A stretch of 64,000 bases of DNA from Auanema rhodensis. Its lineage: Eukaryota; Animalia; Nematoda. Position 1 is the first letter of the stretch. The number at the start of each line of letters is the position of its first letter. The stretch lies in contig OZ059896.1 of the NCBI GenBank assembly GCA_964057225.1, positions 15,562,001 through 15,626,000 on the forward strand. The letters are read 5' to 3'. The position numbers and the translations under genes are program-made. The notes beneath the pieces were generated by a model, which was not told the origin of the DNA, made no database searches, and was given only the letters and a program-made list of their open reading frames with translations. This document shows, one piece after another, positions 1-64,000 of this stretch.

Positions 1-69
1 TATCTTTAGTTACCTATATGGTATACGGTTAACTAGAAATGCTTTCGTTTTCCGAGACAACTGTTAGAC

Positions 70-210
70 AGCTTTGCGCAGTGGCGATAACGTGACCAAT
101 GAGGCTTTGCCGAGGTGCGTTTATTGCTGGTTGAAAACTTTTCCCAATTACCCGCGATATTCCCTGAAACATGGGTGATATACGCAATTTTTGAATGCCT
201 GATAAGGCTG
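70..210 (+). ncRNA. U4: U4 spliceosomal snRNA
   Basis: 5' AGCTTTGCGCAGTGGC (U4/U6 stem II), CCAATGAGG...CCGAGG kink-turn stem-loop, TTATTGCTGGTTGAAAACTTTTCCCAAT, Sm site AATTTTTG (186-193), 3' hairpin GCCT-GATA-AGGC; 3' end approximate. Confidence 0.95.
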
Positions 211-339
211 ATTAGCATATTATGGAAGATTGTTTCACGTGAAATGACGTCATTTTTCTCATGACGCGTCAATTTTCCAAACCAAATTAGAAGGAACGGT
301 TGCACTCCATACATATTCCGAAAAGAAAGGTAAGCATTC

Positions 340-458
340 GCTTACGACCATACCACGTTGAAAGTACGCCATCCCGTTCGATCTGGCAAGTCAAGCAACG
401 TTGGGCCCGGTTAGTACTTGGATCGGAGACGGCTTGGGAATCCCGGGTGCCGTAAGCT
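340..458 (+). rRNA. 5S: 5S rRNA
   Basis: 119 nt GCTTACGACC...GTAAGCT, close to nematode 5S, internal control region, followed by T-run. Confidence 0.98.
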
Positions 459-468
459 TTTCCTTTTT
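458..468 (+). terminator. Pol III oligo-T terminator of 5S (present in every unit)
   Basis: TTTTCCTTTTT directly after 5S. Confidence 0.85.
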
Positions 469-559
469 CTCATATTTTCATATAGTTTATCATCTTTAGT
501 TACCTATATGGTATACGGTTAACTAGAAATGCTTTCGTTTTCCGAGACAACTGTTAGAC

Positions 560-700
560 AGCTTTGCGCAGTGGCGATAACGTGACCAATGAGGCTTTGC
601 CGAGGTGCGTTTATTGCTGGTTGAAAACTTTTCCCAATTACCCGCGATATTCCCTGAAACATGGGTGATATACGCAATTTTTGAATGCCTGATAAGGCTG
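560..700 (+). ncRNA. U4: U4 snRNA
   Basis: array copy. Confidence 0.95.
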
Positions 701-829
701 ATTAGCATATTATGGAAGATTGTTTCACGTGAAATGACGTCATTTTTCTCATGACGCGTCAATTTTCCAAACCAAATTAGAAGGAACGGTTGCACTCCAT
801 ACATATTCCGAAAAGAAAGGTAAGCATTC

Positions 830-948
830 GCTTACGACCATACCACGTTGAAAGTACGCCATCCCGTTCGATCTGGCAAGTCAAGCAACGTTGGGCCCGG
901 TTAGTACTTGGATCGGAGACGGCTTGGGAATCCCGTGTGCCGTAAGCT
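830..948 (+). rRNA. 5S: 5S rRNA (single G>T variant near 3' end)
   Basis: array copy. Confidence 0.97.
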
Positions 949-1049
949 TTTCCTTTTTCTCATATTTTCATATAGTTTATCATCTTTAGTTACCTATATG
1001 GTATACGGTTAACTAGAAATGCTTTCGTTTTCCGAGACAACTGTTAGAC

Positions 1050-1190
1050 AGCTTTGCGCAGTGGCGATAACGTGACCAATGAGGCTTTGCCGAGGTGCGT
1101 TTATTGCTGGTTGAAAACTTTTCCCAATTACCCGCGATATTCCCTGAAACATGGGTGATATACGCAATTTTTGAATGCCTGATAAGGCTG
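1050..1190 (+). ncRNA. U4: U4 snRNA
   Basis: array copy. Confidence 0.95.
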
Positions 1191-1319
1191 ATTAGCATAT
1201 TATGGAAGATTGTTCCACGTGAAATGACGTCATTTTTCTCATGACGCGTCAATTTTCCAAACCAAATTAGAAGGAACGGTTGCACTCCATACATATTCCG
1301 AAAAGAAAGGTAAGCATTC

Positions 1320-1438
1320 GCTTACGACCATACCACGTTGAAAGTACGCCATCCCGTTCGATCTGGCAAGTCAAGCAACGTTGGGCCGGGTTAGTACTTG
1401 GATCGGAGACGGCTTGGGAATCCCGGGTGCCGTAAGCT
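1320..1438 (+). rRNA. 5S: 5S rRNA (single C>G variant)
   Basis: array copy. Confidence 0.97.
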
Positions 1439-1539
1439 TTTCCTTTTTCTCATATTTTCATATAGTTTATCATCTTTAGTTACCTATATGGTATACGGTT
1501 AACTAGAAATGCTTTCGTTTTCCGAGACAACTGTTAGAC

Positions 1540-1680
1540 AGCTTTGCGCAGTGGCGATAACGTGACCAATGAGGCTTTGCCGAGGTGCGTTTATTGCTGG
1601 TTGAAAACTTTTCCCAATTACCCGCGATATTCCCTGAAACATGGGTGATATACGCAATTTTTGAATGCCTGATAAGGCTG
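1540..1680 (+). ncRNA. U4: U4 snRNA
   Basis: array copy. Confidence 0.95.
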
Positions 1681-1809
1681 ATTAGCATATTATGGAAGAT
1701 TGTTCCACGTGAAATGACGTCATTTTTCTCATGACGCGTCAATTTTCCAAACCAAATTAGAAGGAACGGTTGCACTCCATACATATTCCGAAAAGAAAGG
1801 TAAGCATTC

Positions 1810-1928
1810 GCTTACGACCATACCACGTTGAAAGTACGCCATCCCGTTCGATCTGGCAAGTCAAGCAACGTTGGGCCCGGTTAGTACTTGGATCGGAGAC
1901 GGCTTGGGAATCCCGGGTGCCGTAAGCT
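1810..1928 (+). rRNA. 5S: 5S rRNA
   Basis: array copy. Confidence 0.98.
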
Positions 1929-2029
1929 TTTCCTTTTTCTCATATTTTCATATAGTTCATCATCTTTAGTTACCTATATGGTATACGGTTAACTAGAAAT
2001 GCTTTCGTTTTCCGAGACAACTGTTAGAC

Positions 2030-2170
2030 AGCTTTGCGCAGTGGCGATAACGTGACCAATGAGGCTTTGCCGAGGTGCGTTTATTGCTGGTTGAAAACTT
2101 TTCCCAATTACCCGCGATATTCCCTGAAACATGGGTGATATACGCAATTTTTGAATGCCTGATAAGGCTG
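2030..2170 (+). ncRNA. U4: U4 snRNA
   Basis: array copy. Confidence 0.95.
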
Positions 2171-2299
2171 ATTAGTATATTATGGAAGATTGTTCCACGT
2201 GAAATGACGTCATTTTTCTCATGACGCGTCAATTTTCAAAACCAAATTAGAAGGAACGGTTGCACTCCATACATATTCCGAAAAGAAAGGTAAGCATTC

Positions 2300-2418
2300 G
2301 CTTACGACCATACCACGTTGAAAGTACGCCATCCCGTTCGATCTGGCAAGTCAAGCAACGTTGGGCCCGGTTAGTACTTGGATCGGAGACGGCTTGGGAA
2401 TCCCGGGTGCCGTAAGCT
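2300..2418 (+). rRNA. 5S: 5S rRNA
   Basis: array copy. Confidence 0.98.
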
Positions 2419-2519
2419 TTTCCTTTTTCTCATATTTTCATATAGTTTATCATCTTTAGTTACCTATATGGTATACGGTTAACTAGAAATGCTTTCGTTT
2501 TCCGAGAGAACTGTTAGAC

Positions 2520-2660
2520 AGCTTTGCGCAGTGGCGATAACGTGACCAATGAGGCTTTGCCGAGGTGCGTTTATTGCTGGTTGAAAACTTTTCCCAATTA
2601 CCCGCGATATTCCCTGAAACATGGGTGATATACGCAATTTTTGAATGCCTGATAAGGCTG
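2520..2660 (+). ncRNA. U4: U4 snRNA
   Basis: array copy. Confidence 0.95.
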
Positions 2661-2789
2661 ATTAGCATATTATGGAAGATTGTTCCACGTGAAATGACGT
2701 CATTTTTCTCATGACGCGTCAATTTTCAAAACCAAATTAGAAGGAACGGTTGCACTCCATACATATTCCGAAAAGAAAGGTAAGCATTC

Positions 2790-2908
2790 GCTTACGACCA
2801 TACCACGTTGAAAGTACGCCATCCCGTTCGATCTGGCAAGTCAAGCAACGTTGGGCCCGGTTAGTACTTGGATCGGAGACGGCTTGGGAATCCCGGGTGC
2901 CGTAAGCT
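2790..2908 (+). rRNA. 5S: 5S rRNA
   Basis: array copy. Confidence 0.98.
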
Positions 2909-3009
2909 TTTCCTTTTTCTCATATTTTCATATAGTTTATCATCTTTAGTTACCTATATGGTATACGGTTAACTAGAAATGCTTTCGTTTTCCGAGAGAA
3001 CTGTTAGAC

Positions 3010-3150
3010 AGCTTTGCGCAGTGGCGATAACGTGACCAATGAGGCTTTGCCGAGGTGCGTTTATTGCTGGTTGAAAACTTTTCCCAATTACCCGCGATAT
3101 TCCCTGAAACATGGGTGATATACGCAATTTTTGAATGCCTGATAAGGCTG
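3010..3150 (+). ncRNA. U4: U4 snRNA
   Basis: array copy. Confidence 0.95.
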
Positions 3151-3279
3151 ATTAGCATATTATGGAAGATTGTTCCACGTGAAATGACGTCATTTTTCTC
3201 ATGACGCGTCAATTTTCCAAACCAAATTAGAAGGAACGGTTGCACTCCATACATATTCCGAAAAGAAAGGTAAGCATTC

Positions 3280-3398
3280 GCTTACGACCATACCACGTTG
3301 AAAGTACGCCATCCCGTCCGATCTGGCAAGTCAAGCAACGTTGGGCCCGGTTAGTACTTGGATCGGAGACGGCTTGGGAATCCCGGGTGCCGTAAGCT
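3280..3398 (+). rRNA. 5S: 5S rRNA (C39 type)
   Basis: array copy. Confidence 0.98.
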
Positions 3399-3499
3399 TT
3401 TCCTTTTTCTCATATTTTCATATAGTTTATCATCTTTAGTTACCTATATGGTATACGGTTAACTAGAAATGCTTTCGTTTTCCGAGAGAACTGTTAGAC

Positions 3500-3640
3500 A
3501 GCTTTGCGCAGTGGCGATAATGTGACCAATGAGGCTTTGCCGAGGTGCGTTTATTGCTGGTTGAAAACTTTTCCCAATTACCCGCGATATTCCCTGAAAC
3601 ATGGGTGATATACGCAATTTTTGAATGCCTGATAAGGCTG
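3500..3640 (+). ncRNA. U4: U4 snRNA (C>T variant)
   Basis: array copy. Confidence 0.93.
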
Positions 3641-3769
3641 ATTAGCATATTATGGAAGATTGTTTCACGTGAAATGACGTCATTTTTCTCATGACGCGTC
3701 AATTTTCCAAACCAAATTAGAAGGAACGGTTGCACTCCATACATATTCCGAAAAGAAAGGTAAGCATTC

Positions 3770-3888
3770 GCTTACGACCATACCACGTTGAAAGTACGCC
3801 ATCCCGTTCGATCTGGCAAGTCAAGCAACGTTGGGCCCGGTTAGTACTTGGATCGGAGACGGCTTGGGAATCCCGGGTGCCGTAAGCT
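3770..3888 (+). rRNA. 5S: 5S rRNA
   Basis: array copy. Confidence 0.98.
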
Positions 3889-3989
3889 TTTCCTTTTTCT
3901 CATATTTTCATATAGTTTATCATCTTTAGTTACCTATATGGTATACGGTTAACTAGAAATGCTTTCGTTTTCCGAGAGAACTGTTAGAC

Positions 3990-4130
3990 AGCTTTGCGCA
4001 GTGGCGATAATGTGACCAATGAGGCTTTGCCGAGGTGCGTTTATTGCTGGTTGAAAACTTTTCCCAATTACCCGCGATATTCCCTGAAACATGGGTGATA
4101 TACGCAATTTTTGAATGCCTGATAAGGCTG
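3990..4130 (+). ncRNA. U4: U4 snRNA (C>T variant)
   Basis: array copy. Confidence 0.93.
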
Positions 4131-4259
4131 ATTAGCATATTATGGAAGATTGTTTCACGTGAAATGACGTCATTTTTCTCATGACGCGTCAATTTTCCAA
4201 ACCAAATTAGAAGGAACGGTTGCACTCCATACATATTCCGAAAAGAAAGGTAAGCATTC

Positions 4260-4378
4260 GCTTACGACCATACCACGTTGAAAGTACGCCATCCCGTTCG
4301 ATCTGGCAAGTCAAGCAACGTTGGGCCCGGTTAGTACTTGGATCGGAGACGGCTTGGGAATCCCGGGTGCCGTAAGCT
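4260..4378 (+). rRNA. 5S: 5S rRNA
   Basis: array copy. Confidence 0.98.
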
Positions 4379-4479
4379 TTTCCTTTTTCTCATATTTTCA
4401 TATAGTTTATCATCTTTAGTTACCTATATGGTATACGGTTAACTAGAAATGCTTTCGTTTTCCGAGAGAACTGTTAGAC

Positions 4480-4620
4480 AGCTTTGCGCAGTGGCGATAA
4501 CGTGACCAATGAGGCTTTGCCGAGGTGCGTTTATTGCTGGTTGAAAACTTTTCCCAATTACCCGCGATATTCCCTGAAACATGGGTGATATACGCAATTT
4601 TTGAATGCCTGATAAGGCTG
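4480..4620 (+). ncRNA. U4: U4 snRNA
   Basis: array copy. Confidence 0.95.
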
Positions 4621-4749
4621 ATTAGCATATTATGGAAGATTGTTCCACGTGAAATGACGTCATTTTTCTCATGACGCGTCAATTTTCAAAACCAAATTAG
4701 AAGGAACGGTTGCACTCCATACATATTCCGAAAAGAAAGGTAAGCATTC

Positions 4750-4868
4750 GCTTACGACCATACCACGTTGAAAGTACGCCATCCCGTTCGATCTGGCAAG
4801 TCAAGCAACGTTGGGCCCGGTTAGTACTTGGATCGGAGACGGCTTGGGAATCCCGGGTGCCGTAAGCT
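4750..4868 (+). rRNA. 5S: 5S rRNA
   Basis: array copy. Confidence 0.98.
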
Positions 4869-4969
4869 TTTCCTTTTTCTCATATTTTCATATAGTTTAT
4901 CATCTTTAGTTACCTATATGGTATACGGTTAACTAGAAATGCTTTCGTTTTCCGAGAGAACTGTTAGAC

Positions 4970-5110
4970 AGCTTTGCGCAGTGGCGATAACGTGACCAAT
5001 GAGGCTTTGCCGAGGTGCGTTTATTGCTGGTTGAAAACTTTTCCCAATTACCCGCGATATTCCCTGAAACATGGGTGATATACGCAATTTTTGAATGCCT
5101 GATAAGGCTG
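4970..5110 (+). ncRNA. U4: U4 snRNA
   Basis: array copy. Confidence 0.95.
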
Positions 5111-5144
5111 ATTAGCATATTATGGAAGATTGTTCCACGTGAAA

Positions 5145-5321
5145 TGTTCCATACGTGTCCTATAAGTAGAGCTTATAAAACGGAACATTATAAAAACAAA
5201 TAGCTGACGCTACATTTGAGAAACAGGAATTCAATGCAACAATGAACGAACACTTTTTCATATTAAGTTTAATTAAAGAAAGCCCAATTCAAGCGGAACC
5301 TTGGGGAACCACCATGGAACG
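5145..5321 (+). repeat. Element A 5' LTR (177 bp, internally deleted)
   Basis: Matches 8663-9080 apart from 19-bp and 222-bp deletions and one substitution. Confidence 0.9.
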
Positions 5322-5342
5322 TGGAGGTTCCGCCGAGATTCG
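5322..5342 (+). promoter_or_regulatory. Primer-binding site, tRNA-Gln
   Basis: TGGAGGTTCCGCCGAGATTCG, complementary to the tRNA-Gln 3' end (...ATCTCGGTGGAACCTCCA, recalled), abutting the LTR. Confidence 0.85.
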
Positions 5343-5936
5343 TCTATAACCGACGAATCTCTAAGAACCATATTTCGCTACATAAATTTAATTTTGTTGT
5401 CTTTCATACATCTAATTAAAGAATTATATTTCGATTATGCTATATGAATTTAATTTGAAATCTTTCTCTTCTTTATTTCATTCATTCAAAGAACTTTATT
5501 TTGATTTTGATTCATAAATTAATACTGAAATCTTATATACATTTATTTAAAAAGATATATTTTGAAACAACTTAATTTTGAAATTTTATATTCATTCATT
5601 TAAAAGAAACATTTCGATTTTTATCCATATTCTAAGATCTTTCATTCATTTTTGAGGAAAAACTTTGTTTATAACTATCATAAATTAATTTGAAATTCTT
5701 TTATATTTATTCATTTAAAGAAAGGTATTTCGATATTTTTTTTTCTGTCAATCTTTTCTTTTACTGTTTTTTTTAATCAAAATCTATTCTATCTCTCATA
5801 AATTTTTGTTATAAAGTTTCAAACAATTTTTGAATCAAAAATGAATTAATTTCTTTCATGAATCATCACAAAATTCATTGTTTTATATATATTAAAATTC
5901 ATTAATTTCTATTCTATCCTTTAAAATGTATTACTC

Positions 5937-5940
<4 letters not shown>

Positions 5941-5972
<32 letters not shown>
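5941..5972. repeat. (AT)n microsatellite in element A
   Basis: About 16 AT units. Confidence 0.9.
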
Positions 5973-5976
<4 letters not shown>

Positions 5977-6205
5977 GTACAAAACTATTCTATACTAGTC
6001 CTATATTCCTACTATATTCCTACTATATTCCTATTTTATTTTTCTTTTATCTTCTTTTAAATTTTATCTTTTTCCCTCTCTTATTACTATTATTTTTTCT
6101 CTTCTTCCTAATATAACCCAGAAAACAGCCAAATAATTTTGAAATTTTTTATCTGAATCCCGAACCTAAGATTTACAATTTTGCATTTTGATCCTAAAAG
6201 TAGCC

Positions 6206-6690
6206 CGTGAGAAGCAATACCAGACTGTCTCGAGAACTGAGCGGAGGCAACCACTATTTTTGATATAAGACGTACGCATTCCTGATTTTGAAGATCCCTT
6301 TTTGGTCCTATTTTTGCAAATTTGAAAATTACGACAGAATTAGTCGAGAATGAAAGTGTTAGAGTGGTCTCACCATGAAAAATCAGGGGAGCAGAATTTC
6401 GTTAAGGGAGCGATTTCTGTGATTTTTCATAGGCAAGAGAAGTCTGGGAAAGTGAATGTACGAGGCCTGAGCACCTAATCTTGTCGAAAGACTGAAAGGG
6501 AATACTGCTTAGATCACCGTCGTATATTTCACGCCTATTCGAGAGATGGGAACTTGATCCTAGAAAGGGCGCACCGGTCACAGGCCCGTGTATGTACCCG
6601 ATTGAGCAATTCTCCGTTAGAAGATTCGCTGCAGGCTGGCCCCCTAGCAAGCGTCACGCATACAACCCCATATTGCCTCTCACGTTGTAT
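6206..6690 (+). other. Putative large structured RNA domain in element A
   Basis: Multiple nested inverted repeats (see findings). Confidence 0.6.
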
Positions 6691-6820
6691 ATATATTTTT
6701 ATAAGTTTCGCATCGTTGGTATAATAATTTCCTTTCCAGGAAAACCAACAAGATGACGGACTCGAAGAGTAAAAATCCTCCGCAGGATAAAACAAATCCA
6801 CAGAGCGCAGCCCCCCGGTA

Positions 6821-7192
6821 ATGATACGCACGTCGAGCCAGTACTCGAGCAGAATCAAAGAAAGAGAGGACCTCCAAATGTTTATGAGCCGGACACGAAG
6901 CGCCGACCTACTGCTGCAAAGAAACCACCCGCTATACCGGGTACCCCCGCGAAAAAAAATAGGCACAACAGCTATCAAAACTTCTCGCCACGCTATTACT
7001 CTTAGTAAAATTAAAACGTCTATTAACAAACAAACTCCTAAACGCAATTCTAACGTTATCAAAAGCTCTAGCTATGTTAGCACAAATACTTCCCCTTGTA
7101 AAGATTATTCTCAAATATCATTTTCATACCCAAATACTGCTATTCTTTCTTCTCCTCTTCCTCGAAATTCACCAAACTATCAGAGAAAATAG
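6821..7192 (+). CDS. Basic (K/R/S-rich) orphan ORF in element A
   Basis: 123-aa ORF; ATG overlaps the stop of a 22-codon upstream ORF (TAATG); no recognised domain. Confidence 0.35.
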   Translation: MIRTSSQYSSRIKEREDLQMFMSRTRSADLLLQRNHPLYRVPPRKKIGTTAIKTSRHAITLSKIKTSINKQTPKRNSNVIKSSSYVSTNTSPCKDYSQISFSYPNTAILSSPLPRNSPNYQRK

Positions 7193-7212
7193 AAGAAAAC
7201 GCAAGAAAAGAA

Positions 7213-7491
7213 TTGTATGAGGAACGGAAGAAGGAGCCACCCACAATTAAGAAATGGAGTTCAGCACTTAAATTGGCATTGGGATTAGAAGATAATTCTC
7301 CTACAACGCCAGCAAAGCCTTATCATGTGCCGATAAGGTATCACAGCACCATACCAGTAACAGAGCCAAAGAAGAGAGTTTCGAAGAGTCAGATCCCGGA
7401 CCCAAACTTCGTGGCACCAACAGTACCAGTCATCCATAAGAAAAGACCGTCAACAGTTATTGGGACTACAAGTAAGAAGCTAGAACAATAG
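7213..7491 (+). CDS. Basic/Pro-rich orphan ORF or exon in element A
   Basis: Frame open from 7102, overlapping the previous ORF; non-ATG start, so probably reached by splicing or frameshift if real. Confidence 0.35.
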   Translation: MYEERKKEPPTIKKWSSALKLALGLEDNSPTTPAKPYHVPIRYHSTIPVTEPKKRVSKSQIPDPNFVAPTVPVIHKKRPSTVIGTTSKKLEQ

Positions 7492-7856
7492 TAAAAATCC
7501 ATAATTTCTATATAAAAATCACAAAAAGTATAATAACATTTTCATAATTTTCATCTAAACTTGAACCTATATATGATTTTTTTTTCTCATTTAAGTAAGA
7601 CATAAAATTCTACACAAATTATTGTACATTTTTATTTTTTCACTCTCATAAAAATATTGTATCAATAACCAAAATTTCAAAATAAAATTATACATCATAC
7701 TTGGAATCTTTCAAAAATCACTGCAAAGTTTTAATCAACAATCTTCATCATTTTTTTTCACCTAACTGGTCAAAAAGGAGGCGACAAAAAGGAAGGAACA
7801 GACCGACCTAGTTTTAAAAAGGATAAAAAGGACAGAAAACAGTAACAAAGATAACA

Positions 7857-8459
7857 ATGTCCACCCAACTCCCTGAAGCCGTCGAAATTCCCCTCATGAT
7901 GGCCAAAAAGAGATGGCTTTCAATTCAACTATTAGTAAGAGAATTGAAGCAGCTAGGCGCCAATACCATCGCCAACCGCCCCAGGAAAGAGAAGATCCTG
8001 AAAGAGTTAGTTCAAGGACTAACAAGAGCGAACACCAGTACTGAAACGCTCAAAATCCTATGTTACCAATACGACAAGGATCAACTGTCGGAGGTTGACC
8101 ACTGCATAGGACCATGGACCAACACAGCAGGAGTCATCCGAGATGCCATTGCTGAACTAAGGGACCAACTAGGTTATTCACCTAGTTGCGATTCACCAGA
8201 ACAGCAGACACCAAACTGGATTATTGCTGAGACCCATTCGGCCTATCAAGAATGGAGCCTGCAACATTGCAGCGAACTGCCATCCACAGAGGCAAGAAAA
8301 AGCATTTTAAATGCTCTACAAATATTTCTGGCATCACCAGCAACCACCAAGGAAGAAATGGAAAGAAAAACGGATTTATGCAACAAGACTATGGATCTTC
8401 TCCACGACCTAGGATCATCACCATTACCAGAGATACACCAGTATTATGAAGAATACTAA
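7857..8459 (+). CDS. 200-aa predicted alpha-helical orphan protein in element A
   Basis: ATG-initiated clean ORF in AT-rich surroundings, protein-like composition, last ORF before the 3' LTR. Confidence 0.7.
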   Translation: MSTQLPEAVEIPLMMAKKRWLSIQLLVRELKQLGANTIANRPRKEKILKELVQGLTRANTSTETLKILCYQYDKDQLSEVDHCIGPWTNTAGVIRDAIAELRDQLGYSPSCDSPEQQTPNWIIAETHSAYQEWSLQHCSELPSTEARKSILNALQIFLASPATTKEEMERKTDLCNKTMDLLHDLGSSPLPEIHQYYEEY

Positions 8460-8662
8460 AAAGAACTTTTGAAAGATTCCCAGTATGATATATGATATAT
8501 TATTTTGTAATTACATTGTTTTCCTTTATTTTTTTCTCATAAAATTGTTCTGTATTATCAGTATTCTTTTATTTTTTGAAACATTTCATACAACTTTCAC
8601 ATTTGCATGGAATTTCACTTTCTCGATGTAGCTGAGGTCAGCTACTTTTTCGATATTAGGCA

Positions 8663-9080
8663 TGTTCCATACGTGTCCTATAAGTAGAGCGATTGACAAC
8701 GTCAATCGCTTATAAAACGGAACATTATAAAAACAAATAGCTGACGCTACATTTGAGAAACAGGAATTCAATGCAACAATGAACGAACACTTTTTCATAT
8801 TAAGTTTAATTAAAGAAAGCCCAATTCAAGCGGAACCAAGTTCCGCGGACCTGATATAACCACTTTTTATGCTCGTAAGGAATACTATATAAGGTTTCCT
8901 TACGAATCCTTTGGGCTGCGACTAGGAATCATTATGTAACTTTTATTATTGTAATTTGTATACTTTATCATGAATAAACCTTTCTCTCTATACTCTTTAT
9001 CATTTATATTATATTTGGAAGAAAAGAAAGTAATTCCATGTGGTTACCCAGCCGGAACCCTGGGGAACCACCATGGAACG
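8663..9080 (+). repeat. Element A 3' LTR (418 bp, full length)
   Basis: TGTTCCAT...ATGGAACG; contains TATATAA (~8886) and AATAAA (~8973). Confidence 0.9.
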
Positions 9081-9179
9081 GAAATGACGTCATTTTTCTC
9101 ATGACGCGTCAATTTTCCAAACCAAATTAGAAGGAACGGTTGCACTCCATACATATTCCGAAAAGAAAGGTAAGCATTC

Positions 9180-9298
9180 GCTTACGACCATACCACGTTG
9201 AAAGTACGCCATCCCGTCCGATCTGGCAAGTCAAGCAACGTTGGGCCCGGTTAGTACTTGGATCGGAGACGGCTTGGGAATCCCGGGTGCCGTAAGCT
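9180..9298 (+). rRNA. 5S: 5S rRNA (C39 type)
   Basis: array copy. Confidence 0.98.
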
Positions 9299-9399
9299 TT
9301 TCCTTTTTCTCATATTTTCATATAGTTTATCATCTTTAGTTACCTATATGGTATACGGTTAACTAGAAATGCTTTCGTTTTCCGAGAGAACTGTTAGAC

Positions 9400-9540
9400 A
9401 GCTTTGCGCAGTGGCGATAACGTGACCAATGAGGCTTTGCCGAGGTGCGTTTATTGCTGGTTGAAAACTTTTCCCAATTACCCGCGATATTCCCTGAAAC
9501 ATGGGTGATATACGCAATTTTTGAATGCCTGATAAGGCTG
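9400..9540 (+). ncRNA. U4: U4 snRNA
   Basis: array copy. Confidence 0.95.
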
Positions 9541-9669
9541 ATTAGCATATTATGGAAGATTGTTCCACGTGAAATGACGTCATTTTTCTCATGACGCGTC
9601 AATTTTCCAAACCAAATTAGAAGGAACGGTTGCACTCCATACATATTCCGAAAAGAAAGGTAAGCATTC

Positions 9670-9788
9670 GCTTACGACCATACCACGTTGAAAGTACGCC
9701 ATCTCGTTCGATCTGGCAAGTCAAGCAACGTTGGGCCCGGTTAGTACTTGGATCGGAGACGGCTTGGGAATCCCGGGTGCCGTAAGCT
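9670..9788 (+). rRNA. 5S: 5S rRNA (single C>T variant)
   Basis: array copy. Confidence 0.97.
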
Positions 9789-9889
9789 TTTCCTTTTTCT
9801 CATATTTTCATATAGTTTATCATCTTTAGTTACCTATATGGTATACGGTTAACTAGAAATGCTTTCGTTTTCCGAGAAAACTGTTAGAC

Positions 9890-10030
9890 AGCTTTGCGCA
9901 GTGGCGATAACGTGACCAATGAGGCTTTGCCGAGGTGCGTTTATTGCTGGTTGAAAACTTTTCCCAAATACCCGCGATATTCCCTGAAACATGGGTGATA
10001 TACGCAATTTTTGAATGCCTGATAAGGCTG
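9890..10030 (+). ncRNA. U4: U4 snRNA (T>A variant)
   Basis: array copy. Confidence 0.93.
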
Positions 10031-10159
10031 ATTAGCATATTATGGAAGATTGTTCCACGTGAAATGACGTCATTTTTCTCATGACGCGTCAATTTTCAAA
10101 ACCAAATTAGAAGGAACGGTTGCACTCCATACATATTCCGAAAAGAAAGGTAAGCATTC

Positions 10160-10278
10160 GCTTACGACCATACCACGTTGAAAGTACGCCATCCCGTTCG
10201 ATCTGGCAAGTCAAGCAACGTTGGGCCCGGTTAGTACTTGGATCGGAGACGGCTTGGGAATCCCGGGTGCCGTAAGCT
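10160..10278 (+). rRNA. 5S: 5S rRNA
   Basis: array copy. Confidence 0.98.
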
Positions 10279-10379
10279 TTTCCTTTTTCTCATATTTTCA
10301 TATAGTTTATCATCTTTAGTTACCTATATGGTATACGGTTAACTAGAAATGCTTTCGTTTTCCGAGAGAACTGTTAGAC

Positions 10380-10520
10380 GGCTTTGCGCAGTGGCGATAA
10401 CGTGACCAATGAGGCTTTGCCGAGGTGCGTTTATTGCTGGTTGAAAACTTTTCCCAATTACCCGCGATATTCCCTGAAACATGGGTGATATACGCAATTT
10501 TTGAATGCCTGATAAGGCTG
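10380..10520 (+). ncRNA. U4: U4 snRNA (+1 A>G variant)
   Basis: array copy. Confidence 0.92.
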
Positions 10521-10596
10521 ATTAGCATATTATGGAAGATTGTTCCACGTGAAATGACGTCATTTTTCTCATGACGCGTCAATTTTCCAAACCAAA

Positions 10597-10663
10597 TGTC
10601 GCGATAAGCGAGTGAGTTTGTATAATTTTTTTATCTTCAACAATTGTTTTATTTGTTTCTCCT

Positions 10664-10701
<38 letters not shown>

Positions 10702-10951
10702 TTCTTCTTTCTTCTAACTTCCTAAGTAATTTTTATCCATACCACATGTTGTGTTATACATGTGGCATGACTAACTCTTTGTTTCAGGCTGACGACCGCC
10801 CACGAGAAGAGATCAGTCTTACATTTTCAACGTTCGCAGTCAGTGATTTTATTCCGTGCTTGTCTTGTTAATTCATCAATAAACCCTTTTCTACATATTC
10901 GCTTTGTGTTTTACTTCCAACCATACTATACACTTGTGGTATAACGCCACA
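10597..10951 (+). repeat. Element B 5' LTR (355 bp, contains (CT)n)
   Basis: Direct repeat of 20001-20355. Confidence 0.97.
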
Positions 10952-10954
10952 AAT

Positions 10955-10966
10955 TGGTGCATCGGC
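10955..10966 (+). promoter_or_regulatory. Primer-binding site, probably tRNA-Gly
   Basis: TGGTGCATCGGC, 3 nt after the LTR. Confidence 0.75.
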
Positions 10967-11229
10967 TAGTTCAGATCTTAGCCGCTTCAAGTCCCGCGTG
11001 GCAGGTGAGATACAGCTCAAACCAAGCGTGTTTGAGCAAAAAACATACTTAATAGAAATCGTGGCAACCATTAGTCCACGTCAAGTCACACCAAAAAGAC
11101 TTGAACCATAAGCAAACTCTGCAGACAGAAACAGAGATTCACTATCACATATACTGTGATCACCAAACAAACAAAAAAAAAAGAGAAAGTAAAAGGAATA
11201 TAAGCGTTATTCCTACATCTACGACAAAA

Positions 11230-14200
11230 ATGTCACTCCTTTTTGTCAATCATATCAAACAGTCTAACCAGTTTCTCGGAGAATTACTTACACGATACGA
11301 GATGGAAGTGAAGGACCTTCCTGGTATTCTGGTAGATTGCGACTTCCACACTGAGGAAGAAGAGGAAACCCTCTCTTGCCTTATCATTCGCTGGACAAAA
11401 GTCCAACACCAATTCAAAGAATCGTTGAAAAATCATCAAGATAACGAGAAAAAATTCCAAAAATTTTACGAAGCATCAGACAAAACGCTTCGTAAAGCAT
11501 TAGACGAACAGTACATCGCCTTCACATCCGATGAAGACTTTGAACCCAACATTAAAAAGGTTCAAAACGCCATTATTGAGCTTGACGAACACATCATGAA
11601 AGCCGAACGCATACTTAGAAAGCTGAGAAAAACGCTTCATAAGAATGAATCTGAGCACAACAGCAATCGCTCAACAGAAAACAATGAAACAGAAAACAAA
11701 TCGAATGATCAATTTCTGGAAATTATCAAGTCATTCCTACACATCCAACAAACTAGTATCCAAAAACCAGCGATGTCGCTACCTACATTTGATGGCAAAC
11801 CAGAGAACTTCAAATCATTCTGGGGCCGTTTTGATAGACTTGTTCATGATAATGAACAGTTTACAACCTTAGAAAAGGTAAACCTACTCTGTGAAAGCCT
11901 CAAAGGCGATTCACAAATAGCAATCAGAGGAATAGAACCCTCTGCTCAAAATTATGAGCTTATGCGTGAAGCATTAGTTTCTGAATTTGGAGACTATTCG
12001 TCGGATATCAACTCTCTTTTGACACAACTACGTAATTTGAAATTTGCAAGCAATAATGCAAAAGCATGCAAAGAAACATTTGGAGAAACCAAGGCACTTA
12101 TCAGGCAAATTGAAGCAGCCGGAGCTACAGTATCCCGCGAAATGTGTACCGCGATGATTCTCAACAAATTCCCATACCACATCGTGGAAGACATTCTAAT
12201 TCATCCAAACAACTACCATTCTACTAAAGAAATGCTGACAGCTGTAGACCACAAAATCTATTCCTTTTTTCTAAAAGAACAAACAAGAAATAGTCATGAA
12301 CAAAAGTTTCGAAATCACAAAGACAATGTCACATCTGTTTCACATAAAGACAGCACTGCAGAACAACGGAAAACCCAAACTTGGCCATGTGTCTTTTGCG
12401 ACTCATCCGAGCATCGTTTTTATCAATGCACCACATTTGAAACACCAGAGAAAAGAAGGTACCGCATTCGCGGAAAGGCCATCTGTTGGATTTGCTTTTC
12501 CGATAAACACAAAAGTTCGGAATGCAGAAAACAAAAATGTCGCAATTGCCAAGGAGATCATAATTCCGCCTTGTGCTCACAAGGAAGAAAAAGTGTACAA
12601 AATATCCAAAAAGATAAAGAAACTCCCACAATTAAAAAAGATCAGGCTTTACTGATCACCACAGAAGAATTATTGAATAAAAAAACAACAGAATATAAAC
12701 AAGAATCTGACACTAATAATCGAATCCCTACTGAGGCACTTAATGCACCAGTATCGCTTAATCACATTGCTGACACACATAATATTGAAGAAAGTCAAGT
12801 AATATTACGAACAGCAATGGCGAACATATACAACCACAATAGTAAAAAATATGAGCAAGTACGCATGCTCATAGATGAAGGATCCATGAGATCTTTTATA
12901 TCCAAGGACCTATCTACAAGATTAGGACTGCCCATTCTTGGTTCTCAGAAGAGAACCTTTTACGGCATTGGAGCATTATCAGAAACACATGAAGTTGAAG
13001 ATGTTAAGGTAATTATTGGAACCTCAACTGGATCCCTTATCGTAACAAAACTGTTCACAAAACCCATGTTAACCACACCTATACGGTGTCCTAAACTATC
13101 TAATGAAGACTTAAAATTCATACAAAGAAGAAAAATTAAATTAGCCAATCCAAAAACAAACGGAGAATCATTTACTCCGGATATACTGATAGGTATGGAT
13201 AGATACAAACTATTCATGCACTTAAACGAAGAAACCGAACTCCCCTCACGTATGAGATTGAAAAACTCGGTATTCGGCCACATGATACATGGGGAAGCTC
13301 CTCTTCCCGATGATAATACACAACAAGAAGTAATATTATGCTCTACATTAGAAGAGATAACAAAAGAAACCTCTCATAAAGAACTCCTCACTAATCTGTT
13401 TGAACTGGATTCTATCGGCATCAATACAGAAAATGCCAACGCAGACCGCACTATTGATTACTATGAAGAATACTCAAAAGATATAAAAATTGAGAACAAC
13501 CGTATTATTGCACCGTTCCCGTTAAAAAATAACTTCAAAAATCTCAAAAACAACAAAATGCCCGCGTACCATAGATTCGTATCCCTATGGCGAAAGTTAC
13601 TGCACAATCCAGAAATGCTCTCACACTATACTACAACCATTGAAAGTTACCTCAAAGATAACATTGTCGAACAAATTCCCAACAATCACCAGGAGCCTTT
13701 AGAGTTTTATATGCCCCACCATGGGGTTTGGAAGCCCAGCAAGGCTAACCCTCTCAGAATCGTTTTTGACGCCTCCGCTAAACAGAAGGATAGCCCATCG
13801 TTGAATGAGATAATACACACAGGACGATCATTTATCACATATATACACGACATCATGATCTCCTGCAGAACAAGACCAATAATAATAACATGCGATATTA
13901 AAGCCGCATTTCTACAAGTACAATTGACAGAAAATCACAAGAATTTATGCAAATTCTTTTGGATAAAAAACAAAGAATACCCAATATCACACAATAATAT
14001 CATAACCCTTCGATTCAACAGATTACCATTCGGTATCACTGCATCCCCCAGCGTATTGAACATGGGCATAAAATGGTTCTTAGAATCAAAAGTAGACAAC
14101 CCATTAGCTATGGAAATCCTGCACAACTTATACGTCGACAATATCATTCTTACAGCAAATACAACCGAAGAAGCTATAAAGAAATGTAAAGAAACCCAAA

Positions 14201-17200
14201 CACTATTCTCAGAAATAAACATGCATGTTCGCGAATTCTTGTCAAACGATGAACAAGTAATACAGAACCTTCCTGAAGAAGACAGATATCCGAACATGAC
14301 AACCAAAATACTTGGCATATCTTTTAATAAAGAACACGACTCCTTCATTATCCCAATAAAAATAACAAAGACTCACACAAGTTACACCAAGAGAATTCTA
14401 CTCAGTCAGTTACATTCAATATTTGATCCCATTGGATTATCAGCACCAATACTGTTACCCCTCAAACTTATCTTGCGAGAAATCATTAGCACAAAATTAT
14501 CATGGGACCAACCCATTGACTCAAACAGTATCAAGCAATGGGAACAACATATTACTCAGATTAACAATAAGCAATTAACCATGAACAGATATTTTAAGTT
14601 TTCTGAACATGAAACACAGTTATGGGTCTTCGCTGACGCAAGCAACCAAGCAATGGCCGCTTGTTCATATTTCCAAACAAATGGGAAGATTAGTTCTCTG
14701 CTAAACGGGAAATCACGCATAGCACCCAAAAATAAAACTACAATTCCACGATTAGAGTTACTAGCCATTCGTTTAGCTGTACGAATGGCATTATCTATCG
14801 TCACCATATGTCCGAAAATAGCGAAAGTTAACATTGTGAGCGATAGCAACATCGCACTATCATGGATTGTCTCACAAAAATCTCTCCCACTGTTCATTAA
14901 TAATCAAACAAATACTATAAAGAAACAGCTCAAGCAAATCGAACAAATATGTTGCAATATAGAACTATATCACGTACAAACCTCGTTCAACACAGCAGAC
15001 ATCGGATCTCGAGGTGCAGACATGGAAAAACTACAAGTTTCCGACTGGATTGAAGGCCCACATTGGTTAACTAAACTTTCCGTGCATAACCCTCTGACAT
15101 CACTCGGCTCACCTAACAACTCGAGCAGGAATAACGCAGAATTAAAATCGGAGCATCACAATGTTGTCCACATAATCATAGACAATCCTCCAACCCATGA
15201 TATTTGGAACATTCGTGAAAACTATGATGACGTAATCAAAACAATGACAACCGTAGGAAAATTATTCAAGAAATGGTTTTTCACAGTCCATCCTAACGAC
15301 GCCAACAAGTTGCAAAAAATAAAACATCTCACATCAACAGACACGCACACTGTTGAAGACATCAACATTATTGAAAAAATTTTGATCAGTAACAGTCAAT
15401 CTAATATGAGCCTTGATGACTTACAGCAAAGACATATAAATCTAAAATTCTTCAAAGATACATGGGATATTTATCGCGTAAGAAGCCGTTTACAAAATAC
15501 TCTTCTTCCCGAAGAGACGAAAAACCCTATATTCCTTCTTAAAACAAACCCCATAGTTAAAAAACTGATCAACAAAATACACAAAGACAATAATCATCAA
15601 GGCAAACATTTCACGCTTATTCAACTCAGACAAAAGTTCTATATACCAAAAATAACCGGAGTCATTAAGCAAACATTGAAAAACTGTGTGACATGTAAAA
15701 GATTTCAATCACACCCTTATGAATTACCAGATATGCCATCGCTACCAAAAGATAGAACGATTCTTACAAGAGCATTCTTTTCAACAGGGTGTGATCTTAT
15801 GGGCCCCTTCACCCTTCGAAATGGGTCTAAAGTCCATATCTGTCTGTTTACATGCATGACAACTAGAGCAATTCACTTAGAGGTAGTCACCAATCAATCC
15901 ACAGTTGCTTTTATGAATGCATTCACTAGATTTATATCACGCAGAGGTACTCCAGAAATTATGCGTAGTGACTGCGCAGGAAACTTTATATTGAGCTCAA
16001 AAATATTAGAAACCCTTGAAAAAACATCGGATTACAACGAAAGAAGCTTACTAAACACACTAGCACAACAAAAAATTAAATGGATATACAACACTCCATT
16101 ATCACCCTGGAAAGGTGGATGTTGGGAACGTTTAGTAGGTGTAACCAAAGCTTCACTCAAAAAATGTTTCATTCCTAGTCGAATGTCCCTGGATGACTTA
16201 CACACAGCCATTGTAAAAATAGAAGCTATAATTAATACACGCCCACTCACCCATCCACACCCAGATAATTTAGATACTCTACCCATAAGGCCAATTGACT
16301 TTTTAACATCAGCCATAAAGTTTTCATTACCTGAAAACAACGCGGATACTCATATATTTGATATCCATAGCGATATTCAAACGATTCAATCAACAGAGCA
16401 AGCGCTAGAAGCGCTTCAATTATCAGAAGACTCAGCATCTAAATTTTGGAAACGATTTCAAGAAGAATATCTAACAAGCTTAAAAGATATATTTAAACAT
16501 AAACACCATAGAAAGAATCACACAAACATCTTCCCCCAACCAGATGAAATAGTATTGATACAAAACGACATGTTGCCACGAGGAACATGGAAACTAGGTC
16601 GCATCATTGAAACAATCACTAGTTCAGATGGCAACATACGTTCAGCAAAAGTCGCAACAAGCAATGGAAACATAATTATTCGATCCATTAATCAGCTCTA
16701 TCCACTAGAGATAAGATGCAACACTAACAGTAACAAAATCATAGAAGACAACTCACACATAGTTCAAGAAAATAATAGCTCAACAGATAGAACCCCACAT
16801 ACTGATACCGTATTAGACAACATACACTCCGATCATCCTATAGAACATACAGATGAAACAATACATGAGAACAATAACATAAATGATAGCAACCATAATT
16901 ACGATATTGCATATGAATCAGATAACTCTCAACATGATAATACATACACTCCAGAAACAGAGAATAATGAGGATGCAACAAACGATCGACCTCAAAATAA
17001 AACAAAACTATCATCAGTGAAAACAGCAAAATATACAGAACAAGATGAGGTCACTGAGAAGGAAAATATAAAAGCCTTCCCACTAAAAATGTCCTATGCC
17101 ACACACCAAAGAAAAAATAAAATAAACCCAAAAATAGCAGCTGACATAATGAAAGCCCTTTCATTACCGATTATAATTACTTCGACATATGCCGAAGAAA

Positions 17201-19161
17201 TCAATAGTTGCAAGGACTCTAACATGTTCACCACAAAACTTATAGCGAATCCTCATTGCTCCCCAGAAATGGCAACATGGACAGTGATAATAACCATTAT
17301 GGCAGTTACCCTCATAGTCTCTTGTCTATGCCGCATGGGTTACAGCCAATATAGATATAAGACATGGTCCAAAAACACTCAAACCATGCTCAACATCATG
17401 AAATTAAAACATAAAACAATCTCCGAACAAGAAGATCACGAAACTGATCAAAAAATAACAGAAGACCACAATGATACGTTGCAATTAAAACAAACGAACA
17501 CACAAGACGCTAATATTGTGGATCATGAAACCTTTCAAAAGCATATTTACCCTATTTTAAACCATACGAGAAAGCCACCAAAATTCTCTCTCTTTACTAG
17601 AGGGTCGCAAACATCTTTACCATCGTTACTGGCAATCATCTTGGCTTTATGTATTGGAAGCTGCAGTTCATGTTCCGATGTTCATGTTCAACACTTCGTT
17701 AACATACGATGCGATGACAACTTAGCTTGTTATCACGAATACAGTCAAGATATCATATTTTCTCCCGGAACAAAACAATTATGCATTACCATAACGCATT
17801 CTAATCATGAAATTGGTCAATTTAAAATAACTAAACTATATACTGAACATGTCTGCCAGAAGAATACTAGATACTTCACTAGACAGACAACCGTCAACAT
17901 ATTGAGCATATTACGATGCCGTCACCGGGGCTCGTGTGACGGAACATGTGAAACTAACTCGCTCCATAATAAAATCGAGGAACTACAACCATATACGTTC
18001 CCTTCACAATCAGGTTGTTTCACATCGTCAGCGAGATTTTACACATGTCCTATGATTTGGACAGATCCGTGTCTTTTCTACAAAATAGAGCATATACCCG
18101 TCACTGAGGAAGTATACGAAGTCTATACTTGTGATAGTTGGTCCACCCAAACCGTATTTAATATAGAAACAACATTACTCCAGCAGAAAAATAATTACAA
18201 TATCACTCTACAACCTTACACGAAAAATCGTGAACAACTTTTCAATATAACAACGTTATCACAATCACAACCTCCTCCCGAAATGTACACAAAATTATTT
18301 TTTTCCTCCAAAGAAAACACGTACATTACGGATATACACACAAAGGGAATAATTCAATGTGCAACAGAGGAAGCCGCATTAAAACATTTTAATAACTGTA
18401 CAGTATCCTCATTCTGCCCTTGCACATTCAATAGATTTGATGAAATAAAATGTAGGTGTGATACCCCTACTTTTGAAAAAATGTCCAATACATCAGACAT
18501 AACATCTCCTAACCAAAACTTTAAAACTAAAGATAACACGTTATCATTCTCTACGAATTTAGACGAAAATTTAGTTACGGTCGATTCATCCCTATTCTTA
18601 AACTCAGTGATTTTCTCCAACAATTTGCCTTGCGCACCTGCCCTGACAAAACTATCAGGTTGCTACTCCTGCGGGCAGGGTGCATTCGCAGAATTCCAAT
18701 GCCTTACGGCAGAAGAAACATGGATTTCTATCGAATGTCAAAAAGAAGTATTCATGATAAAATGCTCTCCAAAAGTAGCAATCACAAAAGTAACAATGAA
18801 AAGAGAAAATTCTCAGATTGATGAATTATGCTATACCACATGCGACAATAAAAAAATTAAGATCATTATTAAAGGAATATTACATCACATAGCAAGCATA
18901 GATGAAATAAACGAAAGTGACTCAAGTAAGGGTACAGAATCCAAATCCATTGACTTTGCCCCAATCTTCAAGTTAATTTTATCAAAGTTGGGAATCATAT
19001 TGATAGGCGTTGCAATAACCGCCACCATAGGATATGTGGCATGTACACCCATCATGTACTGTGTAGTTTTGAATACAGTCTTAACCACACAATGGATAGC
19101 TACCAGGATATTCACACTGTGGATAAAATCAAAAGCCTTATTTCTGGATCAAAGATTTTAA
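11230..19161 (+). CDS. BEL/Pao Gag-PR-RT-RNaseH-IN-Env polyprotein
   Basis: Gag LPTFDG...FW; three CCHC knuckles; protease LIDEGS; RT YVDN; RNase H FADAS; integrase HHCC, DLMGP, SD, WERLV; Cys-rich phlebovirus Gc-like env (RCRHRGSC, GCYSCGQGA) with C-terminal TM. First ATG 11230; ORF track starts at 11101. Confidence 0.95.
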   Translation: MSLLFVNHIKQSNQFLGELLTRYEMEVKDLPGILVDCDFHTEEEEETLSCLIIRWTKVQHQFKESLKNHQDNEKKFQKFYEASDKTLRKALDEQYIAFTSDEDFEPNIKKVQNAIIELDEHIMKAERILRKLRKTLHKNESEHNSNRSTENNETENKSNDQFLEIIKSFLHIQQTSIQKPAMSLPTFDGKPENFKSFWGRFDRLVHDNEQFTTLEKVNLLCESLKGDSQIAIRGIEPSAQNYELMREALVSEFGDYSSDINSLLTQLRNLKFASNNAKACKETFGETKALIRQIEAAGATVSREMCTAMILNKFPYHIVEDILIHPNNYHSTKEMLTAVDHKIYSFFLKEQTRNSHEQKFRNHKDNVTSVSHKDSTAEQRKTQTWPCVFCDSSEHRFYQCTTFETPEKRRYRIRGKAICWICFSDKHKSSECRKQKCRNCQGDHNSALCSQGRKSVQNIQKDKETPTIKKDQALLITTEELLNKKTTEYKQESDTNNRIPTEALNAPVSLNHIADTHNIEESQVILRTAMANIYNHNSKKYEQVRMLIDEGSMRSFISKDLSTRLGLPILGSQKRTFYGIGALSETHEVEDVKVIIGTSTGSLIVTKLFTKPMLTTPIRCPKLSNEDLKFIQRRKIKLANPKTNGESFTPDILIGMDRYKLFMHLNEETELPSRMRLKNSVFGHMIHGEAPLPDDNTQQEVILCSTLEEITKETSHKELLTNLFELDSIGINTENANADRTIDYYEEYSKDIKIENNRIIAPFPLKNNFKNLKNNKMPAYHRFVSLWRKLLHNPEMLSHYTTTIESYLKDNIVEQIPNNHQEPLEFYMPHHGVWKPSKANPLRIVFDASAKQKDSPSLNEIIHTGRSFITYIHDIMISCRTRPIIITCDIKAAFLQVQLTENHKNLCKFFWIKNKEYPISHNNIITLRFNRLPFGITASPSVLNMGIKWFLESKVDNPLAMEILHNLYVDNIILTANTTEEAIKKCKETQTLFSEINMHVREFLSNDEQVIQNLPEEDRYPNMTTKILGISFNKEHDSFIIPIKITKTHTSYTKRILLSQLHSIFDPIGLSAPILLPLKLILREIISTKLSWDQPIDSNSIKQWEQHITQINNKQLTMNRYFKFSEHETQLWVFADASNQAMAACSYFQTNGKISSLLNGKSRIAPKNKTTIPRLELLAIRLAVRMALSIVTICPKIAKVNIVSDSNIALSWIVSQKSLPLFINNQTNTIKKQLKQIEQICCNIELYHVQTSFNTADIGSRGADMEKLQVSDWIEGPHWLTKLSVHNPLTSLGSPNNSSRNNAELKSEHHNVVHIIIDNPPTHDIWNIRENYDDVIKTMTTVGKLFKKWFFTVHPNDANKLQKIKHLTSTDTHTVEDINIIEKILISNSQSNMSLDDLQQRHINLKFFKDTWDIYRVRSRLQNTLLPEETKNPIFLLKTNPIVKKLINKIHKDNNHQGKHFTLIQLRQKFYIPKITGVIKQTLKNCVTCKRFQSHPYELPDMPSLPKDRTILTRAFFSTGCDLMGPFTLRNGSKVHICLFTCMTTRAIHLEVVTNQSTVAFMNAFTRFISRRGTPEIMRSDCAGNFILSSKILETLEKTSDYNERSLLNTLAQQKIKWIYNTPLSPWKGGCWERLVGVTKASLKKCFIPSRMSLDDLHTAIVKIEAIINTRPLTHPHPDNLDTLPIRPIDFLTSAIKFSLPENNADTHIFDIHSDIQTIQSTEQALEALQLSEDSASKFWKRFQEEYLTSLKDIFKHKHHRKNHTNIFPQPDEIVLIQNDMLPRGTWKLGRIIETITSSDGNIRSAKVATSNGNIIIRSINQLYPLEIRCNTNSNKIIEDNSHIVQENNSSTDRTPHTDTVLDNIHSDHPIEHTDETIHENNNINDSNHNYDIAYESDNSQHDNTYTPETENNEDATNDRPQNKTKLSSVKTAKYTEQDEVTEKENIKAFPLKMSYATHQRKNKINPKIAADIMKALSLPIIITSTYAEEINSCKDSNMFTTKLIANPHCSPEMATWTVIITIMAVTLIVSCLCRMGYSQYRYKTWSKNTQTMLNIMKLKHKTISEQEDHETDQKITEDHNDTLQLKQTNTQDANIVDHETFQKHIYPILNHTRKPPKFSLFTRGSQTSLPSLLAIILALCIGSCSSCSDVHVQHFVNIRCDDNLACYHEYSQDIIFSPGTKQLCITITHSNHEIGQFKITKLYTEHVCQKNTRYFTRQTTVNILSILRCRHRGSCDGTCETNSLHNKIEELQPYTFPSQSGCFTSSARFYTCPMIWTDPCLFYKIEHIPVTEEVYEVYTCDSWSTQTVFNIETTLLQQKNNYNITLQPYTKNREQLFNITTLSQSQPPPEMYTKLFFSSKENTYITDIHTKGIIQCATEEAALKHFNNCTVSSFCPCTFNRFDEIKCRCDTPTFEKMSNTSDITSPNQNFKTKDNTLSFSTNLDENLVTVDSSLFLNSVIFSNNLPCAPALTKLSGCYSCGQGAFAEFQCLTAEETWISIECQKEVFMIKCSPKVAITKVTMKRENSQIDELCYTTCDNKKIKIIIKGILHHIASIDEINESDSSKGTESKSIDFAPIFKLILSKLGIILIGVAITATIGYVACTPIMYCVVLNTVLTTQWIATRIFTLWIKSKALFLDQRF

Positions 19162-19457
19162 AAGCATAAGAGAAGAATTTCTTGTGGAGATAAAATTAAA
19201 AATTAAAAATTGAAATAATAATGAAACAAAAGAAAAAGAAAGCATTATGTACGAATATAACCATTGTAATAAAACAATATCATAGTTTTTCTTTCTTTTC
19301 AATTTATGGTAGTATCAAGTTTCTTCTATCCAACTCAGTTACATAACACATAACCTTTTGTACAGGCTCTAAAATTCATTGTATCTGTAACAAGATAACC
19401 TAAACACACCATTGTACAATGAACCAATAGATGATAATCAGCGTTTAAAGTCCAGAT

Positions 19458-19970
19458 GTGAACATGTATATAAGGATGCAGCTCATGTCTTTCCTATATT
19501 CCATGAAAATGGAAGATAGTGTCTCGAATATAATTGAGAATGCTTCCTTTGAGGAAGAGCTCAAAAAATATTCCCATCTACCTAACACTGCTGCCAATCT
19601 GAGGCAACTAATTGTGCTTGAAAAGAGGCTCTACGAGCACCTAGCTAGCGCGGTGAACCATCTATCCGAACGACTGGACAATATTCAACATTCGTTAAAT
19701 CTGAAACTAGACAATTTGACCATTCAGACTGCTCCTAAAGCTTCATGTGTATTCTGCAATAAACCGACAGCTGATGGGCACCGTACTGCGGCCTGTCCGA
19801 TTTATCCTTCCTCACCGGAACGCACTCTCCGTCTTCATGAACTGGGGTTATGCATCAGATGTTTGAATCAAAAACATCCAGCGATATGCGAGGTATCCTG
19901 CTATAGATGTAAGGCGGATACGCATCATGGAGTGGTTTGTGGAGATATAAAACGTAAAAGACCTTTGTAG
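19458..19970 (+). CDS. Accessory triple zinc-knuckle ORF of element B (likely a spliced exon)
   Basis: Coiled-coil-like segment, then CVFC..H..C, CIRC..H..C, CYRC..H..C and KRKRP. Confidence 0.75.
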   Translation: MNMYIRMQLMSFLYSMKMEDSVSNIIENASFEEELKKYSHLPNTAANLRQLIVLEKRLYEHLASAVNHLSERLDNIQHSLNLKLDNLTIQTAPKASCVFCNKPTADGHRTAACPIYPSSPERTLRLHELGLCIRCLNQKHPAICEVSCYRCKADTHHGVVCGDIKRKRPL

Positions 19971-20000
19971 GCCTTCTTCTCATTCCCGCATTGCCGGGAG

Positions 20001-20067
20001 TGTCGCGATAAGCGAGTGAGTTTGTATAATTTTTTTATCTTCAACAATTGTTTTATTTGTTTCTCCT

Positions 20068-20105
<38 letters not shown>

Positions 20106-20355
20106 TTCTTCTTTCTTCTAACTTCCTAAGTAATTTTTATCCATACCACATGTTGTGTTATACATGTGGCATGACTAACTCTTTGTTTCAGGCTGACGAC
20201 CGCCCACGAGAAGAGATCAGTCTTACATATTCAACGTTCGCAGTCAGTGATTTTATTCCGTGCTTGTCTTGTTAATTCATCAATAAACCCTTTTCTACAT
20301 ATTCGCTTTGTGTTTTACTTCCAACCATACTATACACTTGTGGTATAACGCCACA
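20001..20355 (+). repeat. Element B 3' LTR
   Basis: Direct repeat; preceded by GCCGGGAG. Confidence 0.97.
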
Positions 20356-20413
20356 CCAAATTAGAAGGAACGGTTGCACTCCATACATATTCCGAAAAGA
20401 AAGGTAAGCATTC

Positions 20414-20532
20414 GCTTACGACCATACCACGTTGAAAGTACGCCATCCCGTCCGATCTGGCAAGTCAAGCAACGTTGGGCCCGGTTAGTACTTGGATCGG
20501 AGACGGCTTGGGAATCCCGGGTGCCGTAAGCT
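20414..20532 (+). rRNA. 5S: 5S rRNA (C39 type)
   Basis: array copy. Confidence 0.98.
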
Positions 20533-20633
20533 TTTCCTTTTTCTCATATTTTCATATAGTTTATCATCTTTAGTTACCTATATGGTATACGGTTAACTAG
20601 AAATGCTTTCGTTTTCCGAGAGAACTGTTAGAC

Positions 20634-20774
20634 AGCTTTGCGCAGTGGCGATAACGTGACCAATGAGGCTTTGCCGAGGTGCGTTTATTGCTGGTTGAAA
20701 ACTTTTCCCAATTACCCGCGATATTCCCTGAAACATGGGTGATATACGCAATTTTTGAATGCCTGATAAGGCTG
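20634..20774 (+). ncRNA. U4: U4 snRNA
   Basis: array copy. Confidence 0.95.
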
Positions 20775-20903
20775 ATTAGCATATTATGGAAGATTGTTTC
20801 ACGTGAAATGACGTCATTTTTCTCATGACGCGTCAATTTTCCAAACCAAATTAGAAGGAACGGTTGCACTTCATACATATTCCGAAAAGAAAGGTAAGCA
20901 TTC

Positions 20904-21022
20904 GCTTACGACCATACCACGTTGAAAGTACGCCATCCCGTTCGATCTGGCAAGTCAAGCAACGTTGGGCCCGGTTAGTACTTGGATCGGAGACGGCTTG
21001 GGAATCCCGGGTGCCGTAAGCT
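20904..21022 (+). rRNA. 5S: 5S rRNA
   Basis: array copy. Confidence 0.98.
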
Positions 21023-21123
21023 TTTCCTTTTTCTCATATTTTCATATAGTTTATCATCTTTAGTTACCTATATGGTATACGGTTAACTAGAAATGCTTTC
21101 GTTTTCCGAGACAACTGTTAGAC

Positions 21124-21264
21124 AGCTTTGCGCAGTGGCGATAACGTGACCAATGAGGCTTTGCCGAGGTGCGTTTATTGCTGGTTGAAAACTTTTCCCA
21201 ATTACCCGCGATATTCCCTGAAACATGGGTGATATACGCAATTTTTGAATGCCTGATAAGGCTG
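21124..21264 (+). ncRNA. U4: U4 snRNA
   Basis: array copy. Confidence 0.95.
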
Positions 21265-21393
21265 ATTAGCATATTATGGAAGATTGTTCCACGTGAAATG
21301 ACGTCATTTTTCTCATGACGCGTCAATTTTCCAAACCAAATTAGAAGGAACGGTTGCACTCCATACATATTCCGAAAAGAAAGGTAAGCATTC

Positions 21394-21512
21394 GCTTACG
21401 ACCATACCACGTTGAAAGTACGCCATCCCGTTCGATCTGGCAAGTCAAGCAACGTTGGGCCCGGTTAGTACTTGGATCGGAGACGGCTTGGGAATCCCGG
21501 GTGCCGTAAGCT
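21394..21512 (+). rRNA. 5S: 5S rRNA
   Basis: array copy. Confidence 0.98.
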
Positions 21513-21613
21513 TTTCCTTTTTCTCATATTTTCATATAGTTTATCATCTTTAGTTACCTATATGGTATACGGTTAACTAGAAATGCTTTCGTTTTCCGAG
21601 AGAACTGTTAGAC

Positions 21614-21754
21614 AGCTTTGCGCAGTGGCGATAACGTGACCAATGAGGCTTTGCCGAGGTGCGTTTATTGCTGGTTGAAAACTTTTCCCAATTACCCGCG
21701 ATATTCCCTGAAACATGGGTGATATACGCAATTTTTGAATGCCTGATAAGGCTG
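21614..21754 (+). ncRNA. U4: U4 snRNA
   Basis: array copy. Confidence 0.95.
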
Positions 21755-21883
21755 ATTAGCATATTATGGAAGATTGTTTCACGTGAAATGACGTCATTTT
21801 TCTCATGACGCGTCAATTTTCCAAACCAAATTAGAAGGAACGGTTGCACTCCATACATATTCCGAAAAGAAAGGTAAGCATTC

Positions 21884-22002
21884 GCTTACGACCATACCAC
21901 GTTGAAAGTACGCCATCCCGTTCGATCTGGCAAGTCAAGCAACGTTGGGCCCGGTTAGTACTTGGATCGGAGACGGCTTGGGAATCCCGGGTGCCGTAAG
22001 CT
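21884..22002 (+). rRNA. 5S: 5S rRNA
   Basis: array copy. Confidence 0.98.
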
Positions 22003-22103
22003 TTTCCTTTTTCTCATATTTTCATATAGTTTATCATCTTTAGTTACCTATATGGTATACGGTTAACTAGAAATGCTTTCGTTTTCCGAGACAACTGTTA
22101 GAC

Positions 22104-22244
22104 AGCTTTGCGCAGTGGCGATAACGTGACCAATGAGGCTTTGCCGAGGTGCGTTTATTGCTGGTTGAAAACTTTTCCCAATTACCCGCGATATTCCCTG
22201 AAACATGGGTGATATACGCAATTTTTGAATGCCTGATAAGGCTG
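22104..22244 (+). ncRNA. U4: U4 snRNA
   Basis: array copy. Confidence 0.95.
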
Positions 22245-22373
22245 AATAGCATGGTATAGTAGATTGTTCCACATGAAAAGACGTCATTTTTCTCATGACG
22301 CGTCAATTTTCCAAACCAAATTAGAAGGAACGGTTGCACTCCATACATATTCCGAAAAGAAAGGTAAGCATTC

Positions 22374-22492
22374 GCTTACGACCATACCACGTTGAAAGTA
22401 CGCCATCCCGTTCGATCTGGCAAGTCAAGCAACGTTGGGCCCGGTTAGTACTTGGATCGGAGACGGCTTGGGAATCCCGGGTGCCGTAAGCT
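22374..22492 (+). rRNA. 5S: 5S rRNA
   Basis: array copy. Confidence 0.98.
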
Positions 22493-22593
22493 TTTCCTTT
22501 TTCTCATATTTTCATATAGTTTATCATCTTTAGTTACCTATATGGTATACGGTTAACTAGAAATGCTTTCGTTTTCCGAGAGAACTGTTAGAC

Positions 22594-22734
22594 AGCTTTG
22601 CGCAGTGGCGATAACGTGACCAATGAGGCTTTGCCGAGGTGCGTTTATTGCTGGTTGAAAACTTTTCCCAATTACCCGCGATATTCCCTGAAACATGGGT
22701 GATATACGCAATTTTTGAATGCCTGATAAGGCTG
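22594..22734 (+). ncRNA. U4: U4 snRNA
   Basis: array copy. Confidence 0.95.
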
Positions 22735-22863
22735 ATTAGCATATTATGGAAGATTGTTTCACGTGAAATGACGTCATTTTTCTCATGACGCGTCAATTTT
22801 CCAAACCAAATTAGAAGGAACGGTTGCACTCCATACATATTCCGAAAAGAAAGGTAAGCATTC

Positions 22864-22982
22864 GCTTACGACCATACCACGTTGAAAGTACGCCATCCCG
22901 TTCGATCTGGCAAGTCAAGCAACGTTGGGCCCGGTTAGTACTTGGATCGGAGACGGCTTGGGAATCCCGGGTGCCGTAAGCT
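22864..22982 (+). rRNA. 5S: 5S rRNA
   Basis: array copy. Confidence 0.98.
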
Positions 22983-23083
22983 TTTCCTTTTTCTCATATT
23001 TTCATATAGTTTATCATCTTTAGTTACCTATATGGTATACGGTTAACTAGAAATGCTTTCGTTTTCCGAGACAACTGTTAGAC

Positions 23084-23224
23084 AGCTTTGCGCAGTGGCG
23101 ATAACGTGACCAATGAGGCTTTGCCGAGGTGCGTTTATTGCTGGTTGAAAACTTTTCCCAATTACCCGCGATATTCCCTGAAACATGGGTGATATACGCA
23201 ATTTTTGAATGCCTGATAAGGCTG
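23084..23224 (+). ncRNA. U4: U4 snRNA
   Basis: array copy. Confidence 0.95.
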
Positions 23225-23353
23225 AATAGCATGGTATAGTAGATTGTTCCACATGAAAAGACGTCATTTTTCTCATGACGCGTCAATTTTCCAAACCAAA
23301 TTAGAAGGAACGGTTGCACTCCATACATATTCCGAAAAGAAAGGTAAGCATTC

Positions 23354-23472
23354 GCTTACGACCATACCACGTTGAAAGTACGCCATCCCGTTCGATCTGG
23401 CAAGTCAAGCAACGTTGGGCCCGGTTAGTACTTGGATCGGAGACGGCTTGGGAATCCCGGGTGCCGTAAGCT
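23354..23472 (+). rRNA. 5S: 5S rRNA
   Basis: array copy. Confidence 0.98.
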
Positions 23473-23573
23473 TTTCCTTTTTCTCATATTTTCATATAGT
23501 TTATCATCTTTAGTTACCTATATGGTATACGGTTAACTAGAAATGCTTTCGTTTTCCGAGACAACTGTTAGAC

Positions 23574-23714
23574 AGCTTTGCGCAGTGGCGATAACGTGAC
23601 CAATGAGGTTTTGCCGAGGTGCGTTTATTGCTGGTTGAAAACTTTTCCCAATTACCCGCGATATTCCCTGAAGCATGGGTGATATACGCAATTTTTGAAT
23701 GCCTGATAAGGCTG
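23574..23714 (+). ncRNA. U4: U4 snRNA (two-substitution variant)
   Basis: array copy. Confidence 0.93.
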
Positions 23715-23843
23715 ATTAGCATATTATGGTAGATTGTTCCACGTGAAATGACGTCATTTTTCTCATGACGCGTCAATTTTCAAAACCAAATTAGAAGGAA
23801 CGGTTGCACTCCATACATATTCCGAAAAGAAAGGTAAGCATTC

Positions 23844-23962
23844 GCTTACGACCATACCACGTTGAAAGTACGCCATCCCGTCCGATCTGGCAAGTCAAGC
23901 AACGTTGGGCCCGGTTAGTACTTGGATCGGAGACGGCTTGGGAATCCCGGGTGCCGTAAGCT
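23844..23962 (+). rRNA. 5S: 5S rRNA (C39 type)
   Basis: array copy. Confidence 0.98.
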
Positions 23963-24063
23963 TTTCCTTTTTCTCATATTTTCATATAGTTTATCATCTT
24001 TAGTTACCTATATGGTATACGGTTAACTAGAAATGCTTTCGTTTTCCGAGACAACTGTTAGAC

Positions 24064-24204
24064 AGCTTTGCGCAGTGGCGATAACGTGACCAATGAGGCT
24101 TTGCCGAGGTGCGTTTATTGCTGGTTGAAAACTTTTCCCAATTACCCGCGATATTCCCTGAAACATGGGTGATATACGCAATTTTTGAATGCCTGATAAG
24201 GCTG
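24064..24204 (+). ncRNA. U4: U4 snRNA
   Basis: array copy. Confidence 0.95.
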
Positions 24205-24333
24205 ATTAGCATATTATGAAAGATTGTTCCACGTTAAATGACGTCATTTTTCTCATGACGCGTGAATTTTCAAAACCAAATTAGAAGGAACGGTTGCACT
24301 TCATACATATTCCGAAAAGAAAGGTAAGCATTC

Positions 24334-24452
24334 GCTTACGACCATACCACGTTGAAAGTACGCCATCCCGTCCGATCTGGCAAGTCAAGCAACGTTGGGC
24401 CCGGTTAGTACTTGGATCGGAGACGGCTTGGGAATCCCGGGTGCCGTAAGCT
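24334..24452 (+). rRNA. 5S: 5S rRNA (C39 type)
   Basis: array copy. Confidence 0.98.
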
Positions 24453-24503
24453 TTTCCTTTTTCTCATATTTTCATATAGTTTATCATCTTTAGTTACCTA
24501 TAT

Positions 24504-24869
24504 CGTTCCATTATGCTCCTACGTATATTGAACAGACCATTGTAGTCTGCTCAACTACGCGTATAGTATTCCATAAGTGTAGCGGTATGGAAACAGAGCA
24601 TAAGGATTACATAAGATAAGGAAATATATAGGTTTATTATACACAATACAATATCATTACAATACATTAACACAAGGATAAAGTAAACTACATTTACAAG
24701 ACAAAGACTAATATATAAGATTAACTAAGTTAGATGCAAACCGTCCATGGGCTTGCAAAGGGGCGAACTCCCGAATAGGGGCATGAGGGAAGGCGGTGCC
24801 ATTCCTCATTCCTCTAGTCGGTCTGGCTCTAACCCTGCAGTTACATATATAGAGTCTCCGAATGGAACG
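24504..24869 (-). repeat. Element C 3' LTR (366 bp)
   Basis: Direct repeat of 33517-33882; preceded on the minus strand by PPT-like GAAAAAGGGCA. Confidence 0.96.
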
Positions 24870-25573
24870 TGCCCTTTTTCAAAGATTGTCGCGACCTCGC
24901 GATATTTTAAACAAAAATTTGGGCTTATATGTAACTGAGTTTTAGAGTTCAATTGTTTTAGCTTCACAATAACTATAGTATGATAGAGTTTTAGTTAGTA
25001 TACAAACAAAATTACAATAATTTATAAGAAGGGTTCAATATAATATGAAGGGACGATGAATTAGAATATTATTAATTTCATAAATTAATTATCTTAATAT
25101 TCAAGCATTTCCTAATAGAGATTGTAGAATAAAGGGGCTAGTAATGAATGGGAATATGTTATTATTTTGACTAATGGTCTCAAGAAGTACTCATTTCTAA
25201 ATTGAACCGAGATTATGATTTAATAATGTGTCTCCATATGTCTCCCAGAGTGAATCCTTGATTACTAATGGAGACTACCACTTAAGATGAAATTGTGGTT
25301 GATACGCCTACCAGTGTTCATCTCATCTTATTTGGAGAGGCACATGGAGCTCGGATGGTTGTCAAAATGTCCTCTAGTCCGCATAGGATTACGGTAACTT
25401 GGAACCATTAGTCATAACATCTCCTCGTTTAGAATTTGCCTTATTTTTCCTTTCTCAATCTCTATTAAATGCTATTTTTATTTTGAATGTTATTTAGCAT
25501 TAATTTTTTTTTTTTTTTTTAATTCATCGTTATTTTGTTACAATAATTTAAATAACGTAGCATTATCTTGTTG

Positions 25574-26656
25574 TTATTCTTCTTCATTCCTCGGAAGCCA
25601 TATTTCGTCTTCATTTTCATCTTCTGGCTCTGTATCTATGCTATCCTTGTTGTTCCTGTTGATCACTTCTATTATTTCGATGTCGCTATCTTCTTCTGCT
25701 TGACTTTCTCGAAACCTTGCGCGAGTGTTGTAAGAGATGTTTTGTGAAGCAGGAGAGAAGATTTTCAAGTTATCTTTGTGGATATCTTGTAGTTTTCCTG
25801 ATGAATTTCTGATTTGAACTTTTGATCCTTCTACGTTGATGACTTCGCATGGTCCATCATAGCTTTTCCGAAGCTTTTGGCCGATTTGGTGTGATTTTAT
25901 AGTCGTCATCACCATGTCGCCCGGTTGAATGTCTCTATGGTGTGCTCTTTGCGTTCTATCTTTCTTCTTTTTCGCATTTTCTTGATTTTTAGCTATGCGG
26001 TTCTTTATTATTTCGTCTCTCTTGTCCATATCTGGTCTTCTTTGGAGTAATTCTTCAGAAATTTCTTGAATTTTGGTGATCGTTTCTGGTAATTCAGCGT
26101 CCATTGACATTCTGCATTCTTTACCGAATAATGCAATGTATGGCGCAATCCCTGTAGTCGCGTGCTGAATATTGTTAATAGCAAAAGTGATTTTTGGTAA
26201 TACAGTATCCCAGTCACTAAGGTCCTCTTTTAAGTAGTGGGTTAATCCTTCTTCGAGGGTTCGGTGAAGTCTTTCCACTTGTCCATTTGAGTTCTTTTGG
26301 TGTGGTAGTGTTGGTTCATGTTTGATTCCAAGTTTAGTACACATTTCTTCGAACTTTTTAGATACAAAGTTTGAACCTCTATCGGTGATCAAGCGATGGG
26401 GTGGTCCAAAAATGTAAACGAAATGTCTTAGAAATCGATCAATTGTGATTTCCGTTGTTATTTGTGGTACAGCAATTGTTGTTGACCATTTTGTAAATGC
26501 GTCTTGCATGGTAATGACGTAGGTACAGTTTCTTTTTGAAGGGGGAAATGGTCCCATTACGTCCATGTGGACTCGTTCAAATGGCTTGCTTGGTATCTCA
26601 AAATGACCTATTGGTTGTACCGTCATGGAATGTGGATCTTTTTTTTCTTTGAGCAC
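25574..26656 (-). CDS. Integrase core and C-terminal domain of element C (frameshifted from the upstream polyprotein)
   Basis: HMDVMGP, ITDRGSNF, GQVERLHRTL catalytic motifs, GPY/F-like YDGPC; the HHCC finger is at the end of the upstream ORF. Confidence 0.93.
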   Translation of the reverse strand: MLKEKKDPHSMTVQPIGHFEIPSKPFERVHMDVMGPFPPSKRNCTYVITMQDAFTKWSTTIAVPQITTEITIDRFLRHFVYIFGPPHRLITDRGSNFVSKKFEEMCTKLGIKHEPTLPHQKNSNGQVERLHRTLEEGLTHYLKEDLSDWDTVLPKITFAINNIQHATTGIAPYIALFGKECRMSMDAELPETITKIQEISEELLQRRPDMDKRDEIIKNRIAKNQENAKKKKDRTQRAHHRDIQPGDMVMTTIKSHQIGQKLRKSYDGPCEVINVEGSKVQIRNSSGKLQDIHKDNLKIFSPASQNISYNTRARFRESQAEEDSDIEIIEVINRNNKDSIDTEPEDENEDEIWLPRNEEE

Positions 26657-29600
26657 ATTTAATGCAGTTCTTGATGAATATAGTAATGTCGTTCTGCATA
26701 TTTGTCCAATAGAATCTTCTTAGAATTGCTTCTTTTGTTTTAATAATTCCTTGATGTGCTGCAATTGTAGGATCCTCATGAAAAACTTTGATTATTTCCT
26801 CAATTATGGGGTGTTCTTGTGGTATTACGATAGCGGGTTGTGGCTTTTTGTCTGTTGGTTTTGTATAGAGCAAGTCATTTATGACACAATATCTGTCATT
26901 AGCTGTCATGTTCTTTTGTGCTCTATATTCAATCTCCGCTATCGTCCGTTTAATCCAAGGGGTGCTTAGTTGAATTTCCTTTATTGTTGGTGTATTTATG
27001 GCGTTAATGTGAATTTCTTCCATTTTCTTCTTCTTTGTTTCCGGCTTAGCATCGTTAGCTTCTTCACCTATATATCGAGATAGAGCATCGCATACTTTAT
27101 TTAATTGGCCTGCGCGATATTTTATTTCAATATCATATTCTTGGATGACCAGCTGGAACTTCGCAAGACGACCAAATAAGTCTCTGCGTGTCATTAAGCT
27201 GGTAAGAGGTCGATGGTCCGTAATACATATAGTATGAGTTCCAAGAATGTATGTACGGAATTGATTTAATGCATATACAAGGCCTAATGCTTCTATCTCG
27301 ATTGGTGCGTAGTTACGTTCGGCTTTAACTAGTTTTCTGCTTGCAAATGCGATAGGGTGTAGATTTTTCAGAGGTTGTTTTGGATCTTCCGGTTGTAATA
27401 ATACAGCACCTATGGCGATGTTACTACCGTCGCTTTCAACTATAAACAAGCGGTCCGATTTAGGTGGGCTTAAAACGGGTGCCTGTATTAAACTTCTTTT
27501 AAGGAGGTCTAAAGCTTCTTGATGTTTGTTTTCCCATTTGAATTCAGTATCTGCCTTTGTCAGATCGTATAAAGGGCTTGCGATACGTGCAAAATCTTTC
27601 ATGAATTTGCGAAAGAATCCAACCATTCCCAAGAATGCTCGTACACCTGTTGCATTCTTTGGTGCCGGATAATCTTGTATGGCGGCGACTTTTTGAGGGT
27701 CAGGTTTTATACCTTGACGTCCTACAATAAGTCCTAGAAATTTCACTTCTGGTTGAGCAAAAGCGCATTTCTTAAGCTTTATCTTCATTCCCAATTCTTC
27801 TACTGCTTGCAGTAAATCATCGATATCTTTGAGATGTTGTTCTCTTGTATCAGATATAACTAATAGATCGTCCAAATAAACAAATAGTTTACAAGAACAT
27901 TTACTTTGCAAATACCTTACTGCTGTTTGAAAGGTATGAGGGGCTCCACAAAGGCCCATCGGCATCCGTTTGTACTGGTATGTGCCGGATGTGGTCGTAA
28001 ATGCTGTTAGTGGTCGATCTGATTTTCTCAAGGATATTTGAAAAAATCCTGACACTAAATCGAAGTTTGAGAAAAATTGGGCGCCTGCTGCCAAATCAAC
28101 TATGTCAGAAATGCTTGGAATGACATAAGTTTGCTTGCGTGTGACATTATTTAAAGCTCGAAAATCTGTCACAAACCTATACGTGTCATCTTTCTTCTTA
28201 ACTAGTACTACAGGGCTATTAAATAGAGATGTAGAAGGCTCTATTATGCCTTGCTCAAGCATTTCTTTGACTTGTTTTTCAATTTCTTCCTGTTTTCCTA
28301 AGGGAATACGTGTTATTCTCGGCTTTGGCATATCCATATCTGTTCTCAATGGTATGGTATGCTCTATAGGACCTTTAAATAAGCCTATTTTCCTGTCCTC
28401 GTTAAGAAATGCCTCACGATGGCTTTCAATTATTTTTGTAAGCTCATGTTTTTCTTCTTTCGTGAGATCAGCATTCTCTAGATCAAGATCTTTTATGAAG
28501 TCTCTTGGAAAATATGGTAGTTTACTCTCCCAATCGGCCTCTGGCGGAACATATGGTAGAATTGGCTTATGCTTAAAGGGTTCACAAGCCGGAATTTCTC
28601 CAATTATTGCCTGTCCGATGACTGAATTAGCTTCCATAGCTATTGTTTCATCGGTATTGTTACGGAACATAACATATACTCCACTGGTATCACGAAACGC
28701 AGTTGGATATAATGATTTTAATGCGCTTCCACTATCCCCTAAGACAACCACTTCGTTAGATTCTAGTGGTTTATCTGTCTTTATTGGGATAGGTGCCTCT
28801 TCATCAGGCTTTAATGTTTTTGTTCTTAAATTAATGATATTCACAGTTATCTCCGTATGCTTAATAGATTCGTTTCCTATTAATGGGATGGCATTGTTTC
28901 CAATCTCCAACCTCTTCTTGGATGGTTTAAGGCTGACGTCGATGTTTTCGCTGTCAAGCGCTTTCATGAAATCTAGTCCAATTAAAGCGGGAGCAGGACA
29001 GTCATGATCGTTTGAGACCAAAAAGGTGTGTTCGATCTCGTAACCGGCAATTTCAATTACAAGATTTATCTTTCCATAAAATGTGAAAGTGGACTTGTTG
29101 GCTGCCATCGCTACTAAATGTCTCTTCTTGACATTTTCGGCCATGTTCAGATATTTGAGGGTGGAGAGCCTAACATATGACACTGATGAGCCTGAATCCC
29201 ATAAAGCTAAAATCAGTTTATCTTCAACTGATATATATATTAATGGTAACTTTGTTTCCGCTGATACAATAGAAGCAACAAATGGTATTGCGATTGGAAT
29301 AAATGTTACTAAAGCAGGATAGTATTGCTTCATGATGTTATCTGGCATCTGTTGGTCTGGGCGGCTTACAAGTTCCAATGTTTCTTCATAGCTTGGGGGC
29401 TCATTATCTATTTCGTGGACATGCATTACGGTTAGTGGAGTGGCTCTGAAGAACCAAAATTTAGCAACAACGAAAAGAATTATTAATACTGCGGCAATCG
29501 TAACCATTGATCCTATGAAGATGAGTGTTCTCTCAATTGATCCTATTAGAAATTGCTTTACGCTAGTCCAGGCGGAAGTTGTGAACTCAGCTGCTTTAGA

Positions 29601-31586
29601 GATATAGTCACTGCCCTTTTTCAAAAGATTAAAGGCGGACGTAATTTTTGGATCGTTGTGAATAGTATGTAAAACATGGTTCTGTCGTATGGATGCTAAA
29701 CTTGCTCCATATGCAATAGCTGTTGACATTGAGTAAACTCTCAATGATAAATTGGTGTATAAGTTAGCGCCTGTGAACTTTAAAGGTGTTAATTGGTGGT
29801 ATTGCGCTTTATCAAAGAGTGATATTGGTTTTACTTCAACCGATCCATTTATATTTATCCATTCTCCATTTTGATAGTATACATCTGTGGGTACATGTTC
29901 GCAATCTATCTCTTTTCCATGTGTTAATAAGTCTCTTGATCCTGGAGCAGCAAAATATAATCTCTCATCTTCTGTTATTACTGGTGTTTCCAAATAGCAT
30001 GTATCATTGATCTTATGATTATGATAAACAGCTTTAGGTTGAAGAGGTAGGCATATATGAACATGAACTATATCGCTGCCTACGAAACGGGCTGCAATAT
30101 CCTCTCTTCCTAAAATAGTCCTCATTGCTATTGTAGGTTCTATGTGTAAAATAGAACGCCATAGCTCGAGGTATCTATTTTGAATCTCACATATGGATTC
30201 ATAAGATTCCATGAAATGTTTCTGTAGCTCTTCTTGTATGAGTGTTGTTGTATATTGTAGATGATCTTGAGCTATTCTGCGAGATACGTTGAGGTTGAAT
30301 TGTATTTCGTTGTTCACTTTTGACGCTGTATACGTTGCCTGAGCCTGAATTTCTCTGGTTTCTACGGGTGGAGATGATGTTCTTTGTTTCCTTAAGATTC
30401 GTGACGCCGTGTCAGTGACTGTTGCTAATGTTGTTGGCGAGAGAGTCGTAGTTATCGCGGCTGTTGTCGTCTCAACTGTGGTTGTCGTCGGAATCCGAGT
30501 CGTATGGCTTTTAGTTGTCTCCTGAACTAGTGAAGCGGGTTTGTCCGTTGTTGTCGTTAATGACAGTCTTCTAGTCAGATAAGGCGGTGTTTCAATATCC
30601 TCTAACAGTGGTAAAAATGTTTTTATAAGTAGCTGGCGTGTATCTGCGCTTGGGTTTTGAATGCGAGGGTGGGGCCCTATCGATATACCGTAGTTAGAAT
30701 CTTTATCTCGATATAATTTGTTGGTATCTGGCACATTGATTGTTAATTGTCGGAACTTTTCATCATCTACGGCTGCTGCTGTTTTATTTGGCCTTATTAC
30801 TCGCAATGTCATCAAGTTATGGTATAAGTAAAGAGTGTTTCTAAGTACTATACGCTCATCAGCATTGTCAGTTGTTAGAGTTGGTCGGATCGGCGGCATG
30901 TTCACAAAGGATTTTAAAACCTCTTGCCTTGATGGTACCGACAGATTGTTTTCAAATATTACCGGTGTATAAGCTAACTCCATCGCTATGCTTTCGGCTC
31001 TTTCACGGTAGGATCCGTCTTTTTCTAGCAGTTTTTCGTCAAATTCGTGTGCTGTTAATCTGTCACCTATCTGTTCTAATAATTGTTGTGAGGTTAAATA
31101 CCGTATAGCGCCGCGAGTGGTTGCTGCCAGTTCCTTTTGCGCAAGAAAATAAAGTATTGCTTCCTCAGGGTCGTGTATTTCGTATGTTTGAAGGAAACGT
31201 TGTATGGATTTATCAGATACGGGACTTCTTAAGAAGAAATAAAACTTCTCGGGATGTGCTGAAACCCAGTCAATAATTGAATATGAAGGGTTGACAGCTC
31301 GTCTGGCCTTTATAAGCGGTATTATCTTTGGAGTTGAAGCTGAAGTTTGAATATTGTAGTCCTGAATATAGAAATCAGGGTCCTCCTCGGTGTTGTCCGG
31401 AGGTGAATACGTGCCTTCTCGAGGAATGAAGGTTTTCTCGACTTTGGGTTTTACCTCTTGTTCAGGCTCTTCAATCTGAACACTGAGGAGTCGAGTGCGG
31501 CTTCTGGTTCGACTGGCGACTGCGATGTCGTCACTGGACTCAGAAGGGTATAGAGCAGGGACGGCCGAAGAGTATCTTCGTGCCAC
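26598..31586 (-). CDS. Polyprotein: unknown N-terminus, Thr-rich linker, gB-like glycoprotein C-half with TM, protease, RT, RNase H, integrase zinc finger
   Basis: RKQR furin-like site; LQY...ICEIQNRYLELWRSILHIEP...AARFVG...C...CY...P gB domain III/IV pattern; TM LIFIGSMVTIAAVLIILFVV; LWDSGS; YLDD; ESDGS; H...H...CIKC. Confidence 0.9.
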   Translation of the reverse strand: MARRYSSAVPALYPSESSDDIAVASRTRSRTRLLSVQIEEPEQEVKPKVEKTFIPREGTYSPPDNTEEDPDFYIQDYNIQTSASTPKIIPLIKARRAVNPSYSIIDWVSAHPEKFYFFLRSPVSDKSIQRFLQTYEIHDPEEAILYFLAQKELAATTRGAIRYLTSQQLLEQIGDRLTAHEFDEKLLEKDGSYRERAESIAMELAYTPVIFENNLSVPSRQEVLKSFVNMPPIRPTLTTDNADERIVLRNTLYLYHNLMTLRVIRPNKTAAAVDDEKFRQLTINVPDTNKLYRDKDSNYGISIGPHPRIQNPSADTRQLLIKTFLPLLEDIETPPYLTRRLSLTTTTDKPASLVQETTKSHTTRIPTTTTVETTTAAITTTLSPTTLATVTDTASRILRKQRTSSPPVETREIQAQATYTASKVNNEIQFNLNVSRRIAQDHLQYTTTLIQEELQKHFMESYESICEIQNRYLELWRSILHIEPTIAMRTILGREDIAARFVGSDIVHVHICLPLQPKAVYHNHKINDTCYLETPVITEDERLYFAAPGSRDLLTHGKEIDCEHVPTDVYYQNGEWININGSVEVKPISLFDKAQYHQLTPLKFTGANLYTNLSLRVYSMSTAIAYGASLASIRQNHVLHTIHNDPKITSAFNLLKKGSDYISKAAEFTTSAWTSVKQFLIGSIERTLIFIGSMVTIAAVLIILFVVAKFWFFRATPLTVMHVHEIDNEPPSYEETLELVSRPDQQMPDNIMKQYYPALVTFIPIAIPFVASIVSAETKLPLIYISVEDKLILALWDSGSSVSYVRLSTLKYLNMAENVKKRHLVAMAANKSTFTFYGKINLVIEIAGYEIEHTFLVSNDHDCPAPALIGLDFMKALDSENIDVSLKPSKKRLEIGNNAIPLIGNESIKHTEITVNIINLRTKTLKPDEEAPIPIKTDKPLESNEVVVLGDSGSALKSLYPTAFRDTSGVYVMFRNNTDETIAMEANSVIGQAIIGEIPACEPFKHKPILPYVPPEADWESKLPYFPRDFIKDLDLENADLTKEEKHELTKIIESHREAFLNEDRKIGLFKGPIEHTIPLRTDMDMPKPRITRIPLGKQEEIEKQVKEMLEQGIIEPSTSLFNSPVVLVKKKDDTYRFVTDFRALNNVTRKQTYVIPSISDIVDLAAGAQFFSNFDLVSGFFQISLRKSDRPLTAFTTTSGTYQYKRMPMGLCGAPHTFQTAVRYLQSKCSCKLFVYLDDLLVISDTREQHLKDIDDLLQAVEELGMKIKLKKCAFAQPEVKFLGLIVGRQGIKPDPQKVAAIQDYPAPKNATGVRAFLGMVGFFRKFMKDFARIASPLYDLTKADTEFKWENKHQEALDLLKRSLIQAPVLSPPKSDRLFIVESDGSNIAIGAVLLQPEDPKQPLKNLHPIAFASRKLVKAERNYAPIEIEALGLVYALNQFRTYILGTHTICITDHRPLTSLMTRRDLFGRLAKFQLVIQEYDIEIKYRAGQLNKVCDALSRYIGEEANDAKPETKKKKMEEIHINAINTPTIKEIQLSTPWIKRTIAEIEYRAQKNMTANDRYCVINDLLYTKPTDKKPQPAIVIPQEHPIIEEIIKVFHEDPTIAAHQGIIKTKEAILRRFYWTNMQNDITIFIKNCIKCAQRKKRSTFHDGTTNRSF

Positions 31587-31998
31587 TTTGGAATCACTCT
31601 TGGTTCGGAAAAACCGCGAGTGTTTCGTTATATGGGGGATGTTGACGTTGAATGAGTGACAAGAAATTCGGGTCGGTTATAGGAAAAGTAAGAAACGTTT
31701 GAAGATTGAGACGTGGCGTCTTTCGCCGAGAATCGTTATTAGATGAGAAAGAGTTTTAAAATCTTGGCCTGAGATCTGGCTCCGCCTATCTACCGTATTC
31801 TCTTTTCTTTATTCTATTTCACAGATGTTCATCAATTATAAATTTTTTTGGTCTTCGCTCTTTCTAGCCTCAATCTTAATACTTTACTCTAATTGAATTC
31901 TTGAAAGTATGAGAGAGATTTTCAGTCGTTTTATGTCCCCTTTTTATGCATAAGAATCTTTATATTTGTAGAGCTGAAAAAAAAAAATAAATCAAAGA

Positions 31999-32532
31999 AT
32001 GGCTTATGAAGGTCTATCGGGAATGACTTTTGTCTTGAGGAAGCTGTACGCTGACCTCGTCTTGTATGATCAAGACGAAGTGTTAGCTTATAGGCCGCAC
32101 CCAGACATAATTAAGATGGTTGGTTAAAACAAAGAAACATGTTATCTTAATAAGAATTTTTAGTTTATTGAGGATTTAAAGATGCATTATCTGGGAAGGG
32201 GATTAGTAAACTTCTCCCTAATGCAGGAAATAGCGGATGAGGTTGCAGCTATCCGGCGATGGTGCCTCACCGACTTGTGCGCGCATTGGTATGAAAACCC
32301 AAATCTGGTCGCATCCCCTTGGAATTGGTATGAGCATAAGTCTCATGATTTTTATGATTATATGTCTAAAATTTTGTTTAAAATTTATTTATTTTATGAA
32401 CAGTCTCCTATGGGCTTATTGCTAAGGACCTCTGCGGATTCGGTGTATTCGCAGTATTTAGAGCCTAGCGATGAGCCCATCTCACAGCCTATAGAATTTG
32501 TGAGACAGTTGCATTTTAAATGGGGCTTTTAA
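31999..32532 (+). CDS. Two-exon antisense accessory gene in element C (~162 aa, unknown function)
   Basis: Exon 1 31999-32118 (40 codons), 45-nt GT...TTTTTAG intron 32119-32163, exon 2 32164-32532 in frame; AATAAA at ~32549. Confidence 0.7.
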
Positions 32533-33503
32533 CAATTGTTTCATATATAATAAATACTTAATTTCACTCATTTGTTCTCTCTCTCTTTTTTTTTTTTTTC
32601 CATAACACAAACTTTGGTCGAGCTTATTAATAAAGAAGGAGTGCGTGCGCCTTGGGAAAATGGCTCATGTGCACGTTATTATTAAAAGCCGTGGGCGATT
32701 CTTTTTCGGAATGATTTTGGCATGCTAATGAGATTCCGAGAATATTTAAAAAGATTGCTCATTTTACTAATGGACTGAGACCAAAGCTCGTTTATAAAAC
32801 GCAATTTTTTTCTTTAAACCATTCTACTAATTTATAGAATATTACAATATGAATACTACGGTAGGTGTGTGGGAATATCTTATGATGTTAGCAACAAAAA
32901 ATGAGCTGAGGAAGGTGACACATTCTACGGAGAAGAAAACATCCGTAGCCCATGTGCTTTCGCCAAAATGACCTGACAGGCAATAAAATTTGTGCCAGGA
33001 TTTTTCGGACTAGTGTGGTCTATTCTCACAATCAAAAAAAAAATAAAAACCGAATAACGGCTCCCGCAAAAATATTTAGTTAGCATGCTCTTTTACGCCT
33101 GAATTTAACTTTCAAATCTCTAGTCCTGACCACAATAAAATATTAAACTTTGTGCGCTTTCAAAATTTCATTCTAACTCCTCGTTGCCAAATAATAATGT
33201 AATCAAAATTTCGTTTGGTGAAATTGTCCCCTATTTCGATCCAAACGTCCTCAAAAAAAAATGCAAGAGAAGCGGTGCAGGATACGGTATTATAAGGGTG
33301 GACACTCAGACGGTTTTATGAGTGGGGACAGCGGGTGAAATTTCAAAATTATGTAGTCCTAGCTCTCTAAAAGAGAGATCCCTTGTACCTGCACCTTATA
33401 CAAGTTGGCGCCCTCATTATGTTGCTAACCGTGGAGGAAGTTTTAATTTAGATATCAAAATATGGACTTTTTATGCGAGTTTTTGCGACAAAAATGAGTT
33501 CGA

Positions 33504-33516
33504 GGTGGAACCTCCA
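33504..33516 (-). promoter_or_regulatory. Primer-binding site, tRNA-Gln
   Basis: Minus strand TGGAGGTTCCACC abutting the 5' LTR. Confidence 0.88.
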
Positions 33517-33882
33517 CGTTCCATTATGCTCCTACGTATATTGAACAGACCATTGTAGTCTGCTCAACTACGCGTATAGTATTCCATAAGTGTAGCGGTA
33601 TGGAAACAGAGCATAAGGATTACATAAGATAAGGAAATATATAGGTTTATTATACACAATACAATATCATTACAATACATTAACACAAGGATAAAGTAAA
33701 CTACATTTACAAGACAAAGACTAATATATAAGATTAACTAAGTTAGATGCAAACCGTCCATGGGCTTGCAAAGGGGCGAACTCCCGAATAGGGGCATGAG
33801 GGAAGGCGGTGCCATTCCTCATTCCTCTAGTCGGTCTGGCTCTAACCCTGCAGTTACATATATAGAGTCTCCGAATGGAACG
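33517..33882 (-). repeat. Element C 5' LTR (366 bp)
   Basis: Direct repeat of 24504-24869. Confidence 0.96.
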
Positions 33883-33936
33883 ATATGGTATACGGTTAAC
33901 TAGAAATGCTTTCGTTTTCCGAGAGAACTGTTAGAC

Positions 33937-34077
33937 AGCTTTGCGCAGTGGCGATAACGTGACCAATGAGGCTTTGCCGAGGTGCGTTTATTGCTGGTTG
34001 AAAACTTTTCCCAATTACCCGCGATATTCCCTGAAACATGGGTGATATACGCAATTTTTGAATGCCTGATAAGGCTG
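33937..34077 (+). ncRNA. U4: U4 snRNA
   Basis: array copy. Confidence 0.95.
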
Positions 34078-34206
34078 ATTAGCATATTATGGAAGATTGT
34101 TCCACGTGAAATGACGTCATTTTTCTCATGACGCGTCAATTTTCCAAACCAAATTAGAAGGAACGGTTGCACTCCATACATATTCCGAAAAGAAAGGTAA
34201 GCATTC

Positions 34207-34325
34207 GCTTACGACCATACCACGTTGAAAGTACGCCATCCCGTCCGATCTGGCAAGTCAAGCAACGTTGGGCCCGGTTAGTACTTGGATCGGAGACGGC
34301 TTGGGAATCCCGGGTGCCGTAAGCT
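34207..34325 (+). rRNA. 5S: 5S rRNA (C39 type)
   Basis: array copy. Confidence 0.98.
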
Positions 34326-34426
34326 TTTCCTTTTTCTCATATTTTCATATAGTTTATCATCTTTAGTTACCTATATGGTATACGGTTAACTAGAAATGCT
34401 TTCGTTTTCCGAGAGAACTGTTAGAC

Positions 34427-34567
34427 AGCTTTGCGCAGTGGCGATAACGTGACCAATGAGGCTTTGCCGAGGTGCGTTTATTGCTGGTTGAAAACTTTTC
34501 CCAATTACCCGCGATATTCCCTGAAACATGGGTGATATACGCAATTTTTGAATGCCTGATAAGGCTG
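34427..34567 (+). ncRNA. U4: U4 snRNA
   Basis: array copy. Confidence 0.95.
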
Positions 34568-34696
34568 ATTAGCATATTATGGAAGATTGTTTCACGTGAA
34601 ATGACGTCATTTTTCTCATGACGCGTCAATTTTCCAAACCAAATTAGAAGGAACGGTTGCACTCCATACATATTCCGAAAAGAAAGGTAAGCATTC

Positions 34697-34815
34697 GCTT
34701 ACGACCATACCACGTTGAAAGTACGCCATCCCGTTCGATCTGGCAAGTCAAGCAACGTTGGGCCCGGTTAGTACTTGGATCGGAGACGGCTTGGGAATCC
34801 CGGGTGCCGTAAGCT
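34697..34815 (+). rRNA. 5S: 5S rRNA
   Basis: array copy. Confidence 0.98.
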
Positions 34816-34916
34816 TTTCCTTTTTCTCATATTTTCATATAGTTTATCATCTTTAGTTACCTATATGGTATACGGTTAACTAGAAATGCTTTCGTTTTCC
34901 GAGACAACTGTTAGAC

Positions 34917-35057
34917 AGCTTTGCGCAGTGGCGATAACGTGACCAATGAGGCTTTGCCGAGGTGCGTTTATTGCTGGTTGAAAACTTTTCCCAATTACCC
35001 GCGATATTCCCTGAAACATGGGTGATATACGCAATTTTTGAATGCCTGATAAGGCTG
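34917..35057 (+). ncRNA. U4: U4 snRNA
   Basis: array copy. Confidence 0.95.
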
Positions 35058-35186
35058 AATAGCATGGTATAGTAGATTGTTCCACATGAAAAGACGTCAT
35101 TTTTCTCATGACGCGTCAATTTTCCAAACCAAATTAGAAGGAACGGTTGCACTCCATACATATTCCGAAAAGAAAGGTAAGCATTC

Positions 35187-35305
35187 GCTTACGACCATAC
35201 CACGTTGAAAGTACGCCATCCCGTTCGATCTGGCAAGTCAAGCAACGTTGGGCCCGGTTAGTACTTGGATCGGAGACGGCTTGGGAATCCCGGGTGCCGT
35301 AAGCT
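35187..35305 (+). rRNA. 5S: 5S rRNA
   Basis: array copy. Confidence 0.98.
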
Positions 35306-35406
35306 TTTCCTTTTTCTCATATTTTCATATAGTTTATCATCTTTAGTTACCTATATGGTATACGGTTAACTAGAAATGCTTTCGTTTTCCGAGACAACTG
35401 TTAGAC

Positions 35407-35547
35407 AGCTTTGCGCAGTGGCGATAACGTGACCAATGAGGTTTTGCCGAGGTGCGTTTATTGCTGGTTGAAAACTTTTCCCAATTACCCGCGATATTCC
35501 CTGAAGCATGGGTGATATACGCAATTTTTGAATGCCTGATAAGGCTG
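35407..35547 (+). ncRNA. U4: U4 snRNA (two-substitution variant)
   Basis: array copy. Confidence 0.93.
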
Positions 35548-35676
35548 ATTAGCATATTATGGTAGATTGTTCCACGTGAAATGACGTCATTTTTCTCATG
35601 ACGCGTCAATTTTCAAAACCAAATTAGAAGGAACGGTTGCACTCCATACATATTCCGAAAAGAAAGGTAAGCATTC

Positions 35677-35795
35677 GCTTACGACCATACCACGTTGAAA
35701 GTACGCCATCCCGTCCGATCTGGCAAGTCAAGCAACGTTGGGCCCGGTTAGTACTTGGATCGGAGACGGCTTGGGAATCCCGGGTGCCGTAAGCT
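35677..35795 (+). rRNA. 5S: 5S rRNA (C39 type)
   Basis: array copy. Confidence 0.98.
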
Positions 35796-35896
35796 TTTCC
35801 TTTTTCTCATATTTTCATATAGTTTATCATCTTTAGTTACCTATATGGTATACGGTTAACTAGAAATGCTTTCGTTTTCCGAGACAACTGTTAGAC

Positions 35897-36037
35897 AGCT
35901 TTGCGCAGTGGCGATAACGTGACCAATGAGGCTTTGCCGAGGTGCGTTTATTGCTGGTTGAAAACTTTTCCCAATTACCCGCGATATTCCCTGAAACATG
36001 GGTGATATACGCAATTTTTGAATGCCTGATAAGGCTG
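35897..36037 (+). ncRNA. U4: U4 snRNA
   Basis: array copy. Confidence 0.95.
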
Positions 36038-36166
36038 ATTAGCATATTATGAAAGATTGTTCCACGTTAAATGACGTCATTTTTCTCATGACGCGTGAAT
36101 TTTCAAAACCAAATTAGAAGGAACGGTTGCACTTCATACATATTCCGAAAAGAAAGGTAAGCATTC

Positions 36167-36285
36167 GCTTACGACCATACCACGTTGAAAGTACGCCATC
36201 CCGTCCGATCTGGCAAGTCAAGCAACGTTGGGCCCGGTTAGTACTTGGATCGGAGACGGCTTGGGAATCCCGGGTGCCGTAAGCT
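36167..36285 (+). rRNA. 5S: 5S rRNA (C39 type)
   Basis: array copy. Confidence 0.98.
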
Positions 36286-36386
36286 TTTCCTTTTTCTCAT
36301 ATTTTCATATAGTTTATCATCTTTAGTTACCTATATGGTATACGGTTAACTAGAAATGCTTTCGTTTTCCGAGAGAACTGTTAGAC

Positions 36387-36527
36387 AGCTTTGCGCAGTG
36401 GCGATAACGTGACCAATGAGGCTTTGCCGAGGTGCGTTTATTGCTGGTTGAAAACTTTTCCCAATTACCCGCGATATTCCCTGAAACATGGGTGATATAC
36501 GCAATTTTTGAATGCCTGATAAGGCTG
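36387..36527 (+). ncRNA. U4: U4 snRNA
   Basis: array copy. Confidence 0.95.
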
Positions 36528-36656
36528 ATTAGCATATTATGGAAGATTGTTCCACGTGAAATGACGTCATTTTTCTCATGACGCGTCAATTTTCCAAACC
36601 AAATTAGAAGGAACGGTTGCACTCCATACATATTCCGAAAAGAAAGGTAAGCATTC

Positions 36657-36775
36657 GCTTACGACCATACCACGTTGAAAGTACGCCATCCCGTCCGATC
36701 TGGCAAGTCAAGCAACGTTGGGCCCGGTTAGTACTTGGATCGGAGACGGCTTGGGAATCCCGGGTGCCGTAAGCT
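36657..36775 (+). rRNA. 5S: 5S rRNA (C39 type)
   Basis: array copy. Confidence 0.98.
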
Positions 36776-36876
36776 TTTCCTTTTTCTCATATTTTCATAT
36801 AGTTTATCATCTTTAGTTACCTATATGGTATACGGTTAACTAGAAATGCTTTCGTTTTCCGAGAGAACTGTTAGAC

Positions 36877-37017
36877 AGCTTTGCGCAGTGGCGATAACGT
36901 GACCAATGAGGCTTTGCCGAGGTGCGTTTATTGCTGGTTGAAAACTTTTCCCAATTACCCGCGATATTCCCTGAAACATGGGTGATATACGCAATTTTTG
37001 AATGCCTGATAAGGCTG
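36877..37017 (+). ncRNA. U4: U4 snRNA
   Basis: array copy. Confidence 0.95.
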
Positions 37018-37146
37018 ATTAGCATATTATGGAAGATTGTTTCACGTGAAATAACGTCATTTTTCTCATGACGCGTCAATTTTCCAAACCAAATTAGAAG
37101 GAACGGTTGCACTCCATACATATTCCGAAAAGAAAGGTAAGCATTC

Positions 37147-37265
37147 GCTTACGACCATACCACGTTGAAAGTACGCCATCCCGTTCGATCTGGCAAGTCA
37201 AGCAACGTTGGGCCCGGTTAGTACTTGGATCGGAGACGGCTTGGGAATCCCGGGTGCCGTAAGCT
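37147..37265 (+). rRNA. 5S: 5S rRNA
   Basis: array copy. Confidence 0.98.
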
Positions 37266-37366
37266 TTTCCTTTTTCTCATATTTTCATATAGTTTATCAT
37301 CTTTAGTTACCTATATGGTATACGGTTAACTAGAAATGCTTTCGTTTTCCGAGACAACTGTTAGAC

Positions 37367-37507
37367 AGCTTTGCGCAGTGGCGATAACGTGACCAATGAG
37401 GCTTTGCCGAGGTGCGTTTATTGCTGGTTGAAAACTTTTCCCAATTACCCGCGATATTCCCTGAAACATGGGTGATATACGCAATTTTTGAATGCCTGAT
37501 AAGGCTG
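37367..37507 (+). ncRNA. U4: U4 snRNA
   Basis: array copy. Confidence 0.95.
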
Positions 37508-37636
37508 ATTAGCATATTATGGAAGATTGTTTCACGTGAAATGACGTCATTTTTCTCATGACGCGTCAATTTTCCAAACCAAATTAGAAGGAACGGTTGC
37601 ACTCCATACATATTCCGAAAAGAAAGGTAAGCATTC

Positions 37637-37755
37637 GCTTACGACCATACCACGTTGAAAGTACGCCATCCCGTTCGATCTGGCAAGTCAAGCAACGTTG
37701 GGCCCGGTTAGTACTTGGATCGGAGACGGCTTGGGAATCCCGGGTGCCGTAAGCT
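37637..37755 (+). rRNA. 5S: 5S rRNA
   Basis: array copy. Confidence 0.98.
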
Positions 37756-37856
37756 TTTCCTTTTTCTCATATTTTCATATAGTTTATCATCTTTAGTTAC
37801 CTATATGGTATACGGTTAACTAGAAATGCTTTCGTTTTCCGAGACAACTGTTAGAC

Positions 37857-37997
37857 AGCTTTGCGCAGTGGCGATAACGTGACCAATGAGGCTTTGCCGA
37901 GGTGCGTTTATTGCTGGTTGAAAACTTTTCCCAATTACCCGCGATATTCCCTGAAACATGGGTGATATACGCAATTTTTGAATGCCTGATAAGGCTG
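37857..37997 (+). ncRNA. U4: U4 snRNA
   Basis: array copy. Confidence 0.95.
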
Positions 37998-38126
37998 ATT
38001 AGCATATTATGGAAGATTGTTCCACGTGAAATGACGTCATTTTTCTCATGACGCGTCAATTTTCAAAACCAAATTAGAAGGAACGGTTGCACTCCATACA
38101 TATTCCGAAAAGAAAGGTAAGCATTC

Positions 38127-38245
38127 GCTTACGACCATACCACGTTGAAAGTACGCCATCCCGTTCGATCTGGCAAGTCAAGCAACGTTGGGCCCGGTTA
38201 GTACTTGGATCGGAGACGGCTTGGGAATCCCGGGTGCCGTAAGCT
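38127..38245 (+). rRNA. 5S: 5S rRNA
   Basis: array copy. Confidence 0.98.
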
Positions 38246-38346
38246 TTTCCTTTTTCTCATATTTTCATATAGTTTATCATCTTTAGTTACCTATATGGTA
38301 TACGGTTAACTAGAAATGCTTTCGTTTTCCGAGAGAACTGTTAGAC

Positions 38347-38487
38347 AGCTTTGCGCAGTGGCGATAACGTGACCAATGAGGCTTTGCCGAGGTGCGTTTA
38401 TTGCTGGTTGAAAACTTTTCCCAATTACCCGCGATATTCCCTGAAACATGGGTGATATACGCAATTTTTGAATGCCTGATAAGGCTG
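38347..38487 (+). ncRNA. U4: U4 snRNA
   Basis: array copy. Confidence 0.95.
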
Positions 38488-38616
38488 ATTAGCATATTAT
38501 GGAAGATTGTTCCACGTGAAATGACGTCATTTTTCTCATGACGCGTCAATTTTCAAAACCAAATTAGAAGGAACGGTTGCACTCCATACATATTCCGAAA
38601 AGAAAGGTAAGCATTC

Positions 38617-38735
38617 GCTTACGACCATACCACGTTGAAAGTACGCCATCCCGTTCGATCTGGCAAGTCAAGCAACGTTGGGCCCGGTTAGTACTTGGAT
38701 CGGAGACGGCTTGGGAATCCCGGGTGCCGTAAGCT
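38617..38735 (+). rRNA. 5S: 5S rRNA
   Basis: array copy. Confidence 0.98.
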
Positions 38736-38836
38736 TTTCCTTTTTCTCATATTTTCATATAGTTTATCATCTTTAGTTACCTATATGGTATACGGTTAAC
38801 TAGAAATGCTTTCGTTTTCCGAGAGAACTGTTAGAC

Positions 38837-38977
38837 AGCTTTGCGCAGTGGCGATAACGTGACCAATGAGGCTTTGCCGAGGTGCGTTTATTGCTGGTTG
38901 AAAACTTTTCCCAATTACCCGCGATATTCCCTGAAACATGGGTGATATACGCAATTTTTGAATGCCTGATAAGGCTG
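38837..38977 (+). ncRNA. U4: U4 snRNA
   Basis: array copy. Confidence 0.95.
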
Positions 38978-39106
38978 ATTAGCATATTATGGAAGATTGT
39001 TCCACGTGAAATGACGTCATTTTTCTCATGACGCGTCAATTTTCCAAACCAAATTAGAAGGAACGGTTGCACTCCATACATATTCCGAAAAGAAAGGTAA
39101 GCATTC

Positions 39107-39225
39107 GCTTACGACCATACCACGTTGAAAGTACGCCATCCCGTCCGATCTGGCAAGTCAAGCAACGTTGGGCCCGGTTAGTACTTGGATCGGAGACGGC
39201 TTGGGAATCCCGGGTGCCGTAAGCT
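39107..39225 (+). rRNA. 5S: 5S rRNA (C39 type)
   Basis: array copy. Confidence 0.98.
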
Positions 39226-39326
39226 TTTCCTTTTTCTCATATTTTCATATAGTTTATCATCTTTAGTTACCTATATGGTATACGGTTAACTAGAAATGCT
39301 TTCGTTTTCCGAGAGAACTGTTAGAC

Positions 39327-39467
39327 AGCTTTGCGCAGTGGCGATAACGTGACCAATGAGGCTTTGCCGAGGTGCGTTTATTGCTGGTTGAAAACTTTTC
39401 CCAATTACCCGCGATATTCCCTGAAACATGGGTGATATACGCAATTTTTGAATGCCTGATAAGGCTG
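39327..39467 (+). ncRNA. U4: U4 snRNA
   Basis: array copy. Confidence 0.95.
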
Positions 39468-39596
39468 ATTAGCATATTATGGAAGATTGTTCCACGTGAA
39501 ATGACGTCATTTCTCTCATGACGCGTCAATTTTCAAAACCAAATTAGAAGGAACGGTTGCACTCCATACATATTCCGAAAAGAAAGGTAAGCATTC

Positions 39597-39715
39597 GCTT
39601 ACGACCATACCACGTTGAAAGTACGCCATCCCGTTCGATCTGGCAAGTCAAGCAACGTTGGGCCCGGTTAGTACTTGGATCGGAGACGGCTTGGGAATCC
39701 CGGGTGCCGTAAGCT
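39597..39715 (+). rRNA. 5S: 5S rRNA
   Basis: array copy. Confidence 0.98.
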
Positions 39716-39816
39716 TTTCCTTTTTCTCATATTTTCATATAGTTTATCATCTTTAGTTACCTATATGGTATACGGTTAACTAGAAATGCTTTCGTTTTCC
39801 GAGAGAACTGTTAGAC

Positions 39817-39957
39817 AGCTTTGCGCAGTGGCGATAACGTGACCAATGAGGCTTTGCCGAGGTGCGTTTATTGCTGGTTGAAAACTTTTCCCAATTACCC
39901 GCGATATTCCCTGAAACATGGGTGATATACGCAATTTTTGAATGCCTGATAAGGCTG
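39817..39957 (+). ncRNA. U4: U4 snRNA
   Basis: array copy. Confidence 0.95.
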
Positions 39958-40086
39958 ATTAGCATATTATGGAAGATTGTTCCACGTGAAATGACGTCAT
40001 TTTTCTCATGACGCGTCAATTTTCCAAACCAAATTAGAAGGAACGGTTGCACTCCATACATATTCCGAAAAGAAAGGTAAGCATTC

Positions 40087-40205
40087 GCTTACGACCATAC
40101 CACGTTGAAAGTACGCCATCCCGTCCGATCTGGCAAGTCAAGCAACGTTGGGCCCGGTTAGTACTTGGATCGGAGACGGCTTGGGAATCCCGGGTGCCGT
40201 AAGCT
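40087..40205 (+). rRNA. 5S: 5S rRNA (C39 type)
   Basis: array copy. Confidence 0.98.
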
Positions 40206-40306
40206 TTTCCTTTTTCTCATATTTTCATATAGTTTATCATCTTTAGTTACCTATATGGTATACGGTTAACTAGAAATGCTTTCGTTTTCCGAGAGAACTG
40301 TTAGAC

Positions 40307-40447
40307 AGCTTTGCGCAGTGGCGATAACGTGACCAATGAGGCTTTGCCGAGGTGCGTTTATTGCTGGTTGAAAACTTTTCCCAATTACCCGCGATATTCC
40401 CTGAAACATGGGTGATATACGCAATTTTTGAATGCCTGATAAGGCTG
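40307..40447 (+). ncRNA. U4: U4 snRNA
   Basis: array copy. Confidence 0.95.
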
Positions 40448-40576
40448 ATTAGCATATTATGGAAGATTGTTTCACGTGAAATGACGTCATTTTTCTCATG
40501 ACGCGTCAATTTTCCAAACCAAATTAGAAGGAACGGTTGCACTTCATACATATTCCGAAAAGAAAGGTAAGCATTC

Positions 40577-40695
40577 GCTTACGACCATACCACGTTGAAA
40601 GTACGCCATCCCGTTCGATCTGGCAAGTCAAGCAACGTTGGGCCCGGTTAGTACTTGGATCGGAGACGGCTTGGGAATCCCGGGTGCCGTAAGCT
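40577..40695 (+). rRNA. 5S: 5S rRNA
   Basis: array copy. Confidence 0.98.
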
Positions 40696-40796
40696 TTTCC
40701 TTTTTCTCATATTTTCATATAGTTTATCATCTTTAGTTACCTATATGGTATACGGTTAACTAGAAATGCTTTCGTTTTCCGAGAGAACTGTTAGAC

Positions 40797-40937
40797 AGCT
40801 TTGCGCAGTGGCGATAACGTGACCAATGAGGCTTTGCCGAGGTGCGTTTATTGCTGGTTGAAAACTTTTCCCAATTACCCGCGATATTCCCTGAAACATG
40901 GGTGATATACGCAATTTTTGAATGCCTGATAAGGCTG
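40797..40937 (+). ncRNA. U4: U4 snRNA
   Basis: array copy. Confidence 0.95.
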
Positions 40938-41066
40938 ATTAGCATATTATGGAAGATTGTTTCACGTGAAATGACGTCATTTTTCTCATGACGCGTCAAT
41001 TTTCCAAACCAAATTAGAAGGAACGGTTGCACTCCATACATATTCCGAAAAGAAAGGTAAGCATTC

Positions 41067-41185
41067 GCTTACGACCATACCACGTTGAAAGTACGCCATC
41101 CCGTTCGATCTGGCAAGTCAAGCAACGTTGGGCCCGGTTAGTACTTGGATCGGAGACGGCTTGGGAATCCCGGGTGCCGTAAGCT
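41067..41185 (+). rRNA. 5S: 5S rRNA
   Basis: array copy. Confidence 0.98.
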
Positions 41186-41286
41186 TTTCCTTTTTCTCAT
41201 ATTTTCATATAGTTTATCATCTTTAGTTACCTATATGGTATACGGTTAACTAGAAATGCTTTCGTTTTCCGAGACAACTGTTAGAC

Positions 41287-41427
41287 AGCTTTGCGCAGTG
41301 GCGATAACGTGACCAATGAGGCTTTGCCGAGGTGCGTTTATTGCTGGTTGAAAACTTTTCCCAATTACCCGCGATATTCCCTGAAACATGGGTGATATAC
41401 GCAATTTTTGAATGCCTGATAAGGCTG
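41287..41427 (+). ncRNA. U4: U4 snRNA
   Basis: array copy. Confidence 0.95.
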
Positions 41428-41556
41428 AATAGCATGGTATAGTAGATTGTTCCACATGAAATGACGTCATTTTTCTCATGACGCGTCAATTTTCCAAACC
41501 AAATTAGAAGGAACGGTTGCACTCCATACATATTCCGAAAAGAAAGGTAAGCATTC

Positions 41557-41675
41557 GCTTACGACCATACCACGTTGAAAGTACGCCATCCCGTTCGATC
41601 TGGCAAGTCAAGCAACGTTGGGCCCGGTTAGTACTTGGATCGGAGACGGCTTGGGAATCCCGGGTGCCGTAAGCT
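41557..41675 (+). rRNA. 5S: 5S rRNA
   Basis: array copy. Confidence 0.98.
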
Positions 41676-41776
41676 TTTCCTTTTTCTCATATTTTCATAT
41701 AGTTTATCATCTTTAGTTACCTATATGGTATACGGTTAACTAGAAATGCTTTCGTTTTCCGAGACAACTGTTAGAC

Positions 41777-41917
41777 AGCTTTGCGCAGTGGCGATAACGT
41801 GACCAATGAGGCTTTGCCGAGGTGCGTTTATTGCTGGTTGAAAACTTTTCCCAATTACCCGCGATATTCCCTGAAACATGGGTGATATACGCAATTTTTG
41901 AATGCCTGATAAGGCTG
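41777..41917 (+). ncRNA. U4: U4 snRNA
   Basis: array copy. Confidence 0.95.
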
Positions 41918-42046
41918 ATTAGCATATTATGGTAGATTGTTCCACGTGAAATGACGTCATTTTTCTCATGACGCGTCAATTTTCAAAACCAAATTAGAAG
42001 GAACGGTTGCACTCCATACATATTCCGAAAAGAAAGGTAAGCATTC

Positions 42047-42165
42047 GCTTACGACCATACCACGTTGAAAGTACGCCATCCCGTCCGATCTGGCAAGTCA
42101 AGCAACGTTGGGCCCGGTTAGTACTTGGATCGGAGACGGCTTGGGAATCCCGGGTGCCGTAAGCT
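42047..42165 (+). rRNA. 5S: 5S rRNA (C39 type)
   Basis: array copy. Confidence 0.98.
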
Positions 42166-42266
42166 TTTCCTTTTTCTCATATTTTCATATAGTTTATCAT
42201 CTTTAGTTACCTATATGGTATACGGTTAACTAGAAATGCTTTCGTTTTCCGAGACAACTGTTAGAC

Positions 42267-42407
42267 AGCTTTGCGCAGTGGCGATAACGTGACCAATGAG
42301 GCTTTGCCGAGGTGCGTTTATTGCTGGTTGAAAACTTTTCCCAATTACCCGCGATATTCCCTGAAACATGGGTGATATACGCAATTTTTGAATGCCTGAT
42401 AAGGCTG
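42267..42407 (+). ncRNA. U4: U4 snRNA
   Basis: array copy. Confidence 0.95.
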
Positions 42408-42536
42408 ATTAGCATATTATGAAAGATTGTTCCACGTTAAATGACGTCATTTTTCTCATGACGCGTGAATTTTCAAAACCAAATTAGAAGGAACGGTTGC
42501 ACTTCATACATATTCCGAAAAGAAAGGTAAGCATTC

Positions 42537-42655
42537 GCTTACGACCATACCACGTTGAAAGTACGCCATCCCGTCCGATCTGGCAAGTCAAGCAACGTTG
42601 GGCCCGGTTAGTACTTGGATCGGAGACGGCTTGGGAATCCCGGGTGCCGTAAGCT
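42537..42655 (+). rRNA. 5S: 5S rRNA (C39 type), last intact copy
   Basis: array copy. Confidence 0.98.
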
Positions 42656-42680
42656 TTTCCTTTTTCTCATATTTTCATAG

Positions 42681-42840
42681 TTTGAAATGACGTCATTTTT
42701 CAAAACCAATTTAGAAGGAACGGCACTCTATACATATTCCGAAAAGAAAGGTCTTGGGAATCCCGGGTGCCGTAAACTTTTTCCTTTTCTCATTATTTGA
42801 AGAGTTATTAGTTATTATGTTATACGGTTTACTCCGATAT
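42681..42840 (+). pseudogene. Degenerate terminal array unit: U4 deleted, only the 3' ~26 nt of 5S left
   Basis: Spacer fragments GAAATGACGTCAT...GAAAAGAAAGGT joined directly to CTTGGGAATCCCGGGTGCCGTAAAC. Confidence 0.85.
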
Positions 42841-43296
42841 TCTTTACTTTCAAAGGCAAGTTATATCTAGTTATTTATATGATAAGTGGCTTTTAAAGAT
42901 TTTTCGGATCTATTATTTATTTCTAAAAATTTTTTATTCAATGGAAGACTATTAAGGCTTATAAAACTATATATGAATATTCAAAGTATTTTTATAAATA
43001 TTCTGGAAAACTCTAAAGATTCATGATTGATTCTGACATAATGACGACACAAAACACCAAATTCAGTAAAACAATGCCTATGCAATACGCATACCCTCCT
43101 TTTGATAGTCAATAACTATATGAAGATAACCATTCAATACCAAGACGTTAAAAGTTATGTAAAGCTCGAAATATAATCTTAATATGTACATCTCATGCAA
43201 AAATAGAATTAATACAAGGTTAGTAGACAAATTACCCACACAACAAATCCCGATCACAGCATATATTGCAAACATACAGTTTAGCTAATTAGAAAA

Positions 43297-44793
43297 TTAA
43301 CGCTCTTCATCGCTTTGAACTCGGGTAGTCATCAAAGGATGTCTATCGTTGGATTTGTTTGTTATAACCTGGAATGCATATGAATCAGGTGAAATACTTT
43401 TGAGCAACTTAAAACCTTTCGATCCATTTCAGTTTTCTTAACGTATGTGTACGCTGCACTTCCAAAAAGAACGACAACATTACTGGTCCACCTGATAAAT
43501 TTATAACGTTGGAAATGAGTTAGAAAATAGAACATACCACATAAGAGTTTTTACTTCTTGCCACCATGTTACAGCAATAACTGTTTGAGCAGCAGCCTTT
43601 GCTGTTCCAGAAATATTATGAGTTAAAGGAGATGTGACCTAAACTCAAAAGATATTATCAAAATATTAGCACGATAAAAACCTGAATTTGCCATCCTGTT
43701 ACATATCCCATCATGAACCCAAAAACACCAGAAAGTGACATGAGGAACCAGAATTTCAAGTCGAACAGCATTGGGAAGTACATGATTTCAGCAAACTCTC
43801 CACTAAAAAATACAATTTCAAGAAGAACTTATTACTATAAATTACTTAAACAACATGAGCGGCAAAAATAGAAACATGGCATTCAAATTATTGTACATTG
43901 TTAATCTCCAAATGGAATCTCCAACAGCCCCCAAAGATCTTAACATAGAAAAACTAAATATGAAATAATACAAGAATGCAATCTACCTCTGGGTATAGAT
44001 TGCATTAAGAGCTACACATAGAGATGCCAAAACTCCATAGATAACGCCTGAACAAGACATATTCAAAGATGTATCATATAGAACTTGAAACCAGATATGG
44101 AAAGAGAGCCAGTAGCATCTTCTTGATCAACACCGAGGAAAAACCCTAAGATGATTAGGAAACAACAACCCAAGGCTTTCGGGGATGTAGTTTGTCCAAG
44201 GATTAAATATGAACAAATCTGAGAAATTATTTTAAAACAAAGATAATAAGATTAATACATACCACATTGAAAACAGTAGTCAAACTTCTTCCCACATAAT
44301 AAAATGAAACTCCAACGTACTTTAGGCACAAATTATTAAAAGCTATCATAGCAACAAACACAATGGATAATGGTAAAACCTATAGAAAAAAATAAAATAA
44401 AAAGTTCAACCAAACGTACTTCTCTGCTAATTTTTTGATCTAAAATCATTTTAGGGAATGAAATCGTATGAGGGAACATTTTGCTGAGCCATGATAGGCC
44501 AAAGCATAGTGCGACGGTTACAACACATTGATACCAAGTTACAAATAAAGGAGCATCTAACTAAATTTTGAAACTTTAAGATAAAAAATAACTCAATATA
44601 CCTTGAGATCTTTGCTGCTCAATAAATACTTGTTCAGAAAAACTAAACCTATTGAAAAAATCCTACAATGTATAGTTTAAAGTGAAAGAAAATGAGGCCA
44701 TGTTGTAATTTACCAATACGAAGAAACTGCTGTAGCAATTTTAATGTATCGCTTGTGAAGAGATTCCGAACGTCCACTATCGCTTGACGCCAT
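43297..44793 (-). CDS. SLC35C1: GDP-fucose transporter (SLC35C1 family), multi-exon
   Basis: Hand-spliced exons give [75 protein letters not shown]; TTTCAG directly before the ATG. Confidence 0.93.
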
Positions 44794-45923
44794 CTGAAAT
44801 AAAAATATTATATAACAAAAATAAATACATATAGCAACAAAAAACTAAAATTTAAGCTAAAGCTTTACATGCGTTTAAACCACGATACTTTGCCACGCAT
44901 GCACTTCAAATGCACCATATGCTTGCGTAAACATAGTGCAACAAATCTTGATACCATTTCTTCCGAAAAACTATATGAGGCGAAAATAAAACAGAATTCG
45001 ATTAAGCTATTAAGCAAAAGTAATTAAAACATGGAATAGTTGATAAAAAAGAATAAAAAATTGAAAAGTTTTTAAAAATTACTGGATTTGAATTCAATTT
45101 AGAATTACAGTAACCAGCTCTAATTAGCATATACAATTGAGGCAATATTTCTTCATTTCATTTATTTTGAATGTTGAAAAGTCCGGCTGTGTTTAACTCT
45201 TTTGATACTGCCAAATATAATTTGTTTCATATTTGATGAGTCCATGTTCAAACGGAATGTAAGACGAATCAACTTTGGATAATTATCATCAGATCATGCC
45301 GAGTGAGAACATAATCTAAGGTAATATTTTAATCAAAAAATCATAATTAAATTTAAAATAATCGAATATTCAATTTTTGTTATGAAATATATATTTATTG
45401 TATATTCAAGTATTTGTTAATTGAACATTCTTAGAAATATTGAGTTTCGGCTTGTCTGTACAAATCAATCCTTTTGTTTATGTATAACAACAACCTTCTC
45501 TATAGAATTTATTTTGATAATGATAAATAATTTTTTTTATGATTCATGATTTCCCGAAGGAATTTACAGCATATTTTTGCCACGTGAATCTTCCTACTAT
45601 TCAAATGTTGTAAATATTGTCAGACGGTTTATTCAATTTCTTTGATGGAGACTTTGCAGTTTTTGGCTTTATTTTCTTTAAGTTTTAATGTTTTGTATCT
45701 ATTTTCATCTTTAAAATATGTTTTTTTTACAAATCAATATGCATACACATTATTCTTTCATGTAAAGTTTCATTTCTCATTTTCGTTCGTTCATTCTGGT
45801 TATTCAATTTTAATTTAGCTTTATTCAAAGCATTTTTAAATACTTTTCTTATTAGATGTGACTATTTTCTTATTTTTCAACATATCGTTGATTATTTTAA
45901 GTTATATATTTATTCATCTCAGA

Positions 45924-46951
45924 TTGTAATAACATAAAATACTCGGTTCGTCGTATGACGAAGCTAGAAAGGAATGGATTTGAGCAACAAATTAATAAAC
46001 ATAGGAACAAGCATAATACTCGAACATTTGGAAGAAAGCACCGAAGACTGCGATATACAAAGGTAACATCGTAATGTTTTTTAATTTTCTGGTTTCAAAA
46101 ATTACAGACAAAGCCCGAGATTTCATTTCGATTAGCTCCAAGTAACATCCCCCGACTAAAATGGTTTCCAACTAGATTGTTTCTGCCTAGCCCACCAACT
46201 TTACTAAGCTTAACGGAGCGCTTCATCATCAGACATGTAGATAGTAAGGGTAAATTTTTAAGTGAAGTTCACATTTAAGAGTACAGTATCTTGGTTCCAT
46301 TTTTTCATAGTTTATTATTTGCCCCTTTCCGCCCCCCCCCTCAGCCCTTTCTTCTGCTATAAGCCCACCCACGATGTAAAAATCAGCTTATTTTAACCAT
46401 CTTCTTTTTTTAATTACTTATTAGATTTAAATAAAAGACACAAAATCATAAAAAAAATCAGACGTATATTGAAATTATTGAAGCTTTAGTCTTGAATATC
46501 TTCAGCTTTTATTGGCTTCGGCAATCTAGGTATTTTGGCGGAGGAGTGGAGAAGGTGATGGGGGGGGCGGTAGGGGGCAACACCAAAATAGACATTTTCA
46601 GCAAATTGGGAGATTCCCCAAAAAAGCCCTGTTGTTCAAAGTTTGAATATGTTAACAGCCGATCAGCTGTTCAGATTCGAAATTATATTTCCGGTATATT
46701 TCAGAATAATTGTTAATAACATGCTTGATATCATTCAGAGTCTTAATCCAGCATTTTCATTATTTTGGAAAATGTTAGCAAATACAAAATTTCCAAAACA
46801 GATTCCATTACCGTCGGAATCATATAAAGACTTTTATCGACGACAAGAGATTGTAGATGAAATGAGTGAATGGGATAATGCTCTGAAAGCGATAACAAAA
46901 ACTGATGAGCATGTTGTTCATCTATGTCTAGATCTATGTAGTTGTTTTTGA
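45924..46951 (+). CDS. Tentative multi-exon gene of unknown function (5' end unresolved)
   Basis: Four putative exons (~45924-46062, ~46109-46249, ~46602-46650, ~46705-46951) join in one open frame with GT/AG sites. Confidence 0.45.
46315..46585. mobile_element. Possible MITE relic in an intron
   Basis: Imperfect terminal inverted repeats TTGCCCCTTTCCGCCCCCCCCTCA / TGATGGGGGGGGCGGTAGGGGGCAA. Confidence 0.45.
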
Positions 46952-47266
46952 ATTTCTAAAATTATTTTTATTCTGTTAATTATACATATATGTATGAAAT
47001 TATTAATTATATGTCAATATGTTTGTGTATATTAATTTGTTTTTAATATATTATCAAAATATTATTAAGATAGGAAAATATATTTATTATATTTATACAA
47101 ATCAAATTAATTGATGAACCCGTTGAAAAATACAATAATCTTCTAAAAATGAAGAAACATATATTAAAATAGATAATTAATGAGCGTTCATTGAACTTAT
47201 AGTTTATGGAAAGCATAGTGAACCCGTATAAGTTGAGATAATTATATATAAAAGTGACTCATTGCT

Positions 47267-50200
47267 TCAACAAAAATATTCTTTGCCTTGGAAACCGTTA
47301 GATGTTCGTACCAATGGCTCTTCTGATCTGAAAATAGTAAATTATTATTTTATTTTCTAGTTATATTCTTAGTTATACTACTAATTATACTGTAATATAG
47401 GAAGTTATAACAATGTCGTACCTGCTTGGACTACAATCGCTTGGCATTGGCATCCCACATTCGTTTGTCTTGTATACACCTTCAGGTCTCGATCTTATGT
47501 AGCATACGAAGACAGAAAGTAATATAATTATAACAATTGCTACAGCTGCTCCTGTTAAAGCTGAAAAAAAGGTTTTAGAATAAAGGCATGGCGCTAAAGC
47601 TTAAAACATACAGGTAATTGAAATAAGTTGTTGCTTATGAGCATGAATGACACTGATGAAGATTTCTTCGCTTTTTCGTTCTGTTATTGTGACAGGATTC
47701 AATTCTCTTAAACAAAACACATCTTATTCATATCACAATTCAACACATACTCTATGCTCAATGGACAGGAGCCAAATTTTATTTTTCCTGAATGATTAAG
47801 CCTAGCTGATTTTGGATTTTTGAGCGGAAATGATCCTCCAACTTGAAGACGTGAAACACATCCGGTATATCCTAAAAACCAGAAGATTTCTCATATTTAA
47901 TTACAAAAGTTAAAATACGTTTATCCAGGAATTTCCAAACATTGAAGGATTTGAAGAAAGTCCAATTACCTTCGAAGTTTATTGATTCTTCACCATCAAT
48001 CTGCAAAATAAATAAAAACGTTAAATAATATTAAAAATTTCTTATGAAGTAGATCTTCCTATGTTTATAGGAATTTTTGCTCTCTTCCCAAATAGTTTCG
48101 TATGAAAATAGGTTCTCAGTTAAAGTTGAACTTTGTTCAAAACTTGATTATCATAAATTTCTAAGCTCGAATAACTTTGATCATAAACCTCATGATTAAA
48201 TATCAGAGACTAACGTATACTGTACAAGGTTCGAAAAGTCAAATAGGCGTTAAGTTGCATAAGCATACCGTTAAATTAAAGAACTTCTTGTTGGCACAGA
48301 AAGAAATATCATGCATAACATCATCACTGATATTTCGTTTCTGATAAACATCTCGATGAGTAAAGAAAAATCCATCATAGATGGATAAGCTTAGATATCC
48401 TGAAAATAATTTTTAATTTTCAAACATTTTTTTCATCAAGTTGTTTTTACCTTCCGCATTAATACTCATATTAAACGTTGATTCACCAAATAATGCTCGT
48501 GATTGGATTAAGCTGACATTCATGACTTTCATTTGAACTGCGATGCGATGACAGAATGATGTATGAGCTGGATTTTGCCATGGAATAGATAAAGATGATC
48601 CTGGTGGTACGAACATACCGTACTCTGAAACATGTAGATTTTACTTTGTTTTTAATCAAAAGTTTGATAGATTCGATATGCTTGATCAAGTTTAAAGTTA
48701 TACCTTTGGTACAATCAGAGCCACCAAATGGGGTTTGCGTACAATCACATGAATATCCATCATACTTATCAATACATAATCCATTATTCTTACATAATCC
48801 TGGACGGCAATATCCATCTTCACCGATTGATAATGCTTTAGCTGGTTCCTTCCTTGCTAATGTTGATAACATCAACTCTTCACCACATAGATATGCATTG
48901 CGAACTACCCCAGCATATCCCGAATTACCGGATTCTGTACGAGAACCTGCAAGAAATTAAGAAACATCTATTAATATTCTTGAACGTTTCCCTTACCGAC
49001 TGTCCAATGAAGTGCTGCTGGTAAGATGAAGCTATGAGCTTGGGCAAGAACTGAATGATCAACCCGAAGAATCATCTGATGAGCATCAGCTTCCCAGTAT
49101 ATGGAATGCCATTTTCCATCATTATAAGTAGCATTCGAAGAAATTTGACGGCTCTCACCCCCGTTCACCAATTCACCAATAATCTTTCCTTCTGAAATTT
49201 CAATTTTGAGTTAAATTTCCATTAAATATTGTTGAAATACCTTGAATATATAAGTGAAACCAATGTATTCCATCAGCACTTTCATATACAAAGATATTCA
49301 TATTCTTATGAGTAAATTTGGCATGAATACTCAGATGAAATGTATTGGATTGGAATACACGACTACCAGTAAGATGAGCATTCCGATCAGAAAACGTTAC
49401 TGGTTCAAATGAAACTAAAAATATGAAACATTAGCGTTGAAGTATTACTTGAAGCTTACGTCGACTAGAGCATTTTAAGACGCCTATTTCAACTTCAACA
49501 CTTGAAGCTTTTGATGTTCCTCCAATGAATAAGCCTGTTACGGGTAAGAGCTGTGAATATGTGTTGAAGCCTTCATCTACACCATCTTCTCCCGAATCAC
49601 AATTACACATTCTTAAATGGAAATGAGCATAAGTATGTTGATAAATAATAAATATACAAACCTATTATGCTTACAAGTGCCGTTAATAGCACATGAGCAC
49701 ATTCGACTATACGGTGGAGCACTTCCCCATTGTAATCCATGCTTGTCACTTCTTGTTGAATACCATGACGATGGACTTTTATCTTGACCATTAGTCATGA
49801 GATAAACACCACCTCGACATACATAACGCATCCACTAAAATATGGGAAATATTAGATATATCATATAGTTAGTGATAACATACTTGTCTACAATTTTCAA
49901 AACCTTCAACAAGTCTATCCATTTCTTCATGATTCAATCCATATTCTAAAGTTTTTCGAACAGATCCAGGAGGATTATCACCGGTAACAATCATTGGAGT
50001 TCGTAAATCATGAGGAATTGTGGTTGTAACCTAAAATTCTTTGATAAGCATATCATCATCCATCTATTAGCAGTTAGGGAAAAACAAAAAAACCGAAATT
50101 CTTACAATATCTACACCAAGTTCATCTTTTTCGGTTTTACAAACAACATTGAAAGCTCTCAATGGTCCTCCACCATCCAGATCAATTGTAACATTTTTGC

Positions 50201-52725
50201 CTTTAGGCACTTTAGATCGTGTTGGTCCTCGCCAGAATAGCCATTCTTCACAAGATCTTGGTAGATCACCTAGACAAATATATATTTTTGATTAAAAATA
50301 AAATGGAATGAATATTGAACATACTTGTATGACAATTCTTTCCACGATATCCAGATAGACATGTACATTTGTATTCATCTAATGATACTTGACTACATAT
50401 TCCACCATTTTCACACGGTGATGGTATACATCTACAACAATATTATATAAAAATTTCATAAAATTCAATTGTTTTTTGAAATTAAATTAAAATTTGTATG
50501 TATGTATGTATGTATGTATGTATATACAGAAAGAGTTCCAGAAATCTACGTGAAAAACATGTGATTTTCATATAAATCATGAGTTACAACACTATATGGT
50601 TGTATATACATATAATATATAATTTTAAATTGTAATTATTATATTTAAAATAAGTGAATTGTCTTACTTATCAGTCATTTCGCATGTTCCCCGACTGACA
50701 TTACCTACTGTTGGTACAATACCAAAATCAACGGTAACTGATCGATAACATCCAGGTGTTGTAAGTAATAAAGCAGTCAATTTGATGGAAATACGACGAA
50801 CTTCATTACCTTCAAGCCATAATACCTTCAAATATATAAATTAAATATATTATATATTATATAATTACTTACAGTATAACGATCTATATCAACTTCAAGA
50901 CGATTTCCACGAATACGTAATGAAAAACTATGCCATGAACCATCTGATATTTTAACAGCTAAAATATAAAATTAAAATATAAATTACAGTAATCATAACA
51001 TACGTGGATTTGCTTTTTGTTTGTGTTTTGTTGAATTGACTGTTAGATATACAATACCTTCATCATCAACTTCAATTTTCATTAAAGTTTCATTCTTGAA
51101 ATCAAGCATATTCAGTAATGTTGTTGATGTACGGAATATACGAAATTCAAATGAAAATGGTAGAAACGTAAATTGAACGAAAGCACTGGAACCGTTATAC
51201 AAGGTTAGTGATGGTGGCATTGGAACCTGAAATGATTCACGTTGTGATTAACAAGTTTCAAGTTGTATATCATACTGAGCATTTATTGGCAAGTTCTTTT
51301 GGAGCAAACTGTAGTAAATCAGCAGAATTCAGTTGTAATCGAGCTAAACATCCATGAAAAGTCGTTTCAATGCCTTCAGAAAAATCATCGGGTGGACGTC
51401 CAGCGACATGAATCTGAAAGAAAAGAACAGATGTATATTAATCTCTTAAAACATAACAAATATAATTTTTTTAAAATTTCTATATATTCATGCAAATAAA
51501 TTATAAAGCTAGTTAGTTATACAACAATTAAATCAAATAGTATAAACACTAGTATAATATAACCTATTGTTTTATTACTTATGTAAATATTCTATTGTTT
51601 TATGTTTGAAAACAAATATTAATTTTGATACAATAGCTCTTAGAAATCAAAATTATTTGTTTTGTATTTGAAAACAATCAAAGTTATGAAATTATTGAAA
51701 CAATATTATATAAAGTTAAATAACTATTTAGAATTAACATACCTCTGAATGTAAATCTAACTTTCGATATAATCCAGTTGGTGTTGTTTGATTGAGAACA
51801 ACATTATCAATTGAAAGTTGAACAGAATCAAATTGATGAAGCCAACGCAATTCATGCCATTTGCCATCATCTAAAGCTCGTCCACCGCTAATACGAGATG
51901 GTGTTAGTGATCCTAAAATAATTTGTATATGATAAATGATAAATTAAACCAATAACTAACCGAAATCAAATATAACATGAATAGTTCCTCGAACGATTTG
52001 AGCTATAAGAACATCTCCTTGATCAGCCATTGAAAAGAAGAAAATTCCTGATTGAAATGTGCGAAAGACGAGAATTAGCTCATTCTCATACATGGAAACT
52101 AATCCAGCTTTATGACTATCAACAATGTATGATGAAGCATCAAAAGCTGTGATTGATGTATCTATGATTAAGATTTTCAATAGATTATCTTAAAATATGA
52201 ATTACCGTAATCACATATTGACAGCATTAAAAGTGGAGGACGAGCATTTTTATCTTCGGTGCCAGGAAAAGCCCGACTGATTCGAAGAGATGAAGCCAGA
52301 ATATCTACATGAGTCCATGCTGGTACATGAGATATGGTTGAGTAAATTGCCTGAAAAAGCTAAGTTTTTGTTCTGAACCTTCACCCCCTGCTCTTTCTTT
52401 TTATTTTCCAGACAAATAGTTCTCATTTGATTTCAGCTGTCTCATAGTTGTCTCGGTCTTTCACTCGTTTGTCTCAATCTTATTTGAAGCTTTATCCCTT
52501 GACCAACGGAGGTTAATAATCGTTCGTTGGCCAGCCTAACATCCATCACTTGCTCCGATCCTAATAAGGTTTACGAAGAAGCATAAGAGTAAACGAAGAT
52601 GGATCTACGACATCTTCGTTTTCTCTTCCCTTTATTCTTGGTAGTTAGAAGGAAGTTGAGAAAGTGGGAAATGCAGAAGATGAAAGCTTGAGAGAGAAAA
52701 GGAAAGGGTTGAGAGAAAGAGAAAG

Positions 52726-52774
<49 letters not shown>

Positions 52775-54762
52775 CACAGACAACTTAGTGAACTATACTA
52801 ACCGATGGAGAGATCTAGAGACAATCGGATATTTCCCTAATTGGGCCGTTCGTTCCGTTCTCTTACAATTCCATCCAGAAGTTGCTGTAACTGATGTAGC
52901 AGCAGTACATGCCATGTCGATAGTGAGCCAATTAAGTATGAAGATGAAAAGCTTATTTGATCAGTACAATAAGCGCTCATCAAATATGGAAACTTCTTCA
53001 TTCCTTCGTATGTATGGTAATTGGGATGCGGATAAAGCTGGTAAAAGTTGAAGATGTTGATGAGAACGAATGTCCATCTATTACAATTGCTTCACCAACA
53101 CTATAGGATAAAGGCACTTAGGTCCTGAACGGATTATCTCATCACCATGCTTCCTTCTTTCCCTCGGAACACTCTCAGTTCCGTTCTCTCTATCTACTGA
53201 GAGTTTCATGTTCAGAACTCTGGATATGTCCCTCTGTTTATAATCTTGATGATATTAACCCCATGAGTAACATGATAGTGACTACTATAATCCTTTTACT
53301 TTTTACAAGTCAAAATCATATTTTTGGATTTTTAATGATTTCAATTGTCATGTCAACTTGGATTAGTGAGTGTGATGACTGTCAAGCTCAATCGCATTCA
53401 CGAAATAATCCTCTCTGTCTAAGATATTAAGAGAAAGAGAGAAAGAAGAAGAGAAATATGTAATGATAGAGAGAGAGGGAGGGGGTTATAGATTACAAGA
53501 GTTGTCAAAGTCATAACAAATCATTCATGAAATCCATCGATACATATGTAGATGTATATGTGATTTGTGTGATATTTTCACATGAAAGGCAGCTTTTTCT
53601 TGCTCATACATGGATGTTGATGAGAACAGCTGGATACAAAGCACAAATCCCATCTCATCATCAAATTTTTTCCGATTATCAGCACCTGTGACCAACTCTA
53701 AATGAGCCTGTTTTCCGCCTTTGTCTCTGATCCGCTTTTCTCATTACACGTTCTAACTCATTCCCTTTTTTCATTTTCTGCTTAGATAGCAGTTTCATTA
53801 GCTTTAAATAAATAAGATGAAAAACATCTTATCTATGTTTATTTAAAAGAAAAATTTAAAAAAACTAACCAAAGGATGATCATTTGCTTGCTTTAAGCTA
53901 ATATAGTTATTTTCTGAGATTGAATATTCTACGACAAATGCTGAGATTTGACCAGAAATGGCTATCCGATTGATTTTGACCAATTTATCAAAATTAACTG
54001 AAGATGAGGAGTAGCTGACATCACTACAGTCACCATAAACTGAAATTAAAGGAAAATTAAAAAAGAAACGAAAAAGAGCTTTGTCTCCCCTATTCACAGT
54101 TTGTTCGTTTGGAAGTGAAAAGTAAAAAGAATTTCATAAGATATTCTATGATTTGGTTTGGTTTAAGCAATTCTAAAGTATTTGGCTTTATCGTTAGGAT
54201 GAGAAGTCGTCTTCTGAAGTGTCAACTCTTTCTAAGAATCTTAGTATGAAGACCAGGATTAGTCCAAATCATATGACATTTAAATCTTCTTAGTAGTAAA
54301 TGGTTACTAGTATATATGTTTTGCTTTTTTTAGTATATGAAATAAATACAAAATGATGACATACAGACAAACATATTTAATCTATAGCATATAGTTAAAG
54401 AAGAACTAATTATAGTTTAAATTAATTAGTAGATGTCAAGTAGTTATGCTCTAACTCTGATTCAATAGGTTGATGACCTTCAATTGATACTTCAACATAC
54501 TTAATCATATGTTCTATTCCATAAAACTTCTATTTTCAAGCCTTGTTAGTTATAAGATGAAGAACACAAAGAAGGACAAAGCTCATAATTAGAAGATTGA
54601 AGCTTATTTCAATCTCTTTCATTTCAATTTCAATTATTTTTGAATCAACAACAATAAAATACAATTGTCTTCGAACTTTTTTTTGAAATCAGAGCCACTA
54701 CTAACGAACTCAGACTCGTTCCTTTATTATGTTTTTCTTCTGAAGAAATTCGACAACATTTT

Positions 54763-54811
<49 letters not shown>

Positions 54812-56014
54812 AGGTTAAGAGAGCTTGTTCCGGAACAGTAAGGAATAGATCATTGCGGTTGACTAATGGCCGGTGATGAATGTTCATTTCATTCCGTTTT
54901 CGGACATAATTCGTTTCGGTAGACTGATTGTTCATTCACAAACTATGATGATCTCATGGCCAATTTGACAAAACGTGAAAGTATTTTACCGGAAATGATG
55001 AAAATCCTTAAGTATTATTTTCATTTTATATATTTCTTTTCATCTTTTAAACAACAAAAACATTCCGACATTCATCATTTTGATGAGAAAATTATATAAA
55101 ATATCTACGTGTTATAATACTTTCATGCGGCTCATATGCTTTCAGAACATTTTGTAACAGCTTTAGAACTACGAATCACGACTCAAAATTGCCAGGTGGC
55201 TCACAATCCTTTCGTTCAATGTCATCTGGATCTGATTAATGACGTCATCTGCTATTTTGAGCGCAGATATTTCAAAGACGATCTCAAGTATTTTATGCTG
55301 AAGATTATCTTCGGCAGCATGAAGAGAAAACGGAAAAATGCTTTTGGTCGGTATGACCGACAGTAGATTCTTGTTCCAAAACGTGGACTAGCGAGATACA
55401 TTGCGTGAGAGAGTGATAGAGAGAGAAAAGGAGGCTTGAAAGTAGGAAAAGAGGTTTGTTGCCATATATGCTTGAATTAATTTGGCTCACTCAAAAGCTT
55501 CCGCAGACCTTTAATAATCGGTCAAGTATTTCCTAGTCTAATCGTTCTTTCGTTTGAATTTAGTAATATGAATGTCTCTAAGCATTGTAGGAAATAACCT
55601 AATGTATCCACTTTCCCCTTTACTCTATAGATTCTGACTCCTTCATCTCTGGTCACTATTTATATTTTATTTAGAAATTAAATAGAAAAAACTGTGATTA
55701 TTCTTAAAATCTTCATGAAATTATTGCTCATTCTAACTGCTTTCTGTTATTGTGCCTTGAAAAAGTATAGATCTATCAACATAGATTAGATGAAATTCTT
55801 TCAATTTCCATCACTAATCTCAGTTTTCCATGCATTGCCCTTCAAAATAGTATTTATTCACGGAATTATCTCTCTGTTGCTCGTTTTTTTTTTCATTTTT
55901 TCCATTTTATTCGAGATTCGTATTCGCTGTACTGCTTCTGGCTCAATGAACATCATAGGTGTTCTACAATATAAGGTTTGGAGAGTTTGAGAGAGTAGGA
56001 AACTGAATTGAGCT

Positions 56015-56060
<46 letters not shown>

Positions 56061-57329
56061 AACAACAGATAGTACAAAATTATAAATATTGAAGACAAAA
56101 GAAAGACAACACATAAAAACCTGTGATTGGTCATCCAACTATATGTAGAATTTTATGATCGTAATAGTACATTCCATATATTTAAATGGCATCTAGGTCG
56201 AGAAGCCTATATAATTTTTCGGAAAATTGGTAGAAGAGGGGGGGGGGTTCTGGTGAGCAGGTGTCAATTGCAGAACAGCTAGAATACCACCCTCACAATG
56301 TCTCATCTTTTCTCTTTTCTCTCTGTTCCTAGGTATCCTCCATTCTCTCTCTCACTCTCTATTCGATTATTCCATATAATGAACAGACAGATTCCATATG
56401 CTTATGACTCAGGTTCATATATAAGTTCTTTTGTTATGGTAAACAACTTGAGCTATTAACTATATGCATAATTATAATGAAAATTTATAGTTTACAAAGA
56501 GATAATTCAGGCTATTTGTATTCGGATTTATGAAATAAATTCAATTTTCTGACTAAAACGAGAGCGATGATCGCCCTTGAAAGGTCTTATGTGCAGCTGT
56601 TCTGAGAGATTGTTGCAAGATGTGACTTTGGTATGAAAACTACGAAAATCAGAATTCACAACAGATATAGAAGCTCGACGGAACTAAGTATGAATGTTAC
56701 ATGTAACCAGATAAAGGCGATAGAGGGAAAAGGGAGATAAAAGGAGGGAAAAGGAAAAGGGGGAAGTAACGAACAGAAAAAGGAGGGGGGGGGGGAAGTT
56801 ATGCTCTGACATCAGGTCACTCTTTATGATGTTATGCTGGTTCTTTTTACAATTTTGTTAGCTTATTCAAGTATAAAAGCTGAATGAATTCAATGGCCCT
56901 ATTAGGATAGTCGACAGATTTTCAGATTCTTACAATGTGTTTTGACCGGTCCATCCGGCTCTTTTTCCGTTCCGTCTTTTTAAGATTTCAATTTTTTCTT
57001 GAACAGAAAGCATAAGAACTGAACGACGGCTTGGCTGTTCCATTCAACTTTAATTCAGTTTTTTATATTCAAATATAGACGAGAATAAGCTTAACACGAT
57101 GAAAGTTGTATGTTTCATAAAAATTCTTGTTAAAAGCTTAAGCACTAAGTTGGATATATATATATACATATACATATATATCAATTATTTAGATGATATA
57201 AACGAGAAATTGAGAAAAGGAATAGCTTTAGACATTTATATTAATTTCTTCGAAAAAAAAATTGAAATTGGCTCTATATGTCATAATACATTGAAGAGAA
57301 ATATAGAGAGCAAAAAGAACATTAAAAAG

Positions 57330-57383
<54 letters not shown>

Positions 57384-57666
57384 AAACAGAAAATAGAAAA
57401 AAAACTTTTCTACAAAGAAAATTAAAAACTCAGAAAATTCAAATATTTGAGATGAAAATTAATTTTAATTTTTGAGGTTGAGCATTTGTTAACTAATTCA
57501 ATTGTTTACTATTTGTAAATATTGAAGAATTATTATTATAAGAGATAAAATTAAAAAAAGAAATAAACATAATAAGATAAAAATAATATTGTATGTATAT
57601 AACTAACTAACCTATAGTTAATAAATTGACGAATATATAGGGTAATAGAAGTAGCCGCCAAGACAT
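47267..57666 (-). CDS. CASPR/neurexin-IV-like cell adhesion protein (nlr-1-like), multi-exon
   Basis: Signal peptide MSWRLLLLPYIFVNLLTIVYG, laminin-G repeats (DGKWH), EGF domains (CKNNGLCIDKYDGYSCDC), fibrinogen-like stretch (IDLDGGGPL), TM helix, C-terminal KEYFC. Confidence 0.88.
52730..52764. repeat. (GA)n microsatellite; similar tracts at ~54768, ~56018, ~57336, ~58482
   Basis: Direct read. Confidence 0.9.
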
Positions 57667-58478
57667 TGGTGTGCACGGGCTGTGCCAAGCCTAAGCTTGT
57701 CCACTTTTTAATTCTGAAGAAATGAAATGCATTTACATTGATATTGTATAAATAAATAAAAATATTCAAGGTTAAATAAAATAAATAATATGAAATATAA
57801 TAGAAACTATTAAATGTTTTTATATAAAATAGAAGAAAATGAAGATATACAGTTTTCAAAGAAAAGAAAGTTTTGTTAGGGGGCATGACGAATGATTTTG
57901 ATTACAAAACGCTATGAAGAAGTTAATGATGCGATAACATCAAGTCATGATTTCAAATAAATAGCCTGAGGATAAGAAACTAGAGTGGGAGTAGAAGATG
58001 GAACTCATCCGACATGGGTGGGAAACGAAAATGCCTTAAAATGGAGGCGTGGTCTATTGTTGGCCCAGCTTTAGCCGAGAAAGAGAAATAGAATGAAGGC
58101 AAAAAGAAGAAATCGTGAAAAGGTGAAGAAAGAATATAAGATATATAAAATTATAAATAATATAGTTAAATATAAAAGTATAGTATAAGTTAATGAAGTA
58201 GCTAAGTATTGGTATTAGATTGAAGATGGAGCTGTCGTGTTACATAGAGGGTGAGGCAGTGAGGCAAAGGAGGCCAGAGAAGTGGAAAGCATTGACCGTC
58301 ACATAATTGAATTAATCGAATTTGGCACCAATTGGATAGTTGAATTGACAGCGATATGTGAGGCTAACAATTTTTATAATCGGTTAACATCATATTTAAA
58401 AAAGAAAAAGCTTTCAAATGATGTTCGGTTTGTATGTATATGTGTTAAGATTGTTGTTCTATTGACATAAAGAGAAAG

Positions 58479-58530
<52 letters not shown>

Positions 58531-61500
58531 GAATAGAGAGAGAGAGAGAGAAGAAGAAGTAAAAACTTTTTTTGGCAAAGAGAGATGTTTAGTTCGTGCT
58601 AATTAATTGACTGAAAATTGGTTCAAGTGGTGGTGACAAGAGTGAGTGGAGAGAGGAGAGAAAGAGAAAATATTTCACTTTTGGCTGTTTTGCTCTTTTT
58701 GAGAGTGATGATGTATTGTATTCTGGCGACTAATTCTGATGATGAGGACGATGTTGGCGGTAAGGAGGTGGGTCCAATGACAGAGAACAATAGAAAACAT
58801 AAAAGGTGAGAATATGACATAAAATCATTAAGGAGTCTAAAGAATAATGATTTAGAGCTCAGATTTTTGATAGAACGATGCCTGGTTGCAAGCAGACGTC
58901 ATGAGGTCAGGATGATGGCAATTAGGAAATGGTGAGATTATATACGTGACGATAGAAATTCATACAAATGTAGTGCTGATCATCATTCGAATCGAAAAAA
59001 ACCACAAAAAAAGGTAAAGAGAGAGAGAGAGGGTAAGAGAGAGATAGAAGGAAGAGTGAGTTAGGAGAGAAATATGACATATTTGTTGTTTCCAGACGAA
59101 TAGTTCAATATGGTAGTTATTGAACTATACATACATACATATATATATATACAAAAATATTTCATTTGTTAGTAAACAAAAGCAAAAACAATCTCGAACT
59201 CAAAAAACACAAAAATGAAATAAGTTTGCCATTACTGTCGTTTAGAATATCAGGCGCTCGTCATGGTGAGTGTGACACATTGGTCAATGATGCAATTCAC
59301 ACTTCCTTCATTCTTTTGAATTTATCTCTCTCTACCTATACTATATACTCTCTCTCTCTCATACATATCTCTTTTTGATCGTCGCATATTGGCATACTAG
59401 TCTCTAAAGAGCAGAAGGCAGGACCAAGTCCTTAGGCCGACTTTTGAGTTGACAGAGAGTTGCTAATGCATTTGCAACTTCCTAATAAGGCTTTTGACTT
59501 GAAGAAGATGGATCCAAAGAGGTTTATTTCTACGAGATGGTCAGCAGTAGCTGAACAAGTGACAGCAGACGGAGAAGCTGAAAACTTATTTTGAACCTTC
59601 ACAACCACATAGTACATAGTATACATAGTTATTAAGGAATGAGCAAGTCAAAGACGAAGCATGAAGTGGATGATTGTTTCCAAAAAGGAAAAACAACAAA
59701 GGGGGAGAGATAGAAGTTGAAGAAGAAGCATAATAGGAGAGATGTATACAAGAAAAGTTTAGTTAAGAAAGGTTATTTATTTAAGAGAAACATGAATCCT
59801 AATGTTATTGAATAGAATAATTTTATAAGATGAAAGAGAAACGAAAAGAAAAATGAAATTTGAGCTCATTTCCATATTTAATCTGCATCTCCTCTTCTTC
59901 TTCTTCTTCTTCTTCCACTTCTCAGTCTGTAGATTCTTATAGACAAAAGTAAGTAGAAGTATCGTAAGGATAACTAAGACAATATAAAAGCATAAATTTT
60001 AACTATATACTAACTATACTATATATTTAATGAGATCATTAGTTTATAGTTTAAAGCAGCTTAAATTAACTATTTTTTTTAAACTCAAAAACAGAAATAT
60101 CTAGTTAATATAGTATTTGATTTTATTGCTCTAAATGTTCTCTATGTAAATTGGACAAGCTCGTCAAAATTATGACATATGAGAACACACAAAAAAGTTG
60201 AAAAGAATAAAACAATGAGCACATCTGACCATAACTGCAAGTTAATTGCCAGGTTTTCTATTGCAGCATGACGTCCAGCATTACGCAGAAGGTTTAATAT
60301 GTCTTTTAGAACCTATTGTCTACATGGAAAATGACAGAAAACTGAGAAGAAAGACGACGATTTTTCTTTTTTTTTGTTAAAAATTTGTCGGAAAAGTCCA
60401 TATGCTTAGATAAATGAGCAACGATAATCTACGAGCGAAGACAGACACATGGAAATGTTTGAAAGTTTGATATTTGGTTGGGAAATATCAAATAAATCTC
60501 AATATTAAACAACATTAAAAATATAAATTCTTGTTATAATCGAAGAAATATGCTAAGCTTTGAGAGAGAAATGCTTGGAATGTTAATGGTCTTGAGAAGA
60601 ATTCATAAAAAAAATTAGTTAACATAATGCAAGCAGAATGATGTGACGACATCTTCAGTTCGAGCCAATCGGATTATCGTGCTGAACAATGGGCAAATTC
60701 AAAATGTTGAAGAAATACAAAGTATAAATCAAAGTATAAAAATGTAGAATATATAGTGAAAAGTAAAAGAAAACATATGCACAACCGATTCATCCGCTTA
60801 TAAATATTCAAATAATTTACGTGATTTACGTGAAAATGACGTGTATGATACAATAATATGCAAAATGAATGCTAGACAAAAGCTATATGAATGACTGAGA
60901 AAAAACATAAAAAGCAATTATGAAGGATGAGGTGATGGCGGCAAAATTAAAAAACAAAACCTCAAACAGTAGAATCCTCTGGGACGACAGTGTTTTGGGT
61001 TTTGATTACTCAAAGACGAACCGATTGACAGCCAGAAACAGCTGATTAATCCGGGGCACGGGTCAGTCAGAGGATCTAGGCCTAGGCTTTGCACAGAGCC
61101 AACTGTTCGTGGATTGTGGTGAATAGCCACGAAAGGCAAACTGTTGATGAGAGAAGGGTAGTAAGAAAGGAAGAGAGAGAGAGGAAGTGACATATAGAGA
61201 AAATTGAGCAGTAGGGAGGTATAATAGAAGAATATGATGATTTAGGATATAATAATATGAATAAAAGATCAAAAAAGGTCATAGAAAGGAAGGAAAAAAA
61301 AGAAAAAGTTGCGAGAGGATATAATAGAAAAAGTATTGTAAAAGACGTCAATAAAAAAAGAAAAAAGAAAAAGGAAAGAATATATAACGATGAAAAATAA
61401 CAAAATGTTTATGAAGGGATGAGCATAGGTAGGAGGAAAATTGAGCAAACTTTGAGTAATACACGACTGTTATGACGTCATCGTCACTAGGTCAGAAGGG

Positions 61501-64000
61501 GTCGACCACTTCATTAGTCGAAACAAGGTATGAATGCAGTTAGCAGCCTAATCAAGAGAGAAACACCTCACAGCAAAAGGGAGGTTGGGTCAGAAGAACA
61601 TGCAGCAGACGGACAGGGGTGGAAAGGAGACAAGAAGGTGAAAAAGCCGAAAATAATGATGATGTGATGTGGTTAAAGCTTGAGCTGTAAGCATCAGGAA
61701 CTCATCATCATCATCGGAAGCTTCGAAGCGAAAGAAGAAGAGAGAATGAGAGTTCAAGAGAAGAGAAAGAGAGAATTAGACGAAGAGAGAAAGAAAGTAC
61801 ATACAGGATGAGAGAACAGGATGAAGAAGGTTAAGAATTGAGCAGTAGGCGATAGCAGACGGTCCAGATGGATGAATGCTTTTCGCAGTTTAGCCTTATA
61901 ACAGAAAGCCGACAACTGATCTCAAAATAAACAATTAGAAATATTTTGTATTGTATAAGTTGTAAGACTACGCACTACAGCATTAACTAAACTTGAAGAA
62001 AACGTGAGTTTTGAGCGCGAAAAATTAAATTTAATGTAAAAATTATTAGAAGTTTACAAGATTAGAAACCATAAGCCGATAACTATGTTTCTTATAGCTC
62101 ATAAGAATGTTGCAACAACAGCAGAAAGAGAACAACAGCCTTCCTCCTTCTAGCAACTAAATGAAAATGAACATATATCATAATAACAAGAAAGATATAA
62201 TTAGATCTATCTATATATATATAATATTAAATAAGAACAAATATACTTAAAGCTTTATTATTATTTTTATTTATGAAAGATTTGAGAAAATGAGCTTGCA
62301 ATTCTCCTTATAATATAGAAAATCTAAAGAGGAATTGAAGTGGCACAAGTCTGTGTGACCGGTTAGGTCACTAAGCTCCGCCCAATTTCTTGTGAAATGA
62401 AGTCTCTGCTTCTCTGCTTCTTCTTCAAAATGCTTCTACTCAAGCTGCTGTTGTCATAATGAAGTTGAAAAGAATGAAGAAGATTTAACATTCATTGAGT
62501 GAATATCAGCAAGAATATTCTGAATTTCATGGTTGAAATTGGGAATAGTTTGTTGGAAAACGTATATTGATGAGATAAGTTCATATATGACTTCATATAG
62601 ATTATGTAATTTGAAGCAGAAATGCTTAATTCTGCAGGTAAAGTATATGAACGAATGGCATATTTACAGAGGAAGTACACTTTGTAGCATAATTGAAATA
62701 GAGAGCGAGGGGAGGAATTCGAAAGAGCCAGGGCAAGAGAAAGAGAGTGAGAACATATCAGGAGCTTAAAGTTTAAAGTCGTCCTAGCACAGGTTCTTGC
62801 TCAAAGCTTTATGTTAGTAATTCGTAGATCATCGGCTTTCTTTTAGTGCATGTCTTCATGCAAAAAAAAATTCGGAAAAGAAGAAGAATATTGGTTACAT
62901 TCAGCTTTGACGTGTACGGAAACCGAAAAAAAGCTTTCCTTACTGATGAGGATTAACCATAAGAATAAGAGAAGTAGCAGATGATCTTCTGCTCCTTAAA
63001 TGATCTTTCTTCTTCTGCTTCGATCACGTCGGTGGCTTCGTCTCAAGAAATTAATTGTTCATGTTTTCTTTTCTTCTTTTGTTAATACAAAGGAAGGAAA
63101 AGCCATCAAATTAACTACAAGTGTATGCAAATCAAAAAAAAAAGGAAAAAAGAAAGAAGAATCTGATTCAGAGAATATAAACATCATGGACGATATTCTC
63201 TGTCAAGTTTGCCATAGCAGTAGCCGGAGCAATATCCCGAACAACAGCAGCGCACAAGTTTTCGGTCATGATCTATATACCCTCAGGGGAATGTTTGTTA
63301 GATTTAGAAATCAGATCGTGAAATTTAAACTTGTAAAACGTGAAAGGAAAGAAAGAAGAGAAAGAATAGAATTGAAATAATGTATGGAAATGTGTATTCT
63401 ATCCAATTGACTGATGGTCATTAATTCAAATTGAAAAATTAGTTTGATTTCTAAAAAGAAAATTTTTTTGAAGAAAAGTATAAAGAATATACATAGTATA
63501 TATATTTAATTTATAATAAAATACAAACATATTTTGATATATGAATGTTAAAACTTAAAAGAAAAATGAAAATTTATTTAGAAGTTGAAGCTCTTTAAGA
63601 AGAAAAAGAATTTGAAGATGAATAAGCGATATACACTAGTGAAGGCTATGGTTCACATTGCAAAACTTGAACTATCAACTTAACTATAAATATATTTTTT
63701 GCAAAAAAGTTTTATTTGAATTCTTTGAAAATTGATCTTTGGAGATTGAGGCTATAAAAAAAGTTTTTTGTCCTCTTCAAGATTCTTTTTGTCACCTCTT
63801 CTTCAATATCTCTCTCTCCCCCTCTCTCTCTCTCTCTCTCCCTCTCTATTTCTCTCTATTCTTGTTCACAAAAGAAAAACAGAACTGAAACGATTCATAG
63901 AGCTAATTAGGGATGAGCGAGCTCTAGCTATCGCTCTTATTCACTACAATCTACTTGACCCATGAAGCTCTTTTTCTCATTATTGTTGTTATTTGTATCA

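What the first reader, a model, noticed from the sequence alone, without database searches (positions are those of the whole stretch)
1..42680. 5S rDNA array whose partner gene is U4 snRNA, not SL1
Seen: every 490-bp unit holds an intact-looking U4 gene and a 5S gene in the same orientation, 40 of each. No SL1 (GGTTTAATTACCCAAGTTTGAG) was seen on either strand. Known: in C. elegans and several other nematodes 5S is arrayed with SL1 RNA genes, and U4 is normally low-copy. Inference: a Pol II snRNA gene was captured and amplified 1:1 with Pol III 5S by concerted evolution. This raises the question of how U4 dosage is kept in balance with U6. I cannot confirm whether the arrangement has been reported.
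Basis: partly seen in the sequence, partly recalled or inferred. Interest (0 to 1): 0.8.

Follow-up and report, generated by a model that had tools for sequence, protein, structure and literature searches.

The report
Nematode 5S rDNA array carrying U4
A roundworm genome carries at least 40 tandem 490-base repeats that each hold one 5S ribosomal RNA gene and one complete U4 spliceosomal RNA gene, an apparently unreported partner in the known habit of 5S arrays of carrying a second small-RNA gene.

Summary
Rfam covariance models find 40 full-length U4 genes (115-118 bits, threshold 46) and 40 5S genes (101-108 bits, threshold 38). All lie on the + strand, one of each per 490-bp unit, and no SL1 is present. 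Only 19.6 kb is array; 23 kb is three young LTR retrotransposons inserted in the spacers, each with a target-site duplication. The array runs off the left edge of the window, so 40 is a minimum.

Units are 99.4% identical, and a five-unit block is duplicated in tandem, as expected from unequal crossing-over. U4 is the least variable part of the unit, and its few variants are wobble-compatible or unpaired. Compared with other nematode U4 genes it keeps its stems through compensatory changes.

The promoter is the weak point. The AACCCGCG-type proximal element seen at about -60 in other nematode snRNA genes is absent; only a weak look-alike sits at that position. Expression is untested.

The arrangement is not unique. 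Metagenome contigs with nematode-type U4 carry 5S+U4, 5S+U6+U5+U4 (a 1306-bp tandem unit) and 5S+U2+U1+U5+U6+U4+U3. I found no published report. Verdict: real, and a new variant of a known kind.

The parts
1..5144 (+). Array block 1: 10.5 units of 490 bp (U4 + 5S). It continues beyond the left edge of the window.
70..208 (+). U4 snRNA gene, example copy (139 nt). It has U4/U6 pairing regions identical to other nematode U4s, a 5' stem-loop with the CCAAUGAGG...CCGAGG internal loop, an Sm site AAUUUUUG and a 3' hairpin.
   Evidence: cmscan 117.9 bits, full model; alignment and pair counts; 34 of 40 copies identical
340..458 (+). 5S rRNA gene, example copy (119 nt), followed by T4 and T5 runs at 459-472 (Pol III terminator).
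   Evidence: cmscan 106.5 bits; sequence read directly
8..31 (+). Only candidate for a proximal sequence element of U4 (AGTTACCTATATGGTATACGGTTA, -62 to -39). It sits where other nematode snRNA genes have AACCCGCG...GTAYRYG and shares only ACC and GTATACG.
   Evidence: PWM score -0.6 bits against 10-22 for most training sites. 0.3% of fixed-position shuffles reach it. It is not the best site in the unit.
244..273 (+). Inverted repeat TGACGTCA...TGACGCGTCA (hairpin CGTCAT-loop-ATGACG followed by a T-rich run) between U4 and 5S, 36-65 nt after U4 and about -96 to -67 from 5S. Role unknown.
   Evidence: partly retained in the decayed edge unit
5145..9080 (+). E1: non-autonomous LTR element of 3.9 kb with no Pfam domain. 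The 5' LTR is 5145-5321; the 3' LTR is 8663-9080 and carries extra segments. Target-site duplication is GAAA (unit positions 241-244). Its terminal 8 nt match those of E3.
9081..10596 (+). Array block 2 (3 units).
10597..20355 (+). E2: BEL/Pao LTR retroelement of 9.76 kb. The 355-bp aligned LTR ends are 354/355 identical, with TG...CA ends. Target-site duplication is CCAAA (unit 282-286, about 55 bp upstream of 5S). One 2686-aa ORF (11101-19161) holds gag-like DUF1759, Peptidase_A17, RT, integrase and a phlebovirus-G2-like envelope domain.
20356..24503 (+). Array block 3 (8.5 units).
24504..33882 (-). E3: Ty3/gypsy LTR retroelement of 9.38 kb. The 366-bp LTRs are 366/366 identical. Target-site duplication is ATAT (unit 16-19, about 50 bp upstream of U4). 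A 1662-aa ORF holds a gB/Monjiviricetes-fusion-like domain, then protease, RT, RNase H and the integrase zinc finger. The integrase core lies in a separate overlapping ORF.
33883..42679 (+). Array block 4 (18 units).
22525..36807 (+). Five-unit block (unit types N-O-P-Q-G) present twice in tandem. The first copy carries E3 in its last unit; the second does not.
42680..42934 (+). Decayed array edge. It holds a partial unit without U4 (5S upstream region joined to the last 27 nt of 5S), then a roughly 72%-identical remnant of the spacer, the U4 upstream region and possibly the 5' half of U4.

Best explanation
This is part of the 5S rDNA tandem array of a nematode, probably a clade V (Rhabditina) species; the species was not identified. 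Each 490-bp repeat unit carries, in the same orientation, one 5S rRNA gene and one complete canonical U4 snRNA gene. The 5S gene has the Pol III features of an internal promoter and T-run terminator. The U4 gene can only be a Pol II/SNAPc-type gene, because its own T4 and T5 runs would stop Pol III.

The two genes are amplified and kept alike together by unequal crossing-over and gene conversion within the array. U4 therefore rides at a 1:1 gene ratio with 5S, as SL1 does in C. elegans. Three young LTR retrotransposons have inserted into spacers without disturbing the repeat phase.

Shown: the gene identities, the intactness of U4, the array structure, the homogenisation and the insertions. 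Inferred: that the array U4 copies are transcribed and supply much or all of the cell's U4, and that U4 entered a pre-existing 5S unit. U4/U6 balance is then most likely set after transcription, at snRNP assembly and turnover, not by gene number (established snRNA biology, not tested here).
For: - **Gene identity and count:** 40 full-length U4 and 40 5S matches, all on the + strand at a 490-bp period.
- **Copy variation:** 34 of 40 U4 copies are identical. The five variant positions give U-G wobbles or lie in unpaired regions.
- **Structural constraint:** Against seven other U4 genes, 11 of 34 predicted pairs show compensatory changes, and the window copy keeps the central stem with A-U pairs where others have G-C.
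- **Rfam score:** It equals those of the single-copy U4 genes of Caenorhabditis nigoni (120.6 bits) and Gnathostoma (116.8 bits).
- **Diversity by region:** Mismatch to the consensus is lowest in U4 (0.14% per site). 5S has 0.34%, the spacer upstream of U4 0.52% and the spacer downstream of U4 1.38%. Variable sites number 16/131 in that downstream spacer against 12/359 elsewhere (Fisher p=0.0006).
- **Homogenisation:** A five-unit block is duplicated in tandem.
- **Real insertions:** The three elements have target-site duplications and keep the phase, which argues against misassembly.
- **Host:** The best relatives of the E2 polyprotein are all nematode proteins (Ancylostoma, Haemonchus, Necator, 39-41% identity). 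The window U4 is 124/131 identical to the C. nigoni U4.
- **Linkage elsewhere:** 5S lies next to U4 in L003, L004 (tandem unit of 1306 bp) and L005.
Against: - **Promoter:** No recognisable canonical nematode PSE lies upstream of U4. The AACCCGCG core, present at -60 to -69 in eight of nine training genes, is missing. The best look-alike scores -0.6 bits, and the best PWM hit in the unit lies inside U4 itself.
- **Missing data:** There is no expression data, and the rest of the genome was not available. Dispersed U4 genes may exist and may do the work.
- **Diversity contrast:** It partly rests on one divergent linked haplotype. Counted as events, p is about 0.05. Homogenisation alone can also keep silent copies alike.
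- **Host:** The species was not identified.
Confidence: 0.78

Rival explanations
1. The array U4 copies are silent passengers. A U4 gene, or a promoter-less copy of it, landed in a 5S spacer and was amplified by the array's own turnover. Dispersed U4 genes with proper promoters supply the functional RNA.
For: The canonical AACCCGCG PSE is absent upstream. Concerted evolution can keep inactive copies uniform. About 7 of the 39 full units vary in the sequence just downstream of U4, where a 3' box would lie.
Against: All 40 copies score as full-length U4, and their only variants preserve the structure. U4 is the least variable segment of the unit. The other array-borne U4 genes (L002, L003, L007) and the Gnathostoma U4 also lack the AACCCGCG core, so PSE sequences differ among nematode lineages. 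A decayed edge copy shows what unconstrained copies look like here.
Confidence: 0.17
2. The U4 part is a retroposed, SINE-like or LTR-borne U4-derived sequence and not a gene. The array would then be a satellite built from a mobile element.
For: Small-RNA-derived mobile elements exist (cited in PMC10946416), and the array is a retrotransposon landing ground.
Against: U4 is complete to its 3' hairpin, with no A-tail, no truncation and no flanking duplication. The unit has no LTR or TIR structure, and every unit also holds a complete 5S with its terminator.
Confidence: 0.03
3. It is an assembly artefact: a collapsed or chimeric repeat that joins separate 5S and U4 loci.
For: Tandem arrays are error-prone in assemblies, and read data were not available.
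Against: Forty junctions of each kind are identical in phase. There is ordered variant structure with 23 unit types. Three insertions have clean target-site duplications. There is a decayed array edge. Independent contigs from other samples also link 5S and U4.
Confidence: 0.02

Closest known systems
C. elegans 5S rDNA-SL1 tandem repeat (about 110 copies of a 1-kb unit; PMC4138322, PMC1657053, PMC11822377)
   Same: It is a nematode 5S array in which every unit also carries one SNAPc/Pol II-type Sm-class small-RNA gene, amplified 1:1 and homogenised. Pol II and Pol III genes are mixed in one cluster.
   Different: The partner is U4, not SL1. The unit is 490 bp, not about 1 kb. The two genes share one orientation, whereas by my recollection they are divergent in C. 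elegans. SL1 RNA is consumed in each trans-splicing event, which explains its high copy number; U4 is recycled.
5S rDNA units linked to U1, U2 or U5 snRNA genes in fishes, bivalves and crustaceans (for example PMC3464664, PMC3544641; reported for metazoans by Vierna et al. 2013, which was not held and is cited from memory)
   Same: A spliceosomal snRNA gene sits in the 5S spacer and evolves in concert with 5S.
   Different: I found no case with U4 as the partner in the searchable library. This one is in a nematode, where SL1 is the known partner.
Metagenome contigs with nematode-type U4 found here: L003 (5S+U4), L004 (5S+U6+U5+U4, tandem unit of 1306 bp) and L005 (5S-U2-U1-U5-U6-U4-U3 on one strand)
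   Same: U4 lies within 0.2-2 kb of 5S, and in L004 it is in a proven tandem unit. The U4 sequences are 89-92% identical to the window's.
   Different: They carry further snRNA genes. U4 is on the opposite strand to 5S in L003 and L004. L004 and L005 have AACCCGCG-type PSEs, which the window lacks. The spacers are unrelated and the source organisms are unknown.
Tandem snRNA gene arrays (human RNU1/RNU2, sea urchin and Xenopus U1/U2; from general knowledge)
   Same: There are tens to hundreds of tandem, homogenised copies of a Pol II snRNA gene.
   Different: Those arrays hold U1 or U2 and are not built on a 5S unit.

Membership tests
U4 spliceosomal snRNA (Rfam RF00015) | Score at or above the curated covariance-model threshold over the full model | tested here: met
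   40 matches of 115.1-117.9 bits against a threshold of 46, model positions 1-138 of 138
U4 spliceosomal snRNA (Rfam RF00015) | U4/U6 pairing regions, 5' stem-loop with the kink-turn internal loop, Sm site and 3' hairpin | tested here: met
   Alignment with seven other U4 genes shows nearly all of the first 85 columns invariant, the Sm site AATTTTTG invariant and the stems kept with compensatory changes. The U6 partner from the same genome was not available.
U4 spliceosomal snRNA (Rfam RF00015) | SNAPc-type promoter (PSE at about -60) and 3' box, as in functional Pol II snRNA genes | tested here: inconclusive
   The AACCCGCG core seen in C. nigoni, L004 and L005 genes is absent. A weak look-alike lies at -62 to -39. 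The PSE of this species is unknown because no other snRNA gene of the genome is in the window.
U4 spliceosomal snRNA (Rfam RF00015) | A transcribed, TMG-capped, Sm-bound RNA | not testable with these tools
   No expression data were available.
5S rRNA gene (Rfam RF00001) | Covariance-model score over the full model, with a downstream T-run terminator | tested here: met
   40 matches of 100.8-107.7 bits against a threshold of 38. TTTT and TTTTT runs follow within 14 nt of the 3' end.
5S rDNA tandem array with a linked small-RNA gene | Head-to-tail units, each with one 5S and one other small-RNA gene, highly homogenised | tested here: met
   Period 490, 99.4% identity to the consensus, genes at 1:1, multi-unit duplication
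C. elegans-type 5S-SL1 unit | The partner gene is the SL1 RNA gene | tested here: not met
   No SL1 22-mer within 3 mismatches. No SL family at E<=1 in two units.
LTR retrotransposons (E2 BEL/Pao, E3 Ty3/gypsy) | Paired LTRs, target-site duplication, and protease, RT and integrase domains | tested here: met
   LTR pairs 354/355 and 366/366 identical. Target-site duplications CCAAA and ATAT. Pfam Peptidase_A17, RVT_1, RNase H, Integrase_H2C2 and rve.

The most novel reading that the evidence does not exclude
In some nematode lineages the 5S rDNA repeat serves as a general carrier and amplifier for SNAPc-dependent small-RNA genes. Cargo ranges from U4 alone (this window), through 5S+U6+U5+U4, to a 2.6-kb contig holding 5S, U2, U1, U5, an SL-RNA-like gene, U6, U4 and U3. 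In this genome the array would be the main or only source of U4. That would be a mixed Pol II/Pol III 'small-RNA factory' whose cargo has been swapped during evolution (SL1 in Caenorhabditis, U4 here).
Probability: 0.3. Interest if true: 0.6.

Novelty: new variant of a known kind. Interest (0 to 1): 0.45.

Why it matters
5S arrays that carry a second small-RNA gene are a classic case of unrelated genes evolving in concert, and of Pol II and Pol III sharing one chromatin neighbourhood. A nematode array whose passenger is U4, together with relatives carrying U4+U5+U6 or the whole snRNA set, shows that the passenger is exchangeable. It also offers natural material for three questions. Does gene dosage matter for snRNAs that are recycled? 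How do SNAPc/Pol II and TFIIIA/Pol III units coexist 100-130 bp apart? Why do LTR elements land in these spacers? It is also a practical warning for annotation: U4 copy number in such genomes will be badly misjudged wherever arrays are collapsed.

Tried and rejected
- **Exact look-ups:** Look-ups of ten spurious ORFs from the unit, meant to find the source species in public assemblies, found nothing. The E2 polyprotein has no relative above 41% identity. The species therefore seems absent from the protein collection and was not identified.
- **Cross-species PSE matrix:** A matrix built from nine nematode-type snRNA genes gave no significant site in the unit.
- **Edge unit as ancestor:** I considered that the U4-less partial unit at the array edge is a relic of an ancestral 5S-only repeat. 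I rejected this because the piece outside it still aligns to the U4 upstream region, so a deletion is more likely.
- **E1 as a deleted E3:** There is no sequence similarity beyond the terminal 8 nt.
- **Papers not held:** Thomas et al. 1990 (C. elegans PSE) and Vierna et al. 2013 (5S linkage survey) were not held. Statements about them are from memory.
- **Shared downstream words:** GAAGATTG and TGATTAG occur downstream of both the window U4 and the C. nigoni U4. They could be a 3' box, but the chance expectation is not negligible and 7 units vary there, so I make no claim.
- **Big protein search:** It was not used, because no claim here needed it.
- **Human-sequence rule:** The window is not human (nematode-type genes and retroelements), so that rule did not apply.
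Full report
**Observation**

Tandem Repeats Finder reports a 490-bp period at 98-99% identity in four blocks. Rfam covariance models at their curated thresholds give exactly 40 U4 matches and 40 5S matches. U4 (RF00015) scores 115.1-117.9 bits against a threshold of 46 and covers all 138 model positions. 5S (RF00001) scores 100.8-107.7 bits against a threshold of 38. All are on the + strand and alternate. The SL1 22-mer is absent on both strands even with three mismatches. A permissive scan of two units finds nothing besides U4 and 5S. Its first refutation test, failure of the U4 model at 70-210, comes out in its favour.

The stretch 1-42680 is not continuous array. The U4-to-U4 spacing jumps by 490+3940, 490+9764 and 490+9383 bp at three places. 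Walking the consensus unit into each gap shows simple insertions that keep the repeat phase.

- **E1 (5145-9080)** has target-site duplication GAAA. It has unequal LTRs and no recognisable protein domain, so it is a non-autonomous LTR element.
- **E2 (10597-20355)** has target-site duplication CCAAA. Its 355-bp aligned LTR ends are 354/355 identical. It has one 2686-aa ORF with BEL/Pao protease, RT and integrase, plus a phlebovirus-G2-like envelope domain.
- **E3 (24504-33882, minus strand)** has target-site duplication ATAT. Its 366-bp LTRs are identical. It has Ty3/gypsy RT, RNase H and integrase, plus a gB/Monjiviricetes-fusion-like domain.

Array DNA proper is 19.6 kb, or 40 units, and retroelement DNA is 23 kb. 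All three insertions lie in spacers. The window begins inside the array, so 40 copies is a minimum.

**Host**

The best relatives of the E2 polyprotein are all nematode proteins (Ancylostoma, Haemonchus, Necator at 39-41% identity). The window U4 is 124/131 identical to the U4 of Caenorhabditis nigoni, including the variable central stem. The flank is AT-rich (29-36% GC). I conclude that the host is a nematode, probably in clade V (Rhabditina). The species could not be named, because no protein of the window has a close match in the collections. The window is not human.

**Is U4 intact?**

Thirty-four of the 40 copies are identical. The five variant positions either turn a C-G pair into a U-G wobble (positions 22 and 36) or lie in unpaired stretches (positions 1, 79 and 100), judged against the consensus structure.

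An alignment with seven other U4 genes shows the following. The seven are C. nigoni, Gnathostoma, four nematode-type metagenome contigs and L001.
- Nearly all of the first 85 columns are invariant.
- The Sm site is invariant.
- 11 of 34 predicted pairs carry compensatory double changes. The window copy keeps the central stem with A-U pairs where others have G-C.

The Rfam score equals that of single-copy U4 genes in annotated nematode genomes. U4 contains T4 and T5 runs, so it cannot be a Pol III product of the 5S machinery.

**Homogenisation and constraint**

After removing the three insertions and their duplications, the 39 full units differ from their consensus at 0.6% of sites. The 117 mismatches, over the 40 units, split by segment as follows.

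| Segment | Mismatch per site |
|---|---|
| U4 | 0.14% |
| 5S | 0.34% |
| Spacer upstream of U4 | 0.52% |
| Spacer downstream of U4 | 1.38% |

Variable sites number 16/131 in the downstream spacer against 12/359 elsewhere (Fisher p=0.0006). The contrast weakens to p about 0.05 if one divergent linked haplotype is counted as a single event.

Writing each unit as a type letter gives ABCDEFGHHFG-IJK-LMNONOPQG-NOPQGRSTFGUGLNVW. A five-unit block, NOPQG, occurs twice in tandem. The first copy carries E3 and the second does not. That pattern is the footprint of unequal exchange in multi-unit register.

The right edge of the array (42680-42934) is a decayed remnant. It holds a partial unit lacking U4, with an internally deleted 5S. 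This is followed by a roughly 72%-identical trace of the spacer, the U4 upstream region and perhaps the first half of U4. U4 was therefore probably already in the unit when the edge copy escaped homogenisation.

**The weak point: the promoter**

I took the 100 nt upstream of U4, U5, U1, U3 and U6 genes in C. nigoni and in two metagenome contigs. In eight of nine genes, an element with core AACCCGCG followed by GTAYRYG lies at -60 to -69. The window has AGTTACCTATATGGTATACGGTTA at the same place.

A weight matrix built from the nine sites scores this -0.6 bits, against 10-22 bits for most training sites in leave-one-out tests. Only 0.3% of fixed-position shuffles reach that value. However, it is not the best hit in the unit, and the best-of-unit score is ordinary.

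The Gnathostoma U4 and the array-borne U4 genes of L002, L003 and L007 also lack the AACCCGCG core, so the element differs among nematode lineages. The test is inconclusive. No other snRNA gene of this genome is in the window to define its own consensus.

**Related arrangements elsewhere**

A 93-aa spurious ORF antisense to U4 served as a handle to find U4-bearing contigs in the protein-indexed assemblies. Ten loci were fetched and scanned.

- **C. nigoni and Gnathostoma:** solitary U4 genes.
- **L003 (755 bp):** 5S, with U4 on the opposite strand 184 bp away.
- **L004 (1413 bp):** a proven tandem repeat, with a 107-nt exact terminal overlap and a period of 1306 bp. Its unit holds 5S(+), U6(-), U5(-) and U4(-).
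- **L005 (2602 bp):** 5S, U2, U1, U5, U6, U4 and U3 on one strand, each with its own PSE.
- **L007:** two imperfect units of about 553 bp holding U4 only.

Their U4 genes are of nematode type. Linkage of U4 to 5S, and tandem amplification of U4, are therefore not peculiar to this genome. The window shows the simplest form: 5S plus U4 only, same strand, 490 bp.

**Literature**

Full-text searches combining 5S rDNA or rRNA with U4 terms returned no description of a 5S-U4 unit. The papers confirm the C. elegans 5S-SL1 array. They also show that the linkage is not universal in nematodes: Pristionchus pacificus and Oscheius tipulae have no 5S-SL1 clustering. Retrotransposon insertions in 5S spacers are known in other animals. 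Absence from this library is not proof that the arrangement is unreported.

**Mechanism and verdict**

The most likely reading is a functional 5S array that carries a U4 gene as a co-amplified passenger, maintained by unequal crossing-over. U4 level would then be set downstream of gene number. The main rival is that the array copies are silent. That rival rests only on the missing canonical PSE. It is opposed by the intactness, the low variability and the structure-preserving variants of U4. This is a new variant of a known kind, of moderate interest, and it has a clear experimental route to a decision.

Noticed in passing
window 10597-20355: E2 is an apparently complete BEL/Pao element. Its gag-like, protease, RT and integrase parts and its phlebovirus-G2 (class II fusion) envelope domain lie in one 2686-aa ORF. 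Its LTRs are virtually identical, so the insertion is very recent. The nearest relatives are hookworm and Haemonchus elements at only about 40% identity.
   Followed up: partly
window 24504-33882 (minus strand): E3 is a Ty3/gypsy element with identical 366-bp LTRs ending CG...CG instead of TG...CA. A herpesvirus-gB/Monjiviricetes-fusion-like domain lies N-terminal to protease and RT (aa 440-583 of the 1662-aa ORF), an unusual position for an envelope-type domain. The integrase core is in a separate overlapping ORF (25574-26656).
   Followed up: partly
window 5145-9080: E1 has no protein domain and unequal LTRs (177 against 418 bp). Its terminal 8 nt (GTTCCAT...ATGGAACG) match those of E3, so it may be mobilised by an E3-type integrase.
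   Followed up: partly
window 5141-5144, 10592-10596, 24500-24503 (insertion sites): All three LTR insertions lie in spacers: about 96-99 bp and 54-58 bp upstream of a 5S gene, and 51-54 bp upstream of a U4 gene. There are three in 19.6 kb of array, and I saw none in the 21 kb of flank. This is either targeting near Pol III or SNAPc genes, or tolerance of insertions in the array.
   Followed up: no
L005 866-1051 (minus strand): Between U5 and U6 a sixth PSE (GTCAAACCCGCGCAG) precedes an unannotated RNA of about 120 nt. It reads ...CCCGTATCAAAG|GTACGC..., followed by an Sm-like AAGTTTTTGG and a GC hairpin. This is SL-RNA-like but is not the SL1 sequence. It folds well (z = -4.0) and has no Rfam match.
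   Followed up: partly
L005 1-2602; L004 1-1413: A single 2.6-kb metagenome contig carries 5S, U2, U1, U5, U6, U4 and U3 on one strand. Another contig is a 1306-bp tandem unit with 5S, U6, U5 and U4, the three tri-snRNP RNAs together. The source organisms are unknown; the U4 is of nematode type.
   Followed up: partly
window 244-273 in each unit: The palindromes TGACGTCA and TGACGCGTCA form a hairpin followed by a T-rich run between U4 and 5S. The first palindrome survives in the decayed edge unit (42684-42698). It could be a shared regulatory site or a transcription barrier.
   Followed up: no
window position 39 of the 5S gene (unit position 378): Two 5S alleles (T in 24 copies, C in 13) are interspersed along the array. 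Three further single-copy variants exist.
   Followed up: no
window 43300-52200 (minus strand) and 52700-63900: The flank holds intron-rich genes. One has weak EGF-like hits, below the Pfam cut-offs (48486-48875). There are many (GA)n/(TC)n microsatellites, and GC is 29-36%. No RNA gene reaches threshold there.
   Followed up: partly

What the first reader, a model, noticed from the sequence alone, without database searches (positions are those of the whole stretch)
5145..33882. Elements A and C share a full cis-signal set but no coding homology: satellite/helper or bipartite retroelement
Seen in both: termini (T/C)GTTCCAT...ATGGAACG; 4-bp TSD; tRNA-Gln PBS with no spacer; a hairpin then a 21-nt motif with 17/21 identity about 50 nt after the PBS start (CCATATTTCGCTACATAAATT at 5368 vs CCATATTTTGATATCTAAATT from 33465 minus); a GAGGTC-capped hairpin 23 nt before the 3' LTR; GGCA right before that LTR. 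LTR interiors and ORFs look otherwise unrelated. C has env-pol but no recognisable gag. A has no pol but has its own basic and helical ORFs. Inference: A is mobilised by C-family RT and IN. The stronger, unproven hypothesis is a segmented system in which A-type elements supply structural or accessory proteins.
Basis: partly seen in the sequence, partly recalled or inferred. Interest (0 to 1): 0.9.

Follow-up and report, generated by a model that had tools for sequence, protein, structure and literature searches.

The report
Pol-less LTR element sharing a neighbour's signals
A 3.9-kb LTR retroelement with no enzymes of its own carries the same end sequences, tRNA primer site and leader motifs as a nearby, itself defective, envelope-carrying gypsy-type element of a probable nematode. 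It is most likely an ordinary parasite of that element lineage, not half of a two-part virus.

Summary
Elements A (5145-9080, +) and C (24504-33882, -) share 8-nt LTR termini, 4-bp target duplications, a tRNA-Gln-type primer site abutting the LTR, a 17/21 leader motif, and an AGGU-looped hairpin 23 nt before the 3' LTR followed by GGCA. Each positional match is rare in shuffles. Element B, a Bel/Pao element in the same array, shares none. I add a strand-specific cluster of ATTTYGA motifs and a shared 14-mer in both leaders.

LTR interiors and coding regions are unrelated. A has no PR, RT or IN. Its one convincing ORF (200 aa) is an orphan with no capsid signature.

C is a Ty3/gypsy element with a herpesvirus-gB-like env upstream of pol. 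Published nematode elements of this kind are GAG-ENV-POL. The closest relative (Auanema) has an N-terminal stretch that C lacks. This C copy is therefore a 5'-defective derivative, not a streamlined segment.

Verdict: A is a non-autonomous LTR element of C's cis-signal class, dependent in trans on full-length relatives. The bipartite model is not supported. The "satellite" DNA around them is a 5S rRNA-U4 snRNA gene array. I fetched no relatives' DNA, so the helper's identity is untested.

The parts
5141..5144 (.). A target-site duplication, left copy (GAAA)
   Evidence: The flanks overlap by 4 nt on the intact array unit.
5145..5321 (+). A 5' LTR (177 bp). It is shorter than the 3' LTR by two deletions.
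   Evidence: The shared parts are 186/187 identical to the 3' LTR.
5322..5342 (+). A primer binding site, tRNA-Gln type, no spacer
   Evidence: It matches 19/21 positions of the tRNA-Gln probe printed in PMC11421004.
5335..5361 (+). A leader hairpin (10-bp stem) overlapping the 3' part of the primer site
   Evidence: -21.5 kcal/mol for the 79-nt stretch, z = -3.5.
5368..5388 (+). A copy of the shared 21-nt leader motif
   Evidence: 17/21 identical to C's copy; 3 of 2000 shuffles reach this.
5322..5780 (+). A leader with degenerate 53-70-nt repeats and 7 sense-strand ATTTYGA motifs. It includes a 14-mer shared with C at 5573-5586 (a second copy lies at 6134-6147).
   Evidence: Motif density is 15/kb, against 0.1-0.6/kb in B and in the non-repeat tail; none on the antisense strand.
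7673..7716 (+). Left arm of an inverted repeat that brackets A's ORF
   Evidence: Duplex with 8467-8512 is -37.3 kcal/mol, against -9.6 +/- 2.4 for shuffles.
7857..8459 (+). A's only convincing ORF (200 aa, predicted all-helical, orphan)
   Evidence: ORF; codon score 0.20, like true coding; no homologue or family; pLDDT 57; no fold match at E <= 0.001.
8467..8512 (+). Right arm of the inverted repeat. It starts 8 nt after the ORF's stop codon.
8628..8645 (+). A hairpin before the 3' LTR (7-bp stem, AGGU loop; GAGGTC at 8634-8639)
8659..8662 (+). GGCA immediately before A's 3' LTR
8663..9080 (+). A 3' LTR (418 bp), with a TATA-like box near its start and an AATAAA signal
9081..9084 (.). A target-site duplication, right copy (GAAA)
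24500..24503 (.). C target-site duplication (ATAT), copy next to the 3' LTR
24504..24869 (-). C 3' LTR (366 bp)
   Evidence: 366/366 identical to the 5' LTR.
24870..24873 (-). GGCA immediately before C's 3' LTR, preceded by a 9-nt purine run
24889..24902 (-). C hairpin before the 3' LTR (5-bp stem, AGGU loop; GAGGTC at 24893-24898)
   Evidence: It lies the same 23 nt from the LTR as in A.
25574..31676 (-). C env-remnant/pol gene, given as one part because it is broken. Breaks counted: env lacks its N-terminal part and a start codon; one change of reading frame inside integrase; no in-frame stops.
   Evidence: Domain bounds: gB-like 29838-30269; membrane segment 29433-29537; protease 28962-29231; RT 27726-28202; RNase H 27135-27536; integrase 26300-26807.
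31677..33503 (-). C leader, 1.8 kb with no open frame above 60 codons and 24 upstream ATGs. Its first 460 nt hold 4 sense-strand ATTTYGA motifs and the shared 14-mer (33338-33351). No gag is present.
33445..33465 (-). C copy of the shared 21-nt leader motif
33504..33516 (-). C primer binding site (13 nt, tRNA-Gln type, no spacer)
33517..33882 (-). C 5' LTR (366 bp)
33883..33886 (.). C target-site duplication (ATAT), copy next to the 5' LTR

Best explanation
A is a non-autonomous LTR retrotransposon. It is 3.9 kb, has no protease, reverse transcriptase or integrase, and sits on the LARD/TRIM continuum. Its cis-acting signals belong to the same class as those of C. C is a Ty3/gypsy (Metaviridae) element of the nematode gB-type GAG-ENV-POL kind.

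Inferred mechanism:
- A's RNA is packaged through its leader (the 21-nt motif and reiterated ATTTYGA motifs).
- Reverse transcription is primed by tRNA-Gln.
- Plus-strand synthesis is primed next to the hairpin/GGCA region.
- Integration uses an integrase that recognises the GTTCCAT...ATGGAACG ends and makes 4-bp staggered cuts.
- All the proteins are supplied in trans by full-length members of C's lineage, either C's own family or a close sister family.

The C copy in this window cannot be that helper alone. It has no gag, its env lacks its N-terminal part and a start codon, and its integrase is split by one frame change. It too must have been copied with proteins supplied in trans.

Shown here: the anatomy, the shared signals and their rarity by chance, the absence of enzymes in A, the defects of C, and recent insertion of both.

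Inferred only: which proteins act on A, and the role of each motif.
For: - Shared termini, 4-bp duplications verified against the empty site, and an abutting tRNA-Gln-type primer site.
- Leader 21-mer 17/21, reached by 3 of 2000 shuffles. GAGGTC at the same offset plus GGCA, reached by 20 of 20000 shuffles.
- Hairpins with different stems but the same AGGU loop.
- ATTTYGA on the sense strand only: 7 in A's first 459 leader nt and 4 in C's, with 0 of 500 shuffles reaching either count. Background density is 0.1-0.6/kb.
- A 14-mer that occurs exactly three times in 64 kb, all within A or C in sense orientation.
- B, in the same array, shares none of these.
- A has no pol: Pfam and tblastx find nothing.
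- Young insertions: LTR identity is 186/187 over the shared parts in A and 366/366 in C.
- C's architecture and its relative.
- Published GAG-ENV-POL order in nematodes: PMC13524379.
- Non-autonomous LTR families with no LTR similarity to any partner are common: 61 of 115 families in sugar beet (PMC13570524).
Against: - LTR interiors are unrelated. Classic helper/parasite pairs usually share most of the LTR.
- Conserved termini and primer site are also what sister families of one clade share by descent, so they do not single out C's family as the helper.
- A has almost no purine tract before its 3' LTR.
- C's leader hairpin is weak.
- The ATTTYGA motif was chosen after looking at A, so only its enrichment in C is an independent test.
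- No full-length helper was seen. The host genome was not examined.
- The only protein relative found comes from another genus.
Confidence: 0.6

Rival explanations
1. A is a deletion derivative, or a parasite, of a separate autonomous family that has A-type LTRs. This would be a sister lineage of C. On this view the shared termini, primer site and small motifs are inherited clade-wide features, and A does not depend on C's family.
For: - LTR interiors and all internal sequence are unrelated between A and C.
- The termini differ at the first base (T versus C), and the primer sites diverge after 13 nt.
- It is general knowledge of LTR elements that termini and primer sites are the slowest-changing nucleotides.
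Against: - No A-type element with pol is in the window.
- A retains no recognisable gag, pol or env remnant such as deletion derivatives often keep.
- The shared leader motifs go beyond the minimal integrase and primer signals.
Confidence: 0.28
2. This is the first reader's stronger model: a bipartite or complementing pair. A-type elements would supply a structural or accessory protein (the 200-aa helical ORF), in the manner of a TR-GAG element. C-type elements would supply env remnant and pol. Neither would be complete alone.
For: - A's ORF is intact, far longer than expected in 62% A+T sequence, and has codon usage like the true genes of B and C.
- This C copy has no gag yet inserted very recently.
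- Gag proteins of nematode elements are reported as highly divergent (abstract of bioRxiv 10.64898/2026.03.22.711591), so a failure to find homology is weak evidence.
Against: - Relatives of C carry their own gag region upstream of env.
- C's long frame lacks a start codon, a signal segment and the Cys-rich env domain, which is the mark of a truncation.
- A's ORF has no homologue among 5.8 billion clusters or 1.84 billion representatives.
- It has no Pfam family, no zinc knuckle and no capsid among fold matches, though the model is poor (pLDDT 57).
- A's other open frames score like random ORFs.
- The ORF is bracketed by a 44-46-nt inverted repeat, so it may be a passenger cassette.
Confidence: 0.06
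3. The similarities are coincidence between two unrelated LTR elements in A+T-rich DNA.
For: - Plain local alignments of the LTR ends and of the region before the 3' LTR do not stand out from shuffles when position is ignored.
- C's hairpins are not unusually stable.
Against: - Several independent, position-anchored matches each have a shuffle frequency of about 0.001-0.02.
- The termini are identical at 15 of 16 positions.
- The tRNA choice and the duplication length are the same.
- Motif clusters are present in both leaders and absent from B and the tail.
Confidence: 0.02

Closest known systems
Non-autonomous LTR retrotransposons (the LARD / long-TRIM continuum; Kalendar 2004 and Witte 2001, as cited in PMC13570524)
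   Same: A has two LTRs, a tRNA primer site, a target duplication and an internal region without enzymes. It depends on proteins supplied in trans. Its partner is often not traceable by LTR similarity, as for 61 of 115 families in sugar beet.
   Different: At 3.9 kb, A falls between the classical size classes. It carries one intact orphan ORF. It sits in an animal (probably nematode) genome and matches an env-carrying lineage. The match is limited to 8-10-nt termini, the primer site and short motifs.
TR-GAG elements and BARE-2 with BARE-1 (gag-only or gag-defective elements complemented by a full partner). TR-GAG is described in PMC13570524. BARE-2/BARE-1 is from my own knowledge.
   Different: A's ORF shows no gag feature. 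BARE-2 and BARE-1 share LTRs, and A and C do not.
Nematode gB-type Ty3/gypsy elements with GAG-ENV-POL order (Sacco et al. 2022, J Gen Virol, not held; PMC13524379)
   Same: C has a herpesvirus-gB-like env segment upstream of protease-RT-RNase H-integrase, plus LTRs and a tRNA primer site. Its closest protein is from the nematode Auanema.
   Different: This copy has no gag. Its env lacks the signal-like and Cys-rich N-terminal part. It has one frame change in integrase. Its termini are CG...CG rather than TG...CA.
Atlas-type belpaoviruses of nematodes (PMC9094657; bioRxiv 10.64898/2026.03.22.711591)
   Same: Neighbour B has a single 2686-aa frame holding gag-like DUF1759, protease, RT, integrase and a phlebovirus-Gc-like env.
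   Different: B is not part of the A/C signal class. It served here as the internal negative control.

Membership tests
Non-autonomous LTR retrotransposon (A) | Direct LTRs flanked by a target-site duplication | tested here: met
   LTRs at 5145-5321 and 8663-9080. GAAA is duplicated, and the empty site was reconstructed on the array unit.
Non-autonomous LTR retrotransposon (A) | Primer site complementary to a tRNA 3' end next to the 5' LTR | tested here: met
   19/21 match to a mouse tRNA-Gln probe printed in PMC11421004. The host tRNA was not available.
Non-autonomous LTR retrotransposon (A) | Polypurine tract before the 3' LTR | tested here: inconclusive
   Only AGG precedes CA in A. C has a 9-nt purine run. 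Both share GGCA and an upstream hairpin.
Non-autonomous LTR retrotransposon (A) | No protease, RT, RNase H or integrase coding capacity | tested here: met
   Pfam finds nothing on any open frame of 40 or more codons tested, and tblastx against B and C is negative.
Non-autonomous LTR retrotransposon (A) | Multiple copies in the genome | not tested
There is one copy in the window.
TR-GAG type element (A) | An ORF encoding Gag (capsid fold and/or zinc knuckle) | tested here: inconclusive
   No Pfam gag, no CCHC motif, and no capsid among Foldseek matches. But the model is weak (pLDDT 57) and there are no homologues for an alignment.
Ty3/gypsy gB-type GAG-ENV-POL element (C) | Pol domain order protease-RT-RNase H-integrase | tested here: met
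   Pfam: RVT_1 2.9e-32, RT_RNaseH 1.5e-28, Integrase_H2C2 3e-15, rve 3.8e-16.
Ty3/gypsy gB-type GAG-ENV-POL element (C) | gB-like (class III) envelope gene upstream of pol | tested here: met
   Monjiviricetes_fusion 3e-15. PDB glycoprotein B chains down to 2e-4, over the central-helix region only. A membrane segment follows. The N-terminal part is missing.
Ty3/gypsy gB-type GAG-ENV-POL element (C) | A gag gene upstream of env | tested here: not met
   The 1.8 kb between the primer site and the long frame has no frame above 60 codons and no family hit. So this copy is a defective member, not an intact one.
Helper/parasite pair of LTR elements (A with C's family) | Homologous LTRs | tested here: not met
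   Only the terminal 8-10 nt match. The interiors align at chance level.
Helper/parasite pair of LTR elements (A with C's family) | Shared primer site, signals before the 3' LTR, and leader signals | tested here: met
Helper/parasite pair of LTR elements (A with C's family) | Co-occurrence of parasite and helper across genomes, with a full-length helper present | not tested
   This needs the host assembly and its relatives. I fetched no DNA of relatives.
Helper/parasite pair of LTR elements (A with C's family) | Direct demonstration of dependence | not testable with these tools
   It lies outside what this report may propose.

The most novel reading that the evidence does not exclude
A-type and C-type elements form a complementing pair. 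A's 200-aa helical protein would be a very divergent structural or packaging protein. The gag-less, pol-bearing C lineage would use it, and the shared leader motifs would be its binding sites. That would make this a naturally split LTR retroelement.
Probability: 0.06. Interest if true: 0.8.

Novelty: new member of a known kind. Interest (0 to 1): 0.33.

Why it matters
If the reading holds, this is a clear animal example of a non-autonomous LTR element that keeps only the minimal cis signals of an env-carrying gypsy-type lineage: termini, primer site, leader motifs and a hairpin before the 3' LTR. Such a pair marks which few nucleotides the lineage's integrase, reverse transcriptase and packaging protein probably read. 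That is useful for annotating nematode retroelements, where non-autonomous LTR elements are abundant (bioRxiv 10.1101/2025.09.22.674508). It also shows that a gag-less, env-truncated copy of the lineage inserted recently, so complementation in trans is probably active in this genome. It does not change any general concept.

Tried and rejected
- Position-free local alignments of LTR ends, leaders and the region before the 3' LTR. Only the leader and the LTR 3' end stood out. I replaced these with position-anchored tests.
- Global LTR alignment: chance-level.
- A's 200/210-aa ORF: no hit in the word-indexed search, in the exhaustive HMMER search of 1.84 billion representatives, in Pfam at E <= 5, or in PDB sequences beyond designed helical repeats at E > 0.05.
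- AlphaFold2 on A's ORF without an alignment gave pLDDT 57. Foldseek against PDB and BFVD gave nothing at E <= 0.001 and no capsid.
- C's first 400 residues folded with the Auanema row gave pLDDT 39. The relative's layout places that region inside env instead.
- The Auanema N-terminal 500 residues against the whole window by tblastn: no hit at E <= 1.
- Pfam on the leader's small frames and on the antisense 116-aa ORF: nothing.
- A second search from the Auanema protein found only itself.
- Rfam found nothing inside A, B or C.
- Scanning for further copies of the 21-mer with 3 mismatches gave only chance-level matches.
- The bacterial promoter/terminator scan is irrelevant to a eukaryotic LTR.
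- I found no target duplication around the inverted repeat that brackets A's ORF, so a nested transposon is not shown.
Full report
ANATOMY OF THE WINDOW

Positions 2 to about 42,800 are a 490-bp tandem array interrupted by three LTR elements. Rfam shows that the "satellite" is a gene array. Each unit holds one 5S rRNA gene and one U4 snRNA gene, 40 intact copies of each, all on the + strand.

- Element A: 5145-9080, + strand.
- Element B: 10597-20355, + strand.
- Element C: 24504-33882, - strand.

All three lie in spacers and disrupt no gene:
- A lies 36 nt after a U4 gene and about 96 nt before the next 5S gene.
- B lies 78 nt after a U4 gene and 58 nt before a 5S gene.
- C lies about 51 nt after a 5S gene and 54 nt before a U4 gene.

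The 21 kb beyond the array holds no further copy of A, B or C.

CHECK OF THE OBSERVATION

- Termini: TGTTCCAT...ATGGAACG in A and CGTTCCAT...ATGGAACG in C.
- The 4-bp duplications (GAAA, ATAT) are confirmed by reconstructing the empty site on an intact array unit. For C this also fixes the ends as CG...CG with no ambiguity.
- The primer site begins at the first base after the LTR in both.
- I compared the primer sites with a mouse tRNA-Gln probe printed in PMC11421004 (the same 3' end appears in a primer in PMC7744096). A matches 19 of 21 positions and C the first 13.
- The leader 21-mers are 17/21 identical at offsets 46 and 51. Only 3 of 2000 dinucleotide shuffles do as well.
- GAGGTC lies exactly 23 nt before the 3' LTR in both. 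It folds into hairpins with different stems (7 bp in A, 5 bp in C) and the same AGGU loop closed by G-C.
- A 6-nt run at the same anchored position, together with the shared GGCA, occurs in 20 of 20000 shuffles.
- B serves as an internal control. It has TG...CA ends, a 5-bp duplication, a different primer site and none of the motifs.
- LTR interiors and coding regions (tblastx) are unrelated.

Two corrections: A's 3' LTR starts at 8663, and A's LTRs are unequal. The 5' LTR is 177 bp and the 3' LTR 418 bp. The 5' LTR lacks two stretches, one of which holds the AATAAA signal. The shared parts are 186/187 identical.

ADDITIONAL SHARED SIGNALS

- A's first 460 leader bases are degenerate 53-70-nt repeats.
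- The heptamer ATTTYGA occurs 7 times there, on the sense strand only.
- It occurs 4 times in the first 459 nt of C's leader, again on the sense strand. No shuffle out of 500 reaches either count.
- Its density elsewhere (B, the rest of C, the 21-kb tail) is 0.1-0.6 per kb.
- I chose the motif after looking at A, so only the count in C is an independent test.
- A 14-mer containing the motif occurs exactly three times in the 64 kb: twice in A and once in C's leader, each in the element's sense orientation.

WHAT C IS

Pfam finds protease, RT, RNase H, the integrase zinc domain and the integrase core. Upstream in the same long frame lies a segment matching the Monjiviricetes fusion glycoprotein and herpesvirus glycoprotein B families. 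PDB sequences of glycoprotein B match the same segment, which corresponds to the central-helix region. A membrane segment follows it.

This is the Ty3/gypsy gB-type lineage. It is reported in nematodes with the non-canonical order GAG-ENV-POL (PMC13524379, which cites Sacco et al. 2022).

The only protein relative found is a 1666-aa fragment from Auanema sp. JU1783.
- It is 49% identical to C from the env C-terminal part through protease into RT, and 37% identical over an upstream helical region.
- It carries about 486 further N-terminal residues: a short helical piece, a basic N/R/P/Q/Y-rich stretch, a hydrophobic signal-like segment and a domain with 13 cysteines.
- C has none of this. tblastn finds no trace of it anywhere in the window. 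C has no N-terminal hydrophobic segment and no cysteine in its first 397 residues.

Breaks counted in this copy of C:
- No gag gene. The 1.8 kb after the primer site has no frame above 60 codons, 24 upstream ATGs and no family hit.
- The env lacks its N-terminal part and a start codon. The first ATG lies more than 200 codons into the frame.
- One change of reading frame inside integrase. I cannot exclude an assembly error as its cause.
- No in-frame stop in the 1692-codon frame.

The LTRs are 366/366 identical. This defective form was therefore copied recently and needed at least Gag from elsewhere.

WHAT A IS

- No open frame of A matches any Pfam family or any part of B or C.
- The 200-aa ORF (7857-8459) is far longer than expected in this composition. 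Its codon-usage score (0.20) is like those of the true genes of B and C (0.18-0.26).
- The other "basic" frames score like random ORFs (0.0-0.11).
- The ORF has no homologue in the 5.8-billion-cluster search or in the exhaustive search of 1.84 billion representatives.
- It has no PDB relative and no zinc knuckle.
- The single-sequence model is all-helical but weak (pLDDT 57). Foldseek finds only generic helical repeats and no capsid.
- The ORF is bracketed by a 44-46-nt inverted repeat whose arms pair at -37 kcal/mol. That fits either a long-range RNA stem or a passenger cassette.

INTERPRETATION

A needs enzymes made elsewhere, and its cis signals match C's class. That is the known pattern of a non-autonomous LTR element.

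The match is limited to 8-10-nt termini, the primer site and short motifs. This does not exclude a helper relationship, because many non-autonomous families have no LTR similarity to any partner (PMC13570524). It also cannot distinguish C's own family from a sister family as the helper.

The bipartite model fails on three counts. The lineage is published with its own gag. C looks truncated rather than streamlined. A's ORF has no structural-protein signature. I keep that model at about 6% because Gag proteins of nematode elements are very divergent and A's ORF looks like a real gene.

The proposed motif roles are all inference: packaging for the leader motifs, plus-strand priming for the hairpin/GGCA region, and integrase recognition for the termini.

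STEPS LEFT OUT, AND SLIPS

- I fetched no DNA of relatives by look-up, pattern or accession: not the Auanema contig, not other copies, not public collections. The family census is therefore missing.
I built no consensus.

Noticed in passing
window 2-5144, 9081-10596, 20356-24503, 33883-42679: The 490-bp "satellite" is a tandem array of linked 5S rRNA and U4 snRNA genes, 40 intact copies of each, all on the + strand. Three different LTR elements sit in its spacers without hitting a gene. This could reflect targeting near small-RNA genes or simply tolerance of insertions in a redundant array.
   Followed up: partly
window 10597-20355 (+): Element B is an apparently intact Bel/Pao element of the Atlas type. 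One 2686-aa frame (11101-19161) holds DUF1759 gag-like, protease, RT, Peptidase_A17, integrase, DUF5641 and phlebovirus Gc-like env domains. Its LTRs are 354/355 identical and it has a 5-bp duplication (CCAAA).
   Followed up: partly
window 28962-29537 (-) and P0001 residues about 1160-1375: In C and in its Auanema relative, the env membrane segment and cytoplasmic tail run on in the same frame into protease and RT. Pol would therefore be made as an Env-Pol fusion tethered to the cytosolic face of the membrane. That could be how this lineage brings Pol into particles. This is inference only.
   Followed up: no
window 7673-7716 and 8467-8512: A 44-46-nt inverted repeat brackets A's only good ORF. 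The right arm starts 8 nt after the stop codon. The duplex is -37.3 kcal/mol, against -9.6 for shuffles. I saw no target duplication around it.
   Followed up: partly
window 5145-5321 versus 8663-9080: A's two LTRs are unequal (177 versus 418 bp). The 5' LTR lacks two stretches, including the one with the AATAAA signal. Each missing stretch is bounded by a short direct repeat, and the smaller one is itself a small palindrome.
   Followed up: partly
window 24504, 33882, 5145, 9080: The LTR ends are non-canonical: CG...CG in C and TG...CG in A, instead of TG...CA. For C this was verified unambiguously against the empty site.
   Followed up: yes
window 32182-32532 (+): A 116-aa ATG ORF lies antisense inside C's noncoding leader. 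It has no Pfam family, and its codon score is like that of a random ORF.
   Followed up: partly
window 10660-10700; 52.7, 54.8, 56.0, 57.3, 58.5 and 63.8 kb: A (CT)n/(GA)n microsatellite run inside B's LTR recurs at six places in the non-array tail. The tail at 56-62 kb is also strongly purine-skewed on the + strand.
   Followed up: no

Follow-up and report, generated by a model that had tools for sequence, protein, structure and literature searches.

The LTR element described here, from a 64,000-nt stretch of the Auanema rhodensis genome (contig OZ059896.1, positions 15,562,001 to 15,626,000; hereafter the window), is a new family of the already published nematode GAG-ENV-POL kind with a gB-type envelope, and the copy in the window is either a deleted derivative or an assembly gap. 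The reading we favor, with a probability of about 0.65, is that of an internally deleted copy of a ~12.1-kb gag-env-pol Ty3/gypsy element, in which the lost part likely comprised the capsid, the signal peptide and the N-terminal half of the gB-like envelope (gB N-half). A preliminary description, made from the sequence of the window, had noticed a gB-like envelope fused in frame upstream of protease and reverse transcriptase (RT), with no recognisable gag, and had offered the loss of gag and the env N-half, or their supply in trans or by splicing, as explanations.

The window copy is 9,379 bp long and lies on the minus strand (Table 1). It has the structure of a Ty3/gypsy (Metaviridae) element, with an LTR pair, a primer binding site (PBS), a polypurine tract (PPT), a short target-site duplication and a pol that runs protease (PR), RT, RNase H (RH) and integrase (IN). 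In place of TG...CA, the LTR termini read CG...CG and form part of a 9-bp terminal inverted repeat. The reverse complement of the PBS equals the 12-nt Gln PBS given for Clat_errantivirus_4 and Ctro_errantivirus_1. Adding the 2,694 bases discussed below brings the element to 12,073 bp, which falls within the 10.5-13.5 kb LTR-pair spans of Caenorhabditis elements in supplementary file 1 of Chary and Hayashi (eLife 2026, PMC13524379). At 33211-33537, the contigs of several sequencing runs have the PBS and LTR end in common with the window and then continue into other sequence, and in run X2 the LTR depth is ~3x the internal depth; the shared LTR ends and high LTR depth would reflect related families or solo LTRs.

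Table 1. Features of the element and its surroundings (window positions; residues are those of the long minus-strand frame)
Feature	Positions	Strand	Remarks
Tandem array, 490-bp unit of one 5S rRNA and one U4 snRNA gene	2-42679		
Target-site duplication, 4 bp, ATAT	24500..24503		repeat at 33883-33886
3' LTR	24504..24869	-	
PPT	24870..24880	-	
Integrase	25574..26807	-	Pfam H2C2 in long frame; core in second frame 25574-26719
RNase H	27135..27536	-	Pfam
Reverse transcriptase core	27726..28202	-	Pfam RVT_1
Aspartic protease	28962..29231	-	Pfam, residues 816-905, E 4e-4
Second hydrophobic segment, just ahead of protease	29253..29324	-	peak 785-790
PPSY motif	29388..29399	-	residues 760-763; also in P0002
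Env transmembrane helix	29454..29528	-	residues 717-741
gB-like C-half (long central helix, beta crown)	29757..30269	-	residues 470-640
RKQR	30381..30392	-	residues 429-432; RTLR at aligned place in P0002
Thr-rich mucin-like linker	30408..30560	-	residues 373-423
Helical domain inserted in env between gB N- and C-halves	30561..31325	-	residues 118-372
Deletion junction, 2-nt overlap	31326..31328		2,694 extra bases in X1, X2 and X7 contigs
ATG-less open frame on the upstream flank of the deletion	31326..31676	-	residues 1-117
Likely antisense accessory gene, exon 1	31999..32118	+	40 codons from ATG
Intron, GT..AG	32119..32163	+	45 nt, phase 0
Likely antisense gene, exon 2	32164..32532	+	122 codons
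PBS, tRNA-Gln type	33505..33516	-	
5' LTR, 366 bp	33517..33882	-	100% identical to 3' LTR

The element is the third of three inserts (24504-33882) that break the 5S/U4 array, in which 40 copies of 5S and 39 of U4 were counted by exact match to a 20-nt start; the familiar nematode case is 5S linked to SL1. Its insertion site lies 51 bp past a 5S gene and 54 bp ahead of a U4 gene. The three inserts are different LTR elements, starting at 5146, 10598 and 24504, all within spacers and at differing 5S/U4 offsets, and small-RNA gene arrays are possibly preferred insertion sites of such elements. The second insert is an intact-looking BEL/Pao element (10598-20354, plus strand) with 353-bp LTRs of 99.7% identity; at the end of its 2,701-codon frame (11056-19161) is an env resembling phlebovirus Gc (Pfam E 5.6e-42), an extra 173-codon frame lies at 19449-19970, and the whole is similar to the Atlas virus kind (PMC9094657). 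The first insert is a 3.9-kb LTR-bounded sequence without RT (5146-9080, plus strand); its duplication is the 4-bp GAAA, its 5' LTR is shortened, and it contains a frame of 210 codons (7827-8459). It has the same GGAACG LTR end as the gypsy element and a similar Gln-type PBS, BLAST found no similarity between the two, and it is likely a non-autonomous element using enzymes from a related family. A host exon with an EGF-like domain was also found at 48483-48956 (minus strand).

The long minus-strand frame (26598-31676) comprises 1692 open codons, encoding in order a gB-like block, a transmembrane (TM) helix, protease, RT, RNase H and the start of integrase. As described before, it is open from 31676 without an ATG for ~230 codons, the first Met being residue 232, and PR, RT, RH and IN follow the envelope, each with a Pfam match, the integrase core sitting in a second frame. 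The integrase frame is broken near 26640, a position at which the contigs of four runs out of four differ from the window, and the break is likely either unique to this copy or an error of the assembly. A dUTPase-like Pfam match between protease and RT (residues 954-1027; 28596-28817, minus strand) was discarded as not significant (E 0.061). In the upstream ~450 residues a signal peptide is indeed absent, because hydrophobic windows peak only at 713-732 and 785-790 and none earlier; C6 is the sole Cys ahead of residue 496. The two hydrophobic peaks agree with the TM helix after the gB block and the further segment after PPSY that had been proposed, the latter being likely the Env/PR junction. 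The Thr-rich stretch is mucin-like as stated (51% S+T), whereas two short motifs carry less meaning than they were given: RKQR is present but is a minimal R-X-X-R basic cleavage motif, and PPSY, though present, was dropped as a family-wide late domain, PPxY occurring in just 4 of the 33 relatives checked.

The Pfam profile Monjiviricetes_fusion matches residues 473-613 (E 3.1e-15; 55.6 bits against a cut-off of 27), in agreement with the class III gB-like block of the preliminary description, and Glycoprotein_B matches residues 470-556 (E 5.2e-9), under its cut-off of 43. A word-based protein search with residues 440-760 among 1,520 candidates gave a single match, P0002, a protein of Auanema sp. 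JU1783, which is 49% identical to the window frame over 777 columns from the gB C-half into RT and 37% identical over residues 114-396, the region of the helical insert. The match begins at about residue 114 of the window frame, and P0002 extends further upstream, where it has a Gag-like end, a signal-like hydrophobic segment (156-178), a Cys-rich beta region (181-445) and, ahead of the matched part, an RTKR. When modelled, the P0002 ectodomain (mean pLDDT 71.5, pTM 0.47) matches herpes gB in Foldseek (E 1.4e-10) and in VIA (Z 12.0, rmsd 5.5, 352 residues), and the part of P0002 aligned to window residues 470-640 lies within this match. Model residues 30-254 alone match gB 121-435 (Z 11.0, rmsd 6.0, 212 residues). 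Because the first 254 ectodomain residues of P0002 match this part of gB, the part missing from the window is the gB N-half in the closest relative, as anticipated by the earlier remark that gB domains I/II appear to be missing.

Residues 110-760 were also searched exhaustively, with 245 matches at E <= 0.001, 150 of which were listed. Among these 150, the gB C-half was matched in 146, and 48 of the 146 also match a gypsy PR or RT query (which leaves out Pao), env coming first in all 48. Nineteen listed matches are at least 2,000 aa long; in 14, all of them gypsy polyproteins, the gB block precedes pol (in 3 of these the block was placed by the search match, not by Pfam), 4 are BEL/Pao proteins with env last, and one is without pol, Retrotrans_gag being found at the N-terminus in 4 of the 19. 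Gag, env N-half, env C-half and pol occur in this order in 14 of the 150 listed matches, and the single-frame order of the relatives is gag, signal peptide, gB N-half, insert, gB C-half, TM, PR, RT, RH, IN. All named relatives that were looked up are nematode proteins. In an RT-RH tree, the phylogeny that had been recommended, the element stands beside C. japonica P0019 (support 100/99) in a 13-row clade that takes in C. nigoni and C. brenneri polyproteins, its neighbours being Caenorhabditis and Acrobeloides gag-env-pol polyproteins; the tree has 21 rows, 15 of 36 matches covering fewer than 300 residues having been left out, and contains no env-less outgroup. The window element shares with these relatives a class III gB-type env upstream of pol and has no gag upstream of env, so that the copy, if the gap is real, is a deleted derivative rather than an intact member.

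The unknown region of ~340 residues at the head of the frame is indeed unassigned, but it is two parts joined at residue 117 rather than a single region. Residues 1-117 are likely the Gag N-terminus or a leader; they have no match in Pfam or, by phmmer, among the fetched relatives, and none of 189 longer candidate proteins scored, which is weak evidence. Residues 118-372 fold as a helical bundle in a confident model (pLDDT 82, pTM 0.76, 10 sequences). The preliminary description had considered a capsid at residues 1-340; the location of 118-372 inside the env of P0002 argues against a capsid and for an insert within env, and residues 118-375 have no Pfam match. No capsid fold is present among the structure-search matches listed (BFVD best E 0.46), and no usable Atlas match was obtained. 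None of 48,161 chains reached Z >= 5; the best of them, a death domain (Z 4.5, rmsd 2.8 over 63 residues), was rejected because helices are commonly arranged in this way. These empty searches are no proof of a new fold. Residues 118-375 match 7 of the 150 listed proteins and P0002, and all five that are named among these eight are from Auanema. The stretch that separates the env N-half match from the C-half match measures 15 to 529 residues (median 88, n=70). In P0002, the corresponding segment lies in the middle of env, after RTKR, and is flanked by RTKR and RTLR, so that double cleavage could possibly release the insert, the downstream site being a minimal motif.

The stretch is present in 15 sequencing runs of four studies, 12 of which share half its words or more, and the contigs of seven (X1, X2, X5, X7, X8, X11, X12) were compared with the window, X1, X2, X5 and X7 with flat depth or with all their pieces, and X8, X11 and X12 with the part of their pieces that was listed. 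The longer copies whose search had been proposed do exist. The alignment of X1 record 1 covers 24875-31327 and picks up again at 31326, that of X2 record 12 and of X7 record 20 behaves likewise, and the offset in record coordinates (single contigs of three runs) amounts to 2,694 extra bases, that is, 898 codons at residue 117. The contigs of X5, X8 and X12 diverge from the window at 31327/31328, and those of X11 are too fragmented to inform on the junction. By sequence comparison, the 2,694 bases likely encode the capsid, an internal signal peptide and the gB N-half; the latter two need ~335 of the 898 codons on the example of P0002, and the rest would leave room for capsid and nucleocapsid. 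The loss of gag and env N-half, one of the alternatives named at the outset, is supported by the extra bases in X1, X2 and X7, their content being inferred; a gag-less Env-Pol is not supported as the design of the family.

That gag is unrecognisable in the window copy was found again, with no capsid match in Pfam, and tblastn with residues 1-500 of P0002 gave nothing better than E 1.5 for remnants of gag or the env N-half anywhere in the window. This result weighs against a supply of gag and env N-half by splicing or from an upstream frame, an explanation which, together with a divergent capsid at residues 1-340, we regard as hardly probable at all. A strong acceptor-like T-run/CAG at 31974 in the leader speaks for splicing; against it, the seven runs list no splice joint on the sense strand that would bring in gag or the env N-half, the sense strand is free of long frames further upstream, and residues 118-372 align to the mid-env of P0002, past its RTKR. 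As to start codons, just two ATG frames, both short (6 and 7 codons), occur in the leader below 32000.

Among the contig pieces listed for the seven runs, none reads through the junction of the window, and in X2 the long form has a depth of 923.5 compared to ~1,000 over the rest of the element. Both observations count against the short form being a selected, spreading gag-less partner, with Pol made from Met232 or a non-AUG start and Gag borrowed, and so does the broken integrase frame; the frame kept across the deletion (one chance in three), the identical LTRs and the intact cis-signals would fit such a partner, which we nevertheless consider quite improbable. The lack of a bridging piece is equally what would be seen if the locus held a full-length gag-env-pol copy from which the assembly had dropped 2,694 bases, with no deleted copy at all and with the reading of the family unaffected, and this is an explanation to be taken seriously, although a minority one. 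Three homopolymer runs (26639, 31842, 32896) read differently in the window and in most contigs, which points to errors in the window consensus, and the element is multi-copy-like and sits within a 490-bp tandem array. On the other hand, the two sides of the junction meet cleanly with only 2 nt of overlap, self-comparison shows the LTRs as the sole repeat in the window's part of the element, and short-read contigs lose rare variants, so that one deleted copy among many could stay invisible. We hold the gap to be, with fair probability, a real deletion in a single copy; it would likely have arisen by a template switch or end-joining at the 2-nt overlap, the frame being kept by chance. The family, with its identical LTRs, is young.

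On the plus strand of the leader, 31999-32532 is likely a spliced antisense accessory gene. Contigs of X1 and X12, which come from two studies, skip its intron, and those of X2, X5 and X7 retain it, a reading limited by the contigs being strandless, X1 being guessed DNA and X12 only guessed RNA. In the divergent X8 contig, which has an indel inside the intron, 11 of the 12 variants listed for exon 2 are silent; one minus frame over exon 2 also has 9 of 12 listed variants silent, but contains 7 stops. No homologue of 67-214 aa was found for exon 2, which has no Pfam match and belongs to no known family, and an assignment to peptidase S28 was abandoned, the best Atlas value of 0.76 to S28 clusters being weak. 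Sacco et al. (2022, J Gen Virol 103:1739) reportedly described nematode elements that have gag, env, pro and pol in one continuous frame, some of them carrying additional small ORFs. Our narrow literature search found no description of antisense genes in nematode gypsy elements, of 5S targeting by such elements, or of a helical insert within a gB-type env.

The starting assumption that gypsy env always comes last no longer applies, since GAG-ENV-POL with a gB-type env is already published for nematodes: according to Chary and Hayashi (eLife 2026, PMC13524379), nematode, bryozoan and flatworm errantiviruses have gB-type env only, in the order GAG-ENV-POL, and the flipped env/pol order of nematode elements is credited to Sacco et al. 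2022. With nematode gB-type errantiviruses such as Clat_errantivirus_4, Ctro_errantivirus_1 and Cbre_errantivirus_2, as given there, our element shares a Ty3/gypsy pol, a gB-type env that in the full-length form would lie between gag and pol, a tRNA-Gln PBS, a length of ~10-13.5 kb and identical LTRs. Among the 36 nematode rows of supplementary file 1 (PMC13524379), 8 have a Gln PBS and two the exact 12-mer, and none is from Auanema. Unlike the errantiviruses as described in the available part of that article, the window copy is without the 2,694 bases, its env contains the ~250-aa helical insert and the mucin linker, and its leader holds the likely spliced antisense gene, the words "antisense" and "accessory" occurring 0 times in the main text (PMC13524379). 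P0002 is alike in its PPSY and second hydrophobic segment, and differs in keeping the Gag end, the signal-like segment and the gB N-half and in the greater length of its low-complexity linker. BEL/Pao elements with a gB-like env (4 of the 19 listed long matches), which we take to be Tas-like, have the same class of fusogen; they differ in their Pao pol and in having env last, and Peptidase_A17/DUF1759 is absent from the window element.

As in other membrane polyproteins, an internal signal peptide after Gag, combined with a stop-transfer TM after Env, would place Env in the lumen while Gag and Pol face the cytosol. By analogy, the full-length family would make one polyprotein, in which Gag would be kept in the cytosol, the internal signal peptide would thread Env into the ER, and the Env TM would halt transfer, bringing Pol back to the cytosol. 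Three enzymes would cut the parts from one another (signal peptidase, a furin-like protease and the PR of the element), and Gag and Pol would be membrane-tethered from the start where budding takes place. If it is real, the window copy would lack the capsid and signal peptide and could form neither particles nor a working fusogen; with LTRs, PBS and PPT intact, it would be mobile only with a full-length helper.

Tentatively, the element may even be a "complex" retrovirus-like one, in which the lineage-specific insert between two basic sites, either set free or exposed, would act as a separate attachment or fusion-control subunit and a selected, spliced antisense protein would be made in addition; if true, these two would provide partner functions that a lone gB lacks. 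The seeming env-pol element that lacks gag comes down to a known layout and a deletion, and retroelement design is left unchanged. The finding is useful in offering a family that is young, its LTRs being identical, and whose host is likely a free-living nematode, in which the polyprotein topology of gag-env-pol elements can be studied, and an insert with a confidently predicted fold in a gB-type fusogen. The likely antisense gene, if true, would add gag-env-pol elements to the retroelements with accessory genes.
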